Shown: positions 1-64,000 of the stretch, piece after piece | How the letters are laid out: the number at the start of each line of letters is the position of its first letter | How positions within the stretch are numbered: position 1 is the first letter of the stretch | Source: Armatimonadota bacterium | Lineage (GTDB): Bacteria > Armatimonadota > UBA5829 | NCBI GenBank assembly: GCA_039679645.1 | Contig: JBDKUO010000009.1 | Span: 74,324 to 138,323, forward strand | Length of the DNA stretch: 64,000 nucleotides | Reading direction: 5' to 3' | The notes under the pieces: generated by a model | Told to the model about the DNA's origin: nothing | Databases searched by the model: none | Seen by the model: the letters and a program-made list of their open reading frames with translations, nothing else | Program-made: the position numbers and the translations under genes

Positions 1-2210
1 TCCGGTGGCACGACGGCGGAACTCGCATAATAGTGCGAATAGAAATAGCAGCTATCGATGTTTTCCGGTGCCAACTTGTTTACTACCACACCAAGAATGT
101 TCGCCTTCGCTCTTCGCAGCAAATCACGGGTCTGGGTTTCAGTGCCGCGTGGAACCATATTCGCAGAAACAACCATAACCACAGCATCGACCCAACTGGC
201 AAGCATAGGCCCATCGCTGAAGACAATAGCGCTGGGTGTATCAAAGAGCACCAGATCACAGTGCTCCTCCAGACGCTTGACAAGGTCCTGCATCCTGTCG
301 GAACCGAGCAGTTCAGACGGGTTAAAAGGCTGAGGACCTGCAGGCACGACAATCAGGTTCTCAACTTCAGTCTGTTGGAAGGCGTCGGTCAGATTATCCT
401 TGCCCTGCAGCAGCGTACTCAGGCCGGCCTCGTTGGGGACCCCGAAAAACTTGTGAAGGCTCGGGCGGCGCATATCGGCATCGATCAAGATTATTCGCTT
501 GCCTATCTGTGCCAAGGCTATGGCAAGATTGCAAATGGTCGTTGTACCACCCTGACCCGGGCGGCCGGTCGCGACCATCAAAGTCTTGAAAGGCGAGTCT
601 CGAAGCTCAAAGAGTATGTTGGTCCGCAGTATCTTATAAGACTCCGCCATAGGCGAGATAGGATACATATGAGTGAGCTTCGGAAGCATTCCATCGCGGC
701 CTGTCAGCTTTGGCGTCAGGCCGATCACGGGCAGCTCCAATAGCTTCTCGACATCTGCCGCATTGCGCATACGAGTATCGATCGAATCGAGCCAGATAAC
801 TGTAACAACACCGAGAACGAGTGAGAGTATAAAACCATACAAAGCTAGAACTTTTCTTGATGGCCCCTGCTTGAAAGGACCTGTGGCTTCAACCGACCAG
901 CTCATTGGAATGATCGAGCCGGTCCTGGTCGACTCTTTCTCAGCGACAAGCGCCTGGTCATATTTGTCTGAAAGCATCTTGAAAGTGTTTTCTGCCTGAG
1001 TATATTCGGTCATCAACTCTGCAAGCTCAGGCTCAGCCTTGGCAAGATGATCCACTTTCCCCCTTGCGGCAGCCACACTCGCATTTGCTGAGGCATACTT
1101 TGCTCTGGCAGTTGCAAGAGTATACTGGGCATCCGAACGCTTGCGCATCAGATCGTTATGAATCTCATTGATTGCCGGCTGTGAGTAACTGCTTCCTTCA
1201 CGTGCAATCTGGCTTTTGAGGGAGATAATACGAGCCTGAGCGGCTTTGTATACATCATGCGCAGGCTTATAACGCTGTGAGATCAGCCTGAGATCCGCTT
1301 CAGCCTGAGCGAGCTCATCCTGAAGCTTTTGCACTTTCGGATTCATCTGGGCAGGCAGCGATTGTTCAGAAACCAGAGGTTGCACCTTAAGCTGTGCGTC
1401 TATATCCCTCAATGCAGCCTCAGCTTCGCTGACCCCTGAGGCAGCCTGATCTCTCGTAGCTTCCAGATTTGCCAATGAACTGATAGAGGTCTGAGTCTCA
1501 GCATCCACCGAAAGAACGTTATGCGTGCTCTTATACTCCGCGATCTTGAGCTGCAATTTTTGCAGGTTGGTCTTTGCTTCCTGCCTGCTGGACTCCAAGA
1601 ACCTGGCGTATTTCCGAACATCCTCGCGGCTCTTTTCCTGATATGACCTTGCAAAAGCCTGTACAACTGCATTCGCCAGATAAGGAGCGTCATCGCCGTT
1701 AGGCATTCTTACGACTATTCGAATGATGTCGGTAGTGGTGCCGTTTTGCCCAATACTCGGGTTTTGCACCGGAGTAACCTCAAGAACATCATTCCAGTCC
1801 TTGAACTGAAGCAATTTGCCCGGCTCTTGTTCAACGCGGGTTATCTGCTTATAGAGCAGCCTGTTTGCATTCTCAGCGCCCATACTCTCAGTTATTGTCT
1901 GCTTCTGCTTAATATCGGTATCAGCCAGAAAATCCAGCGCCCCCTGGTAAACCTCATAGCTTTGAGCAAGTATTATCAAGTTACTGAGGATTACGCCGCG
2001 ATCGGGCGGGACAGTGTGATCGTTATCGTTGGTTGCAGTAGTATTGCCGCCCTGCATAACCTGAGCGGTCGGCGACACAAGAGCTGTGCCTTCGTAGACA
2101 ACCTTTGGCTTTGGCGCCGCTATCGCAATGACCAGAAGCGTGACCGCGACAATGCCGGCTATAATCCATCTGCGCGCTTTTATGACCTTAATCAGATACC
2201 AAAAGTTCAT
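1..2210 (-). CDS. Polysaccharide co-polymerase / BY-family tyrosine autokinase (Wzc/EpsB/GumC-like). The C-terminal end runs off the window start (partial).
   Basis: Minus-strand translation from the ATG at 2208-2210 gives MNFWYLIKVIKARRWIIAGIVAVTLLVIAIAAPKPKVVYEG..., a Wzz/GumC-type N-terminal TM segment. A long coiled-coil periplasmic region follows. Then comes a second TM, then GRPGQGGTTTICNLAIALAQIGKRIILIDADMRRPSLHKFFG (BY-kinase Walker A/A') and a C-terminal Tyr cluster SCYFYSHYYASS. There is no stop codon before position 1, so this gene is absent from the supplied ORF track. The plus-strand ORFs 33..743 and 1746..2318 are antisense artefacts. Confidence 0.8.
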   Translation of the reverse strand, partial: MNFWYLIKVIKARRWIIAGIVAVTLLVIAIAAPKPKVVYEGTALVSPTAQVMQGGNTTATNDNDHTVPPDRGVILSNLIILAQSYEVYQGALDFLADTDIKQKQTITESMGAENANRLLYKQITRVEQEPGKLLQFKDWNDVLEVTPVQNPSIGQNGTTTDIIRIVVRMPNGDDAPYLANAVVQAFARSYQEKSREDVRKYARFLESSRQEAKTNLQKLQLKIAEYKSTHNVLSVDAETQTSISSLANLEATRDQAASGVSEAEAALRDIDAQLKVQPLVSEQSLPAQMNPKVQKLQDELAQAEADLRLISQRYKPAHDVYKAAQARIISLKSQIAREGSSYSQPAINEIHNDLMRKRSDAQYTLATARAKYASANASVAAARGKVDHLAKAEPELAELMTEYTQAENTFKMLSDKYDQALVAEKESTRTGSIIPMSWSVEATGPFKQGPSRKVLALYGFILSLVLGVVTVIWLDSIDTRMRNAADVEKLLELPVIGLTPKLTGRDGMLPKLTHMYPISPMAESYKILRTNILFELRDSPFKTLMVATGRPGQGGTTTICNLAIALAQIGKRIILIDADMRRPSLHKFFGVPNEAGLSTLLQGKDNLTDAFQQTEVENLIVVPAGPQPFNPSELLGSDRMQDLVKRLEEHCDLVLFDTPSAIVFSDGPMLASWVDAVVMVVSANMVPRGTETQTRDLLRRAKANILGVVVNKLAPENIDSCYFYSHYYASSAVVPP

Positions 2211-2421
2211 ATGCCTACCTCTTCAACATTATACCACGACCGTATGGTTATAATCCCAAAGAAAGTTCACGGATATCAAACCGATTCAGCCAAGACACAA
2301 GAGCTTGCTTTTGCATAATACGAAAGCACGCCAGAGGTGAGTTCCCAAAGACAAAAAAGCGCCGCACATATTAATAATTATGCACGGCGCTTAAGATCCG
2401 ATATTAACTTAAACGTATTCT

Positions 2422-3195
2422 TTAATGATTTGTGACTCTTCGCCTGATAACCCCGATCATTGTCAGGCCGATAGAACCGAGAAGCATCGTCGGAACCTCA
2501 GGCACGGGAGGCGGCGTGTAGTTGGGCACGAAGAAGACCAGATCCTGCTTCTGAGGATCGACCGCCAGATAGTAGGCGTGCGTCGAACCATAGCCGGATA
2601 TCGCATTGGCAACTGCGTCATCATAATAGTTCTTTGCCGCAGTAGCAATGTTTGATCTGATCGTTCCGCTGTAATCCCCACTAATACTGCCGAGAGCAAA
2701 GTTGCCCATCCCGGTGCCTTTAGTGATATTCCAAGCTGGGTCAGTAATAGCTTCCCAAACGGCTACTTGTATCGCCGATTTCTGGATTTTCAGGGTCGGC
2801 GAATCATCACTGGTCTTAGTGTCTGTCCACTCGGTGTTGTGCTGCACCATGTAAACGACCCTGTCCCATGCCGTGGAGTCTATCACCGTTGTCGGTGTGC
2901 CGGTTGCAATGTCGGCGCTCCACGTCTGACCCCAGTTTATGGTCCCCATCAAGTCCACACACAGCATGTTTGTATACGTGCTCGTGTTCGTCGAAGTGTC
3001 GTATATCTTGATGTATACAGGACCTATCGCAACATTCATTGATTTTGTGAGACTCGTCCAGATTGTCCCGTTGTATGACGGATAGTAGTTGGAATTGTTG
3101 ACCAAAGTCAACTGATATTGACCACTAGCCGACGCGGCGACACTTATAGCCAGGATCAGGGCAGCCGCTAGTATCATTAGCCTAGTAATCTTCAA
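2422..3195 (-). CDS. Secreted PEP-CTERM-sorted protein of 257 aa (putative exosortase substrate)
   Basis: The N-terminal signal peptide reads MKITRLMILAAALILAISVAASASG. The C-terminus reads ...PPPVPEVPTMLLGSIGLTMIGVIRRRVTNH, a PEP-like motif followed by a hydrophobic helix and an RRR cluster. The gene sits between a Wzc-like gene and a priming sugar transferase gene. Confidence 0.6.
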   Translation of the reverse strand: MKITRLMILAAALILAISVAASASGQYQLTLVNNSNYYPSYNGTIWTSLTKSMNVAIGPVYIKIYDTSTNTSTYTNMLCVDLMGTINWGQTWSADIATGTPTTVIDSTAWDRVVYMVQHNTEWTDTKTSDDSPTLKIQKSAIQVAVWEAITDPAWNITKGTGMGNFALGSISGDYSGTIRSNIATAAKNYYDDAVANAISGYGSTHAYYLAVDPQKQDLVFFVPNYTPPPVPEVPTMLLGSIGLTMIGVIRRRVTNH

Positions 3196-3236
3196 GTTGT
3201 CCCCTCCTTTTCTTTTTAATATAGATCAGCATTATA

Positions 3237-4055
3237 TCAACATGCTCCCCGCTTCAATAAAACGGCGGGCACGGTCGATATTATTATCCATAGATCGAGC
3301 AGTATTGACCTCTGATCGATATATTGCATATCCATTCGAACACGCTCCTCATATGAGGTCTCGCTGCGTCCGCACGTCTGCCAGATACCGGTTATGCCCG
3401 GTGTGACCGTCTTAAACCGCTCAACTTGCGGTCCATATATCTCCACCTCATCATGGTGGATCGGCCTGGGCCCCACAAACGTCATATTGCCAAGAAGCAC
3501 ATTCAAAAGCTGCGGAAGCTCGTCAAGACTTGTCTTTCGCAGGAACTTTCCGATGTTAGTAATACGTGGATCCTGCTTGAGCTTACAGCTTACGTAATAC
3601 TCGCTCTTTAAGTCATCGTTTTGATCGAGAATTTGCTCGGCGCCATCGACCATGGACCGAAACTTATACATGTCAAAGCTCTTGCCGTGCTTTCCGATGA
3701 CCTTTCGCCTGAAAAATATCGGGCCGGTACTATCCATTCTAACCAACACAGCTATTATCGCAAACAATGCGCTTGAAAGCAGCAATATGGCCGAAGCTAA
3801 CAGAATATCAATAAGCCTCTTTACTAAAAAATACGCGACTCCAACACCATTGTAGATCTTGGCAAGTCTTCTGCGTCGTTTTTCAATTGCAATGACGGCG
3901 GCAATACCCATGGGAGCCAAAACACACGCTGACGCCTCAGGCACTGAATGGCCTCCTACAGGCGACCCGAGAGCCGCGCCCGTCGCAAGCAACAATATTA
4001 CTGTCGCCACAGTCAGACTATACAAACTCCACCCCCATAGATACAAAAAAGCCAC
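3237..4055 (-). CDS. Bacterial sugar transferase (polyprenyl-phosphate hexose-1-phosphate transferase, WbaP/EpsL-like)
   Basis: An N-terminal TM helix is followed by the conserved C-terminal catalytic region ...[57 protein letters not shown]...[21 protein letters not shown]..., typical of the Bac_transf family. Confidence 0.8.
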
Positions 4056-4368
4056 GCGATGAAAACCTGCCGCTCATATTCGAGCAGCACGGACCGATCG
4101 CCCAAATCAGCCCATCCATCCGTGGCCAGTTATATCAATACTGTATTTATAACACGGCTGCTTGCACAAGTCAAGCATAAACATAAAAACATGAGCTAAA
4201 ACAGGTAATTTTACGAGCACAAAACGTCAATTGCTCACACACTACACACAGTCCGTTAACTGTTTTGCTATCCGGCTTTCAAATCAAGCAAAAAGCCGGA
4301 CAGTTGAACATTAAGCAAAAAGTGTGCCATATGGCCCAGTATGTTTTGCAGGTTATTTTGCACTACGC

Positions 4369-4402
4369 ACAAAAAAAGCGCCTGCCGATCCGGCAAGCGC
4401 TT
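4369..4402 (-). terminator. Rho-independent terminator downstream of the CBM9-like gene
   Basis: A-run at 4370-4376, then the hairpin agcgcctgccg-atc-cggcaagcgct. On the minus strand this reads as a GC-rich hairpin followed by TTTTTTT. Confidence 0.65.
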
Positions 4403-4422
4403 TCTAGTGGATAAATATCGTT

Positions 4423-5172
4423 CTACTCGACAAGTTTTAATGATGACCACTGACTATAATCATGAAAATCCACTTTCTGGAGCGAGGAGCATGCGCTTAG
4501 CTCTACGCCATCAGGCAAGTAGATCGAATAGTCGTATCTGGCCAAAAGAAACTTCCATTCATCGCCGATCTTCGGTGTCTTGCCTTTCAGAGACGGCAGT
4601 TCGGCAAACGGAATTGCAATCTCCATACGCCAGCATTTGTCGATATCGCTGGGATCATTGATAGTGCCGTCTATATCTATCCCGACACGCAGCCCCTCAC
4701 AGTTCCAGGCCGCCCATCTGTGGCAGTCCGATCCTCCCGCGTATCTGCCGAGTGAGAACGCGTCATAAACAGTTCCCAGCGCGTTTATTTCAAAGTTGTA
4801 ATATGCCTTGGTCACGGTATCCGGCATTATGAAGCACTCAAGACAGTCTTCCTGGCAGGTCACAGAGTCATGCTCCGTATGTATGCTCCAGATATCCTTG
4901 TCGTATGCGCAGTAAGAGACGTACAAATAGCCGTCGTCCCACAAGACCTTCGCCTCAGTCTTGCTCAAAGGCTCAGCGTCGGTCTTGGGCAGGACAAATG
5001 AGATCGTTTCGGCTTTTTTCCAGGCCTCGTCATCCGGCTTGCCGTCGATTTTTATCGGGCCGCATGCCCGGTGGCAATCATAGCTCTTGATCGGTGCCGC
5101 CATGACACTCGCTGCAATCAGCACAGATGCAGCAGTGACAAACCACAGGCACCAGCTTAATGAATTATGCAT
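4423..5172 (-). CDS. Secreted carbohydrate-binding protein (CBM9/DOMON-like domain)
   Basis: The likely start is MHNSLSWCLWFVTAASVLIAASVMAAP, a signal peptide, which lies inside the longer listed ORF. The motif ...IKIDGKPDDEAWKKAETISFVLP...LWDDGYLYVSYCAYDKDIWS is typical of CBM9-like sugar-binding modules. Confidence 0.5.
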   Translation of the reverse strand: MHNSLSWCLWFVTAASVLIAASVMAAPIKSYDCHRACGPIKIDGKPDDEAWKKAETISFVLPKTDAEPLSKTEAKVLWDDGYLYVSYCAYDKDIWSIHTEHDSVTCQEDCLECFIMPDTVTKAYYNFEINALGTVYDAFSLGRYAGGSDCHRWAAWNCEGLRVGIDIDGTINDPSDIDKCWRMEIAIPFAELPSLKGKTPKIGDEWKFLLARYDYSIYLPDGVELSACSSLQKVDFHDYSQWSSLKLVE

Positions 5173-7237
5173 CACTATCCCCTCCTTTGTGTTGTATTGT
5201 CTGCGTTGTGAGAGATGTTTCAAGCGGACATTCCGAATCCGCAAGCAGCCCAGCTTCTGGCTCTTCATCATCTTTGTAACCATGGAAACGACCATCATCA
5301 TTTACGTCTCTCTCAGAGGTCTTAAGCGCAACAAACAGATGCCTGATATCGTGTATGCCTCCAACGGTGAACCATATTGTTACCGGAATACACAATATTC
5401 CAGGAATGGCAAGTATGTTAATAAAGTAGTAATCCGCCCAAACTGCATCGCTGACAGGGTGCAGAAGGTTGATTATACTAAAGACAATAAACCACATAAA
5501 CCATGCCAGGTTCCATACAACAAGCGCTGTAGCAAGAATCTTGTCGGACTTGGTGAACTCCTTTGTGATACCTACTATTTCCGCCCACTTGCTTCGCTGC
5601 TCCTGCTCAACCACATGATCGGCCTCAACCCTATATTTTCCTCGATGGAGCATTCTTTCCAGGTTATATGATGGTTTTTCGCGTCCGGTAATCAGAGATA
5701 CGACGATGTAGACCAATACGGAGGAGACCATAGATATAAAATATAAATACTGGTTATTTATAGGAAACTCATGGCCTGTTTGCGCGAGGTATATCTTAGG
5801 CAGGATCAGCCCACCGATTCCCATAACCGCACCAATAATCAGTGAGCAATATGCGGCTTGGGTAGTACCTCGTTTCCAGTAAAGACCGCCGATGATTACC
5901 GCACCGGAGCCTCCGAGCCATATGGTGCCCGTAATTGCGAAAAAGAAATATATCTGTTCAGTCGGCACATAGAACAAACTGAATAAGAATGAAAATACCG
6001 CAACACCGATAATCGACCAGCGCAGAAGTTTGATATGCTCATCCGGATCCAGCGCCCTGTTCTTGATAGGCATATATACATCCTGAATGAAAATGGATCC
6101 CCAGGAATGCATATATGTATCGTGACATGTGAATGAGAAGAACAAGAAGATCGTTCCAAGCAGGCCCTTTACTGCAACAGGCAGAAGATGCGCCATTACA
6201 ATCGGCACACGCATCTGATTCTGAATTGATTGGTTTGGTATCTGGGCTAAAGAATTGCTCACCAAGTGCGCTTCTTTAGCAAACTGCGGCAAACGCATAA
6301 CCGCCACTGCAGCAAGTGCCAAAAGAGTGATGGCCAACCCCTGCGGAACGCCACGCCATATGGCAATGATGCCGCCCATCTTCTGCTCATGCGGGTTACG
6401 CGCCGAACTGTAGAAACCCTGCGTGCCTTGCCAAGACATATATGTGAAAAAGCTTGCGAACATAGCGATCAGGTAATACCAGATATTGAAGTCATTGACA
6501 CCGCTGGTATGGAACGGATTTATCATAGAGGCATTTTTAGGAGCCATGGACAGAGCATGCATCATCTCAGGCCAACTCACCTTAACCAGGATTGTCGCCG
6601 CTACAACTATGAAAGCGAATGTACAAAACATGCCCTGCACGCACTCGGTGACCATTACCGATATCTGCCCACCCATATTTACAAATGAGAGAGCAAACCC
6701 GAGGTCTATAAACATCACCAGCGCAATGCTTGGAATAGCGTATTCGATGCCGGGTATGTGGAAGTGATCTGGAAGACCGCAGAAGTATATGAAAAACCTG
6801 GCAGCCACAGCCGGGAAAATACCGAAGTTGAGAATGCCGCTGGTCCAGCACAGGATGCCGGCGAATATTCGCAGTTTCCGTGAATAACGCATCTCGAGAT
6901 ACTGCGCCATAGTCATAGCACGAGTCTCTCTGAACCGGTAAAAAACCCAGCCGGTCAGTAGTATTATAATACCAACCGGTATACTGAAACCGCCCCACCA
7001 CTGGGGAGAAAGACCTCTTGAATACAGCATCTCAAACATTGCGACAAACGAGACTACACCCGTTCCGCCCATCTGAGAAGCTATAGTCAGCAGATACCGG
7101 CCCGCTACTCGGTTCGCGGACAGGAAGTCGGATACTCCCTTCATATAATGGCGGGTGCTGAGACTCACTGATCTCAAAGCGACCACGGCCACTATCATAA
7201 TCGTCCAGTCTATCCAGCTCAAATTGCCCAAATGCAT
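5165..7237 (-). CDS. Sodium:solute symporter (SSF family) transporter, 690 aa
   Basis: About 13 predicted TM segments and the SSF-type pattern (...GGLYWKRGTTQAAYCSLIIGAVMG...). It overlaps the downstream CBM9-like gene by 8 nt. Confidence 0.8.
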   Translation of the reverse strand: MHLGNLSWIDWTIMIVAVVALRSVSLSTRHYMKGVSDFLSANRVAGRYLLTIASQMGGTGVVSFVAMFEMLYSRGLSPQWWGGFSIPVGIIILLTGWVFYRFRETRAMTMAQYLEMRYSRKLRIFAGILCWTSGILNFGIFPAVAARFFIYFCGLPDHFHIPGIEYAIPSIALVMFIDLGFALSFVNMGGQISVMVTECVQGMFCTFAFIVVAATILVKVSWPEMMHALSMAPKNASMINPFHTSGVNDFNIWYYLIAMFASFFTYMSWQGTQGFYSSARNPHEQKMGGIIAIWRGVPQGLAITLLALAAVAVMRLPQFAKEAHLVSNSLAQIPNQSIQNQMRVPIVMAHLLPVAVKGLLGTIFLFFSFTCHDTYMHSWGSIFIQDVYMPIKNRALDPDEHIKLLRWSIIGVAVFSFLFSLFYVPTEQIYFFFAITGTIWLGGSGAVIIGGLYWKRGTTQAAYCSLIIGAVMGIGGLILPKIYLAQTGHEFPINNQYLYFISMVSSVLVYIVVSLITGREKPSYNLERMLHRGKYRVEADHVVEQEQRSKWAEIVGITKEFTKSDKILATALVVWNLAWFMWFIVFSIINLLHPVSDAVWADYYFINILAIPGILCIPVTIWFTVGGIHDIRHLFVALKTSERDVNDDGRFHGYKDDEEPEAGLLADSECPLETSLTTQTIQHKGGDSDA

Positions 7238-7382
7238 ATTGGTGCTTTCCCCCCTACAAATTTACCGGAGCCCGGCGATACTCGCAAAGATTAATCAGGA
7301 CATTCCTGCCCTTGGCAATAGACTTGTTAGCAGCTACAGCGCTCGGCCGCCCGTCCCGATCAGCACATATCTCTTGTTCATA

Positions 7383-9530
7383 TCACTTATCATCCAAAGT
7401 ATCCAGAGTGGCTGCAATGTCGTACATCTTCTCGATTATCTCAACCGGAGTATAGAAGTATCCTATTGCCCCTTCATAACCGATCCTGGAATCGCGCGAG
7501 CACAGACCCAGCATCTCACGTGAATTGGCTAGCTCATCCTTAAGCAGGCTGATAAGCCTTGCGCGCAAGTTGTTATTACTTGGATCACTAATGAGTCTGT
7601 TTCTTATTATAACAAATTCTGTATAGTTTGCGGCTATAATTAGATGCATCATATAAGCCTTGCATATTCCAAGGTCCTTGATATTGTCTGCACGGTATTG
7701 CGAGCACTCTGACTTGGCAATGGCTTTCTCCAGATGCGCGACTCCTTCGGCGAAGAGTTCCGCAGCCTCTCTGAATGCCATTATCACGATTTCAGGACCA
7801 AATGGCTCAGTGATCTCATCTATGCGCTCGGAGGCCATCGCGACCATGCCATGCCTCCAACTCTCGGACTCCATCGAAAATCTGATCCCCGGTCCGGGGT
7901 TGAGCGCGCTGTAGTAGAGTACACCGAGCGTATGCGGTAACTTTTGCATGCCCTCTGCAAAAGACTGCCAGGCAGCAAGAGCATCATTCGCCCCGGAGCC
8001 GTAGTATTTGACGGCCATAGCCTCTGCGGCATTCCGCTCACTCGAATGCGCGAGCATCTCCATATTCCTGCCCGGGTACGCCCCGAATATCCAGCAGCCC
8101 AGCATACCGTCGACCCCAAGACCGCGCATCTCATTAAAGAGCTGGTTTATATTAGTCATAACAGGCAAATACGGCAGCGCATTAGCTTCAACAGTAGTAA
8201 CAATCGAGCACTTCGCGTGCACTCTTCTGCCCTGCCCTCGCGCCGTCGTTACTATATCGCGAGCGTATTTGGACGGAGACATGCGGCCTATTGTGTATTC
8301 AATTAGCCCGACCTGCTTGCCGTGAATATCTATCTGTGTATGCCTGGCCCAGTCGACCATTACTTCGACTTTTGGGTGTAGAAATGAAAGCGAGTCCTTG
8401 ACGCTCTCGACATTCAGAATAAAGTCCCATCCCCACAGCCACTGGATAACTCTAGCCTTTGAACTGACTGACTCAGCGGCTTTCAGGACGATATTGGCCG
8501 TGTCGGCAAGCACATTTGCGATACCGCGGCCGGCGCAGGCAGGGCACAGGTGATCGGATGAATGCGAAAAACAATTGGTGCGGTTCTCGGAGGCGCTGAT
8601 AATAATCACGCCCCCCAGATCAGGCACCTGCGAGAATAAAAATCCGGCAGCCTCACTCATCCACTGCCTGACTATAGCTGAAGAGGTGCATAGACCATAG
8701 TGGCCGGGGTGATCTGCCGATTCCATGCCCTTTGCTTCGGGATATTTCTCAAAAAACTCGCCGGGCATAAATCGAGGTTCGTTAATATAACCGAAAAGGT
8801 CTATTCCGTATTTGCGTGCCTTTGCCACCTGCCTACGCAGGTTTTCGATCCTGATCTCATGACCCTGGCCGAACTCACTGAAAATATTGCTCGGGGCTAT
8901 ATCACGCAGCAGCAGAGGCAGCCAACCGGCATTTACGCCTCTGTTTCTGAGCCTGCCTAGAATACCCTCGCTGTAGAAGTCCTCACCGGTCATCAGGAAG
9001 TCGCCGTGAGAAGCCGTGTAGCTGTACATCATCCTCAGCGGCGGGCATAGAGAGCCTTCACCTATTGTAGATTCGCTCTGCTCAGGCTGATTGAACTCAG
9101 CCAGAAAGCTGAATGGCCTCTCCCATTTTTCGCTGCATTCAAAGAGCTCGGACGAATATTCCCTGAAAGCCGCGGCAGTCGGTTCATCAAAATCATCAGT
9201 ATTCAGATCGGGGATAATATCCGGTTTCGCGCCGACCTTTACCGCCAGAAAGTCCATCTCCTGAAGAGCCTTCTCATATGCAGACTCCGTCATACCGAGC
9301 AGCCTGGCGATAGATGAATGTGTGAGGATGTCATGGTTGCGGCGGACTATAAGCGGAAAGGCCCGCTCTTTATCCAATGGAAGTGTTGAAGGAAGCCCAA
9401 GCGCCTGCATCCGGCCATGAATTACGCTTGTATCAACATTCAGAAAAGACGCGAGATCAGAAATCGGGAGAAGGTCATGATTGCGTATCAGGAACTTGTG
9501 CAGTTGATTTAACCTAAGAGGGTTTGACAT
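7383..9530 (-). CDS. Hypothetical 715-aa cytoplasmic protein, possibly a glycoside-hydrolase-like catalytic core with N-terminal winged-helix-like segments
   Basis: A long clean ORF with no signal peptide and no recognisable named motif. The function is inferred only from its neighbours, the symporter and the CBM9 protein. Confidence 0.35.
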   Translation of the reverse strand: MSNPLRLNQLHKFLIRNHDLLPISDLASFLNVDTSVIHGRMQALGLPSTLPLDKERAFPLIVRRNHDILTHSSIARLLGMTESAYEKALQEMDFLAVKVGAKPDIIPDLNTDDFDEPTAAAFREYSSELFECSEKWERPFSFLAEFNQPEQSESTIGEGSLCPPLRMMYSYTASHGDFLMTGEDFYSEGILGRLRNRGVNAGWLPLLLRDIAPSNIFSEFGQGHEIRIENLRRQVAKARKYGIDLFGYINEPRFMPGEFFEKYPEAKGMESADHPGHYGLCTSSAIVRQWMSEAAGFLFSQVPDLGGVIIISASENRTNCFSHSSDHLCPACAGRGIANVLADTANIVLKAAESVSSKARVIQWLWGWDFILNVESVKDSLSFLHPKVEVMVDWARHTQIDIHGKQVGLIEYTIGRMSPSKYARDIVTTARGQGRRVHAKCSIVTTVEANALPYLPVMTNINQLFNEMRGLGVDGMLGCWIFGAYPGRNMEMLAHSSERNAAEAMAVKYYGSGANDALAAWQSFAEGMQKLPHTLGVLYYSALNPGPGIRFSMESESWRHGMVAMASERIDEITEPFGPEIVIMAFREAAELFAEGVAHLEKAIAKSECSQYRADNIKDLGICKAYMMHLIIAANYTEFVIIRNRLISDPSNNNLRARLISLLKDELANSREMLGLCSRDSRIGYEGAIGYFYTPVEIIEKMYDIAATLDTLDDK

Positions 9531-9708
9531 TCATTGACTCCGAGAAAAACATTACATATTCCAGAGCTTTGGCAGAGAACTGAAGTGGTGGGCAGCAAGC
9601 CAATTAACTCTTCGTTTCGGAAAAATCAGTCTTATCTTTAGAGGCATTATAGCAGTGCGGGAGGTCGTTGTAAACTTTTGAGTCTTACCTGTTGAGTTGT
9701 GTGCTTGG

Positions 9709-10104
9709 CTATACGCCAATCAGCATTACGTCGCAATAAGTCGCCACTAAAGAAAAGCCCGGTCGGCAAGTTAGTATCGGAATAGCCATCTTATGTGCAA
9801 GAGCAACAGCCGATGCCGATGCAATAGATATTCCACCAAGCACATAAGCTTCAGCGGATTGCTTTGCAAATTCTTCGTCTACGCCGCTGACCATTTTTAC
9901 ATTATCGAGGGTGTACAGCCAGCCAATCCATTTTTCAGTAAGACCGGCTCCGCATTTCTCCATGGCCAAACAAGCAAATTCAGCAACAGACTGATCTGTT
10001 ATATAACAAGTATTGCTACAAATAGCTTTTTCAAAGCTCGCTACAACCTTAGCGTTTTCAAGTGCAACAGCTAGCGGTATTGAAGAATCAAGCACTAATG
10101 CCAT
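9709..10104 (-). CDS. PIN-domain protein (VapC-like toxin candidate)
   Basis: The N-terminus MALVLDSS carries the first PIN acidic residue. Size is 131 aa, and the gene overlaps the upstream HTH gene by 17 nt. Confidence 0.45.
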   Translation of the reverse strand: MALVLDSSIPLAVALENAKVVASFEKAICSNTCYITDQSVAEFACLAMEKCGAGLTEKWIGWLYTLDNVKMVSGVDEEFAKQSAEAYVLGGISIASASAVALAHKMAIPILTCRPGFSLVATYCDVMLIGV

Positions 10105-10408
10105 CGAAGTTGTTTACCTTAGTTCTTTCTTGTTGATCAAATTGCTCCAGGACTTCTATACAGTTAAATGGACCAAGTTTGGCCGTTTCTGCTTGAAGTT
10201 CGCGCATGAGTTTCATACTTTCGGAAAAGCTTAGTTTGCCTTTACTGGGGACCGGCTCTGTCAGTTTCTCCAAAGCGGTTTCGTGTATAAGGTAGCCGCG
10301 GCCCACTTTCTTTGCCGGTATCTTTCCTAACTTGATCCAATTGCGTATAGTATATGGGCTCTGTCTAAGATATCCGGCCACTTCCGGCACCGTTAGAACT
10401 CGTTCCAT
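10088..10408 (-). CDS. Excisionase/MerR-type HTH DNA-binding protein (antitoxin candidate)
   Basis: MERVLTVPEVAGYLRQSPYTIRNWIKLGKIPAKKVGRGYLIHETALEKL is an HTH_17/excisionase-family signature. The gene is translationally coupled to the PIN gene. Confidence 0.55.
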   Translation of the reverse strand: MERVLTVPEVAGYLRQSPYTIRNWIKLGKIPAKKVGRGYLIHETALEKLTEPVPSKGKLSFSESMKLMRELQAETAKLGPFNCIEVLEQFDQQERTKVNNFDGISA

Positions 10409-10470
10409 TTCAGTTTGCCTCCTATAATCTTTATTTGATTATACCCCAAGATTCCTGTGTTTGTTCCACA

Positions 10471-10510
10471 TACTTCTACATACTTCTACATATTTCTATC
10501 TACTTCCACA
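10471..10510. repeat. Four tandem 10-bp direct repeats (tacttctaca x2, tatttctatc, tacttccaca)
   Basis: Read directly in the sequence at 10471-10510, in the intergenic region between the TA pair and rex. Confidence 0.7.
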
Positions 10511-10624
10511 AAAAGCCGGCAAAACGCGCTATGGCGAGCAAATGGCTAAAGGTGCCGAATCGCAAAGGGTTGGCTGTGTAAAGAATGCCGCCAAGCAAAT
10601 CGTTAAAAAACGCACAAATACCTA

Positions 10625-10676
10625 TTGACAACGCAAAACTGACGTGGAATAATATTGTTAGAATGTTATCGATAAC
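10625..10676 (+). promoter_or_regulatory. Candidate sigma70 promoter for rex-hydCBA with a perfect 12-bp palindrome operator candidate
   Basis: TTGACA at 10625-10630, a 17-nt spacer, then AATAAT at 10648-10653. The perfect palindrome GTTATCGATAAC at 10665-10676 lies about 11 nt downstream of the -10 element. Confidence 0.35.
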
Positions 10677-10732
10677 TATTTATCTATATAGCAAGCCCAC
10701 ACATTGTTCGCTCGAATGCCGGAGGCACACGA

Positions 10733-11392
10733 ATGGAAATTAAAAAGCAAAAAGTTGGCAGCTTGCCCACCATCAGGAGACTGCCGTCCTATCTATACTT
10801 GCTTAAGCAATTTGCCCAAAATGGCCGCGACATCGTTTCCAGTACGCATATCGCCGAAAGTCTGAGACTGGAACCGATTCAGGTCAGGAAGGACCTTGCA
10901 ATCACAGGAATTGAGGGCAAGCCCAAAATCGGCTACCACGTGCCGTCGCTCATCAAGGCCATCGAAGAGTTTCTTGGTTGGGACACTCATAAGGAAGTCT
11001 TTCTTGTTGGGGCAGGCAACCTCGGCAGCGCACTGCTGGGCTATAAAGGCTTTGAGCAGCACGGTATGAAGATTATTGCAGCGTTTGACTGCGACAAATC
11101 CAAAATCGGCACGCAAATCCACCAAAAAGATGTTTTGCCGCTGGAAAAGCTGTCTGATCTTGCTCGCAGATTGAATGTAAAGCTGGGCATCATCACCGTC
11201 CCCGCCGAAGCTGCTCAGCATGTCGCCAGCGTGATGATTTCGGGCGGGATCGAAGCAATCTGGAACTTCTCACCGGTAAGGCTGGAAGTGCCTGAAGGCG
11301 TAGTCGTGCAGAATGAAGACCTTTCATCAGGCCTGGCCGTCCTCTCGGTCAAGTCGTCAAAAATACCGGACATTGAACTGCCCAATTGTTAA
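10733..11392 (+). CDS. rex: Redox-sensing transcriptional repressor Rex
   Basis: LPTIRRLPSYLYLLKQFAQNGRDIVSSTHIAE... is the winged-helix region, and VFLVGAGNLGSALLGY is a Rossmann NADH-binding motif. The gene lies directly upstream of hydrogenase genes. Confidence 0.85.
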   Translation: MEIKKQKVGSLPTIRRLPSYLYLLKQFAQNGRDIVSSTHIAESLRLEPIQVRKDLAITGIEGKPKIGYHVPSLIKAIEEFLGWDTHKEVFLVGAGNLGSALLGYKGFEQHGMKIIAAFDCDKSKIGTQIHQKDVLPLEKLSDLARRLNVKLGIITVPAEAAQHVASVMISGGIEAIWNFSPVRLEVPEGVVVQNEDLSSGLAVLSVKSSKIPDIELPNC

Positions 11393-11404
11393 TTCAGGAG
11401 TATA

Positions 11405-11917
11405 GTGATGCCGCAAACACTAGAAAAGACAACAAAGAGACTTCGCCAGTTTAAGAAGGTGTGCGAGATTCTGGATAAGTACGAACGCAATCCCGCAAAA
11501 CTGATCCCGATACTCCAGCTCATACAGGACGAGTATCGCTACCTGCCCGAGGAGGTGCTGACATACATAGCCACCTCGCTCGAACTTCCGCCCGCCAAGG
11601 TTTACGGAGTGGCTACATTCTATGCCCATTTCGCATTGGAACCCAAAGGCAAGTATGTAATCAGGCTCTGCGACGGCACAGCCTGCCATGTAAAGAAGTC
11701 GATCCCGATTCTGGAAGCCCTGCGCGAGCGGCTGGCGCTTTCGGACAAGATCAGGACCACACCGGACATGTTGTTTACGGTCGAGACGGTTTCGTGCCTT
11801 GGCGCGTGCGGGCTGGCTCCGGTAATGGTGATAAACGATGATGTCCACGGCCAGATGACGCCGGAACAGGCTGTTGCGCTCATCGATGAGATAGCTGCGA
11901 AAGAAGGTAAGAAATGA
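11405..11917 (+). CDS. hydC: [FeFe]-hydrogenase gamma subunit (NuoE-like thioredoxin-fold [2Fe-2S] protein)
   Basis: The NuoE/HndA pattern is present: ...IRLCDGTACHVKKS...VETVSCLGACGLAPVM.... Confidence 0.85.
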   Translation: MMPQTLEKTTKRLRQFKKVCEILDKYERNPAKLIPILQLIQDEYRYLPEEVLTYIATSLELPPAKVYGVATFYAHFALEPKGKYVIRLCDGTACHVKKSIPILEALRERLALSDKIRTTPDMLFTVETVSCLGACGLAPVMVINDDVHGQMTPEQAVALIDEIAAKEGKK

Positions 11918-13845
11918 TCGCTGAACTGGAAAAAGTGGCGAGCGAGTATGGTGACGCCGCCGGACGGGTCTCAAAGCGGATTATCATATGCGCAGGAACG
12001 GGGTGTGTGGCTAACGGCTCGCTTAAAGTATATGCTGAGTTTGTAAAAAGAATAAAAGATGCCGGTCTCGATATTGTGACCGAGCTAAAAGCCGAAGGGA
12101 CAGGTGATGACTGTAACCACCCTACTCTCCTTCAGGAGTCATCATCTGCTCCCATTCGGCTTTCTAAAAGCGGCTGCCAGGGCTTTTGCCAGATGGGACC
12201 GCTGGTAACAGTTGAGCCGGAAGGAATTTTTTATACAAAGGTCAAGCCGGAAGATGTGGCCGAGATCGTTCAGACGACTCTCATTGACGGCAAGGTCGTG
12301 GAACGGCTGCTCTACTGCGATCCTGTAAGCGGCAAACAATGCACCGGCACAGCGGAGATTCCTTTTTATCAGAGGCAATCGAGAACGGTTTTGAAGTCAT
12401 GCGGCATTATCGACCCTGAAGACATTCGAGAATACATACACAACGGCGGGTATGCGGCGGCAAAAAGAGCTTATACCGAGATGACCCCGGAGATGGTCTG
12501 TGAAGAAATGCTCTATTCGGGTCTGAGAGGACGCGGAGGCGGCGGATTCCCCACAGGCAAGAAGTGGGAGCTTACACGCGTGCAGCCCGGGCCTAAGAAA
12601 TATGTCATCTGCAACGGCGACGAAGGCGACCCGGGGGCATTTATGGACCGCAGTGTTATGGAAGGCAATCCGCACTCGGTAATTGAAGGAATGATGATCG
12701 CTGCCCGTGCTATAGGCGCCGATGAAGGGTATGTCTACGTAAGACTCGAGTATCCGCTGGCTGTAGCGCGAATACGACGGGCAGTAGCGGACGCTGAGGC
12801 TATAGGAGTGCTTGGCGACAACATTTTCGGGTCCGGCCAAGGCTTCAGAGTAAGCGTAATGGAAGGCGCTGGGGCGTTTGTCTGCGGTGAGGAGACTGCT
12901 TTGATCGCCTCGATTGAGGGGCAGCGCGGAATGCCTATGCCGAAACCACCGTTTCCGGCTCAGTCGGGTCTCTGGGGCAAACCGACGGTCATTAATAATG
13001 TTGAGACTCTCGCGTCGGTACCTATTGTTATTGGAAAAGGCGCAGCCGAGTTCAGACAGCGCGGAACGGAAACTTCTCCAGGCACAAAGACATTCGCACT
13101 GACCGGGCATGTGGCCAATACGGGTCTTATAGAGGTGCCGTTTGGGACTACACTGCGCGAGGTCGTATACAATATCGGCGGCGGAATAACAGATGATCGG
13201 GGCAAAGTTACCGGCGAAGGCTTTAAGGCAGTGCAGATAGGCGGGCCATCGGGCGGATGTCTGACTGAGGACCATCTCGACCTGCCTCTTGACTTCGACT
13301 CCCTAAAGGGAGTGGGCGCAATGGTGGGCTCCGGCGGGCTTGTCGTTATGAACAAGCAGACCTGTATGGTCAGGATCGCCCGGTTCTTCATGCAGTTTAC
13401 TCAGAATGAATCGTGCGGAAAGTGCGTGCTTTGCCGCGAGGGAACCAAGCAGATGCTTGCGCTTCTTGATGACATTATGGAAGGCAACGGCACAGAGAAG
13501 ACGCTGGAGACACTCGAACGCACAGCCAGGGCCGTTCAGAAGGGCTCGCTCTGCGGGTTGGGAAAGACCGCTCCAAACCCGATTTTATCCACTTTGAAGT
13601 ATTTCAGAGCCGAATACGAGGCTCATGTATATCAGAAGCGCTGCCCCGCAGGTGAGTGCAAGGCGCTTTCAAAACCGACAATCGACCCGGAGAAGTGTAA
13701 AGGCTGCACATTGTGTGCAAAGAAGTGCCCCGTTGGAGCTATCACAGGCGAGCTCAAAAAGCCCCATGTGATCAATCCCGATGTCTGCATCAAGTGCGGA
13801 GCCTGTGCTGAAGCGTGCAGGTTCAAGGCTGTCAGTGGAGTGTAA
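11914..13845 (+). CDS. hydB: [FeFe]-hydrogenase beta subunit (NuoF-like NAD(P)H-binding flavoprotein with extra Fe-S domains)
   Basis: NuoF motifs are present: GLRGRGGGGFPTGKKWE, the FMN/NADH-binding region and a SLBB segment. There is an N-terminal [2Fe-2S] domain and a C-terminal 2x[4Fe-4S] ferredoxin domain (CKGCTLCAKKCP...CIKCGACAEAC). The gene overlaps hydC by 4 nt. Confidence 0.9.
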   Translation: MIAELEKVASEYGDAAGRVSKRIIICAGTGCVANGSLKVYAEFVKRIKDAGLDIVTELKAEGTGDDCNHPTLLQESSSAPIRLSKSGCQGFCQMGPLVTVEPEGIFYTKVKPEDVAEIVQTTLIDGKVVERLLYCDPVSGKQCTGTAEIPFYQRQSRTVLKSCGIIDPEDIREYIHNGGYAAAKRAYTEMTPEMVCEEMLYSGLRGRGGGGFPTGKKWELTRVQPGPKKYVICNGDEGDPGAFMDRSVMEGNPHSVIEGMMIAARAIGADEGYVYVRLEYPLAVARIRRAVADAEAIGVLGDNIFGSGQGFRVSVMEGAGAFVCGEETALIASIEGQRGMPMPKPPFPAQSGLWGKPTVINNVETLASVPIVIGKGAAEFRQRGTETSPGTKTFALTGHVANTGLIEVPFGTTLREVVYNIGGGITDDRGKVTGEGFKAVQIGGPSGGCLTEDHLDLPLDFDSLKGVGAMVGSGGLVVMNKQTCMVRIARFFMQFTQNESCGKCVLCREGTKQMLALLDDIMEGNGTEKTLETLERTARAVQKGSLCGLGKTAPNPILSTLKYFRAEYEAHVYQKRCPAGECKALSKPTIDPEKCKGCTLCAKKCPVGAITGELKKPHVINPDVCIKCGACAEACRFKAVSGV

Positions 13846-13851
13846 AGAATT

Positions 13852-15870
13852 ATGACAAACGATTTTGTTACTATAGACGGAAGAGAAATTCCTATTGAGG
13901 GCGAACGCAATCTCCTGGAAGTGGCGCGCAAGGCCGGTATAGACATTCCGACTTTTTGCTACCACTCGGACTTGAGCGTATACGGCGCATGCAGGTTGTG
14001 TCTGGTCGAGCTGGAGGGACGGGGTATCGTCACATCATGCTCCACGGCTCCCGCGCCGGGCATGAAAGTAAAGACCAACACAGAAGAAATTCGTGAGATA
14101 CGCAAAATCGCAGTCGAGCTGCTGCTGGCAAACCACGACCAGAGCTGCCCGACCTGTCCCAAGAGCGCTTCCTGCCAGCTCCAGAACCTGGCTCGCAGGC
14201 TCGGCGTCGAGGAAGTGCGCTATAAGATGACTCATAAGCCGGTGCCGGTAGACCGGACCAGCCCGTCGATTGTCCGTGACCCGAACAAGTGCATTCTCTG
14301 CGGCGACTGCGTCCGGGCATGCAATGAGATCCAGAGCATCGGCGCTATTGACTTCGTTGGCCGCGGCTCCAACAGCGCAGTGCTTCCCGCGTTCGGCAAA
14401 GACCTGAACCAGGTGGAATGCGTATACTGCGGATTGTGCGCCAGCGTATGCCCGACTGGTGCCCTGACTCCTAAATCCGAAGTCGAAGATGTATGGAAAG
14501 ACTTGGATAACACTAAAAAGACCGTTGTTGCACAGATTGCTCCGGCGGTGCGGGTCGCCCTTGGCGAGCAGTTCGGACTGGAACCTGGAACGATCACGAC
14601 GGGCCAGATCGCCGCAGCCCTGAAATCCATGGGATTCGACAAGGTCTACGACACTTCTTTCGCGGCTGACCTGACAGTTGTCGAAGAAGCGACTGAGTTT
14701 ATAGAACGGAAGACCAAAGGCGAAGACCTGCCGCAGTTCACGAGCTGCTGCCCGAGTTGGGTAAAGTTTGCCGAGCAGTATTACCCGGAACTGCTGCCGA
14801 ATCTGTCAAGCTGCAGGTCGCCGCAGCAGATGTTTGGTTCGCTCGCCAAAGAAACACTGCCGGGTCAGCTTGGAATTGCGCTGGAAGATCTGGTAGTCGT
14901 CTCTATCATGCCGTGCACGGCCAAGAAGTTCGAGGCCAAACGAGCCGAGTTCAAGCATGGCGATGTTCCTGATGTAGACCATGTAATCACCACCCAGGAA
15001 CTGGCGAGAATGATCGAGGAGAGCGGCCTGAGGTTCAATAAGCTCGAACCTGAGTCGCTGGATATGCCGTTTGGGTTCAAGACCGGCGCCGGGGTTATCT
15101 TTGGAGCGACCGGTGGAGTGACTGAGGCCGTGCTGCGGTTCGCAGCAGAAAAACTCAGCGGCACGCAGCTCGGATCTGTCGATTTCAAGGCTGTTCGCGG
15201 CAAAGAGGGGATCCGAGAGGCAACAATAAATGTCGGCGACATCGAGTTGAAGCTTGCAGTAGTCCACGGACTTGCAAACGCCAGAAAGATTGCCGAAAAG
15301 GTCAAAGCGGGCGAGTGCGACTACGATCTGATCGAAGTCATGACATGCCCCGGCGGGTGCATTGGTGGAGCGGGCCAGCCCATCTCTCGCGATCCGGAGA
15401 CCAAGAAACTGCGCTCTCGCGGCCTGTATGATTCAGACAAGATGCTGGAGTTCCACAAATCCCAGGAAAACTATATGGTCACAGAGTGCTACTCGAACTG
15501 CCTGGGCAAAGTCGGCGGCAAAAAGGCGCATAATCTGCTGCACACAGGATATCGCAGTCGCAAACGAATAAAAGACAGCGACCTCGATCTCTTGAGCGGC
15601 ACGGACAAAGAGAAACTCTCGATAAGCGTGTGCGCAGGCACAAGCTGCATGGTGCGCGGTTCACAGCAGCTTCTGCGCGAGTTGATCGATGTGATCGAGC
15701 AGCGCGGACTACAGAACGCCGTAGACGTGAAAGCGACTTTCTGCTTCGAAGCGTGCGACCGTGGCCCGACTATCTCAGTCGGCGACACCGTGATACATAA
15801 GTGCACTATCGAGAAAGCCGTAAAGGCGTTGGACAAGGAACTTGAGCGCTTAATGCAGAAGTGCCAGTGA
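13852..15870 (+). CDS. hydA: [FeFe]-hydrogenase catalytic alpha subunit with a C-terminal thioredoxin-like [2Fe-2S] extension
   Basis: The H-cluster motifs are present: L1 FTSCCPSWV, L2 IMPCTAKKFE and L3 EVMTCPGGCIGGAGQP. There are N-terminal 2Fe-2S and 4Fe-4S ferredoxin domains. The C-terminal NuoE-like domain (SISVCAGTSCMVRGSQ...CFEACDRGP) is of the Thermotoga HydA type. Confidence 0.9.
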   Translation: MTNDFVTIDGREIPIEGERNLLEVARKAGIDIPTFCYHSDLSVYGACRLCLVELEGRGIVTSCSTAPAPGMKVKTNTEEIREIRKIAVELLLANHDQSCPTCPKSASCQLQNLARRLGVEEVRYKMTHKPVPVDRTSPSIVRDPNKCILCGDCVRACNEIQSIGAIDFVGRGSNSAVLPAFGKDLNQVECVYCGLCASVCPTGALTPKSEVEDVWKDLDNTKKTVVAQIAPAVRVALGEQFGLEPGTITTGQIAAALKSMGFDKVYDTSFAADLTVVEEATEFIERKTKGEDLPQFTSCCPSWVKFAEQYYPELLPNLSSCRSPQQMFGSLAKETLPGQLGIALEDLVVVSIMPCTAKKFEAKRAEFKHGDVPDVDHVITTQELARMIEESGLRFNKLEPESLDMPFGFKTGAGVIFGATGGVTEAVLRFAAEKLSGTQLGSVDFKAVRGKEGIREATINVGDIELKLAVVHGLANARKIAEKVKAGECDYDLIEVMTCPGGCIGGAGQPISRDPETKKLRSRGLYDSDKMLEFHKSQENYMVTECYSNCLGKVGGKKAHNLLHTGYRSRKRIKDSDLDLLSGTDKEKLSISVCAGTSCMVRGSQQLLRELIDVIEQRGLQNAVDVKATFCFEACDRGPTISVGDTVIHKCTIEKAVKALDKELERLMQKCQ

Positions 15871-15938
15871 TTGTAGTTTACACCCTATTCGGGATGTGAT
15901 AGACTAGGATTAGACTAGTCGAATTCAGGAGGATCGAT

Positions 15939-16181
15939 ATGGAAACAGTAGGTTCTTATGATGCAAAGACACATCTGCCAGCGCTGCTCGATAGAGTGGC
16001 TAAGGGTGAAAAGATAACAATTACGAAGCATGGCGTACCTGTTGCGATGCTTGTGCCGATGGAACGTACCAAACAGGACGTGAGAGCAGCAATTGAAGCG
16101 ATGAAAGAATTCGGCAAGGGACGTCGTCTGCCCGAGGGGATGTCGATCAGGGACATGATCGAGGAAGGACGAAGATATTGA
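15939..16181 (+). CDS. Phd/YefM-family type II antitoxin
   Basis: METVGSYDAKTHLPALLDRVAKGEKITITKHGVPVAMLVP is the Phd/YefM fold signature. Confidence 0.8.
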   Translation: METVGSYDAKTHLPALLDRVAKGEKITITKHGVPVAMLVPMERTKQDVRAAIEAMKEFGKGRRLPEGMSIRDMIEEGRRY

Positions 16182-16594
16182 GACGCTTTGTGCTGGACTC
16201 TTCGATAACGATGTCGTGGTATTTCGCCGATGAAGCGCACTCTTATGCAAAGGCCATACTGGAACATATGGACGAATCGGAAGCATTTGTTCCGACTATT
16301 TGGCCTATTGAAGTGTGCAACGTTCTGCTTGTCGGCGAAAGACGCGGCAGACAAACTGCCGCAGATGCTGCGCGGTTTCTTGCCGTGCTCAGCGCATTTT
16401 CGATTAATGTGGTTGACTTGATTCAATGGGAAACGCTTGAAGAATTGATTGACGTAGCCCGTAGATGCAATCTCTCAGCATACGACGCTTCATATCTTGA
16501 ACTTGCCATGCGCGAAGGACTGCCTCTGGCAACTCTTGACCAGCGTCTACAGACAGCCGCGGGTGAACTTGGGGTTCAACTCGCCGTAGTATAG
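16178..16594 (+). CDS. vapC: PIN-domain VapC toxin
   Basis: MRRFVLDSSITMSWYFADE... is a PIN N-terminus with the conserved Asp, and ...LSAYDASYLELAM is the PIN C-terminal acidic motif. An ATGA 4-nt overlap links it to the antitoxin gene. Confidence 0.8.
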   Translation: MRRFVLDSSITMSWYFADEAHSYAKAILEHMDESEAFVPTIWPIEVCNVLLVGERRGRQTAADAARFLAVLSAFSINVVDLIQWETLEELIDVARRCNLSAYDASYLELAMREGLPLATLDQRLQTAAGELGVQLAVV

Positions 16595-16604
16595 AAGGCA
16601 CATC

Positions 16605-18377
16605 ATGAGCAACGATCCGAACTCAGGACAAGTCGTGTTTACAAATAAGGCGCATTGTCGTGACTGCTATCGATGCCTGCGCGTATGCCCGGTCAAAGCG
16701 ATCCGCATGGAAAACGGCCAGGCATACGTCGTGCCGGAACGCTGCATCTCATGCGGCACATGCATTCGCGAATGCCCGCAGGGCGCCAAACAGTTCAGGA
16801 ACGATATAGAACGGGCCTCGCGGATAATCGAGTCATCCGAGGTTGTGGCCGCAAGCGTAGCGCCGTCATTTGCCGCCGTCTTCTCCGAACCGGAGCAGAA
16901 ACGTCTGGCGTCGGCGCTGCGTAAGCTCGGCTTTTCATACGTCGGCGAGACGGCCATCGGGGCATATCAGGTTGCTCAGGAGACAACCAGGCTCTGTAAC
17001 TCTCAGCCGGACAAGTCGCATATCTGCACAGCTTGTCCGGCGGTGGTGAGATATGTCGAGCTTTACGAGCCGAACAGGCTTGATGCCCTTACTCCCATTG
17101 TCTCTCCGATGATCGCTCATGCGCGCCACATCAAAAGCAAACTCGGCAAAGACGCAAAGGTCATCTTCATAGGGCCATGCGTCGCGAAGAAGGCTGAGGC
17201 CGACCGTCCGGAAAACAAAAACATCGTCGACTGCGTTCTCACATTCAGCGAACTGATGGACTGGTTCGAGCGTGAAGGAATATCTCTTTCGATGTGTGAG
17301 GAGAGCCACTTTAATGAGGAACCGGAGGGCGACGCGCGCTTCTTCCCTCTCACCGGCGGAAGCATGCGCACAGCCAGCCTAGATACCGATCTTCTGGCTG
17401 CGGATGTGGTCTCTGTGACCGGCATCGGCGATATACGTGAAGCCCTCGCCGACTGCGGTTCGGATAGTCTTCCGCAGGTAATCGAGCCTCTGTTCTGCGA
17501 ACAGGGATGTGTCAATGGCCCTGCCATACCGGCCAAAAGCAGTCTGTTCAGAAGACGCCGCGACGTAATCGAATATGCCACCGACCATCCCGGCCTGCAC
17601 ACACCCGGCGATGAAACCGTACATACAGACCTGACTGCACGGTTCAGACCAAATGCATCTTTTGATGATGAGGTCACCGAAGAGCAGATCCGCGAAGTGC
17701 TGGAAAAGACAGGCAAAGCCTCCCCCGAAAATCAGCTCAACTGCGGCGCATGCGGGTATTCATCCTGCAGAGAAAAGGCCGCTGCGGTAGTTCGCGGGAT
17801 GGCGGAGCTTGAGATGTGTATACCATACATGAAGCGTCTGGCCGAACAGCGCACAGACAAGATCATTGAGACCAGCCCCAACGGCATTGTGATCCTGGAC
17901 GAGCGGCTATCGATCATCCATATGAACCCGGCGTTCAGGAAGTTCTTCATGTGCTCGGAGGCGGTATTGGGTCGCCCGATATCGTATCTCATGGACCCCG
18001 ATCCGTTCGAGAAGCTGGCATCAGGGAAGGTGGGACTGATAACGACCATTGTCCGGCACGACCGTTACAATCTCCACTGTCATGAAATACTTTACGCGCT
18101 TCCGGAAGAAAAGCAGTATGTCGGGATTTTTGTGGATATAACCGGCAGCAGCGTAAGCAAGGAAAAACTCGACCATCTGCGCGCGCAGACCGTGACCCAG
18201 GCGCGTGAACTGCTGGAACATCAGATCAACATGGCTCAGACTATAGCAAAATTCCTCGGCGAGAGCACCGGCCAGGGCGAAGCTCTGCTGGAGAAACTGA
18301 TAGAGATCGCGGGCGATGAGTCAGGCGAGGGCAAAGGGACCAACGAATGGCTGAAGGATACATACACGTCGAAGTAG
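16605..18377 (+). CDS. hydS: Sensory [FeFe]-hydrogenase (HydS/HfsB-like): N-terminal 4Fe-4S domain, H-cluster domain and C-terminal PAS domain
   Basis: The 2x[4Fe-4S] region is CRDCYRCLRVCP...CISCGTCIRECP. The H-domain has a degenerate L1, HICTACPAV, in which the proton-relay Cys is replaced by Ala. L2 is IFIGPCVAKKAE and L3 is FCEQGCVNGP. A C-terminal PAS-like region follows (...IVILDERLSIIHMNPAFRKFF...). Confidence 0.75.
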   Translation: MSNDPNSGQVVFTNKAHCRDCYRCLRVCPVKAIRMENGQAYVVPERCISCGTCIRECPQGAKQFRNDIERASRIIESSEVVAASVAPSFAAVFSEPEQKRLASALRKLGFSYVGETAIGAYQVAQETTRLCNSQPDKSHICTACPAVVRYVELYEPNRLDALTPIVSPMIAHARHIKSKLGKDAKVIFIGPCVAKKAEADRPENKNIVDCVLTFSELMDWFEREGISLSMCEESHFNEEPEGDARFFPLTGGSMRTASLDTDLLAADVVSVTGIGDIREALADCGSDSLPQVIEPLFCEQGCVNGPAIPAKSSLFRRRRDVIEYATDHPGLHTPGDETVHTDLTARFRPNASFDDEVTEEQIREVLEKTGKASPENQLNCGACGYSSCREKAAAVVRGMAELEMCIPYMKRLAEQRTDKIIETSPNGIVILDERLSIIHMNPAFRKFFMCSEAVLGRPISYLMDPDPFEKLASGKVGLITTIVRHDRYNLHCHEILYALPEEKQYVGIFVDITGSSVSKEKLDHLRAQTVTQARELLEHQINMAQTIAKFLGESTGQGEALLEKLIEIAGDESGEGKGTNEWLKDTYTSK

Positions 18378-19501
18378 ATACTCAGCAGGTCTCCAAACGT
18401 CCGGGCGACGTCTGCGGGGATGTGGTAGCCTACGAGCGGACGCCATCATCGTGCATGATAGTCGTCAGTGACGGTATGGGGCATGGCATAAAGGCTCATA
18501 TCGCTGCCCAGATGTGCGTCTCACGCGTGCTGGAACTGCTGCGGCAGGGAATATCGCTCCGCAAGGCGTTCTCGAGCCTGGTAAACACTCTGGAGCAAGC
18601 AAAAGGCACCGACCTGCCGTACGCGGTATTTACCGTCGCGCGCATACTCAATGACGGCGTAACCACTGTTCTCTCCTACGAAATGCCGCCCCCCATATTT
18701 GTTACACGGCGATACTCACAAGTCCTGCGCCGTCGAACCACCATGGAAGGGCATTCACTGGTCGGTGAGGCAAACTGCCACCTTTCAACTGATGAAGGCA
18801 TATTGATCGTTACAGACGGTATCACCCAGGCAGGACTGGGCATGGGGCTGCCTAACGGCTGGACTGTCGACGGAACAAGCCAGTATATAAGTGACTGCTT
18901 AAGTGCCGGTGCATCGCTAATGGGTGTGCCCGGCTGCGTCTTGAACCGCGCGAGAGAACTGTGGAATGCCGGATTGGGTGACGACTGCACGGTCGCGCTG
19001 GCATCGTGCCGAAAAGGGCGCACTGTAAACATCCTTACAGGGCCCCCATCGAATAACAAAAAGGATCATGAAGTTATTCAGCGATTCATGATGATGGATG
19101 GAGTCAAAGTCGTATGTGGAGGAACCACGGCGCAGATTGTTGCAAAGGCTTTAGGCAAACCGCTGCTTATGGAGCCCAACCCGCAGAGCATGCTCGCGCC
19201 TCCTCGCCATATCATAGATGGGATTGATCTTGTGTCTGAGGGAGCCGTCACCCTTAATCAGGTCTATAACGTACTCGACGAAGACTACAAAGTCTTTGAT
19301 GAGGAGAGCGGTGTAACTCAGCTTCACCGGTATCTTCGTGAGGCCGACCGCATCAACATAATGCTTGGCGGCGCAATAAACCCTGCCACGACGGACATCA
19401 GCTTCCGCCAGAAGGGCATCCTCACGAGGCAAACCATCATCCCCCTGATCGCCGAAAAGCTCAAAGACGCAGGCAAACTCGTAGTTATCGAACGCATCTA
19501 G
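18347..19501 (+). CDS. SpoIIE/PP2C-family serine phosphatase (HfsC-like), overlapping the 3' end of hydS
   Basis: ...GDVCGDVVAYERTPSSCMIVVSDGMGHGIKAHIAAQM... is a PPM/SpoIIE catalytic core, and ...GILIVTDGITQA follows it. It overlaps hydS by 31 nt. Confidence 0.7.
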   Translation: MAEGYIHVEVDTQQVSKRPGDVCGDVVAYERTPSSCMIVVSDGMGHGIKAHIAAQMCVSRVLELLRQGISLRKAFSSLVNTLEQAKGTDLPYAVFTVARILNDGVTTVLSYEMPPPIFVTRRYSQVLRRRTTMEGHSLVGEANCHLSTDEGILIVTDGITQAGLGMGLPNGWTVDGTSQYISDCLSAGASLMGVPGCVLNRARELWNAGLGDDCTVALASCRKGRTVNILTGPPSNNKKDHEVIQRFMMMDGVKVVCGGTTAQIVAKALGKPLLMEPNPQSMLAPPRHIIDGIDLVSEGAVTLNQVYNVLDEDYKVFDEESGVTQLHRYLREADRINIMLGGAINPATTDISFRQKGILTRQTIIPLIAEKLKDAGKLVVIERI

Positions 19502-19657
19502 CCGCAGCTCACCCGATTGCTTTTTTTACTGCACACACTGCCCCAGTAGCGGGCTGTATCTTCGCTTGTTCGAAGCTCTCGGATGACCGCTTCGATTCAT
19601 GATTTATGGTGGATTTTGTGATCTCTTCGGAATCACCGATGTGGACAAAATTGAGAG

Positions 19658-19732
19658 TGGTGGGCGGTATTGGAATTGAACCAATGACCTCTTCGGTGTC
19701 AACGAAGCGTTCTCCCACTGAACTAACCGCCC
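19658..19732 (-). tRNA. tRNA-Val (anticodon GAC)
   Basis: The minus-strand reading is GGGCGGTTAGTTCAGTGGGAGAACGCTTCGTTGACACCGAAGAGGTCATTGGTTCAATTCCAATACCGCCCACCA. The 7-bp acceptor stem pairs GGGCGGT with ACCGCCC. The anticodon stem is CTTCG/CGAAG with loop TTGACAC. The T-arm is GGTTCAATTCC, and the CCA end is encoded. Confidence 0.85.
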
Positions 19733-19796
19733 GGGAGCATCTGAACACTATTATACAAAAGTGGCAGCGAGTTGTAAATAGCTACGCGTGCTGAGT

Positions 19797-21215
19797 TTAT
19801 AGATTTGATTCGCCATGCTTAGGCCGCTGCGTGTCACTGACTATCCCGATCGACTTTGCCTGAACCGCATCATCCCCAGTTTGCGCACAGCCCACCGCAA
19901 TAATCTTTGCCTGAGGCGGATAACGATCATTAGATACGACTTCAGTAATGTCGCGTCCATCAGGCTGGGATATTTTTCTATACACTGTGACTCTCACTCC
20001 CCTCGCGCCCTTGTCCGTGACTTTATGAGCGCCCGGCGCCAGGGTAGGATCGGTCACAGTCTCCGCCGGTTTGGGAGGCGAATACTTAACAGGACCAGTA
20101 TATATCCTCACCGACTTCTTATCCTGCGAAGAGCCGTAAAGGTCAACAGTAATATTTCCCCGGCTGATACTTGTCAGGATGCAGACGGGCGAAGAGTCGG
20201 AGTTCTCGAACCTGAAATCGCGCAGACCGTAGGCAACCGTGGCATCGCGCCCCGCGCCTACATAAGGGACTGTCCGCGAGTGTGGATGACGCTCGACAAT
20301 ATGCATCCCCGAAAGCAAAACAGCGTTATACAGGGTAGTCGAAACCTGACAAATTCCGCCGCCAACTCCAGGCTCCAGTTTACCCTTCACAAAGATGGGA
20401 GCGTTTCTAAAACCTCTGCCCAAAGCCCTTGGCCCGACCACATCGTTATATGAAAACTCCTGACCCGGCTTGAGGATCACGCCATTTATCGATCTGGCGG
20501 CTAATGTAAGGTTATGAGTGCGATCTATCTTGCCCGGGTTAAATGGTGTTGTAAACCGCGCGAGCAGCGTATCGATGCCGCGAGCTTCCTCGGCTGTCAC
20601 ATCCGGTTTATCTGAAACAACCGGCAGTGTGACAACCATTTTATCTGATCTCATTGCATTCGAGATAATGCTGGCGGCACTGCGCTCATCCAGTTCGATC
20701 CCGATACTGTCCTGCTCGACCTCCAGATGTCCGGCAATTACTTTGATCCTGGCATCCTTGTGCGGCCTGTTGACTGATTTAGCAACCTTTGCGACAGTCT
20801 TCTCTATCTCATTACGATCAAGCGCAATCCAAGCATTAATCCGCTTACCCGCACCGGTCGGAGTCAACACACATATCATGCGGTTTATAATATTGCCCTT
20901 TCGACCAACCTCGAAGGCTTTACCGACTGACTCTTTCCATTTTACCTGAGCACCGAAATCGGCAACCGATCCTATCCACCGTAAATCGAGAGCCGCAAGT
21001 GTGATTCTCCTATCCGCCCGCTTGGCAGCCCAGGCGCGCATGACTTTCTCCGCTTGAGCGCGACTGAGTCCGGATACACTCACTCCCGATATAGTGACCC
21101 CCTTGCAGATGTGGTCACCCGCGCCAAACGACAGCGTTTTTGCAAGCGCCGCCGCAATCGGAATCACGACTATGAGCGCGATAATAATCGCCTTATGACT
21201 CGCCCTGAATTTCAA
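19797..21215 (-). CDS. VanW-family protein with an N-terminal membrane anchor
   Basis: An N-terminal TM segment (IIIALIVVIPIAAALA) and the conserved VanW core ...GGGICQVSTTLYNAVLLSGM... Confidence 0.75.
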   Translation of the reverse strand: MKFRASHKAIIIALIVVIPIAAALAKTLSFGAGDHICKGVTISGVSVSGLSRAQAEKVMRAWAAKRADRRITLAALDLRWIGSVADFGAQVKWKESVGKAFEVGRKGNIINRMICVLTPTGAGKRINAWIALDRNEIEKTVAKVAKSVNRPHKDARIKVIAGHLEVEQDSIGIELDERSAASIISNAMRSDKMVVTLPVVSDKPDVTAEEARGIDTLLARFTTPFNPGKIDRTHNLTLAARSINGVILKPGQEFSYNDVVGPRALGRGFRNAPIFVKGKLEPGVGGGICQVSTTLYNAVLLSGMHIVERHPHSRTVPYVGAGRDATVAYGLRDFRFENSDSSPVCILTSISRGNITVDLYGSSQDKKSVRIYTGPVKYSPPKPAETVTDPTLAPGAHKVTDKGARGVRVTVYRKISQPDGRDITEVVSNDRYPPQAKIIAVGCAQTGDDAVQAKSIGIVSDTQRPKHGESNL

Positions 21216-21285
21216 TTCAAGCCTCTTAAAAATGGTTCAGGCTGCCGGTGCAATACTGGCAGCATATCTTACTACCACCCAATAC

Positions 21286-22728
21286 CTAGGTCGTTTTGTG
21301 CCAGAGTGTCCCGCCGGCAGTGTCCTCCAGAGCGATCCCATGCTCGCTTAGTTGCTTTCTAATCTCATCTGCACGCGCCCAGTTTTTGGACAATCTCGCC
21401 TGCTCGCGCTCTTTTATGAGCGCTTCAATGTCGGAATCCACACTTGTAGCCTGCTCTGCAGCTTCGCGCAATTTTAGCCCCAGCACGCGGTCAAAGTCAT
21501 ATAGAGCGTCCAGCACGCCGTATTCCCCACGTTTCTCGGCTTCGCGAATAAGCTCGTTCACTGCAGCCATAGCCTGCGGCATGTTCAGGTCGTCCGTGAT
21601 GGACTGCTCAAATTTTTCTCTATACTCGGCTACCCATGGCTGCTCCTCGCCGCCGATCTGCTTGGCTCGAGCGACAAAGTCTTTCAGGTTCTGATAGCCC
21701 GAGGCTGCCGCATCAAGAGCATCCCAGGTAAACTTCAGCTTGCTGCGGTAATGAGCCGAAAATGACATGAACCGATATGCAAGCGGGTCATAACCCCTAT
21801 CTATTAACGTTTGGATGCGCAAAAAGTTACCTTCACTCTTACCCATCCTGCGCTCTTCGGCGTCTTCCTCGCCTGCCCGCTTGGTCAGATCGCCGACAAT
21901 GAGAAATGTCCCATGCAGCCAGTATCGCGCGAACTGCTTGCCTGTGGCGGCTTCACTTTGCGCAATCTCATTCGGATGGTGCACCCAAATGGCATCTTCA
22001 CCACCTGTGTGAATGTCAAGCGTTTCACCGAGGTATTTCATCGACATAGCAGAGCACTCTATGTGCCACCCCGGAAAACCTATTCCCCACGGCGATTCCC
22101 ATCGCATAATGTGGTTCTCGAACCGGCCAACGGCCTTAAACCATATCGCGAAATCAGCCGGGTTGCGCTTATCGGGGTCTTCTTGCACTTCCTCGCGCGC
22201 ACCAGTCACCTTCTCATCGAGAGACTGCCCTGTGAACTTCGTATAATCCGGGAAAGTGGACACATCGAAATAGACAGCCTGAGCGGTCTCATATGCATGC
22301 CCACGCTCCAGGAGCTTTTCAACCAGTGCGATCATCTCAGGCACATGCTCAGTCGCCCGGCACTTTACCACCGGGGACTCGATATTAAGCGCTTCGATGT
22401 CCTTAAAAAATTGCTCCTCGTAGAAACGGGCTATCTGCCACGGGTCCCTACCCGTCTTTCGCGCCTCTTTCTCCATCTTGTCTTCGCCCATGTCCGCATC
22501 CGAGGTCAGATGGCCGACATCAGTGATGTTCATTACATGTTTGACTTCGTAGCCCTCGTATTCAAGAGTGCGGCGCAGTATGTCATTAAATATGTATGTT
22601 CGGAGATTACCGATGTGCGCATAGTTATACACAGTGGGCCCGCAGGTATACAACCTCACATTGCCGGGTTCAATAGGCGTAAAATCTTCTTTTTTACGCG
22701 TGGCCGTATTAAAGAGTTGCAGAGACAT
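21286..22728 (-). CDS. cysS: Cysteine--tRNA ligase
   Basis: [16 protein letters not shown]...[19 protein letters not shown] is the class I HIGH motif. ...KMGKSEGNF is a KMSKS-like motif. The Zn-binding region is W..HIEC. The start is taken at the internal MSLQ, because the listed ORF begins at an upstream alternative start codon. Confidence 0.9.
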
Positions 22729-23440
22729 CTTCATCTCCTTTCTCGACTTTTTGAAACTTCTTTTCAAGCTCTTCTATCCTGAGCATCAAGCTCTTGATTA
22801 TATCCATCTCAGGATCAAGGTCGCGGCCATGAGTGAGCGGCACGCGAACACCATCCTGCATCACGACACGTCCCGGAATACCGACTACGACAGAGTTAGC
22901 CGGTACATCTTTGACCACTACTGCGTTAGCACCGACCTGCACGTTATCCCCAAGGGTAATCGCTCCCAAAACCTTAGCACCAGCTCCGATGACTACGTTA
23001 TTGCCCAGTGTCGGGTGCCGCTTTTTCTTCTCAAGGCTCACACCGCCGAGAGTCACACCATGATAGAGTAGGCAGTTCTCGCCCACCTCGGCAGTCTCAC
23101 CTATGACCACGCCCATGCCGTGGTCTATAAAGAAGCCTTTCGCAATGGTAGCTCCGGGATGGATCTCGATACCCGTCATAAACCGGTTCGTCTGCGAAAC
23201 CAGGCGTGCAGCGAACTTGAGCTTATGACGCCAAAAGAAGTTCGCAATCCGATGCCAGAAGATAGCATGCAGACCTGCATAAGTGAGCACCTCCCACGAA
23301 TTACGCGCGGCAGGGTCGTTTCGGAACACAGCTTTCCAATCGGCTCGGATGTTGTCGAACATATAAGTCTCTGTCGTCTCGCTAAAGAAAAGACCCTTCG
23401 CTATTGCGAAAGGCCCAAGTTCACACGATGAGTATAGCAT
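22709..23440 (-). CDS. cysE: Serine O-acetyltransferase
   Basis: Left-handed beta-helix hexapeptide repeats (...[41 protein letters not shown]...) and an N-terminal SAT domain. The gene lies directly upstream of cysS in the same orientation. Confidence 0.85.
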
Positions 23441-23582
23441 GTCGCTGCCTGTTTAGCAAGAATTTGCTGCGGGTGATCGTTGGGGTGTTTTTCTTCGCAG
23501 GCATATGCCCGCAAAGAATCGGAGTTAGTGAAAAAGTACAGAAGTCTTTCATGTCGCCCAGACTTTATGATTAGTAAATATG

Positions 23583-23623
23583 TAAAAAAGGACAGGCGGA
23601 GTCATACCGACTTCACCTGTCCT
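23583..23623 (-). terminator. Rho-independent terminator after GntR-1
   Basis: Hairpin ggacaggcggagtcataccgacttcacctgtcc at 23590-23622, preceded on the plus strand by an A-run at 23584-23589. On the minus strand this reads as a hairpin followed by a U-tract. Confidence 0.55.
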
Positions 23624-23804
23624 TGAATGTAGCACAGCCAGTCTGTTACCCAAAAAGCTGAGTATACTTGGTCGCTGCACCTATAAAAATCTGCAGCTTG
23701 CACTGATTGCCCGACAATTAGTACTCACACTTGCACTCACACTCACACTCAGTTGCAATTGGTGTACAAGAAGTCGAGAGAGAATCATCGACTATCGCAA
23801 GAAA

Positions 23805-24476
23805 TCAGGCAAGCTGCATTTTTATTGGCTGAAGCATGCTTTCATGCATGACACTACATAAATCGGAAAGCACCTGCTCAACATGTTCTCTCGCGCAATC
23901 TCTCGCGAGTTTCTCATCACCGGCGATGATGGCATTAACAAGAGCATCATGAATCTCCGGGCAGCACACCGACTGTCTCAGCCAAGTTGTATTGCGAATT
24001 GTATTTGTTATAACGCGAGAATTTGCAAACGTCCGACTCAACAATTGTGATCTCGTACACTGCACTATAAAACTATGCAGTTCGCTGTCAGCTTTTAGGC
24101 AGCCTTTGGTGCCCTGTGCTATTGCACAGTTCGTAAATACCGTCGCCAAGTCCCTGATCTTTTGGCGCTGCGCATCTGTTGCACGAACCGCGCAAAATCC
24201 GGCAGCCATCTGTTCCATGGACGACCTGATCATTATTGCGCATTCTATCTCATCAAATGACCAATCCATAACTTGCGCCCCGCGGTTCGGCTCATTGACG
24301 ACAAGACCATCATGTTCCAACATACATATCGCTTTGGCGACCGGAATACTGCTTGTATTGAGTTTATGCGCAAGATCACATTGTACCAGCCGCATCCCGG
24401 GCTTTAGTTTTCCGCATTCGATCAGATCACGCAGTTGCTGGTAGACATTCTCAGATATGTGTTCTGTTGACTTCAT
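23805..24476 (-). CDS. GntR/FadR-family transcriptional regulator (copy 1)
   Basis: MKSTEHISENVYQQLRDLIECGKLKPGMRLVQCDLAHKLNTSSIPVAKAICMLEHDGLV is a GntR winged-helix N-domain, followed by an FCD-type C-domain. The ATG at 24474-24476 is taken as the start because the listed ORF begins at TTG. Confidence 0.8.
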   Translation of the reverse strand: MKSTEHISENVYQQLRDLIECGKLKPGMRLVQCDLAHKLNTSSIPVAKAICMLEHDGLVVNEPNRGAQVMDWSFDEIECAIMIRSSMEQMAAGFCAVRATDAQRQKIRDLATVFTNCAIAQGTKGCLKADSELHSFIVQCTRSQLLSRTFANSRVITNTIRNTTWLRQSVCCPEIHDALVNAIIAGDEKLARDCAREHVEQVLSDLCSVMHESMLQPIKMQLA

Positions 24477-24520
24477 GTTAATTCGACTCAATAAATCATA
24501 TTAGCAGCCTATCATTATTA

Positions 24521-24568
24521 TCTATACCATGATTACAACTGCATGTCAACTATAAGATGCATTATTTC
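24521..24568 (-). promoter_or_regulatory. Conserved sigma70-like promoter box of the GntR genes (TTGACA, 17 nt, TATAGA, as read on the minus strand)
   Basis: Plus-strand tcTATACCATGATTACAACTGCATGTCAACTATAAG. The same box recurs at 29531, 33911 and 38262. Confidence 0.45.
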
Positions 24569-24657
24569 ATTCGTGTTTGTAGTGCTATGTGATGGCTTAT
24601 TTGCTGTAGCATTCTTGGAGGTTGTCATGCATTCGATGGATAAAAATATGCCGGGCG

Positions 24658-24697
24658 CACAAAAAAGCAGGTGGGATCAAAATTGATCCCACCTGCT
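24658..24697 (-). terminator. Rho-independent terminator of paralog 1
   Basis: Perfect hairpin gcaggtgggatca-aaatt-gatcccacctgc at 24667-24696, followed on the minus strand by a T-run. A second small hairpin, gtgcggtcacccgcac, lies between the stop codon and the terminator. Confidence 0.7.
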
Positions 24698-24743
24698 CAT
24701 TTAGTCAGTGCGGTCACCCGCACTTATTACGTATTAACTTAGC

Positions 24744-27700
24744 CTACGGAGTCACAGGGTTGAGTGAGTAGCCAAGGCCGGGATATGGAGCATATCCGCC
24801 ATAGCCGGTGCCTCCAGCATACTCACTATCAACTATCTGGCTTCCTAGAGTATATGCACCCGTACCATTAACTACCTTGAACAGAATACTGTTCAAGCCC
24901 TTATGCAGTGTAATGGGACAAGAATTACCGCCGATTAAGTGAGTTGTTTCGGTGCGGAACACTTCTGTGCCACCATTAACATAATACTTCAGCGCGTCAT
25001 CAGAACCCGACACCAAAACAACACTAGGCGCTTCAGTGTCAGACCAGACATAAATATGCGCGTAGGCAGCGCAGTTGATATTGGTTCCGCCAAGCACTGC
25101 ATTCAAGTCGAGTTTCTCGTTTGCACTTGTCGCTTTGAACCAGGTCTTGCCGGCAGTTGTCATACCTTCAACCGGGAAGACAGTGGCGCCGATACTCGAC
25201 TCACCAATGAAGTCTGTATCAAGGTTCGTCACTTTGTCCGTGCCTGCTGTGAACGGACCAAGCACCAGATACTGGATCGGATACTTGTAGGTGCCGGTAA
25301 ACGGCAGAGCATGCATATTGTCTGAGTCATAGACCCAGTCGGCTCGCTCGTTTCTCATGTAGAGAACGGTTCCGTCCGTATCCTTACTTACACATCCGCG
25401 AACTCTGATGTAATCGTCATTGGCAGGCATCGTGAACTCACCGCCGCACAGCACCTTGATCGGCGAGGCGGAGCCGTCACTGATGTTGAAGCTGCTGGTC
25501 CCAACGTTGGAAACCTTGCCCCATGTCTTGATGAACAGACCCTGAGACACGCTGTCAGCAGCGGCCTTGTTGTTCATACTAAGTTCGGCAAGTGCCGGAC
25601 CGTCCGGACATGTTGTGGTTGCCAGACGTGTGATTGCCGTTGCTTCGACATATTTCTCATCGGTACCGGTAGTCGTATAGACTTTACCTGCGACAGAAAC
25701 CTTGTCGCCGAACTGAATAGTCGTCGGCATGCTGGTCATATGGACCTTGATCCCGGATGTGCGGTCCGCGGTCTCAATGAAGATTGTGTCGGTAGGCACG
25801 CCGCCGCCGGGTGTAGCAGTAACTACTGCACTGGGGATGATTGTACCACCACCATCAGGAGTGTTCTTTGCTCCCGGTATAGCGTACGGCTGCGTACCAA
25901 GTGTTGTGTCGCGGAGCGCTATCTCACCAATACCAATGTACTGAGTGGTCTTAAGATCGTCACGGTATGCCTGAGGCTGCGTATAAGCATTGCTGCTAGA
26001 CGCTGTGGCATATACACGCCAGTACCTTGCAGAGGTGCTGGGGAACTTGATGGTATCCGCAGCAGCAGTGTAAGGCATCTTGACCAAGACCTTCATTGTG
26101 GCTGTGCCAGTGCCGGCAAGGACAGAGGTTATGCTGCCGGCATTGCTTAGGGCGTTGCTTGTCCAGGATGTAGGATACCCACCAGTACCGGTTGTGGTGC
26201 TGTAGAGTGTATTCCATGTCCCTGTCGCCGGATCCTGCCCGTCAGCGAGATAGTCTATACTATAGGATTTAGCATTAGCATATGTCCAATACACAGTGGC
26301 TTCGGATAGGCTTCTATCCTGCCCCAAGTCCACTTGAAGGTATGTGGGCATATTCTTAATGAAGTTGGCTGTGGTTTCAGGAGGCGTCTGGAACCAAGTG
26401 CTGAAAACGCCATCGGTAGCCTTGCTTGCAGTATATGTTGAATATACGTTGTTTGATGCTGCTGTTGCAAGCAAAGCCCAGTTGAATTTTGCATTGTTGA
26501 GCGTAAAGTTAGCCGTAGCAGAGCTTGTCTCGCTGCTAAGGGTCACTGTGCTCGCATCAGTGCCGGCATAGCCTTCTTTCCAGGAGGACACATAATATGT
26601 TGTGCTGCCGCTGACTCCACCGACCGACACCTGATAAGTGCCGTCCGAGTTGGTTGTCGTGTAGATGCCGTCAGCGTTATCAATCAGCGGATGATCTGAT
26701 GTTGACACAGATACCATTGCGCCAGCCACCGGATTGCCATTGGCATCCGTAACGGTGCCGTGGATTCCGTAAGACTGGTTTGTGTCGTATCCTGTGTCGA
26801 ATGCCAAAAGTTGGTCAGCCCATCCGGCATAGAGTGTGCCGTCGTCAGCCAATGCAAGGCTGCCGGGGATAGGAACATTATATGAGCCTATTGGACGGTT
26901 TGTGCCACAGGATATGTTATATCCATTCGGCTGGATATAGTTGGAGATGTTTGCGTTATAAGCCCAGAGAATCTTTGGATGATCTCCAAGGTCCTCAACG
27001 CAGTATACATGACCTTTTCCAGCAGCCACATAAACGATCTTATGGCTGCTGTTGCTGATAACAACAGCATTGGACATATCAGCGCCCAGTTCGCCGGGCA
27101 TGTCCAGGGTCCACTTGATTGTGGCGGAAGTGCCGTTATCTGTTACTGCGACCAGTCTGCCGCTGGGATTATATCTCACTCTGGAACCCTGATTGTTTGT
27201 CGGGATCGGGTCTATGGCGGAACCGGTAACATACAGGGTTCCGTCCGCGCCGACAGCCGGTGAGAACATACAACTGGTGGGAAGATCGATCTGCCAATTA
27301 GCTACACCGGTGAGCGGGCTGAATGAAGTCAGCTCCTTGCATGCATGGTCGGTAGCTGAGCCATTGTTATACCACTGGTCGAAACCGGCAATATACATTT
27401 TAGTTCCGTCATTGGACATGACCGGCTGGCTTCTATGGAAGCCGAATGTTTTTTGCCAAAGGAGTGTAGGTTGTACACCAGTGCCGTTGTCGGCAAGGGC
27501 CATAAAGCTCTTGTGCGGGATGTAATTCGGGCTGGTAATGGTCGTCCAATCGTAAATCCATCCACCGCCCCTGAAGATCACGTTCTTGGTCGTGCCGCTT
27601 ACATCCATCGGAATGACAAGGCACGTTCCGGTTTCGGGTCCTACACCACTTTCCAAAGTGGGCTGGAAGTTTCCGCCACTATCTTGGGAATCTCCATAGC

Positions 27701-28376
27701 CCCAGTCTCGGGCCATGGTGGTCGGATTAATTGCCTGAACCATTCCACTCAGGTCGCCGTATGAGCTAAAGGCTGTGGTGACATAAATTTCGCCATTGGC
27801 TGCAACTGTAGGAGTACAGGCTGCATATCTGTTCCAGGAGTTTGGTTTGAGAGCGCAGTTTATAGACCACGCAGAAGCTCCTGAAGCCGGATTTATGTCA
27901 TGCATAAAAAGGTTGGTCCCGTTTCCGGATGCATCAAACCCGGGTCCAGCCAGGTAGCTATAGTTGCTGTTTGTGCCAGTGACAGCAGGGCCGCCCAGCA
28001 TGGCGTCGTAATTGTTGTCGCCCGGTTTACAGAGGGTAGGTATGCTAGTGTTCCACTGCAATACACCTGATGAGTTAAACTTGGCAAGTGACCAGGGCCT
28101 AGAACAGCTCACAACCACGTTTCCGTCAGGATCAACGATGATTCCGCACTTGGCGACGTCCGACCAGGCGGTCGTTGAGCAAGCCGAATCTATGGTGAGT
28201 GTGCGCTGCCATTTCAATACTGGCTTTGCGATTGTTGTGGCCGGGCTGCGTCCGCTGTTGTAAGCATCACGCTGGAATCTCGGCCAGTTAGCCGTCGGTA
28301 TCTGTGCTATCGCTGCCAGCGATAATGCCAAAACACCGATCAAGACTAATACTGCAATCCATCTTGTCTTTTGCAT
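24744..28376 (-). CDS. Large secreted multidomain protein, paralog 1 of 5 (signal peptide, PQQ-like beta-propeller, CarbopepD_reg-like domain, F5/8 discoidin domain, conserved C-terminal module with a GY-rich tail)
   Basis: The N-terminus is MQKTRWIAVLVLIGVLALSLAAIAQIPTANWPRFQRDAYNSGRSPAT. DGT(L/I)Y propeller blades repeat along the sequence. ...HGTVTDANGNPVAGAMVSVSTS...DGTYQ is CarbopepD_reg-like. ...ATDGVFSTWFQT...YLQVDLGQDRSLSEATVYW is discoidin. The C-terminus reads ...LNSILFKVVNG...GYGGYAPYPGLGYSLNPVTP. Confidence 0.85.
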   Translation of the reverse strand: MQKTRWIAVLVLIGVLALSLAAIAQIPTANWPRFQRDAYNSGRSPATTIAKPVLKWQRTLTIDSACSTTAWSDVAKCGIIVDPDGNVVVSCSRPWSLAKFNSSGVLQWNTSIPTLCKPGDNNYDAMLGGPAVTGTNSNYSYLAGPGFDASGNGTNLFMHDINPASGASAWSINCALKPNSWNRYAACTPTVAANGEIYVTTAFSSYGDLSGMVQAINPTTMARDWGYGDSQDSGGNFQPTLESGVGPETGTCLVIPMDVSGTTKNVIFRGGGWIYDWTTITSPNYIPHKSFMALADNGTGVQPTLLWQKTFGFHRSQPVMSNDGTKMYIAGFDQWYNNGSATDHACKELTSFSPLTGVANWQIDLPTSCMFSPAVGADGTLYVTGSAIDPIPTNNQGSRVRYNPSGRLVAVTDNGTSATIKWTLDMPGELGADMSNAVVISNSSHKIVYVAAGKGHVYCVEDLGDHPKILWAYNANISNYIQPNGYNISCGTNRPIGSYNVPIPGSLALADDGTLYAGWADQLLAFDTGYDTNQSYGIHGTVTDANGNPVAGAMVSVSTSDHPLIDNADGIYTTTNSDGTYQVSVGGVSGSTTYYVSSWKEGYAGTDASTVTLSSETSSATANFTLNNAKFNWALLATAASNNVYSTYTASKATDGVFSTWFQTPPETTANFIKNMPTYLQVDLGQDRSLSEATVYWTYANAKSYSIDYLADGQDPATGTWNTLYSTTTGTGGYPTSWTSNALSNAGSITSVLAGTGTATMKVLVKMPYTAAADTIKFPSTSARYWRVYATASSSNAYTQPQAYRDDLKTTQYIGIGEIALRDTTLGTQPYAIPGAKNTPDGGGTIIPSAVVTATPGGGVPTDTIFIETADRTSGIKVHMTSMPTTIQFGDKVSVAGKVYTTTGTDEKYVEATAITRLATTTCPDGPALAELSMNNKAAADSVSQGLFIKTWGKVSNVGTSSFNISDGSASPIKVLCGGEFTMPANDDYIRVRGCVSKDTDGTVLYMRNERADWVYDSDNMHALPFTGTYKYPIQYLVLGPFTAGTDKVTNLDTDFIGESSIGATVFPVEGMTTAGKTWFKATSANEKLDLNAVLGGTNINCAAYAHIYVWSDTEAPSVVLVSGSDDALKYYVNGGTEVFRTETTHLIGGNSCPITLHKGLNSILFKVVNGTGAYTLGSQIVDSEYAGGTGYGGYAPYPGLGYSLNPVTP

Positions 28377-28509
28377 TACTTTCTCTCCTTTTTATAGTGA
28401 CGTTTTTGGCAAGAATGATTAAGCACAATTGATGTGCTTATACTTGACTAGTTGATAATTTTCTGAGCGGCTATTCCGGGATTGGGATATTTCTTCACGG
28501 GGTCCGCCC

Positions 28510-28650
28510 TTCCTTTATGTCCCCTCCTTCTCGGTTGCGAGGGGGCTTTCTATGAAGCCCTCAACGCGAAATCTGCCGAGAAGCCTACCGCCCCGCATCG
28601 CGAGGCGGCGTCTTCTCTGTGCTTTATGGCCACTATATCTTCAAATCTGC
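28510..28650 (-). promoter_or_regulatory. Conserved structured leader of paralog 1: two hairpins plus a conserved box, about 200 nt upstream of the start codon
   Basis: Hairpin A is gagggggctttc-tatg-aagccctc. Hairpin B is ccgccccgcatcgcgaggcgg. The box ggccactatatcttcaaatctgcagcctgcc follows. Copies are present upstream of all five paralogs, and their stems carry compensatory base changes. Confidence 0.5.
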
Positions 28651-28752
28651 AGCCTGCCTTAGGCAATTCATACTCACACTTGCACTCACACTCACACTTT
28701 ACTGCAATCGGCATACTTGACACCGGGAGAGAATTATCGACTATTGCAAGAA

Positions 28753-29433
28753 TCAGGCAAACTGCATTATTTTTGGCCTAGGCATGCTTTCATGCATGAC
28801 CCGGCACAAATCGGAAAGCACTTCCTCAACATGTTCTCTCGCACGGTCTTTCGCGAGTTCTTCATCACCGGAGATGATGGCATCAACAAGACTATCATGA
28901 ATACTTGGACAGCATACCGGCAGCCTCAGCCACGTTGCATTGCGGATTGTGTTTGTAATTACACGGGAATTGCTGAGAGTCCGACTAAGCAATTGTGAAC
29001 CCGAACACTGCACAATGAAAGCATGTAAGTCGGAATCCGCCTTCAGACAGCCGGCGGTGTCCTGTACAATCGCGCAATCTGTGAATGCCTTGGCAAGTTC
29101 CTTGATCTTTTCGCGCTGCTGGGTGGTTGCCCGAATCGCGCAAAATCCGGCAGCTATTTGCTCCATAGACGATCTGATCATGATCGCGCATTCTATCTCA
29201 TCAACTGACCAGTCTCTGACCTGTGCGCCCCGATTGAGTTCGCATACGACTAGCCCATCGTGCTCCAACCTGCATATTGCTTTTGCGACAGGAATGCTGC
29301 TTGTATTAAGCATCCGAGCAAGATCACGCTGTATTAGACGCATGCCGGGTTTCAGTTTTCCGCATTCAATCATATCGCGCAGTCGTTCGTAGACAGTCTC
29401 GGATATGTTTTCAGTCAGTTTCATTTCAATCAT
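28753..29433 (-). CDS. GntR/FadR-family transcriptional regulator (copy 2, about 75% identical to copy 1)
   Basis: MKLTENISETVYERLRDMIECGKLKPGMRLIQRDLARMLNTSSIPVAKAICRLEHDGLV.... The start is placed by alignment with copy 1. An alternative ATG lies at 29424. Confidence 0.8.
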   Translation of the reverse strand: MIEMKLTENISETVYERLRDMIECGKLKPGMRLIQRDLARMLNTSSIPVAKAICRLEHDGLVVCELNRGAQVRDWSVDEIECAIMIRSSMEQIAAGFCAIRATTQQREKIKELAKAFTDCAIVQDTAGCLKADSDLHAFIVQCSGSQLLSRTLSNSRVITNTIRNATWLRLPVCCPSIHDSLVDAIISGDEELAKDRAREHVEEVLSDLCRVMHESMPRPKIMQFA

Positions 29434-29530
29434 GTCTTTCTGATGTAAAACCACACTGCACTTAACTATAATACAGTGTTGCCGGCTATTCAGAAGGCGC
29501 ACTACATCTATGTGCTTAGCTCGACATTAG

Positions 29531-29578
29531 CCTTTATACCATGATTGTCGGGTTATGTCAATCAAAATATATATCATC
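29531..29578 (-). promoter_or_regulatory. Conserved GntR promoter box (copy 2)
   Basis: ttTATACCATGATTGTCGGGTTATGTCAATCAAAAT. On the minus strand this gives TTGACA, a 17-nt spacer, then a TATA-type -10 element. Confidence 0.45.
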
Positions 29579-29681
29579 ATAGTGTTTTATATAATACAAA
29601 TACTGTTATGCCATATGGTGTGCTATATGCTGTAATATCCATAGCGCATCCGCATCGCTAATTTTTATAAGTTTTTAGCGC

Positions 29682-29717
29682 AAAAAAACAGGCAGGGTCT
29701 GAATTGACCCCGCCTGT
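29682..29717 (-). terminator. Rho-independent terminator of paralog 2
   Basis: A-run at 29682-29687, then the hairpin acaggcagggtc-tgaattg-accccgcctgt. Confidence 0.7.
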
Positions 29718-29763
29718 TTTAAGTTAGTCAGTGCGACTATGCGCACGCCTTATGTCGCTTGCC

Positions 29764-32700
29764 CTACGGAGTTGCAGGATTGAGCGAGTAGCCGAGTCCT
29801 GTGGTTATGTACGGATTATATCCGCCATAACCAATGCCTCCATAGGATTCACTGTCAACGAACTGACTTGCAAGCTTGAACGTGCTGATGTTGTTTACAA
29901 CCTTGAAGAGTATGCTGTTCAAGCCCTGATGAAGAGTGATGTCATATGGACCATCCTGCCCGATTGTACAGCTTCTACCTGTAGCATACATACCTGAGTT
30001 TGTTGTCTCGTCAATTGAATACTGCAGGGCTCCATTGGCAAAGACACTCAGCCAGTCATCAGAACCGGTTACCATCGCCACAGCAGGCGCCTCGGTATCG
30101 GACCATACATACAGGTGGACATAAGCCGCTGACGATGCATTCGTTCCACCGAGCACTGAGTTGATGTCGAGAATGCCGCTGGCGCTTGTTCCGACTTTCC
30201 AAGTCTTGCCTGCTGTCTCAAGACCTTCAGCAGGCTTAATTGTCGTTCCTACTGATGCCTCGCCGATGAAGTCCACATCAAGCAGGTCATAAGCGTTGGT
30301 TGGAGCAGGATCAGTGGTGAACGGACCAAGCACCAGATACTGAATCGGATAGTCATATGTGCCTGTGAACGGCAGGGAATGCATATCGTCCGAACCATAG
30401 GCCCAATCTGCCCTCTCATCTCTCATGTAGAGGACCGTGCCGTCGGCATCCTTACCCACAACACCGCGGACTCTGACATAATCGTCATCCGCAGGCATGG
30501 CAGCCGTGCTGCTGCACAGTATTTTGATCGGTTTAGCAGAACCATCACTGATCTTAAAACTGCCGGTCGTGGAATTGGAGACCTTGCCCCATGTCTTGAT
30601 GAAGAGATTTTGAGACACGCTATCCGCAGCGGCCTTGTTGTTCATGCTGAGCTCTTCAATTGCAGGGCCGTCAGGACAGGTTGTAGCTGTAAGACGCGTG
30701 ATGGAAGTAGCTTCCACGTACCTTAGCCCGTAGCTGTCTGTGCAGACCTTTCCTGCAACTGATACACTGTCGCCGAACTGAACAGTCGTCGACAAACCGG
30801 TCATATGGACTTTAATGCCGGCAGTGCGGTCCGCGGTCTCAATGAAGATAGTATCGGTCGGCACGCCGCCGCCCGGTGTAGCCGTAACCACCGCACTCGA
30901 TATGACTGTTCCACCACCCTCGGGAGTGTTTTTGGCTCCGGTAATGGTAAACGGCTGTCTTTCGAGTGTGGATTCGCGCAGTTCCAGTTCCCAGAATACT
31001 AAGTTGCTTCCTGTCCCGCCAACAGCGGTGGTGCGCATTCTCCAATACCTAGCTGTCTGAGGCGCAAACCTGACAACTCCATATCCACATTTCTGGATGG
31101 GATAAGTAGTGTTTTTGTTTGCCGGGTTGTTCTGAAGATAGACGCTCTGAACAAACCCGCCATCATTGTTTGTAAATGTCTTGACATTGTTCCATGTCGA
31201 GCTATCGTCACTATAATCTATGGTAAAGGATGTGCCCCAGCCCTGTTCCCAATAGATTGCCAACTCGTCTATAGTCCTGGCAGCGCCAAGATCGATAGTA
31301 AATGCCGAAGGCATATATGTCTTTGCAATTGCAAACAGCGATGAAGTGCTGCCGTCGACTGCCCGGGTGGGCGGGTATCCTGCCAAATAGTTCGGACAAG
31401 TCACATCCGCTGCCAAAGCCCAGTCGAAACCGGCCGGCTGAAGAGTAAAGTTTTGCTTTACTACATCGGAGGTTGTGGTAAGTGTCACAGTCTGATCATC
31501 AGTGGCGCTGTAATTAGGGGCCGTAGCCGCAATATAGTAAGTTCCTGCATTCACCAGGCCTAAGTGATAGTAGCCATCAGCATTAGTTCTGGTTCGGATT
31601 CTTCCGACACTATACACCAGAGGATCCGATGAAGTCGATGCGGCAACCCATGCGTTTGCGATGGGGTTGCCGTTTGCGTCTTTGACATAACCGCTGATTC
31701 CGTTCGGATTATCTATATCAAAGCCGGTTCCGGCACTGAACTTCTTTATGTATTTACCGAACTCTGCGAAGAGGTCGCCATTGTCATTCAGCGCAAGATA
31801 TCTCGGCCATGCATTTGCGGAATCACTGATACCCTGGTATGACCAGAGGATTTCCGCATGATCGCCCATATCGGCTATGGCATAGATGCGTCCGCCGGTG
31901 GTAAGTCGGCCTTTTCCTGTGCCGACATACAGCACCTGAGGATCGGTGTTGGCGACCACGATGTTGGAGGTGTCCTGCCAGCAGTCGTCAGGCAATTCAA
32001 GTGTCCACTTGATGCTTGCGCTGTTGCCGTTGTCCGTTACTGCAATGACTCTCCCAACGTTGGTCCTGAAATACTTATAGCTCTCATCAAAGGTAGATCC
32101 ATTTATGGCGGTGGCGAGAACTGCGCCTGTGCTTGAGAGATAGAGAGTCCCGTCAGCGCCTATCGCGGGCGGGTGTATGTGCTGGCTGCCTGTATGGATA
32201 GCCCATTTGGCTTCACCTGTGCCTTTATATGCATCAATTGGGTCTTTTCCGCCAGTGTTGGTATCGTATGCATATAATGTGGAGGCGCAGTTCGCCGGAT
32301 TCGGTGTCGGAGTAGGATAGCCACTAGCGGGTGTGGCATATGATCCCCAGTTGTCCGAACCGCCTACATATAATGTGCTTCCGTCATTTGAGATAGAGGC
32401 AGGGCCATATGCGTTCTCACAGAATGCACCCCACACCAGATCGCCATAGGTGCCCATGTCATCAATAGCGTACACCTGATATTTATGAATACTCGTCCGT
32501 GTTTGCCAATACGCGTATCTTTCACCGCCTGAGATGAAAATACGGTTGTGAGCAGGGACTCCTCCACTGGCCGGGATTCTCTTAACGGCGAATGTGCCGT
32601 TGCAGCCGCCGATGCCGTTAAAATACGTTGTCCCGGCAACAATAAAGCTGTTATACATCCATTTGTAGGTGCCGTCACTGTTTAGGGCAAAGAGAGGTCC

Positions 32701-33294
32701 CCACTCGTCAACGGTGGCATAGGTGCCTCCCTGAGTGTGGGTGTAGATGGTTCCATCTTCTCCCACAGCATCATTGGTATAGGTGTTGGCTGTGGCGCTG
32801 TAGTAGTCAGTGTAGGCGAACGGAGTCGTCCAATCCAGCGATCCTGAGCCCATCACGCCTGCGTAAGTCTTCGCATTTGTGGTTGCGCTCCTACCTGGAC
32901 CAACAAGGATCCTCTGATTGGTGCCGTTGTCAAAGAGTGTCGGACCATTGCGGTTGGTTGTGACCGTTGATCCTACGATATCGGGAACAGTCCAGGCCCA
33001 ACCTGTGGCTGCTGTTCCGTTCGGGGCGATCTTCACAACATCGTCCGGACCCGTTGACATTACGTAACAGTAACCCGATCCATCTATCGCTAGGCCGGTA
33101 ACAGAAGGCATGAAGCCAAGGCTGTATGTCCATGAGACAACCGGCTTTGCGATAAGCGTGGCGGGACTGCGCCCGCTGTTGTAAGCGTCTCGCTGATATT
33201 TTGGCCATCCGCTTGAAGGCAACTGTGCAAATGCCGGTATCGACATTATGCAGACACAGACGACCAATACTGCAATCCATCTTGCTTTGCGCAT
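29764..33294 (-). CDS. Large secreted multidomain protein, paralog 2 of 5
   Basis: The N-terminus is MRKARWIAVLVVCVCIMSIPAFAQLPSSGWPKYQRDAYNSGRSPATLIAKP. The domain order matches paralog 1. The C-terminus is ...LNSILFKVVNN...GYGGYNPYITTGLGYSLNPATP. A 140-nt stretch at 30800-30940 is roughly 85-90% identical to 25740-25880 of paralog 1. Confidence 0.85.
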   Translation of the reverse strand: MRKARWIAVLVVCVCIMSIPAFAQLPSSGWPKYQRDAYNSGRSPATLIAKPVVSWTYSLGFMPSVTGLAIDGSGYCYVMSTGPDDVVKIAPNGTAATGWAWTVPDIVGSTVTTNRNGPTLFDNGTNQRILVGPGRSATTNAKTYAGVMGSGSLDWTTPFAYTDYYSATANTYTNDAVGEDGTIYTHTQGGTYATVDEWGPLFALNSDGTYKWMYNSFIVAGTTYFNGIGGCNGTFAVKRIPASGGVPAHNRIFISGGERYAYWQTRTSIHKYQVYAIDDMGTYGDLVWGAFCENAYGPASISNDGSTLYVGGSDNWGSYATPASGYPTPTPNPANCASTLYAYDTNTGGKDPIDAYKGTGEAKWAIHTGSQHIHPPAIGADGTLYLSSTGAVLATAINGSTFDESYKYFRTNVGRVIAVTDNGNSASIKWTLELPDDCWQDTSNIVVANTDPQVLYVGTGKGRLTTGGRIYAIADMGDHAEILWSYQGISDSANAWPRYLALNDNGDLFAEFGKYIKKFSAGTGFDIDNPNGISGYVKDANGNPIANAWVAASTSSDPLVYSVGRIRTRTNADGYYHLGLVNAGTYYIAATAPNYSATDDQTVTLTTTSDVVKQNFTLQPAGFDWALAADVTCPNYLAGYPPTRAVDGSTSSLFAIAKTYMPSAFTIDLGAARTIDELAIYWEQGWGTSFTIDYSDDSSTWNNVKTFTNNDGGFVQSVYLQNNPANKNTTYPIQKCGYGVVRFAPQTARYWRMRTTAVGGTGSNLVFWELELRESTLERQPFTITGAKNTPEGGGTVISSAVVTATPGGGVPTDTIFIETADRTAGIKVHMTGLSTTVQFGDSVSVAGKVCTDSYGLRYVEATSITRLTATTCPDGPAIEELSMNNKAAADSVSQNLFIKTWGKVSNSTTGSFKISDGSAKPIKILCSSTAAMPADDDYVRVRGVVGKDADGTVLYMRDERADWAYGSDDMHSLPFTGTYDYPIQYLVLGPFTTDPAPTNAYDLLDVDFIGEASVGTTIKPAEGLETAGKTWKVGTSASGILDINSVLGGTNASSAAYVHLYVWSDTEAPAVAMVTGSDDWLSVFANGALQYSIDETTNSGMYATGRSCTIGQDGPYDITLHQGLNSILFKVVNNISTFKLASQFVDSESYGGIGYGGYNPYITTGLGYSLNPATP

Positions 33295-33439
33295 TACTTT
33301 CTCTCCTTTGCAAAATTTTTACTGGAGTGAACGTTCAAGCAAAAACGACTTGCGGTTCATGCTTTAGTCTGTTTACACGATTCTCTGTGCGGTAATTTCG
33401 GATTTGGAATAGATTTTGCACCAAGTCCGGCTCCCGCCT

Positions 33440-33600
33440 TCCTCTATGTACCCCCCTTATCAATTGCGAAGGGACTCTCTATGAAGCCCTCAACGCATAA
33501 TTTACCGAGGATCAACCGCCCCAATGCGAGGCGGCGTCCTCAGTGCTTTACGGCCACTATATCTTCAAATCTGCAGCCTGCCACAGACAACTCGTAATCA
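33440..33600 (-). promoter_or_regulatory. Conserved structured leader of paralog 2
   Basis: tcaattgcgaagggactctctatgaagccctcaacgcataatttaccgagg...accgccccaatgcgaggcggcgtcc...ggccactatatcttcaaatctgcagcctgcc. Confidence 0.5.
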
Positions 33601-33910
33601 AACTTATTGCATATGTATGTTTATCATACCACTCAACAAGACCAAATGGTTGTACCCTATAATGTATTAGCCCACCTATCAAGATAAAAGACAACCGCCA
33701 TGCAATACGTATGTTTGTCATACCATTATGCACACCCTATTGGATGCAATGTATCATGTGATTGTCTGCCTGTCAAGGTGGAATGAGAGTGTTTTGAAAA
33801 TATCTTTTGCAGCGCTCTATACGAATCTTTCCGCCTGAGACCTGCACTGCAAATCTCATTACCCGAATCGTGGAATGCTTGCAAACCAGAGTAACTTGTT
33901 CAATATAATG

Positions 33911-33950
33911 TATACCATGGTGATTGGCTGCTGTCAACTATAATTATGCA
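33911..33950 (-). promoter_or_regulatory. Orphan copy of the GntR promoter box, with no GntR gene downstream
   Basis: gTATACCATGGTGATTGGCTGCTGTCAACTATAATTATGCA. On the minus strand this reads TTGACA, then gcagccaatcaccatgg, then TATACA. Confidence 0.4.
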
Positions 33951-34141
33951 ATTTTTCTTTAGATTTCGCCTGCAATATTAAGCAGGATATAAAATTGCTA
34001 CAGCATATGGTCTGTTCACGGCTGGAGCATAATGTCGAAAACCAGGCTTAACATATTGTAATAGCAGCAGGCGGGTCAGATGTTGACCCGCCTGCTTTAC
34101 GTTAGTCAGTGCGACTATGCGCACGTCTTATGTTGCTTGCC

Positions 34142-37100
34142 CTACGGAGTTGCAGGATTGAGTGAGTAACCAAGTCCTGTGGCCGTATATGGACCATAAC
34201 ACCCATAACCATTATAACCTTCAAAATCCGCCGGAACTATCTGGCTGGAGACAGCGAAGCCAGAACTGCCATTGACGACTTTGAGCAGTATGCTGTTCAA
34301 ACCCTGATTAAGGGTGATTGTACCTTTTTCTTGACCGATGTCGACTCCGCGTCCAGCATCACTGTAGTAGCTTGCGCCGGATACAATTGACTGATTGACG
34401 TAAACCTTCAAACAGTCATCGGAGCCTGTTGCAAGGGCAGTAGCGTCAAGCGTAGTTGCAGACTCGGACCAGACATACAGGAACACATAGGCAACAGATT
34501 TAGAGATAGCGCCACTTTCGGTATCATCTCCTCCGAATGCCGCATTGAGGTCAAGTATGCCGTCTTTGCTTGTTCCAACGAACCATGTCTTGCCTGCGGT
34601 TTCCAGTCCTGCGACCGGTTTCACCGAATCGCCGATGGTTGTCTCTACGATTGGATCCCAAGCATAAAGCTCGGCCATGGTCTTGTTGGCATCAGTGAAC
34701 GGACCAAGCACCAGAGACTGGATCGGATAGTCGTATTGGCCGGTGAACGGCAGAGCATGCATATTGTCTGAGTCATAAGCCCAGTCGGCTCTCTCGCTTC
34801 TCATATAGAGAACAGTGCCGTCTGCATCCTTACCCACAACGCCGCGCACTCTGATGTAATCATTATCCACAGGCAGGGCAAACGAAGCACTGCTGTCATA
34901 GATCACCTTGATCGGCGAAGCGGAACCGTCGCTGATCACGAAGCTGCCGGGCGTAGAATCTGAGACCTTGCCCCATGTCTTGATGAACAAGCCCTGAGAC
35001 ACGCTGTCACCAGCAGACTTGTTGTTCATACTAAGCTCAGCGATTGCCGGGCCGTCAGGTGACTGAGTTGTCGTCGTGCGGGTAAGCGTTGTTGCCGCAA
35101 TGTACTTCTCGCCATTGCTGCTGCCTACTACTCCGTTTACGGAGACTTTGTCACCAAAGTAAATACCGGCAGTTCCGCCGGTCTTGTTGACGCGAATACC
35201 GGCTGTGCGGTTCGCGGATTCAACAAAGAGCGTATTGGCATCGACAACGTTGGTAACAACCGCATTGTCGAACTTGGCAGGGGCGCCGTCAGGAGTATTC
35301 CTTGCTCCAGCAATGGTAGCCGGCTGCGCCGCTAATGTGCTGTCACGAAGCTCAACATCCCAAAGCCATACGTCGGTCGCTGCGGCACCGGTTGTCGCTA
35401 AGGCGCTTGCTGTGACGTTTATCTGCCAATATCTAGCAGTAGCGGCATTGAGCTTGAGTACATTATATCCGGTCTTCATGTACGGCGCACCAGTATTACC
35501 AGGATTGGTGGTGCTGACATTCCAATCCAATGGATATCCACCATTGCCTGTTGCTACGGTATATGCATTAGCCGTAGTCCAAGTCACTTGGTCATTACTA
35601 TATTGTACGGTATATGCACTTGCAAAGTCTGATCCCCAGTAGAAAGCGGCTTCGTTGATGGTCTTGGCGGAACCAAGATCAATCACGAGAGACGCAGGCA
35701 GGCTTGTAGCCCTGAACTGAGTGTTAAGATCATTATCCACTGCATTGCTTGCGGGGTAACTGGCATCTGCATTCGAGCAGGTTGCGTTTGCGCCCCAAGC
35801 CCAGTTGAAACCAGCCGGTACAAGTGTTAGGTTGAATTTATTAACGTTTGATAGGTTTGTCGCAGTATAGATTGCTCTCAGACTGCCCGAAAGGGTAGTG
35901 CCCTTGTAGCTGGGAGCAGTTGCCGCAACATAGTATGTACCGGCGGCCGCGATACCCATTTGGTAGTAGCCATCGGCATCTGTCCGTGTCCGAATCCTCT
36001 GTTTATCGCCACCTGCCGGTGGGTATAAGGTACCGCTCGTACTTACTGATACCCAGGCATCATTAATAGGATTACCGGCGCTGTCCTTGACATAACCGCT
36101 GATACCGTTCGGATTGTTAACGTCGAATCCGGCGGGGAACTTTCTTACTAAGTTGTTGATTGCCGCATAGAGGTTGCCACTATCGTCAAGCGCAAGATAA
36201 AGAGGCCACTTACCGGCAGCGCCTTCATTAATATCTTGATAGGTCCAAAGGATCTTGCCGTAAGTGCCCATATCTTTAATGGCATAGATGCGACCGCCAC
36301 TCAACCGACCATTGCCCGTGCCTACATAAAGAACAGCCGGGTTGGTGTTGGTAACAGCGATGTTGGAGCACTCGGACGAACCGTCATCCGGCAGGTCCAA
36401 AGCCCACTTGATAGTGCCATGGTCACCATTGTCAGTGACAGCAACGACTCGTCCCAGCTTGCTGGTCAATTGGCTATAAATGAACGAGCTGGCAACATAG
36501 AGTGTGCCATCCGCGCCGATAGCTGGCGGGAACACACTTTCAGTACCGGTGTCTAGTTTCCACTTGGGACCGCCTGTGTCCTTGTAGTTGGTAATCCAAT
36601 CCACCTCACCGGAGTTGTCAGGAATGTTGGCATCACCTGCCCAATACGAACCATCAGCTCTACCATCAGTAACAACGCCATCGCCAGGGCACCTTTGATT
36701 GCTAAAGGTGGACCTGTTGCCGCCTGTTTCGGCATCATACGCAACCAGCGTATTGTATGTATATGCTATCGGGCTGTGACCGTCACAGTATTCCCAGGAG
36801 TTACCGCCGGTGACATACACGGTGTTGCCGTCATTCGAGATTGAAGGAGGGCCGTATGAATAGCAGGGATTGTAGGCACCCCAAACTAACTCTGCATAAG
36901 TGCCCATGTCATCGATGGCAATCACCTGATATTTATGCCGAGCACTGCGATAAGCTAGATCATAGCTGTCGAAGTGGTTGCCTCCGGAGATAAATATCCT
37001 GTTATGAGCAGCTACGCCGCCGCTGGCCGGTATCCGCTGCACTGCAAGCGCGCCATTGATACCGCCGAAGCCGAGGCTGTTCATCCCTGAGGCTGAAGGA

Positions 37101-37738
37101 GCATTGAACGTCCACTTTGTGGTTCCATTAGCATTTAGGGCAACGATCGGACCATCATCACTATAGGTCCACTGCTGACCATGGGTATAGATGGTTCCAT
37201 CTTCTCCCACCGCAGGGCTGGTATAGCTGTTTCCGATGGAGCCGGGGAATGTCGAATAAAGATCGGAACTCCATGCGCTGCTGCCGTTTGACATGTATCC
37301 TGCAAATGTATGTCCCATAGTGGCATCTGCAGCACTTCTGCCGGGGCCTATGACAACGTACTGGCTTGTGCCGTCATCAAACAGCAATGGGCCGTTTCTA
37401 TTAGCACTGCTTGCTGTCGTTGAACCCGCAGTCCAGGTAAATCCTGTGTCGACAGTTCCACCGGAAGTGATTTTCACCAATGGGTTATTATACTGCGACA
37501 TAGCATAAACATTACCACTCGAATCCAGCACTAACCCCGCACGGGTTATTGCAAAACCGGCGGCAGTTGACCACTCCGTATACGGCTTAGCTATTACCGT
37601 AGCGGAACTGCGGCCACTGTTGTATGCGTCGTGCTGATACTTTGGCCAACCGGCAGTCGGCAACTGCGCGAATACCGGTATTGACATCACGAAGACGCAG
37701 ACTATGGCCAATAATACGATAAATCTTGTCTTATGCAT
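34142..37738 (-). CDS. Large secreted multidomain protein, paralog 3 of 5
   Basis: The N-terminus is MHKTRFIVLLAIVCVFVMSIPVFAQLPTAGWPKYQHDAYNSGRSSATVIAKP. The same domain order as paralog 1, with the discoidin signature ...NAVDNDLNTQFRATSLPASLVIDLGSAKTINEAAFYW. The C-terminus is ...LNSILLKVVNG...GYNGYGCYGPYTATGLGYSLNPATP. Confidence 0.85.
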   Translation of the reverse strand: MHKTRFIVLLAIVCVFVMSIPVFAQLPTAGWPKYQHDAYNSGRSSATVIAKPYTEWSTAAGFAITRAGLVLDSSGNVYAMSQYNNPLVKITSGGTVDTGFTWTAGSTTASSANRNGPLLFDDGTSQYVVIGPGRSAADATMGHTFAGYMSNGSSAWSSDLYSTFPGSIGNSYTSPAVGEDGTIYTHGQQWTYSDDGPIVALNANGTTKWTFNAPSASGMNSLGFGGINGALAVQRIPASGGVAAHNRIFISGGNHFDSYDLAYRSARHKYQVIAIDDMGTYAELVWGAYNPCYSYGPPSISNDGNTVYVTGGNSWEYCDGHSPIAYTYNTLVAYDAETGGNRSTFSNQRCPGDGVVTDGRADGSYWAGDANIPDNSGEVDWITNYKDTGGPKWKLDTGTESVFPPAIGADGTLYVASSFIYSQLTSKLGRVVAVTDNGDHGTIKWALDLPDDGSSECSNIAVTNTNPAVLYVGTGNGRLSGGRIYAIKDMGTYGKILWTYQDINEGAAGKWPLYLALDDSGNLYAAINNLVRKFPAGFDVNNPNGISGYVKDSAGNPINDAWVSVSTSGTLYPPAGGDKQRIRTRTDADGYYQMGIAAAGTYYVAATAPSYKGTTLSGSLRAIYTATNLSNVNKFNLTLVPAGFNWAWGANATCSNADASYPASNAVDNDLNTQFRATSLPASLVIDLGSAKTINEAAFYWGSDFASAYTVQYSNDQVTWTTANAYTVATGNGGYPLDWNVSTTNPGNTGAPYMKTGYNVLKLNAATARYWQINVTASALATTGAAATDVWLWDVELRDSTLAAQPATIAGARNTPDGAPAKFDNAVVTNVVDANTLFVESANRTAGIRVNKTGGTAGIYFGDKVSVNGVVGSSNGEKYIAATTLTRTTTTQSPDGPAIAELSMNNKSAGDSVSQGLFIKTWGKVSDSTPGSFVISDGSASPIKVIYDSSASFALPVDNDYIRVRGVVGKDADGTVLYMRSERADWAYDSDNMHALPFTGQYDYPIQSLVLGPFTDANKTMAELYAWDPIVETTIGDSVKPVAGLETAGKTWFVGTSKDGILDLNAAFGGDDTESGAISKSVAYVFLYVWSESATTLDATALATGSDDCLKVYVNQSIVSGASYYSDAGRGVDIGQEKGTITLNQGLNSILLKVVNGSSGFAVSSQIVPADFEGYNGYGCYGPYTATGLGYSLNPATP

Positions 37739-37889
37739 TACTTCCTCTCCTTTTCTTTTAGTGACTTTTTAAGTGAGAACAAACGTGCATAAACAAACTG
37801 CTGTTTATACTTTTATCCAAGTGTAGAATTTTCTGAGCGGTTATTCCGGATATGGAGCTAATCTTGTGCTTTCTTTCCGGGTTCCGCAT

Positions 37890-38030
37890 GCCTTTATGTC
37901 TCCTCCTTACTCAATTGCGAAGGAACTCTCTTTGAAGCCCTCAACGCTGAATTAGCCAAAGTGCAGCGGCCTCGCAATGTGAGGCGGCTTTCTCTGTGCT
38001 TTACGGCCACTACTTTTTAATATGCAGTTT
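37890..38030 (-). promoter_or_regulatory. Conserved structured leader of paralog 3. A second copy of hairpin B lies at about 38170-38195.
   Basis: ctcaattgcgaaggaactctctttgaagccctcaacgctg...gcggcctcgcaatgtgaggcggc.... An extra gccgccccaagatccgaggcggc, followed by ccggccaccgg, sits at 38168-38210. Confidence 0.45.
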
Positions 38031-38261
38031 GCCTGAGGCATACTTTTACGCATGACTAGGCACAAACCAGCAAGTACTTACGGATATGTGTTCCGCCAGT
38101 TTCTTGTTGTGTTATCAACTGTTCACTGCATCTAGATTATTATCCGTTATTGCTCGATGCTGAATGCCGCCCCAAGATCCGAGGCGGCACTCTCGCACTT
38201 GCCAATCCGGCCACCGGATTGCAGTCAGCTTTCCTCAACGGCTACTGACTCATCACTACCA

Positions 38262-38310
38262 TCTATACCATGGTGATTACGGGTCGTCAACACAAATATG
38301 TACATAATTG
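38262..38310 (-). promoter_or_regulatory. Orphan copy of the GntR promoter box
   Basis: tcTATACCATGGTGATTACGGGTCGTCAACACAAATATG. Confidence 0.4.
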
Positions 38311-38502
38311 ATATTTCAGTTGCTATTTAACCGATCTCTTGTACTTTATTGAGGTGATATTTTGTATCGCTATTAATACATCACTTGCTGTCATAAACGC
38401 TGCAGCATGTAAGTGCTTTTTAGTTCTTTTTAATTGGATGTTGGCAGTTAGCGTGTGTGGTGGATTCATCGCCGCAGTGGCCTGGTGTGGCTGATATTAC
38501 AA

Positions 38503-38537
38503 AAATCAGGTGGAGCCGATTTGACCCCACCTGATTT
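38503..38537 (-). terminator. Rho-independent terminator of paralog 4
   Basis: A-run acaaaaa, then the hairpin tcaggtggagccgatttgaccccacctga. A gtgcggagaatccgcac hairpin lies between the stop codon and the terminator. Confidence 0.6.
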
Positions 38538-38583
38538 CACTTATCTATTGTGTGCGGAGAATCCGCACGTTTTGTTGTTTGCC

Positions 38584-41500
38584 CTACGGAGTCGCAGGAT
38601 TGAGTGAGTAGCCCAGTCCAGTGGCCATATATTGAGTATAACCACCATAACCGGTGCCTCCATAGGAATCGCTGTCAACGAACTGGCTGGAAAGCTTGAA
38701 CGTGCCGGTGTTGTTTACAACCTTAAAGAGTAAGCTGTTCAAGCCCTGATGAAGAGTGATGTTATATGAACCATCCTGCCCGATTGCGCAGCTTCGACCA
38801 GTAGGAAATTCCGATTCATCCTTCGTATACTGCAGGACTCCATTGACATATACCTTCAACCAGTCATCAGAACCGGTTACTATCGCCACAGCAGGCGCCT
38901 CGGTCTCGGACCACAAATACAGCTGAACATAAGCCGCTGAAGAGGCATTGGTTCCTCCGAGCACTGAGTTGATGTCGAGTATGCCATTAGCGCTTGTCCC
39001 CACAGTCCAGGTCTTGCCTGCGGTTGTAAGACCCGCAGACGGCATAACCGTCGTGCCGATTGATGTCTCACCGATGAAGTCCTCATCAATCAGGTCGTAA
39101 GCATTGGTTGGAGCAGGATCAGTGGTGAACGGACCAAGCACCAGATACTGGATCGGGTAGTCATATGCGCCCGTGAACGGCAGGGCGTGCATGTCATCTG
39201 CTCCGTAGACCCAGTCAGCTCTCTCATTTCTCATATAGAGAACGGGGCCGTCGGCATCCTTACCCACAACGCCACGCACTCTGATGTAGTCATCATTGAC
39301 GGGCTGAGTCATAGTCGTGCTGCAAAGTACCTTGATCGGACTGGCAGAGCCATCACTGATTGCGAAGTTTCCACTGCCTGCCGTGGAATTGGAGACCTTG
39401 CCCCAAGTGTCGACAAGCATTCCCTGGCTAATTGCATCAGCAGCGGCTTTGTTGTTCATTGCCATATCGGCAGGTAATGGACAGGCGGGGTCGGTGGTTG
39501 TTGTCAGGCGAGCTACCGTGCCTGCATTTATATATTTCTCACCGTCAGCAGTAACAGCAACAGTGCCATACACATAAACCCTATCACCGAAGTGTATACT
39601 GGAGGATACTCCGCTCTTGTATACACGCATACCTGCATTACGATCATCTGATTCTATGAATATAGTGTCGGTCGGAACACCACCTCCATCGCACGTTGCT
39701 GTAACGACAGCATCATTTATGATAGCTGCTTGACCAACTTCAAGTGCTCGTGCGCCACCAACTGTTGACTGCGCAGCAACCTTCGATGGATCGCGAAGTT
39801 CGATCTCCCACATAGATGGTGTGGAAGCAGATGACAGGCTTGTGACGCCGCCGACTACACCATACCTGGCAGACGTAATCGTTAATTTCCAGAGCTGTGC
39901 TTCCGGAACAGACGATGGGATCTTGATAACATCGACAGCAGTCTTCTGACCACCAATGTTTGTACCTGCTGTGATCTTTACCGGAAATGCAACAGTAGGA
40001 TTGGCACCGTAAAAATCAACAGGGAACCCGCGGTTATCAGTCACTGTGGTTGCATACGCTGGGTTCCAATTTACACCGTTGTCCGTGCTATACTCCAGAG
40101 TGTATGAAGCACCGGCAATCCACCACCAGTAGATCACAGCCTCGTCTATTTTCTGAGGCGATCCAAGGTCAATCGTATAGGTTACAGGCAAAGAAGTGGC
40201 CTGGCAGCGAGTAGCCCAACTACCTGTTACCAATCCATCAATTGCATTGGCTGCCGGATAACTGGTATTCTCATTTGATGCAGTGATTGTGCCAGTCCTT
40301 GCCCAGTCATACTTGGCACTTTCTAGAGTAAAGTCTGTGCCGGATATTTTTGTATTTGCGGCTGAAAATGTAACTGTAATATTATCACTGCCCTCATAAT
40401 TTAGCGCACAGGCAGCAACATTATACGATACCGGGAATGTGGCATCGGGATCAAACTTCGGCGTTATTTGATAGGTGCCGTCAGCGTTTGTTTTTGTCCA
40501 CATTCTATTGGGGTTATCAGCCAATGGCTGCGAGTATGTACTTACTGATACCCATGCATTCGCAATCGGGTTGCCATCGGCATCCTTAACCGTTCCGGTT
40601 ATACCCTCAGGAGCACTGATGCTGAAACCTGCCGGGAATTTGAACATTCTGCCCTTCAGGACGGCTAACACTGACCCATCATCATTTATTGCCAGATTGG
40701 GTGGAACCATGGTACAGCTGGTCGAACAAGTAGTGTATTTCAGGTCAGGAGCAAAGTACTCCCAAAGAATCTTACCGTATTCGCCCTCATCCCTTATGCA
40801 GTAGATTCGGCCGTTTCCGGAAGCAAGGTAAATTACATTCTTGCCATCGTTGTCGGTAATAGTGGCACAAGCCGTTGTATCGGAAGCGCCATCATCCGGC
40901 AAAACCATAGTCCACTTAATAACACCATTGTTCTGACCGCCATCCCAAATGGCAACCAGATTACCGGCTGGATTGCTGCCAGGAGGATATGACCATGAAG
41001 AGCCACTATCGCATCCTGGGTTGGTTCCGCCGCACACATATATCATATTACCTGAACCGAGTGCAGGTGAATAGGCATGGTTTCCACCAGTAGCAAGTTT
41101 GAACTTCACAGAACCATTTGATGTGTTATATGCAACAAACTGATTACTGCAAACAAAACCGACTTTGATCGCTGATCTACTCTGCATATAGGTCTGCTTG
41201 CCGGCGCAATATACCGTGCTTTCATCGTCGGAGAGCACTGGAGCACCCTGGAAACAACCAGCATTAGTATTTCCTGCTACGCCCCAAAGGTATGTTGAGG
41301 CAGTTCCATCATCGCGCAATGCAATAATGCTGGGAATGCCATCGTTAACGGAATGCTCATAGCATTGAAAACCAGTGCTATAGATAATGTTATTACCACC
41401 AAGGTAGCCTACTGCATATGATCCATGCATTCTGCCCTGGCCTTTACTGGCTGTGTTGAAATGCCACTTCTCAGTTCCATCCAGCGAATTATATGCCATC

Positions 41501-42162
41501 ACCGGACCCTGCGGATCAGCAGGAGAGCACCTCATATTACCCCAGTATACTGTTCCATCAGGACCGACTGCAATATTGGAATCGCAACTAAATGGTGTCT
41601 GAGAAGTTGCATATCCCGGATATGTGCAGATATACGTATTGATTTTCGGTGAGGTTATCCAGCCTGGGATTGTTCCATCTGCATTGATTTTTTTAATTAA
41701 CCCATGAGATGACGGAAGGTATCCAAGTGGGCTCAGTATCGACCAACTTGTGTCATTGCCACAAATGGTAATACCATTAAAAGCCACAACACTATCATCA
41801 TAGCCTACTTCGGCCTTGGTCTTGTACCATATAAAGTTCCCGTTGGTGTCGTACTTAGCAAGCGCAAAGTCAAAGTCGGCAAATAGATAAATGTTCCCAT
41901 CCGGATCAGTTTGTATACCGTTATGGGTAACCGACTTATTTGTATCCGTATTCCAACGGGCTGGAGTTGTTTGTGCATCAACATTCACCTGCCATTCAGG
42001 AATAGGTTTTGCAATTGATGTAGCTGCGCTGTTGTGGCCGCTATTGTGATAGTCATGTCCGGACTTCGGCCAGTTTTTACTCGGTATCTGTGCGTATGCC
42101 GATATTGACATCGCAAGGATGCAGCCTACTGCCAATAACACGATCCATTTTGCTTTCTGCAT
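38584..42162 (-). CDS. Large secreted multidomain protein, paralog 4 of 5
   Basis: The N-terminus is MQKAKWIVLLAVGCILAMSISAYAQIPSKNWPKSGHDYHNSGHNSAATSIAKP. It shares the domain order and the C-terminal module. The C-terminus is ...LNSLLFKVVNN...GYGGYTQYMATGLGYSLNPATP. Confidence 0.85.
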   Translation of the reverse strand: MQKAKWIVLLAVGCILAMSISAYAQIPSKNWPKSGHDYHNSGHNSAATSIAKPIPEWQVNVDAQTTPARWNTDTNKSVTHNGIQTDPDGNIYLFADFDFALAKYDTNGNFIWYKTKAEVGYDDSVVAFNGITICGNDTSWSILSPLGYLPSSHGLIKKINADGTIPGWITSPKINTYICTYPGYATSQTPFSCDSNIAVGPDGTVYWGNMRCSPADPQGPVMAYNSLDGTEKWHFNTASKGQGRMHGSYAVGYLGGNNIIYSTGFQCYEHSVNDGIPSIIALRDDGTASTYLWGVAGNTNAGCFQGAPVLSDDESTVYCAGKQTYMQSRSAIKVGFVCSNQFVAYNTSNGSVKFKLATGGNHAYSPALGSGNMIYVCGGTNPGCDSGSSWSYPPGSNPAGNLVAIWDGGQNNGVIKWTMVLPDDGASDTTACATITDNDGKNVIYLASGNGRIYCIRDEGEYGKILWEYFAPDLKYTTCSTSCTMVPPNLAINDDGSVLAVLKGRMFKFPAGFSISAPEGITGTVKDADGNPIANAWVSVSTYSQPLADNPNRMWTKTNADGTYQITPKFDPDATFPVSYNVAACALNYEGSDNITVTFSAANTKISGTDFTLESAKYDWARTGTITASNENTSYPAANAIDGLVTGSWATRCQATSLPVTYTIDLGSPQKIDEAVIYWWWIAGASYTLEYSTDNGVNWNPAYATTVTDNRGFPVDFYGANPTVAFPVKITAGTNIGGQKTAVDVIKIPSSVPEAQLWKLTITSARYGVVGGVTSLSSASTPSMWEIELRDPSKVAAQSTVGGARALEVGQAAIINDAVVTATCDGGGVPTDTIFIESDDRNAGMRVYKSGVSSSIHFGDRVYVYGTVAVTADGEKYINAGTVARLTTTTDPACPLPADMAMNNKAAADAISQGMLVDTWGKVSNSTAGSGNFAISDGSASPIKVLCSTTMTQPVNDDYIRVRGVVGKDADGPVLYMRNERADWVYGADDMHALPFTGAYDYPIQYLVLGPFTTDPAPTNAYDLIDEDFIGETSIGTTVMPSAGLTTAGKTWTVGTSANGILDINSVLGGTNASSAAYVQLYLWSETEAPAVAIVTGSDDWLKVYVNGVLQYTKDESEFPTGRSCAIGQDGSYNITLHQGLNSLLFKVVNNTGTFKLSSQFVDSDSYGGTGYGGYTQYMATGLGYSLNPATP

Positions 42163-42254
42163 TATATGTCCTCTCCTCTCTTATTGTCATCTCTTTGTTG
42201 TAGAGATGGTTAAGCACAAACATTGTTGCTTGCGCAAAAACTCCGGTAATGAAA

Positions 42255-42370
42255 TCCTCCCTTCACGAATACGAGGGGGCTTTCTTTGAAGCCCTCAACG
42301 CATAATTTACCGAGGAGTAGCCGCCTCGTATTTTCGAGGCGGCGTCCTCTTTCACGGCCACTACGCTTTA
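42255..42370 (-). promoter_or_regulatory. Conserved structured leader of paralog 4
   Basis: cgagggggctttctttgaagccctcaacgcataatttaccgaggagtagccgcctcgtattttcgaggcggcgtcc. Hairpin B is a perfect 9-bp stem here. Confidence 0.5.
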
Positions 42371-42675
42371 ATGATGCGTACCAGGATATTAGCTGAGAAA
42401 CACGCAGTACGCCACCGAAAAATGATCAAACTGTAACGAAAAACGGTTATGCGCGCTTTCTACGGATTACAGTGATTGACGATTTTACAATCTGCGCTAC
42501 AGTTAATGCTACAGCATATGTGACAAGGGCATTATGCTTTCTCTTTACTTGTTTGTCAATAGGGAATTTGCTGCGTTATGCAAAATATTTCATAATTAAA
42601 ATGTCGCTAACCGGAGGAATAGAATTGCTGATGCAAATAGATCATATTGCATTGTAAAACGAGGGGGCTTTATGA

Positions 42676-42712
42676 GAAATCAGGTGGGGTCTGTTGACCC
42701 CACCTGATTTCG
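42676..42712 (-). terminator. Terminator-like hairpin downstream of paralog 5
   Basis: aatcaggtggggtc-tgttg-accccacctgattt. Confidence 0.5.
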
Positions 42713-42755
42713 TTATCTATTGTGTGCGAAGAATCCGCACATTTTGTCGTTTGCC

Positions 42756-45700
42756 CTACGGAGTCGCAGGGTTGAGTGAGTAGCCCAGTCCGGCGAATGG
42801 AGTGTAACCACCATACCCGGTTCCTCCATAGGCCTCGACATCAACTATCTGGCTTGCAAGAGCGAAGCCACCATCACCGTTGACAACTTTGAACAGTATA
42901 CTGTTCAGACCCTTATTCAGCGTGATAGCAGTCGGACCATCTATACCGATGGTGCAACCGCGTGCTGCGTCAATACTGAATGCCTGAGCGCCGTTGACGA
43001 AATACTTAAGTGCGTCATCGGAACCAGTCACCAATCCAACGCTTGGCGAAGCAGTCTCGGACCATACATAGAGGTATACGTATGCAACTGCATTCGGTGT
43101 CACTCCACCAAACGCAGCATTCAGATCCAGAATGCCGTCAGCACTTGTCGCTGTGAACCAAGTCTTGCCCGCGGTCGCAAGGCCATCAGCCGGCATAATC
43201 GTTGTGCCGATCGATGTCTCTCCAATGAAGTCCTCAGCAAGAAGCTGAGTTCTGGTCTTGCCCTCATCCGTATACGGACCGAGCACCAGATACTGGATCG
43301 GATAGTCGTATGCGCCGGTAAACGGCAGAGCGTGCATATCGTCCGAATCATAGGCCCAGTCTGCCCGCTCATCTCTCATGTAGAGAACCGTGCCGTCAAG
43401 ATCTTTGCCGACAACACCGCGGACTCTGATGTAATCATTATCCGCAGGCATGGTAGCCGTACTGCTGCACAGTACCTTGATCGGCGAAGCAGAACCGTCG
43501 CTGATCTTGAAGCTGCCGGTTGCAGAGTCAGAGACCTTGCCCCATGTCTTGATGAACATACCCTGAGACACGCTGTCACCAGCAGCCTTGTTGTTCATGC
43601 TGAGTTCGGCAACCGCAGGACCGTCAGGAGAGGCGGTCGTCGTCGCGCGGGAAATAGAGGTAGCAGCAATGTATTTCTCACCATTGGCAGTGTAGATTTT
43701 ACCGGCAATGTTGACCTTGTCGCCAAACTGTATCGTCGCCGGCATGCCGGTCATCTGAACCTTGATGCCTGCTGTGCGGTTTGCTTCCTCTACGAAGATC
43801 GTGTCAGTAGCCACGCCGCCGCCAGCAGTAGCAGTGACTACCGCGCCGTTGACTTTGACTGGATCACCTTCTTCGCCGGACTTTGCACCTGCGATAGTAG
43901 GCTCAAGCGCTTCCTTTGACGGGTCGCGGAGTTCGACTTCCCAGATAGATGCGTAAGGTGATCCATTCTTTGTAGAAGTATAGCTTCCTACAACACCGTA
44001 ACTGGCTGCACTAACGTTTAGTCTCCAATACTGTGCGCTCACAGACGGGAACTTGATAACAGCCACAGCGGTCTTCTGTCCGCCAGGACCGACATTAACG
44101 GCAGCATATGGAGGACCGGAGATCGTAGGATCGGCGGCATACCAGTCAATCGGGAAACCGCCGTTGCCTGCTGTGGTTTCGTAGGGTTTTCCGTATATAC
44201 CCGGAGTTGTCCAGTCAGTGCCATTCTTGCTGTATTCCAATGAATAGCTGCTCGGACACATCCACCAGGAGTAGATCACAGCTTCATTTACTGATCTTTC
44301 CTGTCCAAGATCTATGGTCAGAACAGGAGCTGAGCCTGTTGATGCAAAACGAGTAGCAGTGTCCCCGGTCGCAAATCCATCAACAATGTTGACAGCCGGA
44401 TAGCTGCTGTTTTCATCCGTGCTGGTTACACTGGAACCAATCGCCCAGTTGAACTTAGCCTTACCAAGAGTGAAGTCCTTGGTGATCTTATCTGTGAATG
44501 CATTGATGGCAGCTGTCTGATTAGCGCTTCCCTCGTAACCGACCGCACTCGCCGCCACATAGTATGTGCCGACGGTGTCCGGCGATATCTGATAGGAACC
44601 ATCAGGGTTAGTCTTCGTCCAGAACCTGCTTGCGTTGTCGGCAAGAGGATTGGTAGATGTAGATGCGGACACCCATGCGCCTGCAATAGGATTGCCGTCG
44701 GCATCCTTGACTGTTCCACTTATGCCTTCAGGGCTGTTGGGATTGAAACCAGCCGGGAACTTGAAGAGCTGATCGTTGAAGGCAACATACAATGTGCCGT
44801 CATCAGCCACAGCCGGTGTCGGCGGTGTATAACCTACACTGCCCCAGCAGCAGAACTTCAGATCAGTTGCCTGCCAGGTCCAGAGGAGCTTGCCATAAGT
44901 GCCCTGATCCTGTATGCAGAAGAGTCTGCCGTTACCGGTTGCAACATATATAACAGTCGGTGTCGTGTTGATTGTCGCTAAAGCCGAGGTATCGGAATCG
45001 ACATCATCAGGCAGTTCATATGTCCACTTGACCGTAGCGGAACTGCCGTTATCTGTGACGGCAATGACCTTGCCCGGAGTATTGATCGGAGGCACGTCAG
45101 TCTTTGCGCCGGTCCTAAAGTGACCGCCGACAACGTATATCGTACCGTCGGCGCCAAGCGCAGGAGATACTGCGTGTGTGCCACCGGTCTGTATCGACCA
45201 CTTCTTTGCACCAGTGTCGGCATTATATGCAAACAGAGTGTCCGGATAGGTATAAATGACATTGGTGTTTTCGCTATGCCATGCCCAGCCATCGCGGCCT
45301 GCTACATAGAGCGTTGCTCCATCACCTGAAAGCACCGGGCCTGATGTGAAGAATCCGGTGTTGGTATAGTCGGCTGTCCAGAGCAGGGTTGCATTTGTGC
45401 CGTCATCGCGCACTGCAAATAAATCGTTCATGAACTCGCCAGGAGCACATTCTTCATAGTATACGCCGCCGGAATTGTAGATGACGTTTTTCAATCCGCC
45501 GCCATAACTTACCTGCTTGACAGCACAGGAGCCGAGGCTTCGACCCACGCCGTATGTGTTGTAAGTCCAATTGACCGTGCCGTTAGACGGGTTAATCGCC
45601 TTCAGGGGGCCATAGGGGCCATAAAATGAATACAGCATATTGCCCAAATATATGGTACCATCAGGACCAACAGCCGCGGAAGAATTGGTACCATAACCAC

Positions 45701-46256
45701 GATATCCGCCCAGCGACGAGTGGCCTGTGCTCGGATCATTGAGGGCTTCGGATTCCCATATAAACGCACCGGTGCTCGTATTTCCAGCACCTATCGTTGC
45801 ATGGGAGTTGGAGTAAACTGGAGGGTTGCCGCCATCATCATCTTCACCGCCCATCCAGGCGAGGATCATCTCAGTGGTGCCATTGCTCCAGATTGTCGGA
45901 CCGTTATACCAGCCATGGTTATCGTTGGAGGTAAAACCAGAGGCCTGCCACATCTGACTTCCATCTGCGGAAGAATACTTGCCCAGACCGAAATAGTCGT
46001 CCCACTGAACGTATATGTTTCCGTCAGGACCGATTTTGACACCCTCGTATGAGGGAATCTCACCCTGAACCACCTCAATCGTATGCCGCCAACTCGGAGC
46101 CGGCTTTGCAATTGAAGTTGCCGGGCTCTTGCTGCTGTTGTAGTAGTCACGCCCGGATTTTGGCCAGTTTGTCGACGGTAGCTGCGCATATGCCGATATC
46201 GACATTACACAGATACAGACGATGGCCAACAGTGTAATCCATCTTGCTTTTTGCAT
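42756..46256 (-). CDS. Large secreted multidomain protein, paralog 5 of 5
   Basis: The N-terminus is MQKARWITLLAIVCICVMSISAYAQLPSTNWPKSGRDYYNSSKSPATSIAKP. The C-terminus is ...LNSILFKVVNGDGGFALASQIVDVEAYGGTGYGGYTPFAGLGYSLNPATP. Confidence 0.85.
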   Translation of the reverse strand: MQKARWITLLAIVCICVMSISAYAQLPSTNWPKSGRDYYNSSKSPATSIAKPAPSWRHTIEVVQGEIPSYEGVKIGPDGNIYVQWDDYFGLGKYSSADGSQMWQASGFTSNDNHGWYNGPTIWSNGTTEMILAWMGGEDDDGGNPPVYSNSHATIGAGNTSTGAFIWESEALNDPSTGHSSLGGYRGYGTNSSAAVGPDGTIYLGNMLYSFYGPYGPLKAINPSNGTVNWTYNTYGVGRSLGSCAVKQVSYGGGLKNVIYNSGGVYYEECAPGEFMNDLFAVRDDGTNATLLWTADYTNTGFFTSGPVLSGDGATLYVAGRDGWAWHSENTNVIYTYPDTLFAYNADTGAKKWSIQTGGTHAVSPALGADGTIYVVGGHFRTGAKTDVPPINTPGKVIAVTDNGSSATVKWTYELPDDVDSDTSALATINTTPTVIYVATGNGRLFCIQDQGTYGKLLWTWQATDLKFCCWGSVGYTPPTPAVADDGTLYVAFNDQLFKFPAGFNPNSPEGISGTVKDADGNPIAGAWVSASTSTNPLADNASRFWTKTNPDGSYQISPDTVGTYYVAASAVGYEGSANQTAAINAFTDKITKDFTLGKAKFNWAIGSSVTSTDENSSYPAVNIVDGFATGDTATRFASTGSAPVLTIDLGQERSVNEAVIYSWWMCPSSYSLEYSKNGTDWTTPGIYGKPYETTAGNGGFPIDWYAADPTISGPPYAAVNVGPGGQKTAVAVIKFPSVSAQYWRLNVSAASYGVVGSYTSTKNGSPYASIWEVELRDPSKEALEPTIAGAKSGEEGDPVKVNGAVVTATAGGGVATDTIFVEEANRTAGIKVQMTGMPATIQFGDKVNIAGKIYTANGEKYIAATSISRATTTASPDGPAVAELSMNNKAAGDSVSQGMFIKTWGKVSDSATGSFKISDGSASPIKVLCSSTATMPADNDYIRVRGVVGKDLDGTVLYMRDERADWAYDSDDMHALPFTGAYDYPIQYLVLGPYTDEGKTRTQLLAEDFIGETSIGTTIMPADGLATAGKTWFTATSADGILDLNAAFGGVTPNAVAYVYLYVWSETASPSVGLVTGSDDALKYFVNGAQAFSIDAARGCTIGIDGPTAITLNKGLNSILFKVVNGDGGFALASQIVDVEAYGGTGYGGYTPFAGLGYSLNPATP

Positions 46257-46399
46257 TATCTTGCAGTCTCCTTTCTAACATGTCACTCCTTGTGGAGTTA
46301 GTCTGACGCACGGACTTTCACAGCGTGCGAAGTGAACTGACGAAAAAGGGAATGGTTTATCCGGCCGCATTCATGGTGTCTGCTATTCCCCACCTCGTC

Positions 46400-46515
46400 T
46401 TCTTCTCAGTGCAGGAGCCTTCTCTGAGGTTCTCAGCACTTTTTTGCGGGCGAGCGCCACCTCCAATACAGAGGTGGCTCACCCGCACTCTCACTTACCG
46501 GCCACTTGTCAAGGA
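46400..46515 (-). promoter_or_regulatory. Diverged copy of the conserved leader upstream of paralog 5
   Basis: Hairpin B is replaced by gccacctc-caataca-gaggtggc, with G-to-A and C-to-T covariation that keeps the stem intact. accggccacttgtc corresponds to the ggccactat box. Confidence 0.4.
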
Positions 46516-46759
46516 TTCAGAAAGTTAGCTTACTATCCTGACTCTATGACTTACCTTTGTTTTACCATGCTCATCCGTGTTTGTCAATGGAATTGTGCGG
46601 TTTTGTGCAGATTTATTTTGTCACAGCCACTATCGCACTTCTTTTGTGACTCATAGCAACAGCTATTGAGGCAATATCTGATCGGTGATGAGCGGTTCGA
46701 ACATCGGAGCGTAGATGCGCTGAGGTTAATTTAGTGAGGCTGCATGGAATTGAATGTGC

Positions 46760-47788
46760 TTATTTGTTCTTTTGGTAGAACCATTTGTGATCGAAGGACT
46801 TGAGGATCAGGCTGGTGCCGGTGGAATCATATGACCAGTATGTCAACAGAATCTTGCCGTCAACATGCGTAATGCTGACATAGGTGGAGTTACTGCTGTC
46901 ATCTATCACTCTAATGTGGCTCCAGCTCTTTCCATCGTCTTTAGAAATAGCCGAGTTCAGCGGACAGCGTCTTTGTTCATCGAAGTTCCAGACCAAAAGT
47001 AGATCGCCGGTGGCGGGAATTCGAGCAATCGTGGCCGGCGCTTTCGGCGCTACAAGCTCCCGTACACGAACCGGGCGTGTCCAGGTTCTGCCCTGGTCTT
47101 TTGAATAGCTCTTTGCCAGACAACCCATTTCGGTGCTGACGAACATCATCACTCTGCCGTCTCTAAGCTCCACAACTGCCGGGTTGTCCGCACCATAGCT
47201 GCTTGACGGATCAATTGTTCGGATGTCCACATCCTCACTCTTGCGCCAAGTTTTACCATAATCATCTGAGTAGGCAGTGAAACCTATTATGGTTTTGTCA
47301 TTTGCCCATCCGGACCATGCGGCAGCCAAAATACGTCCGCTGCCGAGTTGGATCAACCTGTTGTTGCTGATTCCTGTATATCTGGAATACCAGGCTGGCG
47401 GAACCTCCAATTTGACCCGAGGACTCCATGTTTTGCACTCATCTGAGGATTTTCGGAAGTAAACATTGCGGTCTTCAAGAGATTCCTTTACGCCATAAGA
47501 TATCAGGATCTCGTCGTTTTGCATGCGAAGTAGAGAAACCGAGTACGTTGCGATATTGCCTTCATTCGGCAGCAGCACACTATCGTTGCACCAGGTTTTG
47601 CCGCCATCAGATGATGTGATACATCTTATCTCGGCGGCATCCATGTCGTTTTTCCCACACCACTGCCCGTATGCCAGCAGCAAATCGCCATTCTTCAGGC
47701 GAATCATATCCGCTTCACCATTATGCGGGTGTTCGGGTGTGGAAGGAACCAGTATTACCGACTCAGGTTCGGGAATCTCAATCCGCAT
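46760..47788 (-). CDS. BNR/Asp-box repeat glycosyl hydrolase (sialidase-like, GH33-like), with no signal peptide
   Basis: Four Asp-box motifs are present: SSDGGKTW, SDDYGKTW, SKDQGRTW and SKDDGKSW. Confidence 0.6.
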   Translation of the reverse strand: MRIEIPEPESVILVPSTPEHPHNGEADMIRLKNGDLLLAYGQWCGKNDMDAAEIRCITSSDGGKTWCNDSVLLPNEGNIATYSVSLLRMQNDEILISYGVKESLEDRNVYFRKSSDECKTWSPRVKLEVPPAWYSRYTGISNNRLIQLGSGRILAAAWSGWANDKTIIGFTAYSDDYGKTWRKSEDVDIRTIDPSSSYGADNPAVVELRDGRVMMFVSTEMGCLAKSYSKDQGRTWTRPVRVRELVAPKAPATIARIPATGDLLLVWNFDEQRRCPLNSAISKDDGKSWSHIRVIDDSSNSTYVSITHVDGKILLTYWSYDSTGTSLILKSFDHKWFYQKNK

Positions 47789-47978
47789 TGACTATGCTCC
47801 CTGGATAGTACACTGCATTTATTTTGACTATATAATAATACACGCTCCGGCAGAATAAACGCAACTAGAAATTTGCTTCTATACCATATATATATAACCC
47901 TTCTTAATGGAAATATTTGTACATAGTGACACTAAGCCGCGCTTTTTAATTCGCGCGGCTTAGAAGCTATATCCATTT

Positions 47979-48425
47979 TCAGAAAGGATCCGAGGGAGGG
48001 ATGTTTCCGGCGACCGGCACATTGAACGAAAACTGTTCATGAGACTGCAAGCTGTTGGCATCTACTGCGTATATGACAACCGTACAGGTCAGGGAAGCCG
48101 ATGATATGTTGGACGGAGCGGTCACAACAGCCTGATAAGTGCTGCCGCTACTTAGCGTCATCGCCTTTTCAGATATCAGTTTACCGCCTTTGCTTACAGC
48201 AGCCTTCACAGAGCTAATAGAGGAAGCATCCGTCACATCAGCCATAATCGTCACGTTTCCCCCTACAAATGTAAGGGATGACGTGTCTGCCTTCATATTT
48301 TCTATTTTCGGACCACTTGTATCCGGCGCAGGCGTTCCGCCTCCGCCGCCACCACATCCGGCAACCAATACTACACCAATGCATGCAATTACCAGCACCG
48401 CAGTATTTGTTTTAATCAACTTCAT
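47979..48425 (-). CDS. Small lipoprotein (lipobox LVAGCGGGGGG, Ig-like body)
   Basis: MKLIKTNTAVLVIACIGVVLVAGC is followed by a Gly run. It is a paralog of the gene at 61574-62035. Confidence 0.6.
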   Translation of the reverse strand: MKLIKTNTAVLVIACIGVVLVAGCGGGGGGTPAPDTSGPKIENMKADTSSLTFVGGNVTIMADVTDASSISSVKAAVSKGGKLISEKAMTLSSGSTYQAVVTAPSNISSASLTCTVVIYAVDANSLQSHEQFSFNVPVAGNIPPSDPF

Positions 48426-48447
48426 TATATTTGAATCTCCCAGCTAA

Positions 48448-51400
48448 TTAAGGCGCAGGCAGTATTAGGTCACACTCTGCTTTAGCCTTGATCCAGAATG
48501 CCTGCCATGGCGCCAATACTCCAACCGCATCAGGCAGCACGGACTTGTCATATACCAGATAGTAACTACCAGCATCAGGATCCCATCCCCAGGCATAATT
48601 GCAGACGAGACTATCCGCCTCTCTGAGGGTGACGCTGCTCCCCATATAATTAACCTTTATGGCATCAGAATCCCAGGTAACATCCTTCACAAACGGATTG
48701 CCGATCATGTTCCAACCCGCATACAGATGAATTGTCGCAGGGTTTTTCTGCGATGGTATAATCCCCGTTGGCGTCAAATGCGTACTGCCGAAGCGTACCC
48801 AGAACCCACGCCCGGGTGTTTGATCCGCCGGGTCAAACCAAGTTAGATCATCAGGATACATGACATAAGCATTAGATTGTGTATCATACATCGCCCAACA
48901 ATTTGTGTAGAAATCAATTGCAGCCTTAGGATCGGTCTCATCCGGTATGATCGGCAGAGACACCATAGCCACGCTTGTCCACGCATCACCAGGCGTTCTT
49001 TCAAGCACGTTGACCTTGAGCGTATCGGTACCCTTATTTCCCGCCGTATCAATCGCAGTAACTGTTATTGTGTCACTGTAACTGTCGTCGCCATCATCGG
49101 GAATAGTGATGTCACCAGTGCTCCAAGTGCTCCATGGTGAAACTCCGCTGCACTCCCCGGAGCTACCTGATGATTTCGACCATTTCACACTCACAATTCC
49201 TTTGTCGTCAGACGCAGTCCCCGATATCGTCACCGTATTGCAATTTTTTGTGCATTCACTATCGGTTGTAGGCGAAGTGATTGTTATCTTGGGTGCTACG
49301 TTGTCGTAATTAACGGTGATCGGATCCGACGCGCTGTTTGCGTCGCCATATCCGTTGTGCACAACCGCCTCATCAATGGAGGCAATCACTGTTCCGGTCT
49401 TGCTCATTCCGCTTACGGCAACCGAATATGTCTTGTTGTCTGCGCCTTTTGCTACGACTGCACTTGTAGCGCCTGCCGTGCCTGCGAGTGTTACATCACC
49501 TGTAGCAAAGTCGTTTACATCCTCACTGAATACAACCTTCAGATTAATCGGAGAAGTGTTTGTCGTATCTGCCTGGTCTTTATCGAGACCTATCGTTGCA
49601 GTTAAAGGCTTCCAGGTATATGTAACCATCACAGCCGATGAAACCGTATTAAGATTACCTGCATCATCGCTGGCTACAGACGCCGGAATCTGCGCTGTCA
49701 AAGTACCAGCGGATGTTAGTCCGCTCACTGTAATGTTATATGTGGTCCTGTCAAAAGGCTCAGCCTCTAACAATGTGACGCTCGTAGTGCCGCTCGCTGT
49801 ACTTTTTATCTTCATATCAGATTTGTCAAAGCCGGAAACAGGCTCGCTGAAGACAGCAGTGAAGCAGATAGGCAGCGTCCTTGTGGTGTCTTCCTGGCCG
49901 GCAGCTCTGCTTAAAGTGACGGTCGGAACGTCCATGTCATAGTCTACCGTGCATTCGTCGGATGCTGTATTGCCATTGCCTTCCAAGTCAATTACGGCAT
50001 TTCTTGGGATCGATATCGTCACATCACCGGAACTGCCCATACCGCTTACCGCAACTGTGTAAACAGCACCGGTTCCTGACACGTCCGCAGTTGTCGGATT
50101 GGCCAATCCACTCAAATCCACATCGCTGTCTTCAAAACCAGTAACTGCACTGCTGAAAACAACCTTGAAGTTGACAGGTGACTTATTTGTCAGGTCATTA
50201 TCCTTAGTGATTGTAACTGACGGACCGGGCCAAGTATACGATATCTGATCAAGTAGAACACCCGCGGTATTTGGATTACCCGCCACATCATTGGCAGCGC
50301 CGGCCGGAATCGAAATAGACACGAATCCGGAAGAAGTCATCCCAGATACAGCAACATCAAAGATCTGGCCGACTGAACCCCCATCAGGCGTCACGACTGC
50401 AGTTGTCGCACCTGCCGTACCATCTGCAGATACGTCGGATGAAGTAAAGCCGGTCACCGGCTTAGAGAATGTGACCGTAAAGTGGACCGGACTTTCATTT
50501 GTGGGATTATCGCCGGCAGGCTCCATTTGAACTGTCGGTGCAGTTATATCGTATGTTACGACATTGTCGCCACCGTCAGACGCCTCATTGTAGTTTACAC
50601 CACTAAGGTCGACGGCAGCCGCCGCTGGAATATCTATCTGAACAGTCCCTGACGACGTTATGTCTGATACGGTTACTTCGTAAGTCGTGCCACTGCCGGA
50701 TACCGCAACTGTTTTGGCCCCGCCTGCTGTGCTGGAAGATGTATCCACATCAGAAGAGCTGTCACCAAAACCGGTAACGGGTTCGCTGAACACGACCTTG
50801 AATTTTATCGGTTGGTTTTTAGCTATGAGCGCCTGGCCGGTCGCCCTAGTTATCGTAACAGTCGGATTGCTTTGATCGTCATAGACAACTTCATTGTCTA
50901 CAATATTCGATCCATCTTCCAAGTTAACATTGTAGTTGCCCGCAGCATCCTGAATCGATCCCACAGGTATATTGACAATTACACTGCCTGAATGAGAAGC
51001 GCCATCGACTGTGACTGTGTATGTGAGAGAATCTATCGGATTGACCTCAATACTTAGGTTGCCGCCGACAGTGCTCTGAGAAATATCAATATTATCTTTC
51101 GTGAAGATCTTCACTGCTTCCGAGAGAGTCACCAAGAAGTTGACCTGCGGATCAGTCGTAGGATCAACCTGCCCATCCGCTAATTTTATAGTCGCAACCG
51201 GCGATGTCCTGTCGAAAAGAACAGTGTCCGTTACACCGGCCTCTTTGGTGGTGGACGCCGCATTCGCATTGCCCGCAGTATCAAAAACCTTTCCGGCTTC
51301 AACTTGAAGCGTAACCGTTCCATCCGTCATGCTGCTTACGGCTACATTGTATTTTTTGCCGGGTACGATTGGTACCACAGTCTTTTCTATCGTTACACCA

Positions 51401-54400
51401 GCCGTACCGCTGCCAGTAACAGTCACGTCACCGGCGCCAAAGTCCCTGTGTTTTCCTTCTGCATCCAGTCCTTGTATTGTCTCGCTGAACTCCACAATAA
51501 AGTTGACAGGGCTGCCATTAGTCGGGCTCACTTGGCCATCAGCAAGGCTGATTGTTACAGTCGGCGGCTGATTGTCCAGTGATATCTGATTGTCAGTGCT
51601 CGTGGACGCGCTGTTCTTGATTCCCGCAGCATCAGTCGCAACATCAGCCGGAACCACCGCCGTGATTGTTCCTACACCGATGACATCGTTCACAGCAATC
51701 TCGTATGTCGTTCCATCCGTCATTGCAGTGTCTGTAAACGATGTTGCTACCGCACCGTCACCAATTGCATATTTCAAGTTGCCGTTGATAGCATCATAGT
51801 AACTAATGCATGGAACATCCGATGAATCCAATACAAGAGAACAATACTGACCTACATTACGATGATCAGCATCAGCCGGAGTTCCATCATCGGCAGTTTT
51901 TATGCTCCAATTTATTGGTAACGCGGCTGCATCACCCTGCGCATATTTCAATATCTTGCCGGTCGCGTCATAATAGGCAATCCGCGGAAGACCGCCGGAG
52001 TCCAGTTTCAAAGAGCTGAACAGACCAACATTATTCGCGGAGTTATCTACAGCCACTACCGTAAACTTGGGTCCGGTTGGAGCATCACCCTCAGCATATT
52101 TAAGATTGCCATTGGTCACATCATAATAGCTGATCCGCGGTTTCCCTGCCGAATCGAGAGCAAGAGAGACATATTGACCAACATCATCAGTCGAATCGAC
52201 TGCTTGGATAGTCCAGGTGGGATTTTGAGCGGCGCTGCCCTCAGCGTAAAGAATGTCGCCATTTTTCTCATCATAATAGGCTATACGCGGCCTGCCACTC
52301 GTATCAAAAGCCAGAGAGCTATACTTTCCTACTTTGTCGCTTGCACTGGAATTAACACCAACCACGGTAGTACAATTCCAACTGCCATTATTATAATAAG
52401 CGTACTTCAGCTTACTGTTTTCGTTATCATAGTAGCTGATAAATGGAACACCCGCGGCATTAAGCTTTAGTGATGTATACATACCGACGTCGCCGGTTTC
52501 ATCAACTGTCTGGCTGCGCCATCTTGAGCCGTCCCAAGCGGCATATTTCAGATCGCCATTTAAGAAGTCGTAGTAACTTATTCTCGGATTGCCTGCTCCG
52601 TTGATAGCAAGCGAGGTATCTTTTACTCCAAAGGCCTGTGCATCGGCAGTGCTTGTCGTCCACCGAGGGTTAGCGAAGTCTCCTGCCGCATACTTAAGCA
52701 CACCGGCCGTCGAATCAAAGTAACTCAAGTGCGGATTACCGGATGAATCGAGAGTCAAGCAGCTATACTTACCTATATCGTTACTCGGAGCAACCTCTGA
52801 GATTGTGGGAAGAGGAGTTCCAGTCAGAGTTTTTGGATCGGATTTTGTAAAGTAGATATCTGCAATGTCATCAAAATCGGTTACAGGCTCGCTGAACACT
52901 GCAGTGAAATATATAGGGCAGGATTGCGCAGGATCGACGACCTGAGAAGCTGCCTGGTTTATAGTCACAATTGGAGTGTTGTAGTAAGTTATTAATGGAG
53001 CATATAGAGAATCAGTCGTAGATGCCGTATTGCCGTTACCCGCATAGTCGGTCACTTTATTGGCAGGAACACTCATCGTAACGGTGCCGTCCGTCGTCAT
53101 GCCGCTTACGGCAACGTTGTATACCGCCCCACTACCGGAAATCGTCGCATTCGTCGCGCCTGCGGTGCCGCTTATCACAACATCCGAACTGTCGTCAAAA
53201 CCTGTCACAGCTTCGCTGAATGTTACGGTGAAGTTTATTGCAGCCGCATCATATACTTTGGTTAATTGAGTGGAAGCACGCGCAACAACAACACTCGGAT
53301 TTACATTATCATATGTGACTTCATTATCGGTGCCTGTTGATGCCTCATTGCCTATGTTGACAGAATTGTGCGCAGCGCCTGCATTTACATTTACCTCAAC
53401 AACGCCAAACTGTTTCATCCCACTGACGGCGATGTCATAGGTGGTCCCGATGCCGTTGACGACTACTGTGTCCGCGCCGGCTCCGGATAACGTAACGCCG
53501 CCACTGGTGAAATCGGTTACCGCTTCACTAAACACTGCTGTAAAGTGGATAATAGGGCTGTTGGTTATTTTGGCTTGACCTGCAGCCCGGCTCACATTGA
53601 CGGTCGGAGCGGGAGCATTATATTGAGCAGTTGCTGGTGATTCGGGATCGGAGGCAGAGTTGCCGAAACCATCTACAGTAACAACATCAGCAGGAATTCT
53701 GACTGTCACAGAACCGGACTTGTGTATATTACTTACAGAGATTGTGTAAACCTTGTATGTCGCATCGGCATTGGCCACCGTCACCGTAGGAGTGGTGCCG
53801 TCCTCAAAAGCAGTCCCACTAACCTCAACATCAGCAGAAGCGAAGTCTGTTGGAGACACTGCTTTGCTGAATACTGCACTAAAGGTTACCGGCAGTGTAG
53901 TAAATGGATCAGTCTGGGAAGGCGTGACAATAACGGTCAGAGGCTGATAGTACTGGACAGTATTGTCCGAGCTGTCTGATGCCATATTGCCGTTGCCGTT
54001 TTTTATATCTTGCGCGACACCAGCAGGTATGGTGACTTTGACAGTGCCGGATTTGGTCATCCCACTTACGGCAATATCATAGGTCGTCCCGTCATCCGTC
54101 GTCGGCGTGACCTTGGCAGTCGTTGCAGAAGCCGTTCCGTCCAGCACAACTCCGGTATCCGAAAAACCGGTCACAGCCGCCGAAAATTCAGCGGTAAAAT
54201 GAATTGTATCATCCTCAGTAGGGTCAATTTGATCATTCGATTGATTCACAAGCACCGTAAGTTCAGTTTCACCCGTATAATTATACTGAACGGTGTTCTC
54301 CGCGTCCATAGATGTAGATGCAGTATTGGAATTGATACCATTACCTGATGGATCACAATCCCGGGCGGCTCCGGCTGGAATGGAAACCCTTACAATGCCG

Positions 54401-57400
54401 CTGCCATTCATACCCCTGACAGCCACATTGTATTTACTGTAATGATGATATGAATCAGCCGTGCCGATGGGAGTAATGACAGCCTGCGGAGACGAAAAAG
54501 TAGCGTTGCCTGATATTGTAAGGGCGCTCGCTATATCGACCGCCGTATAGGAACCAGCAAAACCAACGACCGGCTCTGAAAATGATGCCGTAAAGTTGAT
54601 TATCGCGCTTGATGTCGTATAGTTCTGGGTAGACGCTCGACTTATGGTACAGGTAGGCGCTACCGCATCATACCATATTGAATCGGTGGATGATGCGGAG
54701 TTTGCAATACCCGAGGCGCTTGTAGCCACATTTGCAGGGACAGTAACAGTAATGCTGCCCTTGCCTGACACAGCATTGATCGCCAGGTCATAATACGAGC
54801 CGCCGCCGGCAAGTGTAGACTTAGTGACGCCCGCAGTCCCGCCGATGACTATATCATCGCCGGTAAGACCATTTACCGGCTCACTGAACACTATCGTAAA
54901 GTGGACAGGCAACTGCGATGTCGGGTCCAATTGCCCAATACCGTGACTTACATCAACACGGGGAGCGTCCTCAAAAAACAGCACACTTTCCGTATCAGAT
55001 GGGAGATTGCCCAAGTCGCTGGACATGGAAGTTGCCGCATCACCAGGAACGTAGCAGCTTACCGCGCCACTAACATAAGGAAAAACCTCAACGCGATAGA
55101 CCATGTTGGGCGTTGTCTCAACAAGAGAAGAAACAAAACCGTTGCTGATACTTATATCAGATGCAGCAAAATCATCTACAGCTTCAGAGAATGCGACAGT
55201 AAAGATCAATGGCGTCGAAATCGCCGGGCTGGCCGGAGCGGTCACTGTGCAACTCGGCTGATAGCCGGATGTGCTGTTTCCAATGCGATATCTGTATTTA
55301 AGGGAGTTATTCGTAACATCCTGATAGGTCAAGTGAGGATTGTCATGCTTGTCAAATTTAAGAGACGCGTACTTGCCGACATCATTGGAATTGACTGACG
55401 CTTCCGCCTGCCCATCATCCAATATAGAAACAGCCCATGCCGGACTCACACTGTTGTTGCCCTCGGCTAACTTGAGGTTACCGCCCGTAGTATCATAGTA
55501 AGCTATGCTCGGCTTGTCTTTGGAATCCAGGGCAAGTGAGCAATACATACCTACAGAATCAGCCGTACTATCCACTGCTCCTGTTGTCCAAGCCGGGCTG
55601 ACGGCGGCGCTGCCTTCGGCATATCTTAAGTCTTTGTTTGTGTTGTCGTAATAGGCAATCCGCGGCCTGCCGCTGGTATCCAGAGCCAGAGAGCTGTATT
55701 GGCCCACATCGTTTGCGCTCTCTACTGTAGAGCAGGTAAATGAAGGATTTATAGCCAAGCTGCCTTCCGCATACATCAACGCTGATTGAGTCACATCATA
55801 AAAGCTGATGCGCGGTTTGTCTGCGTAAAGAGCCAGTGAACAATATTTGCCCACAAACCCGGCTGTATACACCGGAATGATAGTCCATGCCGGATTGTCC
55901 GCATCGCTGCCTTGAGCATATAGAAGGTCGCCATTAGTTACATCGTAGTATGCTATGCGAGGCCTGCCACTGACATCCAGGGCAAGAGAACAATACATGC
56001 CCACATTATCATCGGCACCGGATGTTCCATCAACTATGCTGTATTTCCACGCACCATCTTTTAAGTAAGCATACTTGAGATCGGTGTTGGTGACATCATA
56101 ATAAGCTATGCGCGGGTTGCCGTCTGCATCAAGCGCGAGTGACGTATAAGCGCCCACATTTGAAGCACTACCGTCCAGAGTCTGCACCTGCCAGTTGCTG
56201 CCGTCCCATTCCGCATACTTGAGGTCACCGTTTGTGCTGTCACAATAGCTGACCTTTGGATAGCCGCTGACTGGGTCTAGCTTAAGAGAACTTGACACTC
56301 CCTGTGCTGCCACCGGGTTATAAGAGTTGCCATTATCGATCACTCCGTTCCAATATTTGTTGGTGCAATTGACAGTGAGTGTATAGCGCGTTGAGTTGCC
56401 CGGCGTATCATACGCAGTAATGGTTATTACATTTGTGCCGGGTTCAAGATAAATGCCATTATGCACCCAGGAAGTTGTGCCGCTGCAAGTGCCGCTGCCG
56501 CCCCGATCATTTGACCAAGTAACGCTGTTGATTCCGACACCGTTGCTGTCATCATCAGCGGTACCAGCGATGTCCAGAATAGGGCGAGGGGTGGTGTAAG
56601 TAGCCGCATAAGTGGACACATCCACCTTGCCGTCGCCTGCACTAGGCCGTGTTACAGCCAAGGAAACCGGCGCGACGTTATCAAACACAACGGAGTCGAC
56701 CGTGCAAGAAGACGCGTTCGCTGTCCAGTTTCCTACATTTTCATCATCCGAGACGGCACTTTCCTGAGGCAGAATCATCTGGACACGGCCGGGATAAGTC
56801 ATCCCACTTACTCCGGCGGTAAATACATCTCCGGAATATCCTGCATCCTCCGTGAAAACTGCCATCTTGGTGCCGCCGGCGGCTCCAGGATTACCTACCG
56901 GTTCAAACGTGACATCGGTATTGGTTAATCCATGTACCGGTTTACTGAACTGGACATGAAAAAAGACAGTGGGATCGTTTGTCGGATCAGTCGATATTGG
57001 TTTAATTAGCGTGCGCGGCGCATCTACGTAAGTCACAACAGGACTTGACGCTGCTTTATCATTAGTCAGGGGCGGATCATCAGTTGTTGTAAATGCGCCT
57101 GCGGCTATATTGAGCTGAAGCTTGCAATCTTTGGCAGGAAATACGTGAAAAACAATATCACCATCTCCATTAACTTCGGAATATGCGAGATTTTCATTTC
57201 CACTCGGGCATGTGTCATCTAAAGGAAACGGAGTAGTGTATATATCAGCATCCGGGCTGCAAGAGAGAACAATCGATTTAGGATTACCTATACTCACAGT
57301 CCCTGTTCCCGTGGTGGTAATATGTAATACAAAATCTACAGGAGTGTCCACACCCGGCTGACCTACTACCTTGGTGTGAGGCACAGTAATACTGACACTA

Positions 57401-57501
57401 ACCTGTGCCCACAAGCCGCTTGCGGCAATTATCAAAAGAGCGCTGATAAGAAGAGTAAATGTGAAGAAGAAGCGCGACTTACTGCTGCGGCACGTTCCCA
57501 T
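48448..57501 (-). CDS. Giant secreted surface protein of 3017 aa (tandem Ig-like domains plus two blocks of beta-propeller-type repeats)
   Basis: Signal peptide MGTCRSSKSRFFFTFTLLISALLIIAASGLWAQ. There are more than 15 Ig-like modules with the recurring strand motif F(T/K)V(T/V)FSE(P/A)V(T/S)GF. Two blocks of roughly 45-aa repeats carry the consensus (V/N)VG.Y.SLALD..G.P.I.YYD.TN.(D/N)LKYA, at about aa 400-760 and 1500-1900. Confidence 0.85.
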   Translation of the reverse strand: MGTCRSSKSRFFFTFTLLISALLIIAASGLWAQVSVSITVPHTKVVGQPGVDTPVDFVLHITTTGTGTVSIGNPKSIVLSCSPDADIYTTPFPLDDTCPSGNENLAYSEVNGDGDIVFHVFPAKDCKLQLNIAAGAFTTTDDPPLTNDKAASSPVVTYVDAPRTLIKPISTDPTNDPTVFFHVQFSKPVHGLTNTDVTFEPVGNPGAAGGTKMAVFTEDAGYSGDVFTAGVSGMTYPGRVQMILPQESAVSDDENVGNWTANASSCTVDSVVFDNVAPVSLAVTRPSAGDGKVDVSTYAATYTTPRPILDIAGTADDDSNGVGINSVTWSNDRGGSGTCSGTTSWVHNGIYLEPGTNVITITAYDTPGNSTRYTLTVNCTNKYWNGVIDNGNSYNPVAAQGVSSSLKLDPVSGYPKVSYCDSTNGDLKYAEWDGSNWQVQTLDGSASNVGAYTSLALDADGNPRIAYYDVTNTDLKYAYLKDGAWKYSIVDGTSGADDNVGMYCSLALDVSGRPRIAYYDVTNGDLLYAQGSDADNPAWTIIPVYTAGFVGKYCSLALYADKPRISFYDVTQSALMYAEGSLAINPSFTCSTVESANDVGQYSSLALDTSGRPRIAYYDNTNKDLRYAEGSAAVSPAWTTGAVDSTADSVGMYCSLALDSKDKPSIAYYDTTGGNLKLAEGNNSVSPAWAVSILDDGQAEASVNSNDVGKYASLKFDKHDNPHLTYQDVTNNSLKYRYRIGNSTSGYQPSCTVTAPASPAISTPLIFTVAFSEAVDDFAASDISISNGFVSSLVETTPNMVYRVEVFPYVSGAVSCYVPGDAATSMSSDLGNLPSDTESVLFFEDAPRVDVSHGIGQLDPTSQLPVHFTIVFSEPVNGLTGDDIVIGGTAGVTKSTLAGGGSYYDLAINAVSGKGSITVTVPANVATSASGIANSASSTDSIWYDAVAPTCTISRASTQNYTTSSAIINFTASFSEPVVGFAGSYTAVDIASALTISGNATFSSPQAVITPIGTADSYHHYSKYNVAVRGMNGSGIVRVSIPAGAARDCDPSGNGINSNTASTSMDAENTVQYNYTGETELTVLVNQSNDQIDPTEDDTIHFTAEFSAAVTGFSDTGVVLDGTASATTAKVTPTTDDGTTYDIAVSGMTKSGTVKVTIPAGVAQDIKNGNGNMASDSSDNTVQYYQPLTVIVTPSQTDPFTTLPVTFSAVFSKAVSPTDFASADVEVSGTAFEDGTTPTVTVANADATYKVYTISVSNIHKSGSVTVRIPADVVTVDGFGNSASDPESPATAQYNAPAPTVNVSRAAGQAKITNSPIIHFTAVFSEAVTDFTSGGVTLSGAGADTVVVNGIGTTYDIAVSGMKQFGVVEVNVNAGAAHNSVNIGNEASTGTDNEVTYDNVNPSVVVARASTQLTKVYDAAAINFTVTFSEAVTGFDDSSDVVISGTAGATNATISGSGAVYNVAVSGMTTDGTVTMSVPANKVTDYAGNGNTASTTDSLYAPLITYYNTPIVTINQAASQVVDPAQSCPIYFTAVFSEPVTDFDDIADIYFTKSDPKTLTGTPLPTISEVAPSNDIGKYSCLTLDSSGNPHLSYFDSTAGVLKYAAGDFANPRWTTSTADAQAFGVKDTSLAINGAGNPRISYYDFLNGDLKYAAWDGSRWRSQTVDETGDVGMYTSLKLNAAGVPFISYYDNENSKLKYAYYNNGSWNCTTVVGVNSSASDKVGKYSSLAFDTSGRPRIAYYDEKNGDILYAEGSAAQNPTWTIQAVDSTDDVGQYVSLALDSAGKPRISYYDVTNGNLKYAEGDAPTGPKFTVVAVDNSANNVGLFSSLKLDSGGLPRIAYYDATGKILKYAQGDAAALPINWSIKTADDGTPADADHRNVGQYCSLVLDSSDVPCISYYDAINGNLKYAIGDGAVATSFTDTAMTDGTTYEIAVNDVIGVGTITAVVPADVATDAAGIKNSASTSTDNQISLDNQPPTVTISLADGQVSPTNGSPVNFIVEFSETIQGLDAEGKHRDFGAGDVTVTGSGTAGVTIEKTVVPIVPGKKYNVAVSSMTDGTVTLQVEAGKVFDTAGNANAASTTKEAGVTDTVLFDRTSPVATIKLADGQVDPTTDPQVNFLVTLSEAVKIFTKDNIDISQSTVGGNLSIEVNPIDSLTYTVTVDGASHSGSVIVNIPVGSIQDAAGNYNVNLEDGSNIVDNEVVYDDQSNPTVTITRATGQALIAKNQPIKFKVVFSEPVTGFGDSSSDVDTSSSTAGGAKTVAVSGSGTTYEVTVSDITSSGTVQIDIPAAAAVDLSGVNYNEASDGGDNVVTYDITAPTVQMEPAGDNPTNESPVHFTVTFSKPVTGFTSSDVSADGTAGATTAVVTPDGGSVGQIFDVAVSGMTSSGFVSISIPAGAANDVAGNPNTAGVLLDQISYTWPGPSVTITKDNDLTNKSPVNFKVVFSSAVTGFEDSDVDLSGLANPTTADVSGTGAVYTVAVSGMGSSGDVTISIPRNAVIDLEGNGNTASDECTVDYDMDVPTVTLSRAAGQEDTTRTLPICFTAVFSEPVSGFDKSDMKIKSTASGTTSVTLLEAEPFDRTTYNITVSGLTSAGTLTAQIPASVASDDAGNLNTVSSAVMVTYTWKPLTATIGLDKDQADTTNTSPINLKVVFSEDVNDFATGDVTLAGTAGATSAVVAKGADNKTYSVAVSGMSKTGTVIASIDEAVVHNGYGDANSASDPITVNYDNVAPKITITSPTTDSECTKNCNTVTISGTASDDKGIVSVKWSKSSGSSGECSGVSPWSTWSTGDITIPDDGDDSYSDTITVTAIDTAGNKGTDTLKVNVLERTPGDAWTSVAMVSLPIIPDETDPKAAIDFYTNCWAMYDTQSNAYVMYPDDLTWFDPADQTPGRGFWVRFGSTHLTPTGIIPSQKNPATIHLYAGWNMIGNPFVKDVTWDSDAIKVNYMGSSVTLREADSLVCNYAWGWDPDAGSYYLVYDKSVLPDAVGVLAPWQAFWIKAKAECDLILPAP

Positions 57502-57807
57502 AGTATCTTAATTCTCCTTTGTCGCCATCCCAGAATAAATAACCTCACCAAATATAGTGAGGAGATGGCATGTCTTTCCTTCAAGCCGGCTCAATGCAGC
57601 CGACAAATATTACAGGCTTCACTTCAGCCAGATTAACTAGACTCAATATATCGCAGCGGCGATGCCGTTGTCAATACGTTGAGGCTCCTATTTGGGTTCA
57701 CATGAAGTTCCGGTCGGCAACCTTGCGCCGACACCTCCATTTGCCCATTTTAGGACGACCAAACAGACCTGTAGGTTCCAGCTTGTCATACAGGTATGCA
57801 TATTGCT

Positions 57808-58449
57808 TCAGGAGTTATCGGCATCTTCCTCCGTGATTCGGACTTTGTGAAGGTGACAAGTGTCATTAAGAAGCCGCAGAGCAGGGCGATCACTCAGTTC
57901 GAGGATGGAAATGCCGGCATTGGACATGGCCATACATCGGAAAAACGCAGGGCCCTGGCCGCATGCGGCGCATATAAGGCCGCGAAGTGATCCGCCATGC
58001 ACGACCACGAGCAGACGCTCACCATCCCTATGTTTTTCCGGTATCATTTGCAGAAACTTGCCGCAGCGGGATATCATACTCTCCAGGGTTTCAGATCCGG
58101 GCGGACGATTCTGAGCGGGATGCTCACGCCATTTGCGGTAATCTTCGGGATACTTTTCCTCAAACTCGCTTTGAGTAAGGCCCTGTACTTTGCCGAAATA
58201 TGCCTCACGGATCAGGTCCGTGGCCTGAACGGGCAGGTTATGCGGCGCAGAGATGATCTCGGCAGTGGCAAGAGCGCGGCCAAGATCGCTGGAGTATATA
58301 GCATCGAACTTCTCGGAGGCTAATCGAGCAGCAGCGGCTTGAGCCTGTTTTATGCCGAGTGGAGTAAGCGGCGAATCGGCATGACCTTGGATACGCCCCT
58401 CCAGATTGTGCACAGTCTCGCCGTGCCTGACCAGATATAGAGTTATCAT
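57808..58449 (-). CDS. Histidine phosphatase family protein (phosphoglycerate-mutase-like)
   Basis: MITLYLVRHGETVHNLEGRIQGHADSPLTPLGIKQA contains the RHG catalytic motif. Confidence 0.8.
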   Translation of the reverse strand: MITLYLVRHGETVHNLEGRIQGHADSPLTPLGIKQAQAAAARLASEKFDAIYSSDLGRALATAEIISAPHNLPVQATDLIREAYFGKVQGLTQSEFEEKYPEDYRKWREHPAQNRPPGSETLESMISRCGKFLQMIPEKHRDGERLLVVVHGGSLRGLICAACGQGPAFFRCMAMSNAGISILELSDRPALRLLNDTCHLHKVRITEEDADNS

Positions 58450-59504
58450 ATCTCTCCCTGTTTTAATATCCCAAGCTCTCTGCCGTCACGACTTACACGC
58501 ATAGAACCCATCTGAACAACTTTGACCGGCGAGATGCTCTTGAGCGGCGAGAGAACAAATATAAGCCGCTGCTTGAAGTCGATTGACTGGATCAGCCCGA
58601 CACCGAGCGTATTTGCGTTCTCATCGGCCAGGCCTACAAGCAGGTTCTGGAACGACTCACCTGTCGCGACAGTAATACTGCTGGTCTTGAAGAGATCTTC
58701 TATCGCTCTGCGACCGCCGGCTCGATACTGCCTCTCGGATATTATAAAAATCCCTCTATCCGTAACCTCGGCATGTAAAATCCGGCACTTGAGAGACTGC
58801 TCGGCGGACTTGATATACTGCCACTTAACCGGCCTGCCCGTCGCAAGAGACGTGTTCCATAAGCAAATCTCATCCATACGTATGATATGGCCGGGTGCAT
58901 CGTGAAATTGCTTATAGAAACTCAACTGGCGGCGAGCCGTGCGAAACTCAGTGGGTTTGCGCCTGGCCTGTTCGGATGAAGCAAGCCTGCGCACTTTAAT
59001 CGAGCCGATTTTCGTAAACGGGATCAGCAGGTGATCGATCTCATGGCGCTTTTCGATACCGATAAGATAATCCGGGCGGACAAGGTCGGTCTTGTAGGTC
59101 TTTAGTTTACGACCGAGCGGACCGTCAACCAGACCTGTCGTGTCGACTATGACGAGCTTGGCACCCTGCTCTATCGCCGCCTCGACCATTTTCTTTGTGC
59201 CGACCACGCTTTCGAGCATATGACCCACGGGGCTTGTGCTGCCGACAAAATAAAGCCTCTTTGCCCGCAGGTCCGAAAGTGATTTTATGTTCCTGTCGAC
59301 CAGGGCCATACCTATGGTGCCGGGCGCGCCGATTTCTGACTGGCCTACGTCGGCATCGACCACGGCCGTCGCCACTGACGCTTCATACGCCGCTTTGCAC
59401 AGCCGCAGACAGAAACTCGTCTTGCCGACATCGACTCCGCCGACTACCATTGCAACGCCCGTCGATGATACGATCTCGGATATTATGCTTTCCCAATCCG
59501 CCAT
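58446..59504 (-). CDS. Clp1/Grc3-family P-loop polynucleotide kinase-like protein
   Basis: ...VAMVVGGVDVGKTSFCLRL... is a Walker A motif, and ...VVDADVGQSEIGAPGTIGMA... follows. LVIVDTTGLVDG is Walker B-like. The start is taken at MADWESI, and the listed ORF allows an alternative start at 59576. It overlaps the phosphatase gene by 4 nt. Confidence 0.55.
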   Translation of the reverse strand: MADWESIISEIVSSTGVAMVVGGVDVGKTSFCLRLCKAAYEASVATAVVDADVGQSEIGAPGTIGMALVDRNIKSLSDLRAKRLYFVGSTSPVGHMLESVVGTKKMVEAAIEQGAKLVIVDTTGLVDGPLGRKLKTYKTDLVRPDYLIGIEKRHEIDHLLIPFTKIGSIKVRRLASSEQARRKPTEFRTARRQLSFYKQFHDAPGHIIRMDEICLWNTSLATGRPVKWQYIKSAEQSLKCRILHAEVTDRGIFIISERQYRAGGRRAIEDLFKTSSITVATGESFQNLLVGLADENANTLGVGLIQSIDFKQRLIFVLSPLKSISPVKVVQMGSMRVSRDGRELGILKQGEI

Positions 59505-59611
59505 ATAATGCGTCTTAACACGAGATGGGGTAAATTCCTGCGTAAAGAGACCCGGCGAATAAATTCGCGGCAACAAACCCTTCGGGAACTCGAAACTCTG
59601 CCGGCAAAGAC

Positions 59612-61453
59612 TTATCTATTTTTTCGCGCGGCCAGGGTCCTGTCCAGATTGCCGAGAATACGCTTGCGGAACCTCATATCATCGGGCGTCACTTCCAGCA
59701 GCTCGTCATCACCTATCCACGAGAGAGCCTGTTCGAGCATAAATTTGCGCGCAGGACTTATCAGCACTGTGGCGTCTTCTGTCGATGAGCGCATGTTGCT
59801 TGCGTGCTTGGCCTTGGTAACGTTGACGACCATATCGTCCGCGCGGGAGTTCTCCCCGACGACCTGGCCCTCGTAGACCTCATCGCCCGGCGAGACGAAC
59901 AGAGTCGAGCGGTCCTGCAGAGGCGCTATTGAATATGCGGTGGCGCGGCCCGTTTCCTTGGATATCAGGCTCCCCCTGCTGCGGCTTTCGATCTCGCCGC
60001 AATATGGCCCATATTCCTTAAACAGGCGCGACATTATACCCAGGCCCTTGGTCCATGTCAAAAAGTCCGTTCTGAAGCCGATCAGGCCGCGAGTGGGGAC
60101 ATCGAACACGAGGCGGTTCATGCCCGACTCGTCCTTGTCCATGGAGACCATCTCGCCCTTGCGCTTTGCAAGCTCCTCTATGATTGTGCCGACGAAGTCG
60201 TCGTGAATATCTATCGTGACCTCTTCAATCGGCTCACAGAGGACACCTTTAACCTTCTTTGTGATTGCGCGAGGCTTGCTGACACATACTTCGTAGCCCT
60301 CGCGGCGCATGGTCTCGAGCAGGATCGCAAGTTGAAGCTCGCCGCGTCCTGATACTATGAGCGCGTCGGGACGGTCGGTCTCCTCGACCCGCAGGCTGAT
60401 GTTGACTTTGATCTCGCGCTCCAGCCGGTTCGAAATATTGCGCATGGTGACCAGCTTGCCGCTGCGGCCTGACCAGGGACCGTTATTTACAATAAACTCC
60501 ATCGAGACCGTCGGCTCATCAATATGTATAAGCTCCAGCGGCTCGGGGCACTCGGCGTCGGCTATTGTCTCGCCAATAGCCACCTCGGGGTATCCCGAAA
60601 GGAGCACTATCTCGCCCGCCGAGACCTCATCCACATCCCAGCGCTTGAGACCCTCATAGATAAACATGCGTGTGACTTGAAACTTGTCTACTGTGCCGTC
60701 GCGTTTGATGATGGCAACCGTCTCGCCACGATGCACCTTTCCTCGCAATATCTTCCCGCCGAACATACGGCCAAGGTGATCGTCGTAGTCCAGGTTAGTC
60801 ACTTGAAGCTGGAATGGTTCATTCGGCTCGACTACAGGCGGTGGGACATGCTCCAGTATCATATGAAAGAGCGGGTCAATATCTTTGGGATCGTTGGACG
60901 GGTCGAGCACGGCGTAGCCCTCGACACCCGAGGCGAACAGATATGGAAAATCGAGCTGGCTCTCATGGCAGCCGAGGTCGATAAACAGGTCCAGAACCTC
61001 GTCGACAACCTCGAAAGGGCGCGCGCCGGGCCGGTCGATCTTGTTAATGACAACAATCGGCTTGAGCTTTTGCTCCAGAGCCTTCTTGAGCACGAACCGG
61101 GTCTGAGGCATAGGGCCTTCGCATGCATCCACCAGCAGCAGCACACCGTCGACCGAGCGCAGGATTCTCTCGACCTCACCGCCGAAGTCGCTGTGGCCCG
61201 GTGTATCGACTATATTGATCTTGACGCCGTTATAATGGACCGCGGTGACTTTCGAAAGGATCGTGATACCCTTCTCGCGTTCGAGGTCGTTGGAGTCCAT
61301 GACCCGTTCGGCCACGACCTGATTAGAGCGAAAGATCCCGCTCTGCTTTAGAAGCTCATCCACAAGGGTGGTCTTGCCGTGATCGACGTGCGCTATGATT
61401 GCTATATTGCGTATGTTCTCGCGGACTTGCATTGTCTTTTCCAGTGTGTTCAT
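59612..61453 (-). CDS. typA: Translational GTPase TypA/BipA
   Basis: [26 protein letters not shown] is the G1 motif, ...[14 protein letters not shown]... is G2/G3, and ...[10 protein letters not shown]... is G4. The EF-G-like domains III and V and the BipA C-terminal domain are present. Confidence 0.9.
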
Positions 61454-61471
61454 TGACCCCTAACCAAACGC

Positions 61472-61514
61472 GACAAAAGCGGCCGAGGCACGCACTTAGC
61501 TGCACTCGGCCGCC
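61472..61514 (-). terminator. Rho-independent terminator between the lipoprotein gene and typA
   Basis: Hairpin gcggccgag...ctcggccgc at 61479-61513, preceded on the plus strand by acaaaa. On the minus strand this reads as a hairpin followed by TTTTGT. Confidence 0.55.
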
Positions 61515-61573
61515 CGAAGTTGCTCTTGCTTACTGATGTTATATTACCAGAATTTCACCAAAAGCACAAGGCT

Positions 61574-62035
61574 TTACTTGTTGACCAAAGCGTTTTGCAC
61601 TGCAAGCGCGCTTGCGGTCTCGGCTTTCACCTTCAAGGGAACGTTTACTAAAAGGCTGCCGGAAGCCGCGCCGGCAGATGAGGCATACAGTACCCTCACG
61701 GTCTGAGAGTCAATCCATTTGTAGCGAGCCGCTACCGTGCCGGATGTGCCGGTTACTGCCACGGAACTGCCGCCGACAGTGACACCCGAAACAGGCTCGA
61801 ATATGCCGCTGCCAAAGTGCAGATCAAAGCTCGCCGTCTTTACCGTTCCCGCGCCGCTGACTGTCACCGGCGCGCTGACGGTCTGCCCGGTCTTGCCGGT
61901 AAGAGCAGGCTCTGTAACCGTCAGACCGAGAGTAGTCGGCGGCGCGGGAGTGCTGCTGCCGCCGCCGCCACCGCCGCATCCGGACAATATTGCCGCCAGG
62001 GCAAGAATTATTGATAATAATGTTGCTGATTTCAT
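61574..62035 (-). CDS. Small lipoprotein (lipobox ILSGCGGGGGG), paralog of the gene at 47979-48425
   Basis: MKSATLLSIILALAAILSGCGGGGGGSSTPAPP... The start is taken at the internal MKS so that it does not overlap the upstream gene. Confidence 0.6.
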   Translation of the reverse strand: MKSATLLSIILALAAILSGCGGGGGGSSTPAPPTTLGLTVTEPALTGKTGQTVSAPVTVSGAGTVKTASFDLHFGSGIFEPVSGVTVGGSSVAVTGTSGTVAARYKWIDSQTVRVLYASSAGAASGSLLVNVPLKVKAETASALAVQNALVNK

Positions 62036-62046
62036 CGTATCCCTCC

Positions 62047-63036
62047 CTAGCTTCCCGACTGCTGGTGCGCGAGAATCCATTGTGCATCGGCAATGGTGAC
62101 CGAACTATCCGCATTCGCGTCCATCTCGGCTGTCTTGGCGATATCTCCAAAGAGGTATTGGAGGACGAGATCGGCGTCAGCCTTGTCCACATCACCGTCC
62201 TTATCGACATCGCCCATAAGCTTTGCAGACACTGTGACGACCACCTGGCCGCTGCCGGAGACCGACGTGTCCTGCGAACAAGATGCCGTGCACGTGAGAG
62301 TCACGCTCATATTGGACCCAGTGCTGTTGGAAGGAGCAGTATAGGTCGGGTTTTGACTGGCGGCGCTCGGTGAAAATGAACCGCCCTTGCCGCCGTCGGA
62401 CCACACATAAGACACGCTGTGCCCGCGTGAATCCACCGCGATCGCGGAGCATGTGGTCGATCCGGCGGAGTCAATAGTCGTATCACTCACGGACGGTCCG
62501 CTGGTAAATGACACCATATGCACCGGTAAAATGGTGAGCGGAGTGAATGTCGGTATCTCCGACACCCCTGTGACACTGCCGCTCAAACCGAACTCTTCAG
62601 CAGTCACACTCGATGGAGCGGTAAACGCAATCGACTTGACTATCTCCAGTGTCTCCGCGCCGCCCACTGTGCATGTAATTGAAATTGTGCGAGTCGACGA
62701 ATTCCATTCGGCAAAAAACAGCCCACCAACGCTCGAACCTTGTGTGACGCATGCTATACCGCTTCCTGAAGATGTCGTATCGAGTGTGACATCGGATGGA
62801 ACTGTAATGTGCAGCACCACTGAAGTAACACCGGTGGCGTTTTGAATAACAATCGGCGGCGTCTCGGCAGCCTCACCCGCCGTAACCACTAAGCTGGCGG
62901 GGTTGAACGTGACTTGAGGCGCTGCAAAGGCAATAGAAGGCAGCGCGACTGCAAGCGTTGCAAATAAAAGCACTTTGAGGGAGGCGGTTCGGAGATTGCC
63001 GCCTGCCATGGGCAGAAAAACCCTTAATAGTCTCAT
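62047..63036 (-). CDS. Secreted protein with a C-terminal type-I dockerin domain
   Basis: The signal peptide is ...LLFATLAVALPSIAFA. The C-terminal duplicated Ca-binding dockerin segments are GDVDKDGDVDKADADLVLQYLFG and DANADSSVTIADAQWILAHQ. Confidence 0.7.
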   Translation of the reverse strand: MRLLRVFLPMAGGNLRTASLKVLLFATLAVALPSIAFAAPQVTFNPASLVVTAGEAAETPPIVIQNATGVTSVVLHITVPSDVTLDTTSSGSGIACVTQGSSVGGLFFAEWNSSTRTISITCTVGGAETLEIVKSIAFTAPSSVTAEEFGLSGSVTGVSEIPTFTPLTILPVHMVSFTSGPSVSDTTIDSAGSTTCSAIAVDSRGHSVSYVWSDGGKGGSFSPSAASQNPTYTAPSNSTGSNMSVTLTCTASCSQDTSVSGSGQVVVTVSAKLMGDVDKDGDVDKADADLVLQYLFGDIAKTAEMDANADSSVTIADAQWILAHQQSGS

Positions 63037-63143
63037 TGCGAGTATATTTCCTCCCGTTGCGATATTGCGAAAACCGACTTATATATAATATCGGCAGTTT
63101 AGGTCAGTCCAGACAGGCCGCCAAAAGCAATTTAACGTATATT

Positions 63144-63178
63144 CAAAAAAAGCGTGGGGTCAAAACAGACCCCACGCA
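63144..63178 (-). terminator. Rho-independent terminator downstream of the gene at 63205 onward
   Basis: A-run at 63145-63151, then the hairpin gcgtggggtc-aaaaca-gaccccacgc. Confidence 0.7.
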
Positions 63179-63204
63179 AGTCAAGGAGGGACATCGCTCG
63201 GTCA

Positions 63205-64000
63205 TCAATTATTTGTCCGAATCGCAGCCACCAGATATGGAGGCGCTCCGGTTACACTGCCCGTAATATGAACTGTTCTTGTAGATTTGTCATATTCACT
63301 GAAGAACAGCGCGCCCGCGCCTGCGCAGCGAACAACATTTCTCAGATTTCCGCCGCCGTCCAATACAGGATAAAAACGTGAGCCGTCAGGTATTCCAATG
63401 GAAGTCTCGAACACTCCGCCCGGCGCATTTTCTACAACTACGGATATCTCATTTCCACTGTGTGAACTCACGGCGTCATACCGGCAGACAATCGCTGGAA
63501 CATACCCCGCCGACGAAACCTCGCCGGATGTATGCGCGCCCACCCAGCAGTCTACAAATGCTGCGGCATCCTGAATATCTATGCACCCGTCTCCAACGGC
63601 GGTCCAGTTGGGCCACGTGCCTTCGGTGTGCGGCGCGAGGTCGAACGGACCATCCACGGCATCCGCCCACACAGGAGTTGTCGTTGAATGCCAGCGAAGC
63701 CATTCCTGCACAAAAGCTGCAGCGTCGGTGATATTGACTGCATGATCGCCATTGAAATCGCCGGGAAGCGGAGGCTCTATATTAATATCCAAACCGATGC
63801 AGCCGTTGACCGTGATTTGAGCCGAACCGGTCTCGCCGGGAGCCGTCAGGCTGATAGACTTCACTATCTCTGCCGATGCGGACGGGTTCGACACCTCGAC
63901 GTTTATGGTTATGATTCGGCTGGTCGCGTCCCAACTGCTCGTGAGCGACGAGACATCATCGCCTGCCTCAACGCACGCCAGGCTGCCGTCCGCCACCGAA
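63205..64000 (-). CDS. Dockerin-domain protein, a paralog of the gene at 62047-63036. The N-terminus probably lies beyond the window end.
   Basis: The dockerin-like pair is GDFNGDHAVNITDAAAFVQEWL and GDGCIDIQDAAAFVDCWV. It shares the module ...FFSEYDKSTRTVHITGSVTG and ...EIVKSISLTAP with the neighbouring gene, where these read FFAEWNSSTRTISITCTVGG and EIVKSIAFTAP. Confidence 0.6.
   Translation of the reverse strand, partial: SVADGSLACVEAGDDVSSLTSSWDATSRIITINVEVSNPSASAEIVKSISLTAPGETGSAQITVNGCIGLDINIEPPLPGDFNGDHAVNITDAAAFVQEWLRWHSTTTPVWADAVDGPFDLAPHTEGTWPNWTAVGDGCIDIQDAAAFVDCWVGAHTSGEVSSAGYVPAIVCRYDAVSSHSGNEISVVVENAPGGVFETSIGIPDGSRFYPVLDGGGNLRNVVRCAGAGALFFSEYDKSTRTVHITGSVTGAPPYLVAAIRTNN

Follow-up and report, generated by a model that had tools for sequence, protein, structure and literature searches.

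A tandem array of five secreted modular proteins with recombining tails and a candidate leader RNA in Armatimonadota

The array and its genomic neighborhood

The window, a 64,000-nt stretch of a contig from the MAG of an uncultured Armatimonadota bacterium, encodes five tandem paralogs of 1166-1210 aa on the minus strand, with two FCD-type GntR genes interspersed. The coding features are as follows.

23805-24491, minus strand: GntR/FCD regulator R1; the listed ORF starts at TTG and the first Met is residue 6 (24476)
24744-28376, minus strand: paralog A, 1210 aa; signal peptide, PQQ-like propeller, CarboxypepD_reg, CBM32/discoidin and OB-OB-PA14-like C-terminal module
28753-29502, minus strand: GntR/FCD regulator R2; translation probably begins at an internal Met
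29764-33294, minus strand: paralog B, 1176 aa; the 3' end is a conversion tract common to D
34142-37738, minus strand: paralog C, 1198 aa
38584-42162, minus strand: paralog D, 1192 aa; its 3' end (38584-~39189) and that of B have been homogenised
42756-46256, minus strand: paralog E, 1166 aa; the copy chosen for structure modelling
46760-47788, minus strand: BNR_2 (sialidase-fold) protein, 342 aa, without a signal peptide; upstream of E

The positions of the ORFs, an alignment of all five proteins from end to end (42-47% identity to paralog A, mean column identity 57%) and the Pfam domains bear out the first-pass annotation, which had described a five-gene minus-strand array with one architecture. 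Its statement that no transposase is present also holds, judged by ORF size alone: the intergenic regions contain no transposase-sized ORF. Paralog A is 100% identical to an NCBI protein from an Armatimonadota MAG, and all named relatives of the family are from Armatimonadota. Tandem duplicates of the family also occur in loci L002, L013 and L017.

Paralog E is the copy with orthologs elsewhere, which in other genomes of Armatimonadota lie beside a BNR gene. Orthologs of the BNR protein (70-75% identity) are encoded directly upstream of an E-type gene in five other loci, making the BNR gene a conserved upstream partner of the E-type gene. GH123, GH42, GHL6 and sulfatase genes are found near family loci in other genomes.

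R1 and R2 share 77% identity. They had been called cognate regulators of the array, a designation based on adjacency: no shared operator was found, and none of the other loci examined contains an FCD-GntR gene. In two distant relatives the place is taken by a divergent GntR-HTH/periplasmic-binding regulator. The interleaved FCD-GntR paralogs may add metabolite-responsive control.

Domain architecture of the paralogs

The predicted domain order is a cleavable signal peptide, a propeller, a CarboxypepD_reg Ig-like spacer, a CBM32 discoidin domain and an OB-OB-sandwich tail. Signal peptides are readable by eye as M-x-K-x-(R/K), a hydrophobic run and then A-x-A, with Q following. Pfam CarboxypepD_reg and F5/8 type C domains occur in all five paralogs, the latter (the discoidin domain) being a CBM32. 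PQQ_2 passes the Pfam cut-off in paralog E only, and a profile comparison with the PDB confirmed the PQQ-like repeats (E-value 1e-58 to designed propellers). The features noted earlier, namely the WP(K/R)...NSG motif, the motifs of the C-terminus and a Gly/Tyr tail, are all present; the tail ends GLGYSLNP(A/V)TP.

The full-length model is moderate (pLDDT 79), with low confidence in the propeller loops. The closest propeller structures are the non-catalytic YxaL, BamB and Rv3035, together with designed propellers. Across 17 relatives, the propeller residues that never vary belong to the repeat scaffold (Gly, Asp, Trp and Tyr, in DG-x-hydrophobic-Tyr and A-x-D-x-G-W); judged from the sequence alignment, no candidate active-site set stands out among them. 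A Pfam scan detected no CAZy-type catalytic domain in the paralogs, and the lambda-carrageenase propeller gave a weak match in paralog D that lies below the cut-off (E 0.0019).

Amino acid identity between paralogs is 25-56% in the propeller and 58-80% in the tail, in keeping with the earlier picture of a diversifying, secreted, binding-type family with conserved ends and a divergent propeller. In the propeller's N-terminal half most paralogs are only 25-37% identical to one another (B-C reach 51%), and synonymous sites there are saturated. The eight-blade, YxaL/BamB-type PQQ-like propeller is thus the hypervariable region, and it presumably serves as the specificity head.

The C-terminal module

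The C-terminal 390 aa were modelled by AF2 with high confidence (pLDDT 90.7, pTM 0.85) as two OB-folds followed by a PA14/GH2-N-like beta-sandwich. This module had been described as unrecognisable. Its fold is recognisable and has thousands of uncharacterised relatives, but profile-HMM and Foldseek searches placed it in no characterised family, and neither Pfam nor NCBIfam has a model for the 390 aa. The best Foldseek matches are the sugar-binding PA14 domains of Flo1, Flo5, Epa1 and MpIBP (E ~1e-4, probability 1.0). The sandwich carries an invariant GSDD motif, which may correspond to the Ca2+/sugar-binding Asp-cis-Asp of PA14 lectins, and an alignment of 34 diverse sandwiches has invariant W, DD and G. 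Pfam PA14 and Glyco_hydro_2_N match weakly on the DD segment, and no member reaches the PA14 cut-off of 24 bits (best 16.6 bits). The assignment to PA14 is a probable one, made by fold and sub-threshold sequence signal.

An exhaustive HMM search with the module matched 2488 cluster representatives. About 40 of these have the whole module, behind varied N-terminal domains, always at the extreme C-terminus and with a conserved terminal motif G(L/I)GY(L/S)LN. Elsewhere the tail, or the OB-OB half of it, stands behind Kelch propellers, FGE-sulfatase, a 3-keto-disaccharide-hydrolase-like domain or GH2, and the OB-OB unit can also take an N-terminal or internal position, as it does before a GH2 enzyme. 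The terminal GLGYSLN is modelled as an edge strand of the sandwich and not as a free signal. At its C-terminus the tail shows neither a transmembrane helix nor a basic cluster, and Pfam/NCBIfam scans that were E-value-limited and not aimed at such domains gave no SLH, PEP-CTERM or T9SS C-terminal domain and no match besides those described here.

Gene conversion between paralogs

About 200 codons before its stop, paralog B changes its nearest relative from C to D. The conversion tract comprises the 3' ~640 nt of B (29764-~30381) and is common to D. Identity of B and D at four-fold sites is 73% in the tail versus 16-17% in the propeller, and the max-chi2 test (B:D versus B:C) gave 172 (p<0.0005) with a breakpoint at alignment column 1169. 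Three readings of the aligned sequences support the gene conversion that had been proposed: mosaic similarity, increased identity at synonymous sites and the max-chi2 tests. The 85-90% nucleotide identity once cited for it was too high: in 50-codon windows identity peaks at 80-87%, and only at the B-D 3' end. Of the two modules thought to be strongly conserved, the tail is so, but the N-terminal stretch consists only of the signal peptide and first strand (61-75% nucleotide identity).

Putative transcription units

Promoter-like sites and hairpins flank the genes.

24521-24549, minus strand: promoter-like site of R1, a consensus match
24659-24724, minus strand: terminator after A; GUGCG..CGCAC hairpin, 15-bp GC-rich hairpin and U6
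29533-29561, minus strand: promoter-like site of R2, a consensus match
29678-29746, minus strand: terminator after B; double hairpin and U7
33909-33937, minus strand: promoter-like site far upstream of B, resembling the R1 and R2 promoters
34066-34124, minus strand: double hairpin after C, homologous to the others, without a U-tract
38262-38290, minus strand: promoter-like site far upstream of C, resembling the R1 and R2 promoters
38497-38568, minus strand: terminator after D; double hairpin and U5
42531-42559, minus strand: promoter-like site of D; TTGACA-N17-CATAAT, 11/12 matches
42676-42741, minus strand: terminator-like double hairpin after E; 16-bp stem, weak U-tract
46559-46587, minus strand: promoter-like site of E, read from the sequence; TTGACA-N17-TAAAAC, TG-extended -10

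These promoters and terminators are consensus matches only, and in a scan promoter-like sites were no commoner than in shuffles (27 versus 26.4). The layout seen at E recurs upstream of homologues in L001, L003, L007 and L010. A leader and a terminator had been assigned to every copy; both are present at all five, but the hairpin after C has no U-tract and that after E a weak one. With a promoter-like site, a leader and a hairpin terminator at each gene, it is plausible that each copy forms a separate transcription unit, as the first-pass annotation held. A sigma-70-type promoter would give each copy its own 5' UTR of at least 250 nt carrying a structured RNA, and transcription of each would end at its own hairpin terminator.

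A candidate leader RNA

Upstream of all five genes lies a leader of ~100 nt that consists of AGUGGCCG and two hairpins.

28535-28635, minus strand: leader A; AGUGGCCA, bipartite hairpin P1 and hairpin P2; covariance model 85.8 bits, MFE z -2.8
33464-33559, minus strand: leader B; covariance model 89.1 bits, MFE z -3.6
37915-38012, minus strand: leader C; covariance model 89.4 bits, MFE z -1.1
38140-38216, minus strand: possible partial second leader, further upstream of C; GUGGCCGGAU and a P1-like hairpin, without P2; weak (E 0.09)
42269-42363, minus strand: leader D; covariance model 87.1 bits, MFE z -4.6
46407-46507, minus strand: leader E; covariance model 73.1 bits, MFE z -4.0

Leader E is the most divergent copy in the window and has compensatory changes in both P1 and P2; the other four are close duplicates. 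The covariance model recovers copies excluded from its seed in L002 (position 7174, E 6e-6), L006, L005 and L014 (E 3e-10, 70% GC). In total there are 12 instances at E <= 0.015 and the one weak partial copy, in eight sequence contexts. The leaders, formerly considered private to each gene, instead represent a single conserved RNA motif, which other genomes carry as well. Its distribution is narrow, all instances being in Armatimonadota or metagenome contigs, and it is absent upstream of the more distant family members L010, L012 and L013. None of 4227 Rfam families matched, even at E<=5.

P1 pairing is kept through complete sequence change in genomes of 40-70% GC (GCCGCCUCG/CGAGGCGGC, UUAUUUG/CAAAUGA and ACUGCCACCCC/GGGGUGGCAGU), and 15 of the 24 pairs have double changes. 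MFE folds recreate P1 and P2, with z of -2.8 to -6.9 in seven of eight copies. The P2 loop is CAnAGA, and an 8-nt core, AGTGGCCG, is invariant, with no covariation. A proposed pairing P0 of this core is unsupported (77% paired). Overall, 92% of the alignment cells are paired versus 82% in shuffles and 42-49% with the structure slid, and 0 of 500 shuffles match the observed values; the alignment was fitted to the model and kinship can beat shuffles without structure, and the slid-structure control preserves relatedness, yet may look better than it should, the structure having been drawn from the same sequences. The leader may act on the mRNA, through stability, translation, or protein or ligand binding.

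Discussion

Several known systems resemble parts of the array. The PA14 lectin adhesins (Flo1/Flo5, Candida Epa1 and the Marinomonas RTX adhesin MpIBP) are likewise large modular extracellular proteins in paralog families, and the ADDG segment of the RTX-adhesin PA14 aligns with the invariant DD segment here. They differ in that the array members fall below the Pfam PA14 threshold, have the domain C-terminally fused to two OB-folds, and lack RTX, GPI or repeat-stalk regions; Ca2+/sugar binding is putative here. YxaL/BamB-type eight-blade propellers and archaeal PQQ-repeat cell-surface proteins are also among the closest systems, but the array propeller varies strongly from one tandem paralog to the next and is joined in one protein with CBM32, CarboxypepD_reg and the OB-OB-PA14-like tail. 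For the discoidin domain, the closest are CBM32s of bacterial glycosidases (Paenibacillus chitosanase/glucanase DD1/DD2, Clostridium perfringens NanJ, GH84 and GH89), from which the array proteins differ in having no recognised catalytic domain.

The sap S-layer homologues of Campylobacter fetus are a recombining family of surface-protein paralogs. Like them, the array has clustered paralogs with one end conserved, the remainder variable, and exchange within the conserved part. It differs from them in that its conserved block is C-terminal, that no inversion or site-specific recombinase was seen, and that it lacks a single expression site, since a promoter-like site, a leader and a terminator accompany every copy. 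The promoter-like site at each of the five copies therefore argues against an expression-site/silent-cassette system. The leader resembles Rfam 'Cis-reg' motifs and orphan riboswitch candidates in that it sits within the 5' UTRs of a single gene family in several genomes, with an invariant single-stranded core and helices backed by compensatory changes; it differs in its lack of an Rfam match, its narrow distribution, and the absence of a recognised terminator or SD-sequestering platform.

The proteins might alternatively form a cell-surface coat (S-layer-like) or act as receptor decoys, with the tail, including GLGYxLN, anchoring or sorting them on the cell's own surface glycan and the exposed propellers diversified by duplication and conversion to evade phages or predators. 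Long structured 5' UTRs that stabilise abundant mRNAs are reported for S-layer genes, and the leaders would mainly do the same. The constant C-terminal placement of the module behind unrelated N-terminal domains, the restriction of named members to Armatimonadota, the hypervariable head and homogenised tail, the recurrent tandem duplicates, and the strong consensus -35 and extended -10, long leaders and strong terminators all suit a coat or decoy. We nevertheless consider it rather unlikely: no anchoring feature appeared in the E-value-limited scans or in the tail itself, the terminal motif is an edge strand, and an OB-OB unit that also stands N-terminally or internally fits a binding accessory better than a sorting tag. 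Less probable still are extracellular carbohydrate-active enzymes with a catalytic propeller (lyase, hydrolase, or PQQ/metal-dependent oxidoreductase), whose other domains target substrate and whose five copies attack different polysaccharides under GntR induction. CAZymes typically carry CBM32 and PA14/GH2-N-like appendages, glycoside hydrolases and a sulfatase adjoin in other genomes, sugar-type regulators adjoin distant relatives, and D has the sub-cut-off carrageenase match; but the nearest structures are non-catalytic or designed, the invariant residues are of scaffold type, no catalytic domain was detected by Pfam, and the propeller's N-terminal half has low identity among most paralogs, with synonymous sites saturated. 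The earlier suggestion of polysaccharide-targeting adhesins or enzymes stands in its carbohydrate-directed role, which fits CBM32, the PA14-like domain and the neighboring genes, and is weakened for enzymes.

The leader could also be a DNA-level element (an operator for GntR or another protein) or a sequence inherited by duplication, its hairpins being incidental GC-rich palindromes. The invariant core and unsupported P0 would suit this, as would the four close duplicates, the failure to find an expression platform (terminator or SD sequestration) in the leader, and a JGI metagenome pattern scan that returned chance-level matches only. It appears improbable given that P1 pairing survives full sequence change and 15 pairs have double changes, that the leader is on the coding strand in every case, 55-170 nt downstream of consensus promoters, and that other motif-carrying loci lack the GntR genes.

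A propeller like those of the non-enzymatic YxaL and BamB, joined to a CBM32 discoidin domain, makes glycan binding rather than catalysis the most likely function. We regard as shown the domain architecture and folds, the exchange between copies, the pairing with the BNR gene, and that the leader RNA is conserved and covaries; glycan binding, where the exported proteins reside and all regulatory functions are inferred. We infer, with a probability of roughly 0.55 for the whole explanation jointly, that this locus arose by lineage-specific expansion of an Armatimonadota family whose members, Sec-secreted modular proteins of ~125 kDa, bind glycans outside the cell in lectin- or adhesin-like capture and have recombining tails, their own transcription and a leader RNA. 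Purifying selection and inter-copy gene conversion would keep the tail uniform as the propellers diverge.

Five secreted paralogs in tandem

The window encodes five large minus-strand ORFs of 1166-1210 aa (paralogs A to E), at exactly the coordinates where the first-pass annotation had placed a five-gene array.

Paralogs of the array and interleaved regulator genes
23805-24491, after A: R1, GntR+FCD regulator (Pfam)
24744-28376, minus: paralog A (ORF)
28753-29502, between B and A: R2, GntR+FCD regulator (Pfam)
29764-33294, minus: paralog B (ORF)
34142-37738, minus: paralog C (ORF)
38584-42162, minus: paralog D (ORF)
42756-46256, minus: paralog E (ORF)

The paralogs can be aligned end to end, with 42-47% identity to A and a mean column identity of 57%. 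All five carry a promoter-like site, a leader, a Shine-Dalgarno sequence and a start codon; the array does not have the layout of cassette-type antigenic variation, with one expression site and promoterless silent copies. A and B are identical to proteins of an Armatimonadota MAG at NCBI, and tandem duplicates of the family also occur in three homologous loci from other genomes (L002, L013 and L017). In the closest relative MAG (L001), a giant Big_12 protein, a small lipoprotein and a BNR (sialidase-fold) gene are in synteny with the window; its contig stops within the E ortholog, which is what a repeat would be expected to cause.

Each protein starts with a Sec-type signal, read from the sequence as M-x-K-x-R/K, a hydrophobic run and AxA before Q, followed by a WP(K/R)xxxDxxNSG strand. 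PQQ_2 (PF13360) exceeds its Pfam cut-off in E only of the five paralogs (33.4 vs 27.6). A PQQ-like propeller, a closed fold of about eight blades, was confirmed by a profile search against the PDB, with 7-9 repeat stretches (E 1e-58). A profile from 17 relatives matches the designed Cake, Bagel and Scone propellers (E down to 1e-58) and 3hxj (1e-24), and it also matches chitosan-binding CBM32 modules from a Paenibacillus glucanase (4zy9, E 3e-20). CarboxypepD_reg (PF13620) is above its 32.3-bit cut-off in A, B, C and E and slightly under it in D (30.2 bits). F5/8-type-C/NedA-like (CBM32) domains were found by Pfam in every paralog, with PF00754 and/or PF22633 over cut-off in all five. The proteins end in ...GYGGYxPYxxGLGYSLNP(A/V)TP.

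The C-terminal module

The last ~390 residues of A-E, here called the tail, have no Pfam domain, and an NCBIfam scan adds nothing. The structural model contains two tandem OB domains, each a five-stranded closed beta-barrel (pLDDT 90.7), and Foldseek matches this OB-OB half to tandem-OB HIN domains. The sandwich that follows resembles PA14 in fold: Foldseek aligns it with the PA14 domains of Flo1, Flo5, Epa1 and MpIBP (E 1.4e-4 to 3e-3, probability 0.97-1.0). GH2 N-terminal domains match equally well, so the PA14 assignment holds at the superfamily level. By sequence, PA14 (PF07691) reaches 16.6 bits at best against a gathering cut-off of 24, and five of 34 diverse members match it at sub-threshold Pfam scores (E 0.0065 or weaker).

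Only a W, a DD pair and one G are invariant in the 34 diverse sandwiches, within the pattern W...GSDDg.kVw.NG...G.N.LL.KV. The sub-threshold Pfam matches to PA14 and Glyco_hydro_2_N fall on the DD segment in a few members, and a PDB profile search aligns this segment with ADDG of the RTX-adhesin PA14 (6m8m). The DD of GSDD may correspond to the Asp-cis-Asp Ca2+/sugar-binding pair of PA14 lectins. In the models, the terminal GLGYS is a beta-strand, which accounts for its conservation and makes a sorting-signal label unnecessary. Pfam and NCBIfam scans of A-E gave no PEP-CTERM/exosortase, LPXTG, T9SS CTD or SLH match, and no hydrophobic helix can be read in the C-terminus (...GYGGYxPYxxGLGYSLNPATP).

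An exhaustive HMM search of 1.84 billion representatives returned 2488 tail relatives at E<1e-3, 344 at <1e-10 and 48 at <1e-30. This overturned the orphan status suggested by a word-indexed search, which had found at least ~5 true relatives with the five-paralog profile and at least 5 with a 29-sequence tail profile. The whole module is C-terminal in ~40 proteins, where it follows PQQ-like propellers, Kelch propellers, FGE-sulfatase+PHP or unassigned domains, usually in the company of CarboxypepD_reg and discoidin domains. The terminal G(L/I)GY(L/S)LN motif is kept throughout this whole-module family. Each half of the module, OB-OB or sandwich, also occurs without the other; OB-OB is found before a GH2 enzyme and in combination with a 3-keto-disaccharide-hydrolase-like domain or LVIVD repeats.

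All source-named family members are from Armatimonadota. A pattern search of genome and metagenome contigs with the tail alignment yielded no loci, because the back-translated patterns are too paralog-specific; a search with a 10-sequence alignment yielded four Armatimonadota loci and two loci with a spacer-domain match only. A literature search for the paralog family or an Armatimonadota RNA motif returned nothing relevant.

Recombination among the paralogs

Along the codon alignment, nucleotide identity forms a mosaic. In the propeller, B is nearest to C and D to E; across the last ~220 codons, B and D reach 80-87%. A-B identity peaks at 84% near columns 976-1025, and C-E identity is 81-85% near columns 1051-1125. 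Four-fold sites are saturated in the propeller (14-44% identity). In the tail they are generally 41-57% identical, rising to 73% for B-D (n=96) and to 69% for B-E over columns 1051-1150, so protein-level constraint does not by itself account for the similarity. A maximum-chi-square test for B:D vs B:C places a breakpoint at column 1169 (chi2 172, p<0.0005): 35% of informative sites favor B:D over B:C to its left and 90% to its right. Four of the five other triplets were also significant. The exchanges are not very recent, since the longest identical run is merely 47 nt.

These patterns support the gene conversion proposed in the first-pass annotation, which had put the shared stretches slightly high at 85-90% identity. 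The homogenized tail and diversifying head of the array represent a clear case of concerted evolution.

A BNR gene accompanies paralog E

A BNR_2 protein of 342 aa with four Asp-boxes is encoded directly upstream of E (46760-47788, minus). It is distantly homologous to GH33 sialidases (E 3e-9), lacks a signal peptide and the N-terminal FRIP motif and looks cytoplasmic. Orthologs with 70-75% identity occupy the same position in five other loci, making six genomes with the window.

BNR orthologs in other loci
L001, 8485-9513
L004, 6462-7481
L005, 295-1338
L007, 6443-7480
L014, 3435-4480

The family gene itself is 43-49% identical between loci, and the BNR gene is thus far better conserved. Its constant position indicates that E and BNR are the ancestral pair and that A-D, R1 and R2 were added by local expansion. 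A second BNR paralog often lies near the ortholog in other loci. The ortholog of L014, from the high-GC Armatimonadetes MAG MFD02416, matches in three consecutive frames and is either a pseudogene or affected by assembly indels. Other neighbors of the family in these loci include GH123, GH42, GHL6, a sulfatase and prepilin-type proteins.

In the window, the genes upstream of BNR encode a 148-aa lipoprotein with the lipobox LVAGC and a weak Big_7 match (47979-48425, minus) and a 3017-aa protein with four Big_12 repeats (48448-57501, minus). Farther along, the genes for a CLP1_P P-loop (polynucleotide-kinase-like) protein and for a member of the histidine-phosphatase family are translationally coupled (57808-59576, minus) and adjoin typA/bipA (59612-61453). 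On the other side of the array, an ORF with a [FeFe]-hydrogenase large-subunit domain, 4Fe-4S motifs and a PAS domain (16605-18377, plus) overlaps a gene for a SpoIIE/PP2C phosphatase (18347-19501, plus); the two look like a sensory-hydrogenase signaling pair. Two ORFs upstream (11914-13845 and 13852-15870) have Cys-rich C-termini that suggest Fe-S clusters. The SpoIIE-like gene is separated from one for a VanW/G5/PG_binding_4 protein (19797-21215) by a single tRNA gene (19661-19732, minus; Rfam 71.4 bits).

Promoters, terminators and regulators

Downstream of every paralog lie two hairpins that are homologous across the array, the first GUGCG..CGCAC and the second a GC-rich stem of 15-16 bp. 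The U-tract comprises six residues after A, seven after B and five after D, is weak after E (UUUCUC) and is lacking after C; a GC-rich hairpin with an immediate U-tract, as in intrinsic terminators, is thus present after A, B and D. Permissive Rfam matches to mir-3136, mir-3926 and mir-5928 (24656-24712, 29685-29720 and 42676-42711) coincide with the terminator palindromes.

Promoter-like TTGACA-N17-(TG)-TAnAnn sites precede E, D, R1 and R2, and likewise homologs in other genomes; they are consensus matches, and a region-wide scan gave no excess over shuffles. The C-B and D-C spacers, each ~845 nt long, contain a similar site that shares a sequence with the R1 and R2 promoters.

Promoter-like sites with AATCA(C)CATGGTATA
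24521-24549, minus: R1
29533-29561, minus: R2
33909-33937, minus: C-B spacer
38262-38290, minus: D-C spacer

All four are placed in the same way relative to the upstream terminator, and the two spacer sites may be relics of lost GntR cassettes. A tblastn search for GntR pseudogene remnants in these spacers found none, leaving the promoter-like site alone in common. Two other readings of promoter motifs were discarded. As a sigma-54 element, TGGCC...GC has a spacing 3 nt too short, and by eye the -12 element is missing in other genomes; CATGGTA, considered as a GntR operator, is the TG-extended -10 and occurs in promoters of unrelated loci too.

R1 and R2 are 77% identical, and both have a winged helix-turn-helix and an FCD domain over cut-offs, as in the FadR/FCD group of GntR regulators. 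They had been proposed as cognate regulators of the paralogs, a proposal for which we found nothing beyond adjacency: in a weak k-mer test that left aside the leader and the extended -10, no 9-mer was common to four or more of the seven upstream regions. Two distant family members from one sample (P0049 and P0050) lack the leader and have, directly upstream, a divergent regulator with a GntR-HTH and a periplasmic-binding domain, which may be a different means of regulating this gene family.

GntR-HTH/periplasmic-binding regulators of the two distant members
L010, 6470-7711
L012, 4313-5503

A structured leader precedes each paralog

A block of ~100 nt is common to all five upstream regions, 200-270 nt before the start codon. 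It consists of single-stranded AGUGGCC(G/A), a purine-rich linker, a bipartite hairpin P1 and a hairpin P2 that bears ..UGAGrrCyUC-AnAGA-rrG.... No Rfam family overlaps the leaders at gathering thresholds or at E<=5; the matches obtained at E<=5 are one tRNA and spurious miRNA-like hits on terminator palindromes.

The leader also occurs upstream of family genes in other metagenomic genomes, where the P1 sequence is wholly changed with its pairing kept. A covariance model seeded with nine copies recovered held-out copies before the second gene of L002 (E 6e-6) and in L006 (0.0065) and L005 (0.011), and matched the 70%-GC Armatimonadetes MAG (L014) at E 3e-10. It found nothing further convincing elsewhere in 165 kb and then 100 kb of loci. 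The leader is not upstream of the more distant family members in L010, L012 and L013, and the 24 matches of a metagenome-wide pattern scan are at about the chance rate, none of them backed by the covariance model.

In an alignment of 12 copies, a small sample fitted to the model, pairing holds in 92% of cells, compared with 82% after shuffling and 42-49% for slid structures. Double changes are seen in 15 of the 24 leader pairs, and none of 500 shuffles reached the observed values. Folds of single sequences give P1 and P2, with z of -2.8 to -6.9 in seven of eight copies. Two further pairings were rejected: P0, between the AGUGGCCG core and the 3' flank of P1, has no covariation support, and pairing of P1/P2 strands with downstream purine-rich segments is, by eye, inconsistent across copies. 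A partial second copy, GUGGCCGGAU with a P1-like hairpin and no P2, lies at 38140-38216 (minus), ~130 nt upstream of the main copy of C and just downstream of the promoter-like site at 38262-38290.

The block shows what marks a structured cis-regulatory leader, a conserved fold and covariation across the 5' UTRs of functionally related genes, and a functional mRNA element is favored. That the block is instead a DNA site or a passive duplicate seems improbable to us. By eye, no terminator or SD-sequestering alternative is evident as an expression platform, and no conserved small ORF for a leader peptide precedes the paralogs. The leader is a compact candidate regulatory RNA outside Rfam, with covariation support.

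Function and significance

Secreted glycan binding is the best-supported function of the paralogs, to which we give a probability of roughly 0.55. This reading is based on two recognizable carbohydrate-binding folds, CBM32 and PA14-like, two OB-folds, a propeller of the BamB/YxaL scaffold type, the absence of a catalytic signature and the glycan-related neighbors. The variable propeller would then be the specificity element, and the homogenized tail would supply constant binding or anchoring. That the tail serves as a surface coat or anchor overlaps with this model and, as an explanation in its own right, appears rather unlikely. The paralogs could also be true enzymes, which we consider still less probable than a coat or anchor.

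Beyond secreted glycan binding, we tentatively consider, as a doubtful but bolder proposal, that the AGUGGCCG-P1-P2 leader is a new cis-acting RNA class (riboswitch or protein-binding) dedicated to a hitherto undescribed, Armatimonadota-specific secreted lectin-like family, with the tail a new envelope-targeting or glycan-anchoring module on dozens of passenger domains. If true, the leader class, the tail module and the conserved sialidase-fold partner would define a new glycan-recognition system.

None of the folds of the paralogs is new, and recombining paralog families of modular binding proteins are already known. The novelty lies in the undescribed OB-OB-PA14-like module and the Armatimonadota family that carries it, in the conserved pairing with BNR and in a leader RNA absent from Rfam. 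The Armatimonadota are widespread and barely studied; to our knowledge, nothing is known of how they meet their surroundings, and there is almost no experimental genetics in the phylum. The tail module, as yet unnamed, has a confident model and relatives in metagenomes by the thousands. It could enter domain databases and is probably a marker of the phylum's secreted or surface proteome. The finding would carry greater weight if the leader responds to a ligand or protein, or if the tail is a phylum-specific anchoring device. If the tail acts as an anchoring lectin, or the leader as a riboswitch, either would be a new tool and new biology; otherwise the locus still illustrates a tidy modular lectin family.

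Follow-up and report, generated by a model that had tools for sequence, protein, structure and literature searches.

Structured 5′ untranslated regions (5′ UTRs) are carried by highly expressed envelope and S-layer genes, as in ompA of E. coli and the slpA leaders of Lactobacillus and Thermus. Leader elements are also employed in processive antitermination, for which the put RNA of HK022, the EAR RNA of Bacillus, the LoaP leader hairpin and the RfaH ops/JUMPStart element are examples, and long genes encoding secreted or surface proteins are the classic targets of RfaH, UpxY and LoaP. Furthermore, orphan cis-regulatory RNA motifs and riboswitch candidates have been obtained by comparative genomics (Weinberg et al. 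2017, PMC5737381), and such motifs make up 'Cis-reg' families in Rfam. The leader element described here was compared with each of these systems, as well as with ANTAR target RNAs and with GntR/FadR operators.

The window, i.e., the whole stretch of 64,000 nucleotides that was analysed, lies on a contig of an Armatimonadota MAG and contains five tandem paralogous genes (P1 to P5) that span 24744 to 46256 on the minus strand and encode secreted proteins of 1166-1210 aa. Pairwise identity among the five proteins is only 42-47%. Their domains are a PQQ-like beta-propeller, CarboxypepD_reg and F5/8-type C (CBM32/discoidin), and the nearest solved structures are the propeller repeats of a 'cell surface protein' and the CBMs of glucanases and sialidases. 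Glycan-degradation clusters surround the family genes, with GH42, GH2, GH123 and BNR genes as neighbours. Each of the five paralogs has an extended ribosome-binding site (RBS), rAAAGGAGAGAAnnAGUA-AUG, which is unusually strong, family-specific, kept across genomes and different from the RBS of the other genes in the window. The family genes are monocistronic with their own promoters and terminators, P1 being the exception because its own promoter was not found, and the gene-end terminators in the window are canonical. P1 is flanked by two GntR/FCD genes, the products of which are 77% identical to each other and weakly resemble the FCD-type regulators NanR, LldR and PdhR.

A sequence-only reading of this DNA had proposed that the same ordered set of elements is found upstream of all five paralogs. 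The elements are present where they had been placed, and the motifs occur far above chance: AGTGGCCGTAAAGCACAGAG, searched with up to three mismatches, gave 3 matches where 0.00 were expected, and GCGTTGAGGGCTTCANAGARAG gave 4 matches where 0.00 were expected. The order, however, had been quoted from the plus strand, while both genes and RNA belong to the minus strand, on which the RNA reads box, hairpin B and hairpin A, followed in P1-P4 only by an AAGGAGG box and the 'second box', with the RBS last (Table 1). At the 5′ side of each paralog leader element lies a single-stranded box, AGUGGCYG(G), and the GUGG within aGUGGccg is the sole strictly invariant block in the alignment of copies. The box had been reported in a longer form, ggccactatatcttcaaatctgcagcctgcc; its GUGGCC core is present in all paralogs, but the full length is restricted to P1 and P2 and is only partly retained in P3. 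The second box, ccggaatagccgctcagaaaatt (28457-28479 in P1), was recovered in P1 and P3, whereas P2 has a diverged and P4 a degenerate version and P5 has none.

Hairpin B had been recognised by its inner stem, which is real; the hairpin is longer than was described, because an outer stem (GAGAAG/CUUCUC in P1, GAGGA/UCCUC in P2 and P4, GCGGGUGA/UCGCCCGC in P5) completes a long two-part helix that totals 16-18 bp and has a bulge of 2-4 nt on the 3′ side. The position of the bulge is constant and the loops are variable (4-8 nt), and the inner stem of P3 contains one C.C mismatch. Reading of the alignment revealed no K-turn and no conserved internal loop in hairpin B, and the loop sequences are not conserved. 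The second conserved piece is the loop of hairpin A, which reads CUUCRNAGAAAG in the paralogs and C(U/C)UCRNAGARRG over all copies; this motif is confined to these leaders in all of the sequence examined, with 5 occurrences in the window compared to 0.67 expected. The five copies that had been counted were confirmed, and a sixth, partial copy was found in the leader of P3, further upstream of the gene than the main copy and ~50 nt past the predicted transcription start. The element is modular: the box is always kept, but in L002 it is followed directly by hairpin A, and in L001b and at 38142-38219 of the window it is accompanied by hairpin B alone, while detached A-like loops are found at L003 956 and L001 10173.

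Table 1. Coordinates of the genes, promoters and leader elements (positions are those of the window; L numbers denote loci outside it).
Feature	Position	Strand	Details
P1 gene	24744-28376	-	secreted-protein paralog
P2 gene	29764-33294	-	secreted-protein paralog
P3 gene	34142-37738	-	secreted-protein paralog
P4 gene	38584-42162	-	secreted-protein paralog
P5 gene	42756-46256	-	secreted-protein paralog
GntR-1 gene	28753-29502		GntR/FCD regulator, adjoins P1
P1 leader core	28536..28634	-	covariance model match 28523-28638, 97.7 bits; single-sequence fold
P1 box	28627-28634	-	AGUGGCCA
P1 hairpin B	28575-28620	-	inner stem 28587-28609
P1 hairpin A	28536-28568	-	loop CUUCAUAGAAAG at 28546-28557
P2 leader core	33465..33558	-	box 33551-33558; B 33504-33544; A 33465-33497; 104.8 bits
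P3 leader core	37916..38011	-	box 38004-38011; B 37955-37997; A 37916-37948; 98.4 bits
P4 leader core	42270..42362	-	box 42355-42362; B 42309-42350; A 42270-42302; 95.1 bits; fold z -3.39
P5 leader core	46408..46506	-	box 46499-46506; B 46446-46486; A 46408-46440, loop CCUCAGAGAAGG; 87.5 bits
Partial sixth copy, in P3 leader	38142..38219	-	box GGUGGCCGG and hairpin B, without hairpin A; 16.2 bits; fold z -3.75
Downstream boxes, P1-P4 group	28457..28529	-	AAGGAGGGG at 28521-28529; CCGGAAUAGCCGCUCAGAAAAUU at 28457-28479
P0 hairpin (predicted), P5 example	46508..46550	-	between predicted transcription start and box
P5 promoter (predicted)	46561..46587	-	TTGACA-N14-CATGGTAAA; -35 starts 82 nt upstream of GUGG
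P3 promoter (predicted)	38264..38290	-	TTGACG-N14-CATGGTATA
P2 distal promoter (predicted)	33911..33937	-	TTGACA-N14-CATGGTATA
P2 second promoter-like site	33748-33776		
P4 promoter-like site	42531..42559	-	TTGACA-17-CATAAT, 11/12 consensus positions
GntR-1 promoter (predicted)	29535..29561	-	
Copies outside the window	L001 (two), L003, L004, L005, L006 (two), L152, L155, L156, L157 (two)	gene strand	found with the covariance model

Covariation of the kind seen in functional RNAs had been claimed for hairpin B, and the main test of covariation used 17 copies from 8 assemblies, a small sample in which several assemblies are closely related, in an alignment fitted to a covariance model. In this alignment, 89.4% of the cells are paired, compared to 41-48% in controls with the 3′ partners displaced by 1-3 columns; compensatory double changes are present in 24 of the 26 pairs; and none of 500 column shuffles reached any of the observed covariation measures. 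A 12-sequence set gave the same picture. Because the alignment was fitted to the model, the covariation test was repeated by two other routes. RNAalifold, run on a structure-blind MAFFT alignment of 12 copies, predicted hairpin A as well as the inner stem of hairpin B de novo, and 13 of the 20 pairs showed compensatory changes. When the copies were folded singly, hairpin A and/or hairpin B formed with z values of -1.2 to -6.2, both hairpins being formed in most full copies, with the exception of P3 and L006b. The stem sequences range from GCCGCCUCG/CGAGGCGGC to AUUAUUUG/CAAAUGAU (in L006), and the paired change between P4 and P5 to which the sequence-only reading had pointed (GCCGCCUC/GAGGCGGC versus GCCACCUC/GAGGUGGC) is real. 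Conservation is at the level of nucleotides rather than codons, as had been argued: indel lengths in alignment A10 are not divisible by three, and no conserved leader peptide was found. Altogether, these data show that the leader element is a real, conserved structured RNA in which hairpins B and A are maintained by compensatory substitutions; conserved 5′-UTR structure, covariation and conserved unpaired nucleotides, the structural marks of riboswitch-type RNAs, are all present.

On the gene strand, G.U cells outnumber A.C cells by 35 to 12. Furthermore, the covariance model scores the gene strand of the window at 87-105 bits and the opposite strand at no more than 14.6 bits. The excess of G.U and the strand asymmetry of the model scores indicate that the selected object is the gene-strand RNA and not a DNA palindrome. 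This bears on the earlier suggestion that the hairpins are a pair of GntR operators, and on the related explanation that the conserved leader constitutes a recombination or gene-conversion arm among the paralogs. The hairpins do resemble GntR/FadR operators in being inverted repeats near GntR genes, the two such genes that flank P1 would suit an operator, and over the ~30 nt that precede the box the P1 leader hardly differs from the P2 leader. However, unlike operators, the arms covary with G.U wobbles and without kept half-sites, they are positioned ~60-130 nt into the predicted transcript, and the fold is kept at 40-60% sequence difference at other loci, where no GntR gene is nearby. A feature that acts at the DNA level is therefore considered highly improbable, and the hairpins were rejected as GntR/FadR operators because their arms covary, G.U exceeds A.C and the other loci lack GntR genes. 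A better candidate for such an operator is found at the promoters themselves: the sequence AATCA(CC)ATGGTATA overlaps the -10 and is common to the promoters of P2, P3 and both GntR genes. This candidate is a more plausible GntR operator than the hairpins. Since the hairpins are not operators and the candidate operator lies at the promoters, transcriptional control at the promoter and control at the level of the leader RNA may be two separate layers.

The secreted-protein family is very rare, with ~20 members among 5.8 billion proteins, all of them in uncultured assemblies, some of which are labelled Armatimonadota. The contigs of eleven family members were examined for the leader element, and a covariance model built from eight copies identified the 17 copies in 8 assemblies, with scores of 26-105 bits; all of these are located directly upstream of family genes and on the gene strand. 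It had been left as a check whether orthologous genes also carry the element, and homologous genes in no fewer than seven further assemblies, uncultured and of Armatimonadota type, proved to be preceded by it, with the fold kept and the sequence changed. The element is absent from L007, where P0008, a more distant homolog (29% identity), is encoded. An exhaustive scan of the window with all filters off yielded no further match, and a protein-based locus search of GTDB genomes with the alignment of the five paralogs found nothing. The DNA pattern AGTGGCYRN{8,30}GCCRYYYCN{35,65}CYTCRNAGARRG matched 58 times in GTDB genomes and 86 times in JGI metagenomes, about the number computed for chance, and none of these matches exceeded 19.7 bits with the model; they were therefore dismissed as chance. 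As the scans of the window, the fetched contigs, GTDB and JGI produced no other real copies, the element is confined to the leaders of the secreted-protein family, and it accompanies essentially every family member and nothing else. A dispersed repeat of the REP or MITE type was likewise rejected, given that all copies lie upstream of family genes and on the gene strand.

Searches of Rfam 15 at the gathering threshold detected only one tRNA in the window; at E<=10 the P1 leader gave noise only, and at E<=5 nothing in L001, L003, L004 or L006 fell on the element. A literature search found no report linking Armatimonadota with a structured RNA motif. The element is thus apparently an undescribed, lineage-restricted RNA family of a known general kind. 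Similar to the orphan cis-regulatory motifs, it consists of a conserved multi-hairpin 5′ leader with covariation and conserved unpaired nucleotides, and it is associated with one gene class; dissimilar from them, it has no Rfam 15 match, is limited to one rare family in Armatimonadota-type assemblies and lacks a recognisable expression platform.

Whether the element lies within a transcript was a further point raised by the sequence-only reading, and the prediction is that it does. Upstream of the element lies a predicted promoter close to consensus, TTGACR-N14-(C)ATGGTA(A/T)A. Its -35 hexamer begins 76-85 nt before GUGG in 11 leaders, which represent 8 assemblies, and this spacing places the box at about +40 to +50 of the predicted transcript. 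The partial copy at 38142-38219 also has a promoter, 76 nt upstream. For P1, no promoter was found between GntR-1 and the P1 leader, and the GntR-1 promoter therefore probably drives P1 as well, by co-transcription. The extent of constraint was visible in the orthologous pair P5 and L005 (L005 leader at 9759-9873), whose encoded proteins are 85% identical and whose fourfold-degenerate sites are 52-68% identical. In this pair, identity is 42% in the spacer upstream of the promoter, 84% in the promoter and 67-78% in the leader; the jump from 42% to 84% indicates that constraint begins at the promoter and spans the whole leader. A -10-like TATAGT overlaps the box in P1 and P2 (GTGGCA-17-TATAGT) and, if used, would put the RNA start inside the box.

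The strong promoter and RBS suggest that the mRNAs of the family are abundant. Single-sequence folds also predict a further hairpin, P0, between the transcription start and the box; equivalents of the P5 example, unrelated in sequence, are present in 11 other leaders, with folds of -11 to -27 kcal/mol, and in the 12 leaders P0 is predicted to begin within ~10 nt of the predicted transcription start. The leaders resemble those of ompA and slpA, which likewise are long, follow a strong promoter, precede a strong RBS and have a 5′-terminal hairpin (here predicted), serve abundant secreted or surface proteins, and hold a single-stranded segment between hairpins as a factor site (here proposed). 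There is no sequence or structural homology to these leaders, however, and what distinguishes the present leaders is a box of 8-9 nt and a loop that do not vary between genomes and are shared by all paralogs. One explanation is that the element does no more than determine RNA processing or stability, with hairpin B as a substrate of RNase III, or P0 together with B shielding the 5′ end, and with no partner that responds to a signal. The predicted 5′-proximal position of P0, the constant 16-18 bp length of helix B and the abundance of the mRNAs suggested by promoter and RBS would be in line with such a role. Elements of this type, however, normally need neither an invariant box of 8-9 nt nor a sequence-conserved loop, and in these leaders the sequence of P0 is free while that of the box is not. 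A determinant of processing or stability alone is accordingly regarded as quite improbable.

The element and the ATG are separated by 38-169 nt of sequence that is not conserved from one genome to another; the downstream boxes of the P1-P4 group are not conserved as such in other genomes. An attenuator had been among the roles put forward for the leader, and it did not survive inspection of this region, since neither an intrinsic terminator nor a leader peptide is located between the element and the ATG (a weak AT-rich hairpin at 28420-28440 in P1 is the only terminator-like structure). No conserved helix that would sequester the Shine-Dalgarno (SD) sequence was found either: the predicted accessibility of the SD is 0.16-0.69, with no common pairing partner, and in the minimal leaders L003 and L006a hairpin A lies ~38 nt from an SD predicted to be open. 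The helices predicted downstream in P1-P3 showed no covariation. When the box was searched for a pairing partner (a closing stem or pseudoknot) by RNAduplex against shuffled downstream leaders, the mean z was +0.35, so that no such pairing was supported. As a separate and weak lead, CC(G/A)CUCA recurs ~95-110 nt before the ATG (~95-100 nt in L157), with one compensatory change in L157a. A pair of hairpins in a 5′ leader, with a hexaloop on one, is also a feature of ANTAR target RNAs; in ANTAR targets, however, the hexaloop has A at position 1 and G at position 4, and here it is CRNAGA. An ANTAR target was rejected on account of this loop, the variable 4-8 nt loops of B and the lack of an overlapping terminator.

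These observations are also relevant to whether the element is a new class of riboswitch, in which the box, B and A would make up an aptamer, e.g., for a glycan-derived sugar, and would alter translation or Rho-dependent termination. Strong covariation, invariant nucleotides in the junction strand and loop, and the constant length and bulge position of helix B are what an aptamer would be expected to show, and the element is tied to one functional gene class inside glycan-degradation clusters. Two alternative pairings were noted as well. The GUGGC of the 5′ box repeats the 3′ arm of B (GGYGGC) and, judging from the letters, could therefore compete for the 5′ arm of B (GCCRC), which would permit a switch; and the 3′ arm of A can alternatively pair with the AAGGAGG box that follows it in P1-P3 (and, by eye, in P4). 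However, there is no evident expression platform, i.e., no terminator and no consistent SD sequestration, and the variable distance to the ATG and the unconserved sequence within it also speak against a riboswitch, as do the loss of whole hairpins while the box stays (L002, L001b and 38142-38219 of the window), the unconserved internal loop of B, the lack of a significant downstream pairing partner for the box and the extremely narrow distribution. Since an expression platform is missing and either A or B can be lost as a module, a classical riboswitch is less probable, and we consider this explanation unlikely.

An element without a local expression platform could instead act on RNA polymerase. 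As a processive antitermination element, it would modify the polymerase or recruit a NusG paralog, in the manner of HK022 put, Bacillus EAR or the ops/LoaP-type elements, and would promote read-through of the 3.6-kb genes. Two hairpins, together with a conserved tract near +40 to +50 of the predicted transcript, are positioned as such an element would be; it would require no terminator or SD switch in its vicinity, and the genes it would serve are long and code for secreted or surface proteins. These are also the features that the leaders have in common with the known antitermination leaders. In P1, moreover, the 3′ arm of B and the bulge read GGCGGUAG, identical to the ops core, and the other copies read GGCGGUUG or GGUGGCAG. 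Against this, ops-like matches with up to two mismatches are at the level of chance in the window (58 compared to 49 expected), and the 12-mer is not conserved: within the leaders, only P1 (28581-28592) matches GGCGGTAGnnTG with no more than one mismatch, and the RfaH ops/JUMPStart element was rejected. Furthermore, no NusG paralog is encoded in the window or its flanks, the targets are single, monocistronic genes that each have a promoter and a terminator, and EAR, which is in Rfam, and the other Rfam antitermination RNAs gave no match. Processive antitermination is, in our estimation, a distinctly doubtful explanation.

In place of a classical riboswitch or an attenuator, we favour, with a confidence that falls a little short of even, a factor-binding 5′-UTR element that controls the fate of the mRNA, because neither a terminator nor an SD-sequestering helix is present and because A or B can be missing while the box stays. 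This factor-binding element would act in cis, on the mRNA that carries it, by offering a platform to which a trans-acting factor common to the paralogs binds; a protein is the most likely factor, although an sRNA is possible. Recognition would involve the single-stranded box, exposed between two stable helices, and also the loop of hairpin A, and mRNA stability, translation or elongation would be set in coordination for the whole set of paralogs. Such an arrangement would be akin to the structured 5′ UTRs of very highly expressed envelope and S-layer genes, and it would operate with no intrinsic terminator and no built-in SD-sequestering switch. Transcription initiation would probably be controlled separately at the shared promoter, via the candidate GntR operator that overlaps the -10. 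A possible sRNA partner would be complementary to UCCGGCCACU. Neither the window nor the flanks that were fetched encode a candidate RNA-binding protein, a NusG paralog or a complementary sRNA, and the proposed factor is therefore hypothetical. It should be noted that an aptamer for a ligand would account just as well for the constant helix length, the constant bulge position and the invariant nucleotides of the junction. A further alternative, though a speculative and improbable one, is that the element is by itself a sensor or effector and belongs to a new class: it might be a glycan-metabolite riboswitch that tunes surface lectin-like proteins, or an RNA similar to put or EAR that reprograms RNA polymerase, with the GUGGC box and its repeat in the 3′ arm of B serving as a conformational switch.

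The Armatimonadota are a poorly studied and mostly uncultured phylum for which no report of a structured regulatory RNA was found, and the element described here is a covariation-supported RNA with a clear regulon, namely the secreted beta-propeller and CBM32 family in glycoside-hydrolase clusters. It offers an entry point into how surface glycan-binding proteins are coordinated in Armatimonadota. Should its partner be a metabolite, the element would represent a rare case of a riboswitch linked to sugar; a protein partner, or RNA polymerase in that role, would make it a new module of post-initiation control. Either way, the motif can enter RNA family databases and be used to annotate metagenomes.

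Exactly five sites in the window have a promoter of the form TTGACR-N14-CATGGTA[AT]A; they precede P5, P3 and P2, members of a set of five paralogous genes (P1-P5) for large secreted proteins, and both genes of the GntR/FCD type; in other assemblies, genes of the family are preceded by the same form. The sequence AATCA(CC)ATGGTATA, comprising a ACCATGGT palindrome and the hexamer GGTATA, is common to four of these five sites, the exception being that of P5. Overlapping the -10, this sequence is a candidate autoregulatory GntR operator.

Positions of promoters, regulator genes, the block preceding P5 and the family ribosome-binding site
Feature	Position	Strand	Gene, counterpart or scope
Promoter	24523-24549	minus	second GntR gene
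Promoter	29535-29561	minus	GntR-1
Promoter	33911-33937	minus	P2
Promoter	38264-38290	minus	P3
Promoter	46561-46587	minus	P5
Second GntR/FCD gene	23805-24491	minus	
GntR-1, GntR/FCD gene	28753-29502	minus	
Block preceding P5	48448-57501 and 47979-48425	minus	L005 1-8288
Extended RBS	28377-28393, 33295-33311 and equivalent sites		window and all family loci

P1 is flanked by the two regulator genes, whose products are 77% identical, and GntR-1 and P1 appear to form a bicistron, with the structured RNA element of the P1 leader falling in the intercistronic region. A short direct repeat rich in GTGTGA/GTGAGT lies at 28668-28699, between the GntR-1 stop codon and this element. In P1, the 3' arm of hairpin B together with the bulge has the sequence GGCGGTAGGCTT (28581-28592, minus strand), which differs from the RfaH ops consensus by a single mismatch, and the corresponding segment reads GGCGGTTG or GGTGGCAG in other copies; ops-like matches across the whole window were found at chance level only. 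Two AT-rich leaders on contigs from other assemblies (L003 956-1000 and L002 354-398) carry an A-type hairpin followed by a second hairpin, the loop of which, CGUGGAUAA, contains another GUGG, and this second hairpin may belong to the same system as a further module.

The regulated proteins (24744-46256) contain a beta-propeller, an Ig-like domain and CBM32, and share a conserved, unannotated C-terminal part, which is about 350 aa long and ends in GLGYSLNPATP. Among 5.8 billion proteins, only about 20 belong to the family. In several genomes (the window and contigs L004, L152, L155 and L156), their genes adjoin BNR/sialidase-like, GH42, GH2, GH123 and GH5 genes, as well as N_methyl (pseudopilin-like) genes. 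The block preceding P5 is syntenic, because the order of a ~3000-aa protein, a 148-150-aa protein without a Pfam or NCBIfam match, a BNR protein and then P5 is the same in the related MAG GCA_039683595.1.

Elsewhere in the window, a [FeFe]-hydrogenase cluster (10733-19501) encodes a Rex-like regulator, subunits resembling NuoE and NuoF, a large subunit of the HydA type, and a protein resembling sensory hydrogenases, with a PAS domain followed by a SpoIIE-type phosphatase. The gene for a bacterial Clp1-like P-loop protein, with a domain from a polynucleotide kinase family, adjoins and overlaps a histidine-phosphatase gene (57808-59576, minus strand), and the two may constitute an RNA repair or processing pair.

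The ribosome-binding site of the P1-P5 family is specific, extended and purine-rich (rAAAGGAGAGAAnnAGUA-AUG) and is kept across genomes; SDs of the ordinary kind precede the window's remaining genes. These observations suggest that the secreted proteins of the family would be translated at a very high level.

Follow-up and report, generated by a model that had tools for sequence, protein, structure and literature searches.

What is the function of a protein of 3017 amino acids encoded in the 64,000-nucleotide stretch of an Armatimonadota contig analysed here (the window), in which the next-largest ORFs reach only about 1200 aa? A preliminary description had ascribed to this largest ORF of the window a signal peptide, more than 15 Ig-like modules and two separate blocks of YYD repeats of the propeller type, and had proposed a surface protein serving as an adhesin or as a scaffold for dockerin proteins. 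The observation as a whole was confirmed; the adhesin part of the proposal fits all findings, whereas the scaffold part is not supported, as no cohesin was detected. Two features absent from that description are the nesting of the second propeller in an Ig module and the large family to which the C-terminal domain (CTD) belongs. We favour, with modest confidence, a fibrillar adhesin-like surface protein for which a lineage-specific CTD, possibly acting via a cognate lipoprotein, would provide retention or sorting.

Integrity and architecture of the giant gene

The gene is highly modular and its contig apparently metagenome-derived, and the preliminary description had raised the concern of an assembly artefact, which could arise from collapsed or chimeric repeats. 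TRF detected no tandem arrays in the gene and near-identical DNA repeats were absent, the best internal repeats being shorter than 80 nt with 60-89% identity. Moreover an orthologue (P0131) aligns colinearly along 3011 aa at 69% identity, with gaps making up 1%, and GCA_021371935.1, the independent MAG with the orthologue, shows the same gene order. As near-identical repeats are lacking and a colinear, independently assembled orthologue exists in conserved synteny, the ORF is not an assembly artefact and this explanation can practically be dismissed.

After a Sec-type signal peptide, the protein comprises 16 Ig modules of the Big_12 type along with two beta-propellers of seven blades each and, at its C-terminus, a 184-aa CTD (Table 1). 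The signal peptide, whose cleavage point (before QV) was read off the sequence, stands alone as a strongly hydrophobic segment (Kyte-Doolittle 2.8) and is kept in-frame at the orthologous locus L029. No membrane anchor was found in the last 200 aa, where hydropathy reaches at most 0.97 (19-aa window). The region following the signal peptide (aa 33-159) has no match in Pfam or the PDB. A candidate RBS (AAGGAG) lies 13 nt 5' of the ATG, a promoter-like site is found about 145 nt upstream of the start codon, and a hairpin followed by a T-run (57562-57543) is placed between this site and the gene.

Table 1. Features of the giant gene and of its surroundings (positions of the window)
Feature	Residues	Position	Strand	Basis or remark
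Promoter-like site TTGACA-18-TATATT, 11/12		57645..57674	(-)	Consensus scan only; putative
Giant gene ORF	3017 aa	48448-57501	(-)	ATG start
Signal peptide MGTCRSSKSRFFFTFTLLISALLIIAASGLWA	1-32	57406..57501	(-)	Sole hydrophobic segment; in-frame in L029
N-terminal region, family not recognised	33-159	57025..57405	(-)	Kept in orthologue
Big_12-type Ig module 1	160-272	56686..57024	(-)	Self-HMM, i-E 3.6e-29
Segment before propeller 1, possibly Ig-like	273-384	56350..56685	(-)	Weak BLASTP similarity
Beta-propeller 1, seven blades	385-746	55264..56349	(-)	Blade alignment
Big_12-type Ig modules 2-8	747-1502	52996..55263	(-)	Self-HMM, i-E 1e-26 to 1e-37
Ig module 9, N-terminal part	1508-1573	52783..52980	(-)	HMM positions 2-45
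Beta-propeller 2, seven blades	~1574-1920	51742..52782	(-)	Blade alignment and split module 9
Ig module 9, C-terminal part	~1921-1979	51565..51741	(-)	HMM positions 48-103
Big_12-type Ig modules 10-16	1980-2736	49294..51564	(-)	Self-HMM
Big_7/Glucodextran_B-like Ig domain before CTD	2737-2834	49000..49293	(-)	Alignment with CTD relatives
CTD	2835-3017 (~184 aa)	48451..48999	(-)	Family profile, AF2 model
Small lipoprotein	148 aa	47979..48425	(-)	Directly downstream of giant; predicted co-transcription
Stable hairpin at end of two-gene unit		47933..47962	(-)	-25.1 kcal/mol, z = -6.3
Cohesin lipoprotein adjoining dockerin gene		61574-62080
Dockerin ORFs		62047-63036, 63205-63996		4.5 kb upstream of giant

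Big_12 (PF19078) is the only Pfam family in the protein (E 3e-43, 10 stretches, the best at aa 2097-2197), and an HMM made from the protein's own modules resolves 16, so that the earlier count of more than 15 was correct. No Pfam family was reported for aa 273-384; BLASTP aligns aa 151-382 with aa 2621-2835 (32% identity, E 0.002), a stretch which includes Big_12 modules. The Ig domain preceding the CTD aligns with the region annotated as Glucodextran_B/Big_7 in CTD relatives and weakly matches the Ig domain of the small lipoprotein encoded downstream.

The 14 blades form two sets of seven, with YYD anchors at aa 417-724 and aa 1592-1899 spaced by about 50 aa and the 60% consensus VG..Y.SL.LD...G.P.I.YYD.TN..LKYA.G....W. 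The second propeller interrupts Ig module 9, which picks up again at HMM position 48. The 1782 homologues of these propellers come from bacteria and archaea, where their usual partners are Por_Secre_tail/FlgD_ig, MYXO-CTERM, PGF-pre-PGF or PEP-CTERM, and the YYD motif in the blades marks a separate propeller subfamily, so far uncharacterised.

The C-terminal domain and its neighbouring lipoprotein

The sequence of the CTD reads MVSLPIIPD...TPGRGFW...GWNMIGNPF...YAWGW...YYLVYD...PWQAFWIKAKAECDLILPAP-stop. It had been described as matching no family, which is true of the curated libraries since no match was obtained in Pfam (for the giant protein or for 47 family members), in NCBIfam or among PDB sequences. 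The CTD is a member of a large, unannotated family: its profile retrieves 2342 representatives, including 155 with E <= 1e-30, and every named match belongs to the Armatimonadota. The domain ends at most 20 aa from the C-terminus in 100 of the 144 members, and this extreme position goes with a conserved end, ...C-D-L-I-L-P-A-P. An N-terminal signal-like segment is present in 64/75 full-length members versus 8/375 control windows. The passengers are diverse (S8 subtilase with PA, M6 and C10 peptidases, VWA with DUF7619, Ig arrays) and the domain is multi-copy, with at least eight copies on one 8.2-Mb chromosome. The AF2 model is a beta-sandwich with pLDDT above 85 over the last 100 aa and low confidence in the N-terminal half.

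The gene encoding the small lipoprotein begins 22 nt past the giant's stop codon with its own GGGAG RBS, and the product comprises a lipobox (LVAGC), a Gly6 linker, a single Ig domain of Big_7-like type and the tail PPSDPF. This short gap with an RBS, along with the terminal hairpin (GC-rich stem of 10-11 bp), are operon signals. A member of the lipoprotein family lies directly downstream of a CTD gene, on the same strand, in 16/39 independent loci (12/27 genome loci and 4/12 metagenome loci; the window and L029, both with the pairing, were counted apart). Such paired lipoproteins have about 150 aa and combine an Ig domain with a polyproline tail. The pairing is thus seen in about 41% of the loci and not in all, which counts against a partnership of the two products.

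Identities among the CTDs correlate with those among the paired lipoproteins (Pearson 0.80, Mantel p ~2e-4) although the Spearman coefficient is only 0.24; as this mirror-tree signal comes mainly from orthologous groups, it demonstrates joint inheritance and not contact. A proline-run tail, in several cases PPPPPF-like, is fused after the CTD in 13 of 156 CTD proteins, and for two proteins with such a tail no same-strand gene was called downstream in the flanking sequence examined.

Enzyme, binding head or scaffold

The giant protein could be a secreted polysaccharide-processing enzyme with catalytic propellers (BNR_4/PL25-like lyase or sialidase-like) and Ig arrays as spacers, acting together with a neighbouring BNR_2 protein and five F5/8-type-C proteins. 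Its propeller, multi-bladed with blades of about 50 aa like those of BNR_4 (PF15892) and DUF7253 (PF23911), has homologues with precomputed matches to these two families and itself scores 26.5 bits (E 4.9e-6) against BNR_4, the Pfam signature for PL25 ulvan lyases; moreover the surrounding genes are glycan-related. However, the score falls below the gathering cut-off of 27.3 bits and the match covers only one blade length (model positions 227-266 of 272). A PDB profile search with the propeller retrieved no PL25 or sialidase structure, only the uncharacterised 4irt_A (E 0.005) and spurious designed TIM barrels, and a signal peptide is missing from the BNR_2 neighbour. Two propeller copies within a 16-module stalk are also an adhesin-like and not an enzyme-like layout, and we consider an enzymatic role improbable.

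Somewhat less doubtful, but still unlikely, is that the CTD is itself the functional head, a carbohydrate- or ligand-binding beta-sandwich (CBM/lectin-like) targeting a common substrate, the lipoprotein being unrelated or accessory. Its invariant aromatics (W68, W97, W110, W140, W166, W170) are typical of sugar-binding platforms, it is found like CBMs on proteases and other enzymes, and Foldseek gave weak matches only, to galectin-like and jelly-roll folds. In addition, more distant homologues carry the domain internally, ahead of a conserved ~256-aa tail with a separate FlgD_ig at its end, which suggests that the CTD may be a binding module and not a sorting tag. Against this stand the strict terminal position with its conserved end, the recurrence of the cognate lipoprotein gene and the lack of a significant CBM match in Pfam or the PDB.

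The third proposal, a scaffoldin or anchoring partner with cohesin-like modules for nearby dockerin proteins, draws on the size and modularity of the protein and on the dockerin and cohesin genes of the window. The earlier statement that it lies next to dockerin proteins is only loosely true: dockerins are present in the window but 4.5 kb and three housekeeping genes (His_Phos_1, CLP1_P, BipA) set them apart from the giant gene. Pfam detected no Cohesin or Dockerin domain in the protein at E <= 0.1, no BLASTP alignment of the window's cohesin to it was better than E 0.05, aligning the CTD profile with that cohesin in hhalign gave a probability of 0.16% and Foldseek of the CTD model returned no cohesin. 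Moreover the dockerin protein is paired with its own adjoining cohesin lipoprotein, a unit kept in a related genome. A scaffoldin role was rejected on these grounds as highly improbable; if anything, the giant protein is anchored cargo rather than a scaffold.

A probable fibrillar adhesin-like surface protein

Fibrillar adhesins combine a signal peptide, repeated stalk domains, an adhesive domain and an anchor (Monzon et al. 2022, PMC9210967). The giant protein likewise has a signal peptide, a long tandem stalk and a dedicated C-terminal module, and its globular non-stalk domains belong to a type overlapping BNR_4, as do propellers previously flagged among predicted fibrillar adhesins (cluster 16 of the same study). 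It differs in having no recognised anchor (LPXTG, T9SS CTD, RTX/T1SS or autotransporter barrel) and two propellers, one nested in a stalk module, and adhesion is a prediction. The adhesin-type architecture is well supported, as the signal peptide, the Ig-like stalk, two propellers of non-catalytic appearance, the lack of a transmembrane segment and a recurring C-terminal module all agree with it. The giant RTX/T1SS adhesins (LapA, SiiE, MpIBP) are similar in size, in their Ig-like extender and in bearing ligand-binding domains among the repeats, but the present protein has an N-terminal Sec signal, neither RTX (HemolysinCabind) repeats nor a T1SS signal was detected in it, and T1SS genes are absent from its surroundings.

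The CTD resembles the T9SS type A CTD (Por_Secre_tail/TIGR04183) in being a folded beta-sandwich that forms the very C-terminus of signal-peptide proteins of many kinds and is multi-copy and lineage-restricted, and in other phyla T9SS CTDs have the same kinds of passengers (the giant's propeller family, C10 and S8 proteases). Nevertheless it is longer (about 184 versus about 80 aa), is unrelated in sequence (hhalign probability 0.26%; no Pfam or NCBIfam match) and comes with a lipoprotein gene per cargo, an arrangement foreign to the T9SS, of which the window showed no components. Conceptually, a C-terminal module on secreted proteins with a small lipid-anchored Ig-like/beta-sandwich partner next door is also akin to cohesin-dockerin tethering, of which the window holds a genuine example (61574-63036). 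However, the CTD has no EF-hand repeats and no Pfam match as a dockerin, and the small lipoprotein matches cohesin only at the signal/lipobox region, its interaction with the CTD being hypothetical.

A fibrillar adhesin-like role would make the giant a Sec-exported, non-enzymatic, fibre-like protein of the cell surface, in which the Big_12 stalk presents one propeller near the N-terminus and the other inside module 9, both being likely ligand-binding heads, probably for glycans. The CTD occupies the place where related passengers in other phyla bear T9SS, MYXO-CTERM, PGF-CTERM or PEP-CTERM tags, and may direct the protein to, or keep it at, the cell envelope, with the 148-aa lipoprotein as its putative cognate, membrane-tethered partner.

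The giant gene and the layout of its product

Among the genes of the window, the ORF encoding the 3017-aa protein, hereafter the giant, is the largest by a wide margin; the preliminary description had also named it as the largest. That description had also raised the worry that internal nucleotide repeats might have collapsed during assembly. Tandem Repeats Finder detected no repeat arrays in the gene, and the best DNA repeats inside it are shorter than 80 nt with 60-89% identity. Moreover, the orthologue P0131 of the related genome GCA_021371935.1 (2983 aa as called) is colinear with the giant, with 69% identity over 3011 aligned positions and 1% gaps, and its contig keeps the gene order of the window: dockerin, cohesin, BipA, CLP1_P, His_Phos_1, giant, a 150-aa gene, BNR_2 and an F5/8-type-C protein. 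Judged from the sequence, the gene is real and intact and not an assembly artefact.

An AAGGAG ribosome-binding site is present upstream of the start codon. The export signal, read as a single hydrophobic N-terminal segment, is kept in-frame in the orthologous locus, where the gene caller picked a later Met. The giant has a high content of Thr, Ser, Ala, Val and Asp and little Cys, a composition that is usual for extracellular stalk proteins. A terminator-like hairpin followed by a T-run is placed between a promoter-like site and the start codon and could be either the terminator of the His_Phos_1 gene or a leader attenuator.

Features of the window and of the giant with their positions (nt in the window unless marked aa of the giant or L029, the orthologous locus of GCA_021371935.1)
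Feature	Position	Strand	Length	Remarks
Giant gene	48448-57501	-	3017 aa	
Giant N-terminus				MGTCRSSKSRFFFTFTLLISALLIIAASGLWA followed by QV; sole strongly hydrophobic stretch of the protein (hydropathy)
Segment ahead of propeller 1	aa 273-384			weakly similar to the Ig domain region preceding the CTD; no family assigned
Split Ig module, HMM positions 2-45	aa 1508-1573			
Split Ig module, HMM positions 48-103	aa 1906-1979			
Big_7/Glucodextran_B-like Ig domain	aa 2737-2834			directly before CTD
C-terminal domain (CTD)	aa 2835-3017		~184 aa	
Lipoprotein ORF	47979-48425	-	148 aa	22 nt after the giant's stop codon; own GGGAG site
Lipoprotein parts				signal ...LVAG followed by C, Gly6 linker, one Big_7-like Ig domain, tail ...VPVAGNIPPSDPF
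Terminator-like hairpin	57543-57562	-		
Promoter-like site	57674-57645			
BNR_2 gene	46760-47788	-	342 aa	
Five tandem paralogues	24744-46256	-	1166-1210 aa	
GntR/FCD regulators	23805-24491, 28753-29502			
Structured element	28546-28634, 33475-33558, 37926-38011, 42280-42362, 46418-46506	-		also L029 20902-21020
CLP1_P gene	58446-59576	-		
Cohesin lipoprotein	61574-62080	-	168 aa	lipobox LSGC + poly-Gly
Dockerin protein	62047-63036	-	329 aa	end overlaps cohesin lipoprotein gene by 34 nt
Cohesin-dockerin pair of the related genome	L029 3395-4815			
ORF with weak dockerin match	63205-63996			

Big_12 (PF19078) is the sole Pfam family reported for the giant (146.6 bits, E 3e-43, 10 stretches; gathering score 27 bits), and NCBIfam gave nothing. 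An HMM built from the protein's own modules counts 16 Big_12-type Ig modules (i-E 1e-26 to 1e-38), grouped in runs of 1, 8 and 7, in agreement with the more than 15 Ig-like modules first described. One of these modules is split, and since the second propeller is found exactly between its halves, this propeller is a domain inserted into an Ig module. The insertion had been overlooked in the first reading and represents a clean natural case of domain insertion in a stalk. PDB sequence searches with the N-terminal 352 aa and with two Ig modules returned nothing significant.

The two blocks of beta-propeller repeats with a YYD consensus were recovered by blade alignment as 7 + 7 blades of about 50 aa each, with the consensus VG..Y.SL.LD...G.P.I.YYD.TN..LKYA.G....W. 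At E <= 1e-3, 1782 bacterial and archaeal homologues of propeller 1 were found, mostly proteins of 400-650 aa made of one propeller and a lineage-specific C-terminal tag (Por_Secre_tail/FlgD_ig, MYXO-CTERM, PGF-pre-PGF or PEP-CTERM). The precomputed Pfam labels of these homologues are BNR_4 and DUF7253, while the giant's propeller reaches 26.5 bits with BNR_4 (PF15892), below the gathering cut-off of 27.3 bits, and is matched at model positions 227-266 only, which is one blade length. The literature associates BNR_4 with PL25 ulvan lyases. A PDB profile search with the propeller alignment retrieved no PL25 structure. A BNR_4-overlapping cluster in predicted fibrillar adhesins has been rated "ambiguous, possibly adhesive" (PMC9210967). 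We read the propellers as putative binding heads because of their layout, two copies embedded in a stalk; a catalytic role is a less likely alternative. The sequence search of the PDB with propeller 1 gave nothing significant, and the only natural match of the profile search was the uncharacterised 4irt_A (E 0.005); designed TIM barrels (E ~1e-10) were rejected as artefacts of periodicity and composition.

With its export signal, 16-module stalk and two propellers, the giant is probably a secreted, surface-associated and adhesin-like fibre of the fibrillar-adhesin kind, as had been proposed, and its genome is probably one of Armatimonadota. This class of adhesin is ordinary, and a giant Ig-repeat surface protein alone is routine for an uncultured bacterium. 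What is unusual is the nested propeller together with an unannotated CTD often paired with a lipoprotein, and this tail is the part worth keeping.

The cohesin-dockerin pair and other neighbouring genes

The preliminary description had suggested that the giant may serve as a scaffold or anchoring partner for dockerin proteins, which was not borne out. No Cohesin (PF00963) match was found in the giant by Pfam at E <= 0.1, BLASTP against the window's cohesin gave E >= 0.05, hhalign of the CTD against cohesin gave a probability of 0.16%, and Foldseek found no cohesin with the CTD model, the sole part modelled in 3D. The cohesin lipoprotein and the dockerin protein are a self-contained system, kept in the related genome, and BipA, a CLP1-type kinase and a histidine phosphatase are encoded between this pair and the giant. 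A second ORF of the window has a weak dockerin match. The CLP1_P gene, placed between those for BipA and the histidine phosphatase and also kept in the related genome, encodes a bacterial protein with a Clp1/Grc3-type polynucleotide kinase P-loop and a weak NOL9_C match.

Downstream of the giant and its lipoprotein gene, with synteny kept, is the gene for a BNR_2 sialidase-fold protein, which has Asp-box repeats and lacks a signal peptide. The window also contains five tandem paralogues with 37-50% mutual identity. Besides a signal peptide, each of them has a PQQ-like beta-propeller, CarboxypepD_reg and F5/8 type C (discoidin) domains and the end ...GLGYSLNP[AV]TP. GntR/FCD regulators are encoded near them, and the intergenic regions among them are long (500-850 nt). 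A conserved structured element of about 90-130 nt was found 120-260 nt upstream of each paralogue and of the related genome's orthologue, with the sequence AGTGGCCGTAAAGCACAGAG...GCCGCCTCG-loop-CGAGGCGGC...GCGTTGAGGGCTTCA.AGAAAGCCCC. In the RNAalifold prediction a hairpin of 10 bp is accompanied by a nested helix, and some of the changes are two-sided; no Rfam family matched even at E <= 1. We regard the element as a candidate cis-regulatory leader RNA.

The C-terminal domain family

That the C-terminal region of the giant matches no recognised family still holds for Pfam, NCBIfam and the PDB; a PDB sequence search with the CTD gave nothing significant, and no consistent Pfam match exists among 47 members. 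The family is defined by a profile built from A2/A3, for which the giant's domain served as seed. It is 51-69% identical to 10 independent homologues, and 20 columns are invariant across the 47 aligned sequences. The family motifs are MVSLP..PD, TPGRGFW, GWN.IG.PF, YAWGW, PWQAYW and a C-terminal C-D-L-I-L-P. A word-indexed search found 10 relatives only, those named being Armatimonadota, and an exhaustive profile search found 2342 representatives, 537 of them at E <= 1e-10 and 155 at E <= 1e-30. The word-indexed search (these 10 matches, and 32 in another run) seemingly returns only proteins of about query length and under-reports the family in comparison with this count.

The CTD ends within 20 aa of the C-terminus in 100 of 144 full-length matches, usually as ...ECDLI[LI]P[AP]P, and in 40 the protein runs on for about 256 aa to a terminal FlgD_ig domain. 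In distant relatives (loci L042-L105; proteins P0224, P0239, P0249 and others), which are widespread in metagenomes, the CTD-like part has no Pfam annotation and is followed by a strikingly constant tail of about 256 aa with a W.VQL.V motif, a PPPP stretch and a terminal FlgD_ig. Proteins with a terminal CTD carry an N-terminal signal-like segment in 64 of 75 full-length cases, against 8 of 375 control windows. Their passengers include S8 subtilase with PA, M6 and C10 peptidases, VWA with DUF7619, and Big_7/Glucodextran_B arrays. At least eight copies, three in tandem, are present on one 8.2-Mb chromosome, and one stringent search pattern alone already shows 2-3 in each of the Armatimonadota MAGs; the window contains no further copy.

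A domain for sorting or anchoring that is specific to one lineage classically shows this combination of an extreme C-terminal position, multiple copies per genome, diverse exported passengers and a restricted lineage, and homologues of these passengers elsewhere carry known tags. The main rival explanation is that the CTD is a ligand-binding domain, which would agree with its many invariant tryptophans and with the internal position of the CTD-like domain in distant relatives. A literature search on an Armatimonadota sorting domain found nothing relevant.

Known sorting systems were compared with the CTD. Neither Pfam nor NCBIfam detected LPXTG, SLH, T9SS, RTX or autotransporter domains in the giant. 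The sortase-type tripartite signal consists of a short motif, a C-terminal TM helix and a basic tail; the last 200 aa of the giant have no TM-like segment (maximum 19-aa hydropathy 0.97) and end in ...ECDLILPAP, and LPXTG, PEP-CTERM, PGF-CTERM and MYXO-CTERM signals were thus rejected. Sequence membership in the T9SS type A CTDs was discarded as well, with an hhalign probability of 0.26% against 11 Por_Secre_tail domains and no Por_Secre_tail/TIGR04183 match by Pfam in the 47 members or by NCBIfam. Within the 64-kb window, no T9SS machinery (PorU/PorV/SprA etc.) was seen. Giant adhesins of the RTX/T1SS type have nonapeptide repeats and a C-terminal T1SS signal and lack a Sec signal; the giant has a Sec-type N-terminus and no HemolysinCabind match.

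The AF2 model of the CTD was poor with 11 sequences (pLDDT 58); raising the number to 47 yielded a confident beta-sandwich over the last 100 aa (pLDDT 87-98), the first 80 aa staying low. Foldseek of this model against the PDB gave no significant match (best E 0.039, TM 0.27), and the best BFVD match, a "putative hemin binding protein" (E 2.3e-3, TM 0.37), is marginal and unusable as a fold assignment.

The paired lipoprotein gene and the possible role of its product

The lipoprotein ORF next to the giant is followed by a hairpin of -25 kcal/mol (z = -6.3). The arrangement of a CTD gene followed by a lipoprotein gene is present in the window and its orthologue, and a lipoprotein homologue is encoded directly downstream on the same strand for 12 of 27 CTD genes in genome loci and 4 of 12 in metagenome loci. 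These lipoproteins, found at HMM E values of 1e-33 to 1e-53, have in common a lipobox with poly-Gly, a single Ig domain and a tail of the form PPPPPP(F). Next to the distant FlgD_ig-terminated relatives no lipoprotein of this kind was seen; in two cases the ORF downstream gives a marginal match to the lipoprotein HMM (E ~5e-6). The pairwise identities of CTDs and lipoproteins are correlated (Pearson 0.80, Mantel p ~2e-4; rank correlation weak, 0.24), which shows that the gene pair is passed on together and says nothing on protein contact. The lipoprotein is not related to the CTD (hhalign probability 0.13%).

A proline run follows the CTD in 13 of 156 CTD proteins, several being PPPPPF-like. 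For two of these, both C10 peptidases, no same-strand downstream gene is called within the available sequence, a weak "Rosetta-stone" hint linking the CTD with the proline tail. Searching for further lipoprotein loci was hampered as the mature-domain alignment has no stretch conserved enough for a locus search, and the lipobox/poly-Gly pattern, too unspecific, gave 600 stretches of which none was confirmed. The signal/lipobox/poly-Gly part of both this lipoprotein and the cohesin lipoprotein has sub-threshold matches (18-22 bits, cut-off 37) to NCBIfam NF058595, the "lipo-invert putative C-terminal anchoring domain", most likely through similarity of composition only.

We infer that the lipoprotein is a putative partner of the CTD, tethered to the membrane. 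Anchoring of the giant itself through its CTD and the lipoprotein is possible although somewhat doubtful. The broader proposal, that the CTD and the polyproline-tailed lipoprotein of about 150 aa constitute an undescribed and apparently Armatimonadota-specific system of surface tethering or outer-membrane delivery, is speculative and rather unlikely. In such a system every secreted cargo, be it a protease or the 3017-aa fibre, would have a lipid-anchored cognate partner of its own that holds it, and the PPPPPF tail or the Ig domain of the lipoprotein might dock onto the Trp-rich CTD. Such tethering, if real, would be a functional analogue both of cohesin-dockerin pairing and of T9SS CTD anchoring, built from unrelated parts.

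The CTD family has thousands of representatives with no counterpart in Pfam, NCBIfam or the PDB, and among the secreted proteins recovered from genomes of Armatimonadota type, a large share have it at their C-terminus; the CTD-lipoprotein module deserves a family definition. Armatimonadota is a poorly studied diderm phylum. If the module indeed serves in anchoring or sorting, the surface display of proteases, adhesins and glycan-binding proteins by these bacteria would be explained, and the pair would provide a simple annotation marker for the Armatimonadota surface proteome.
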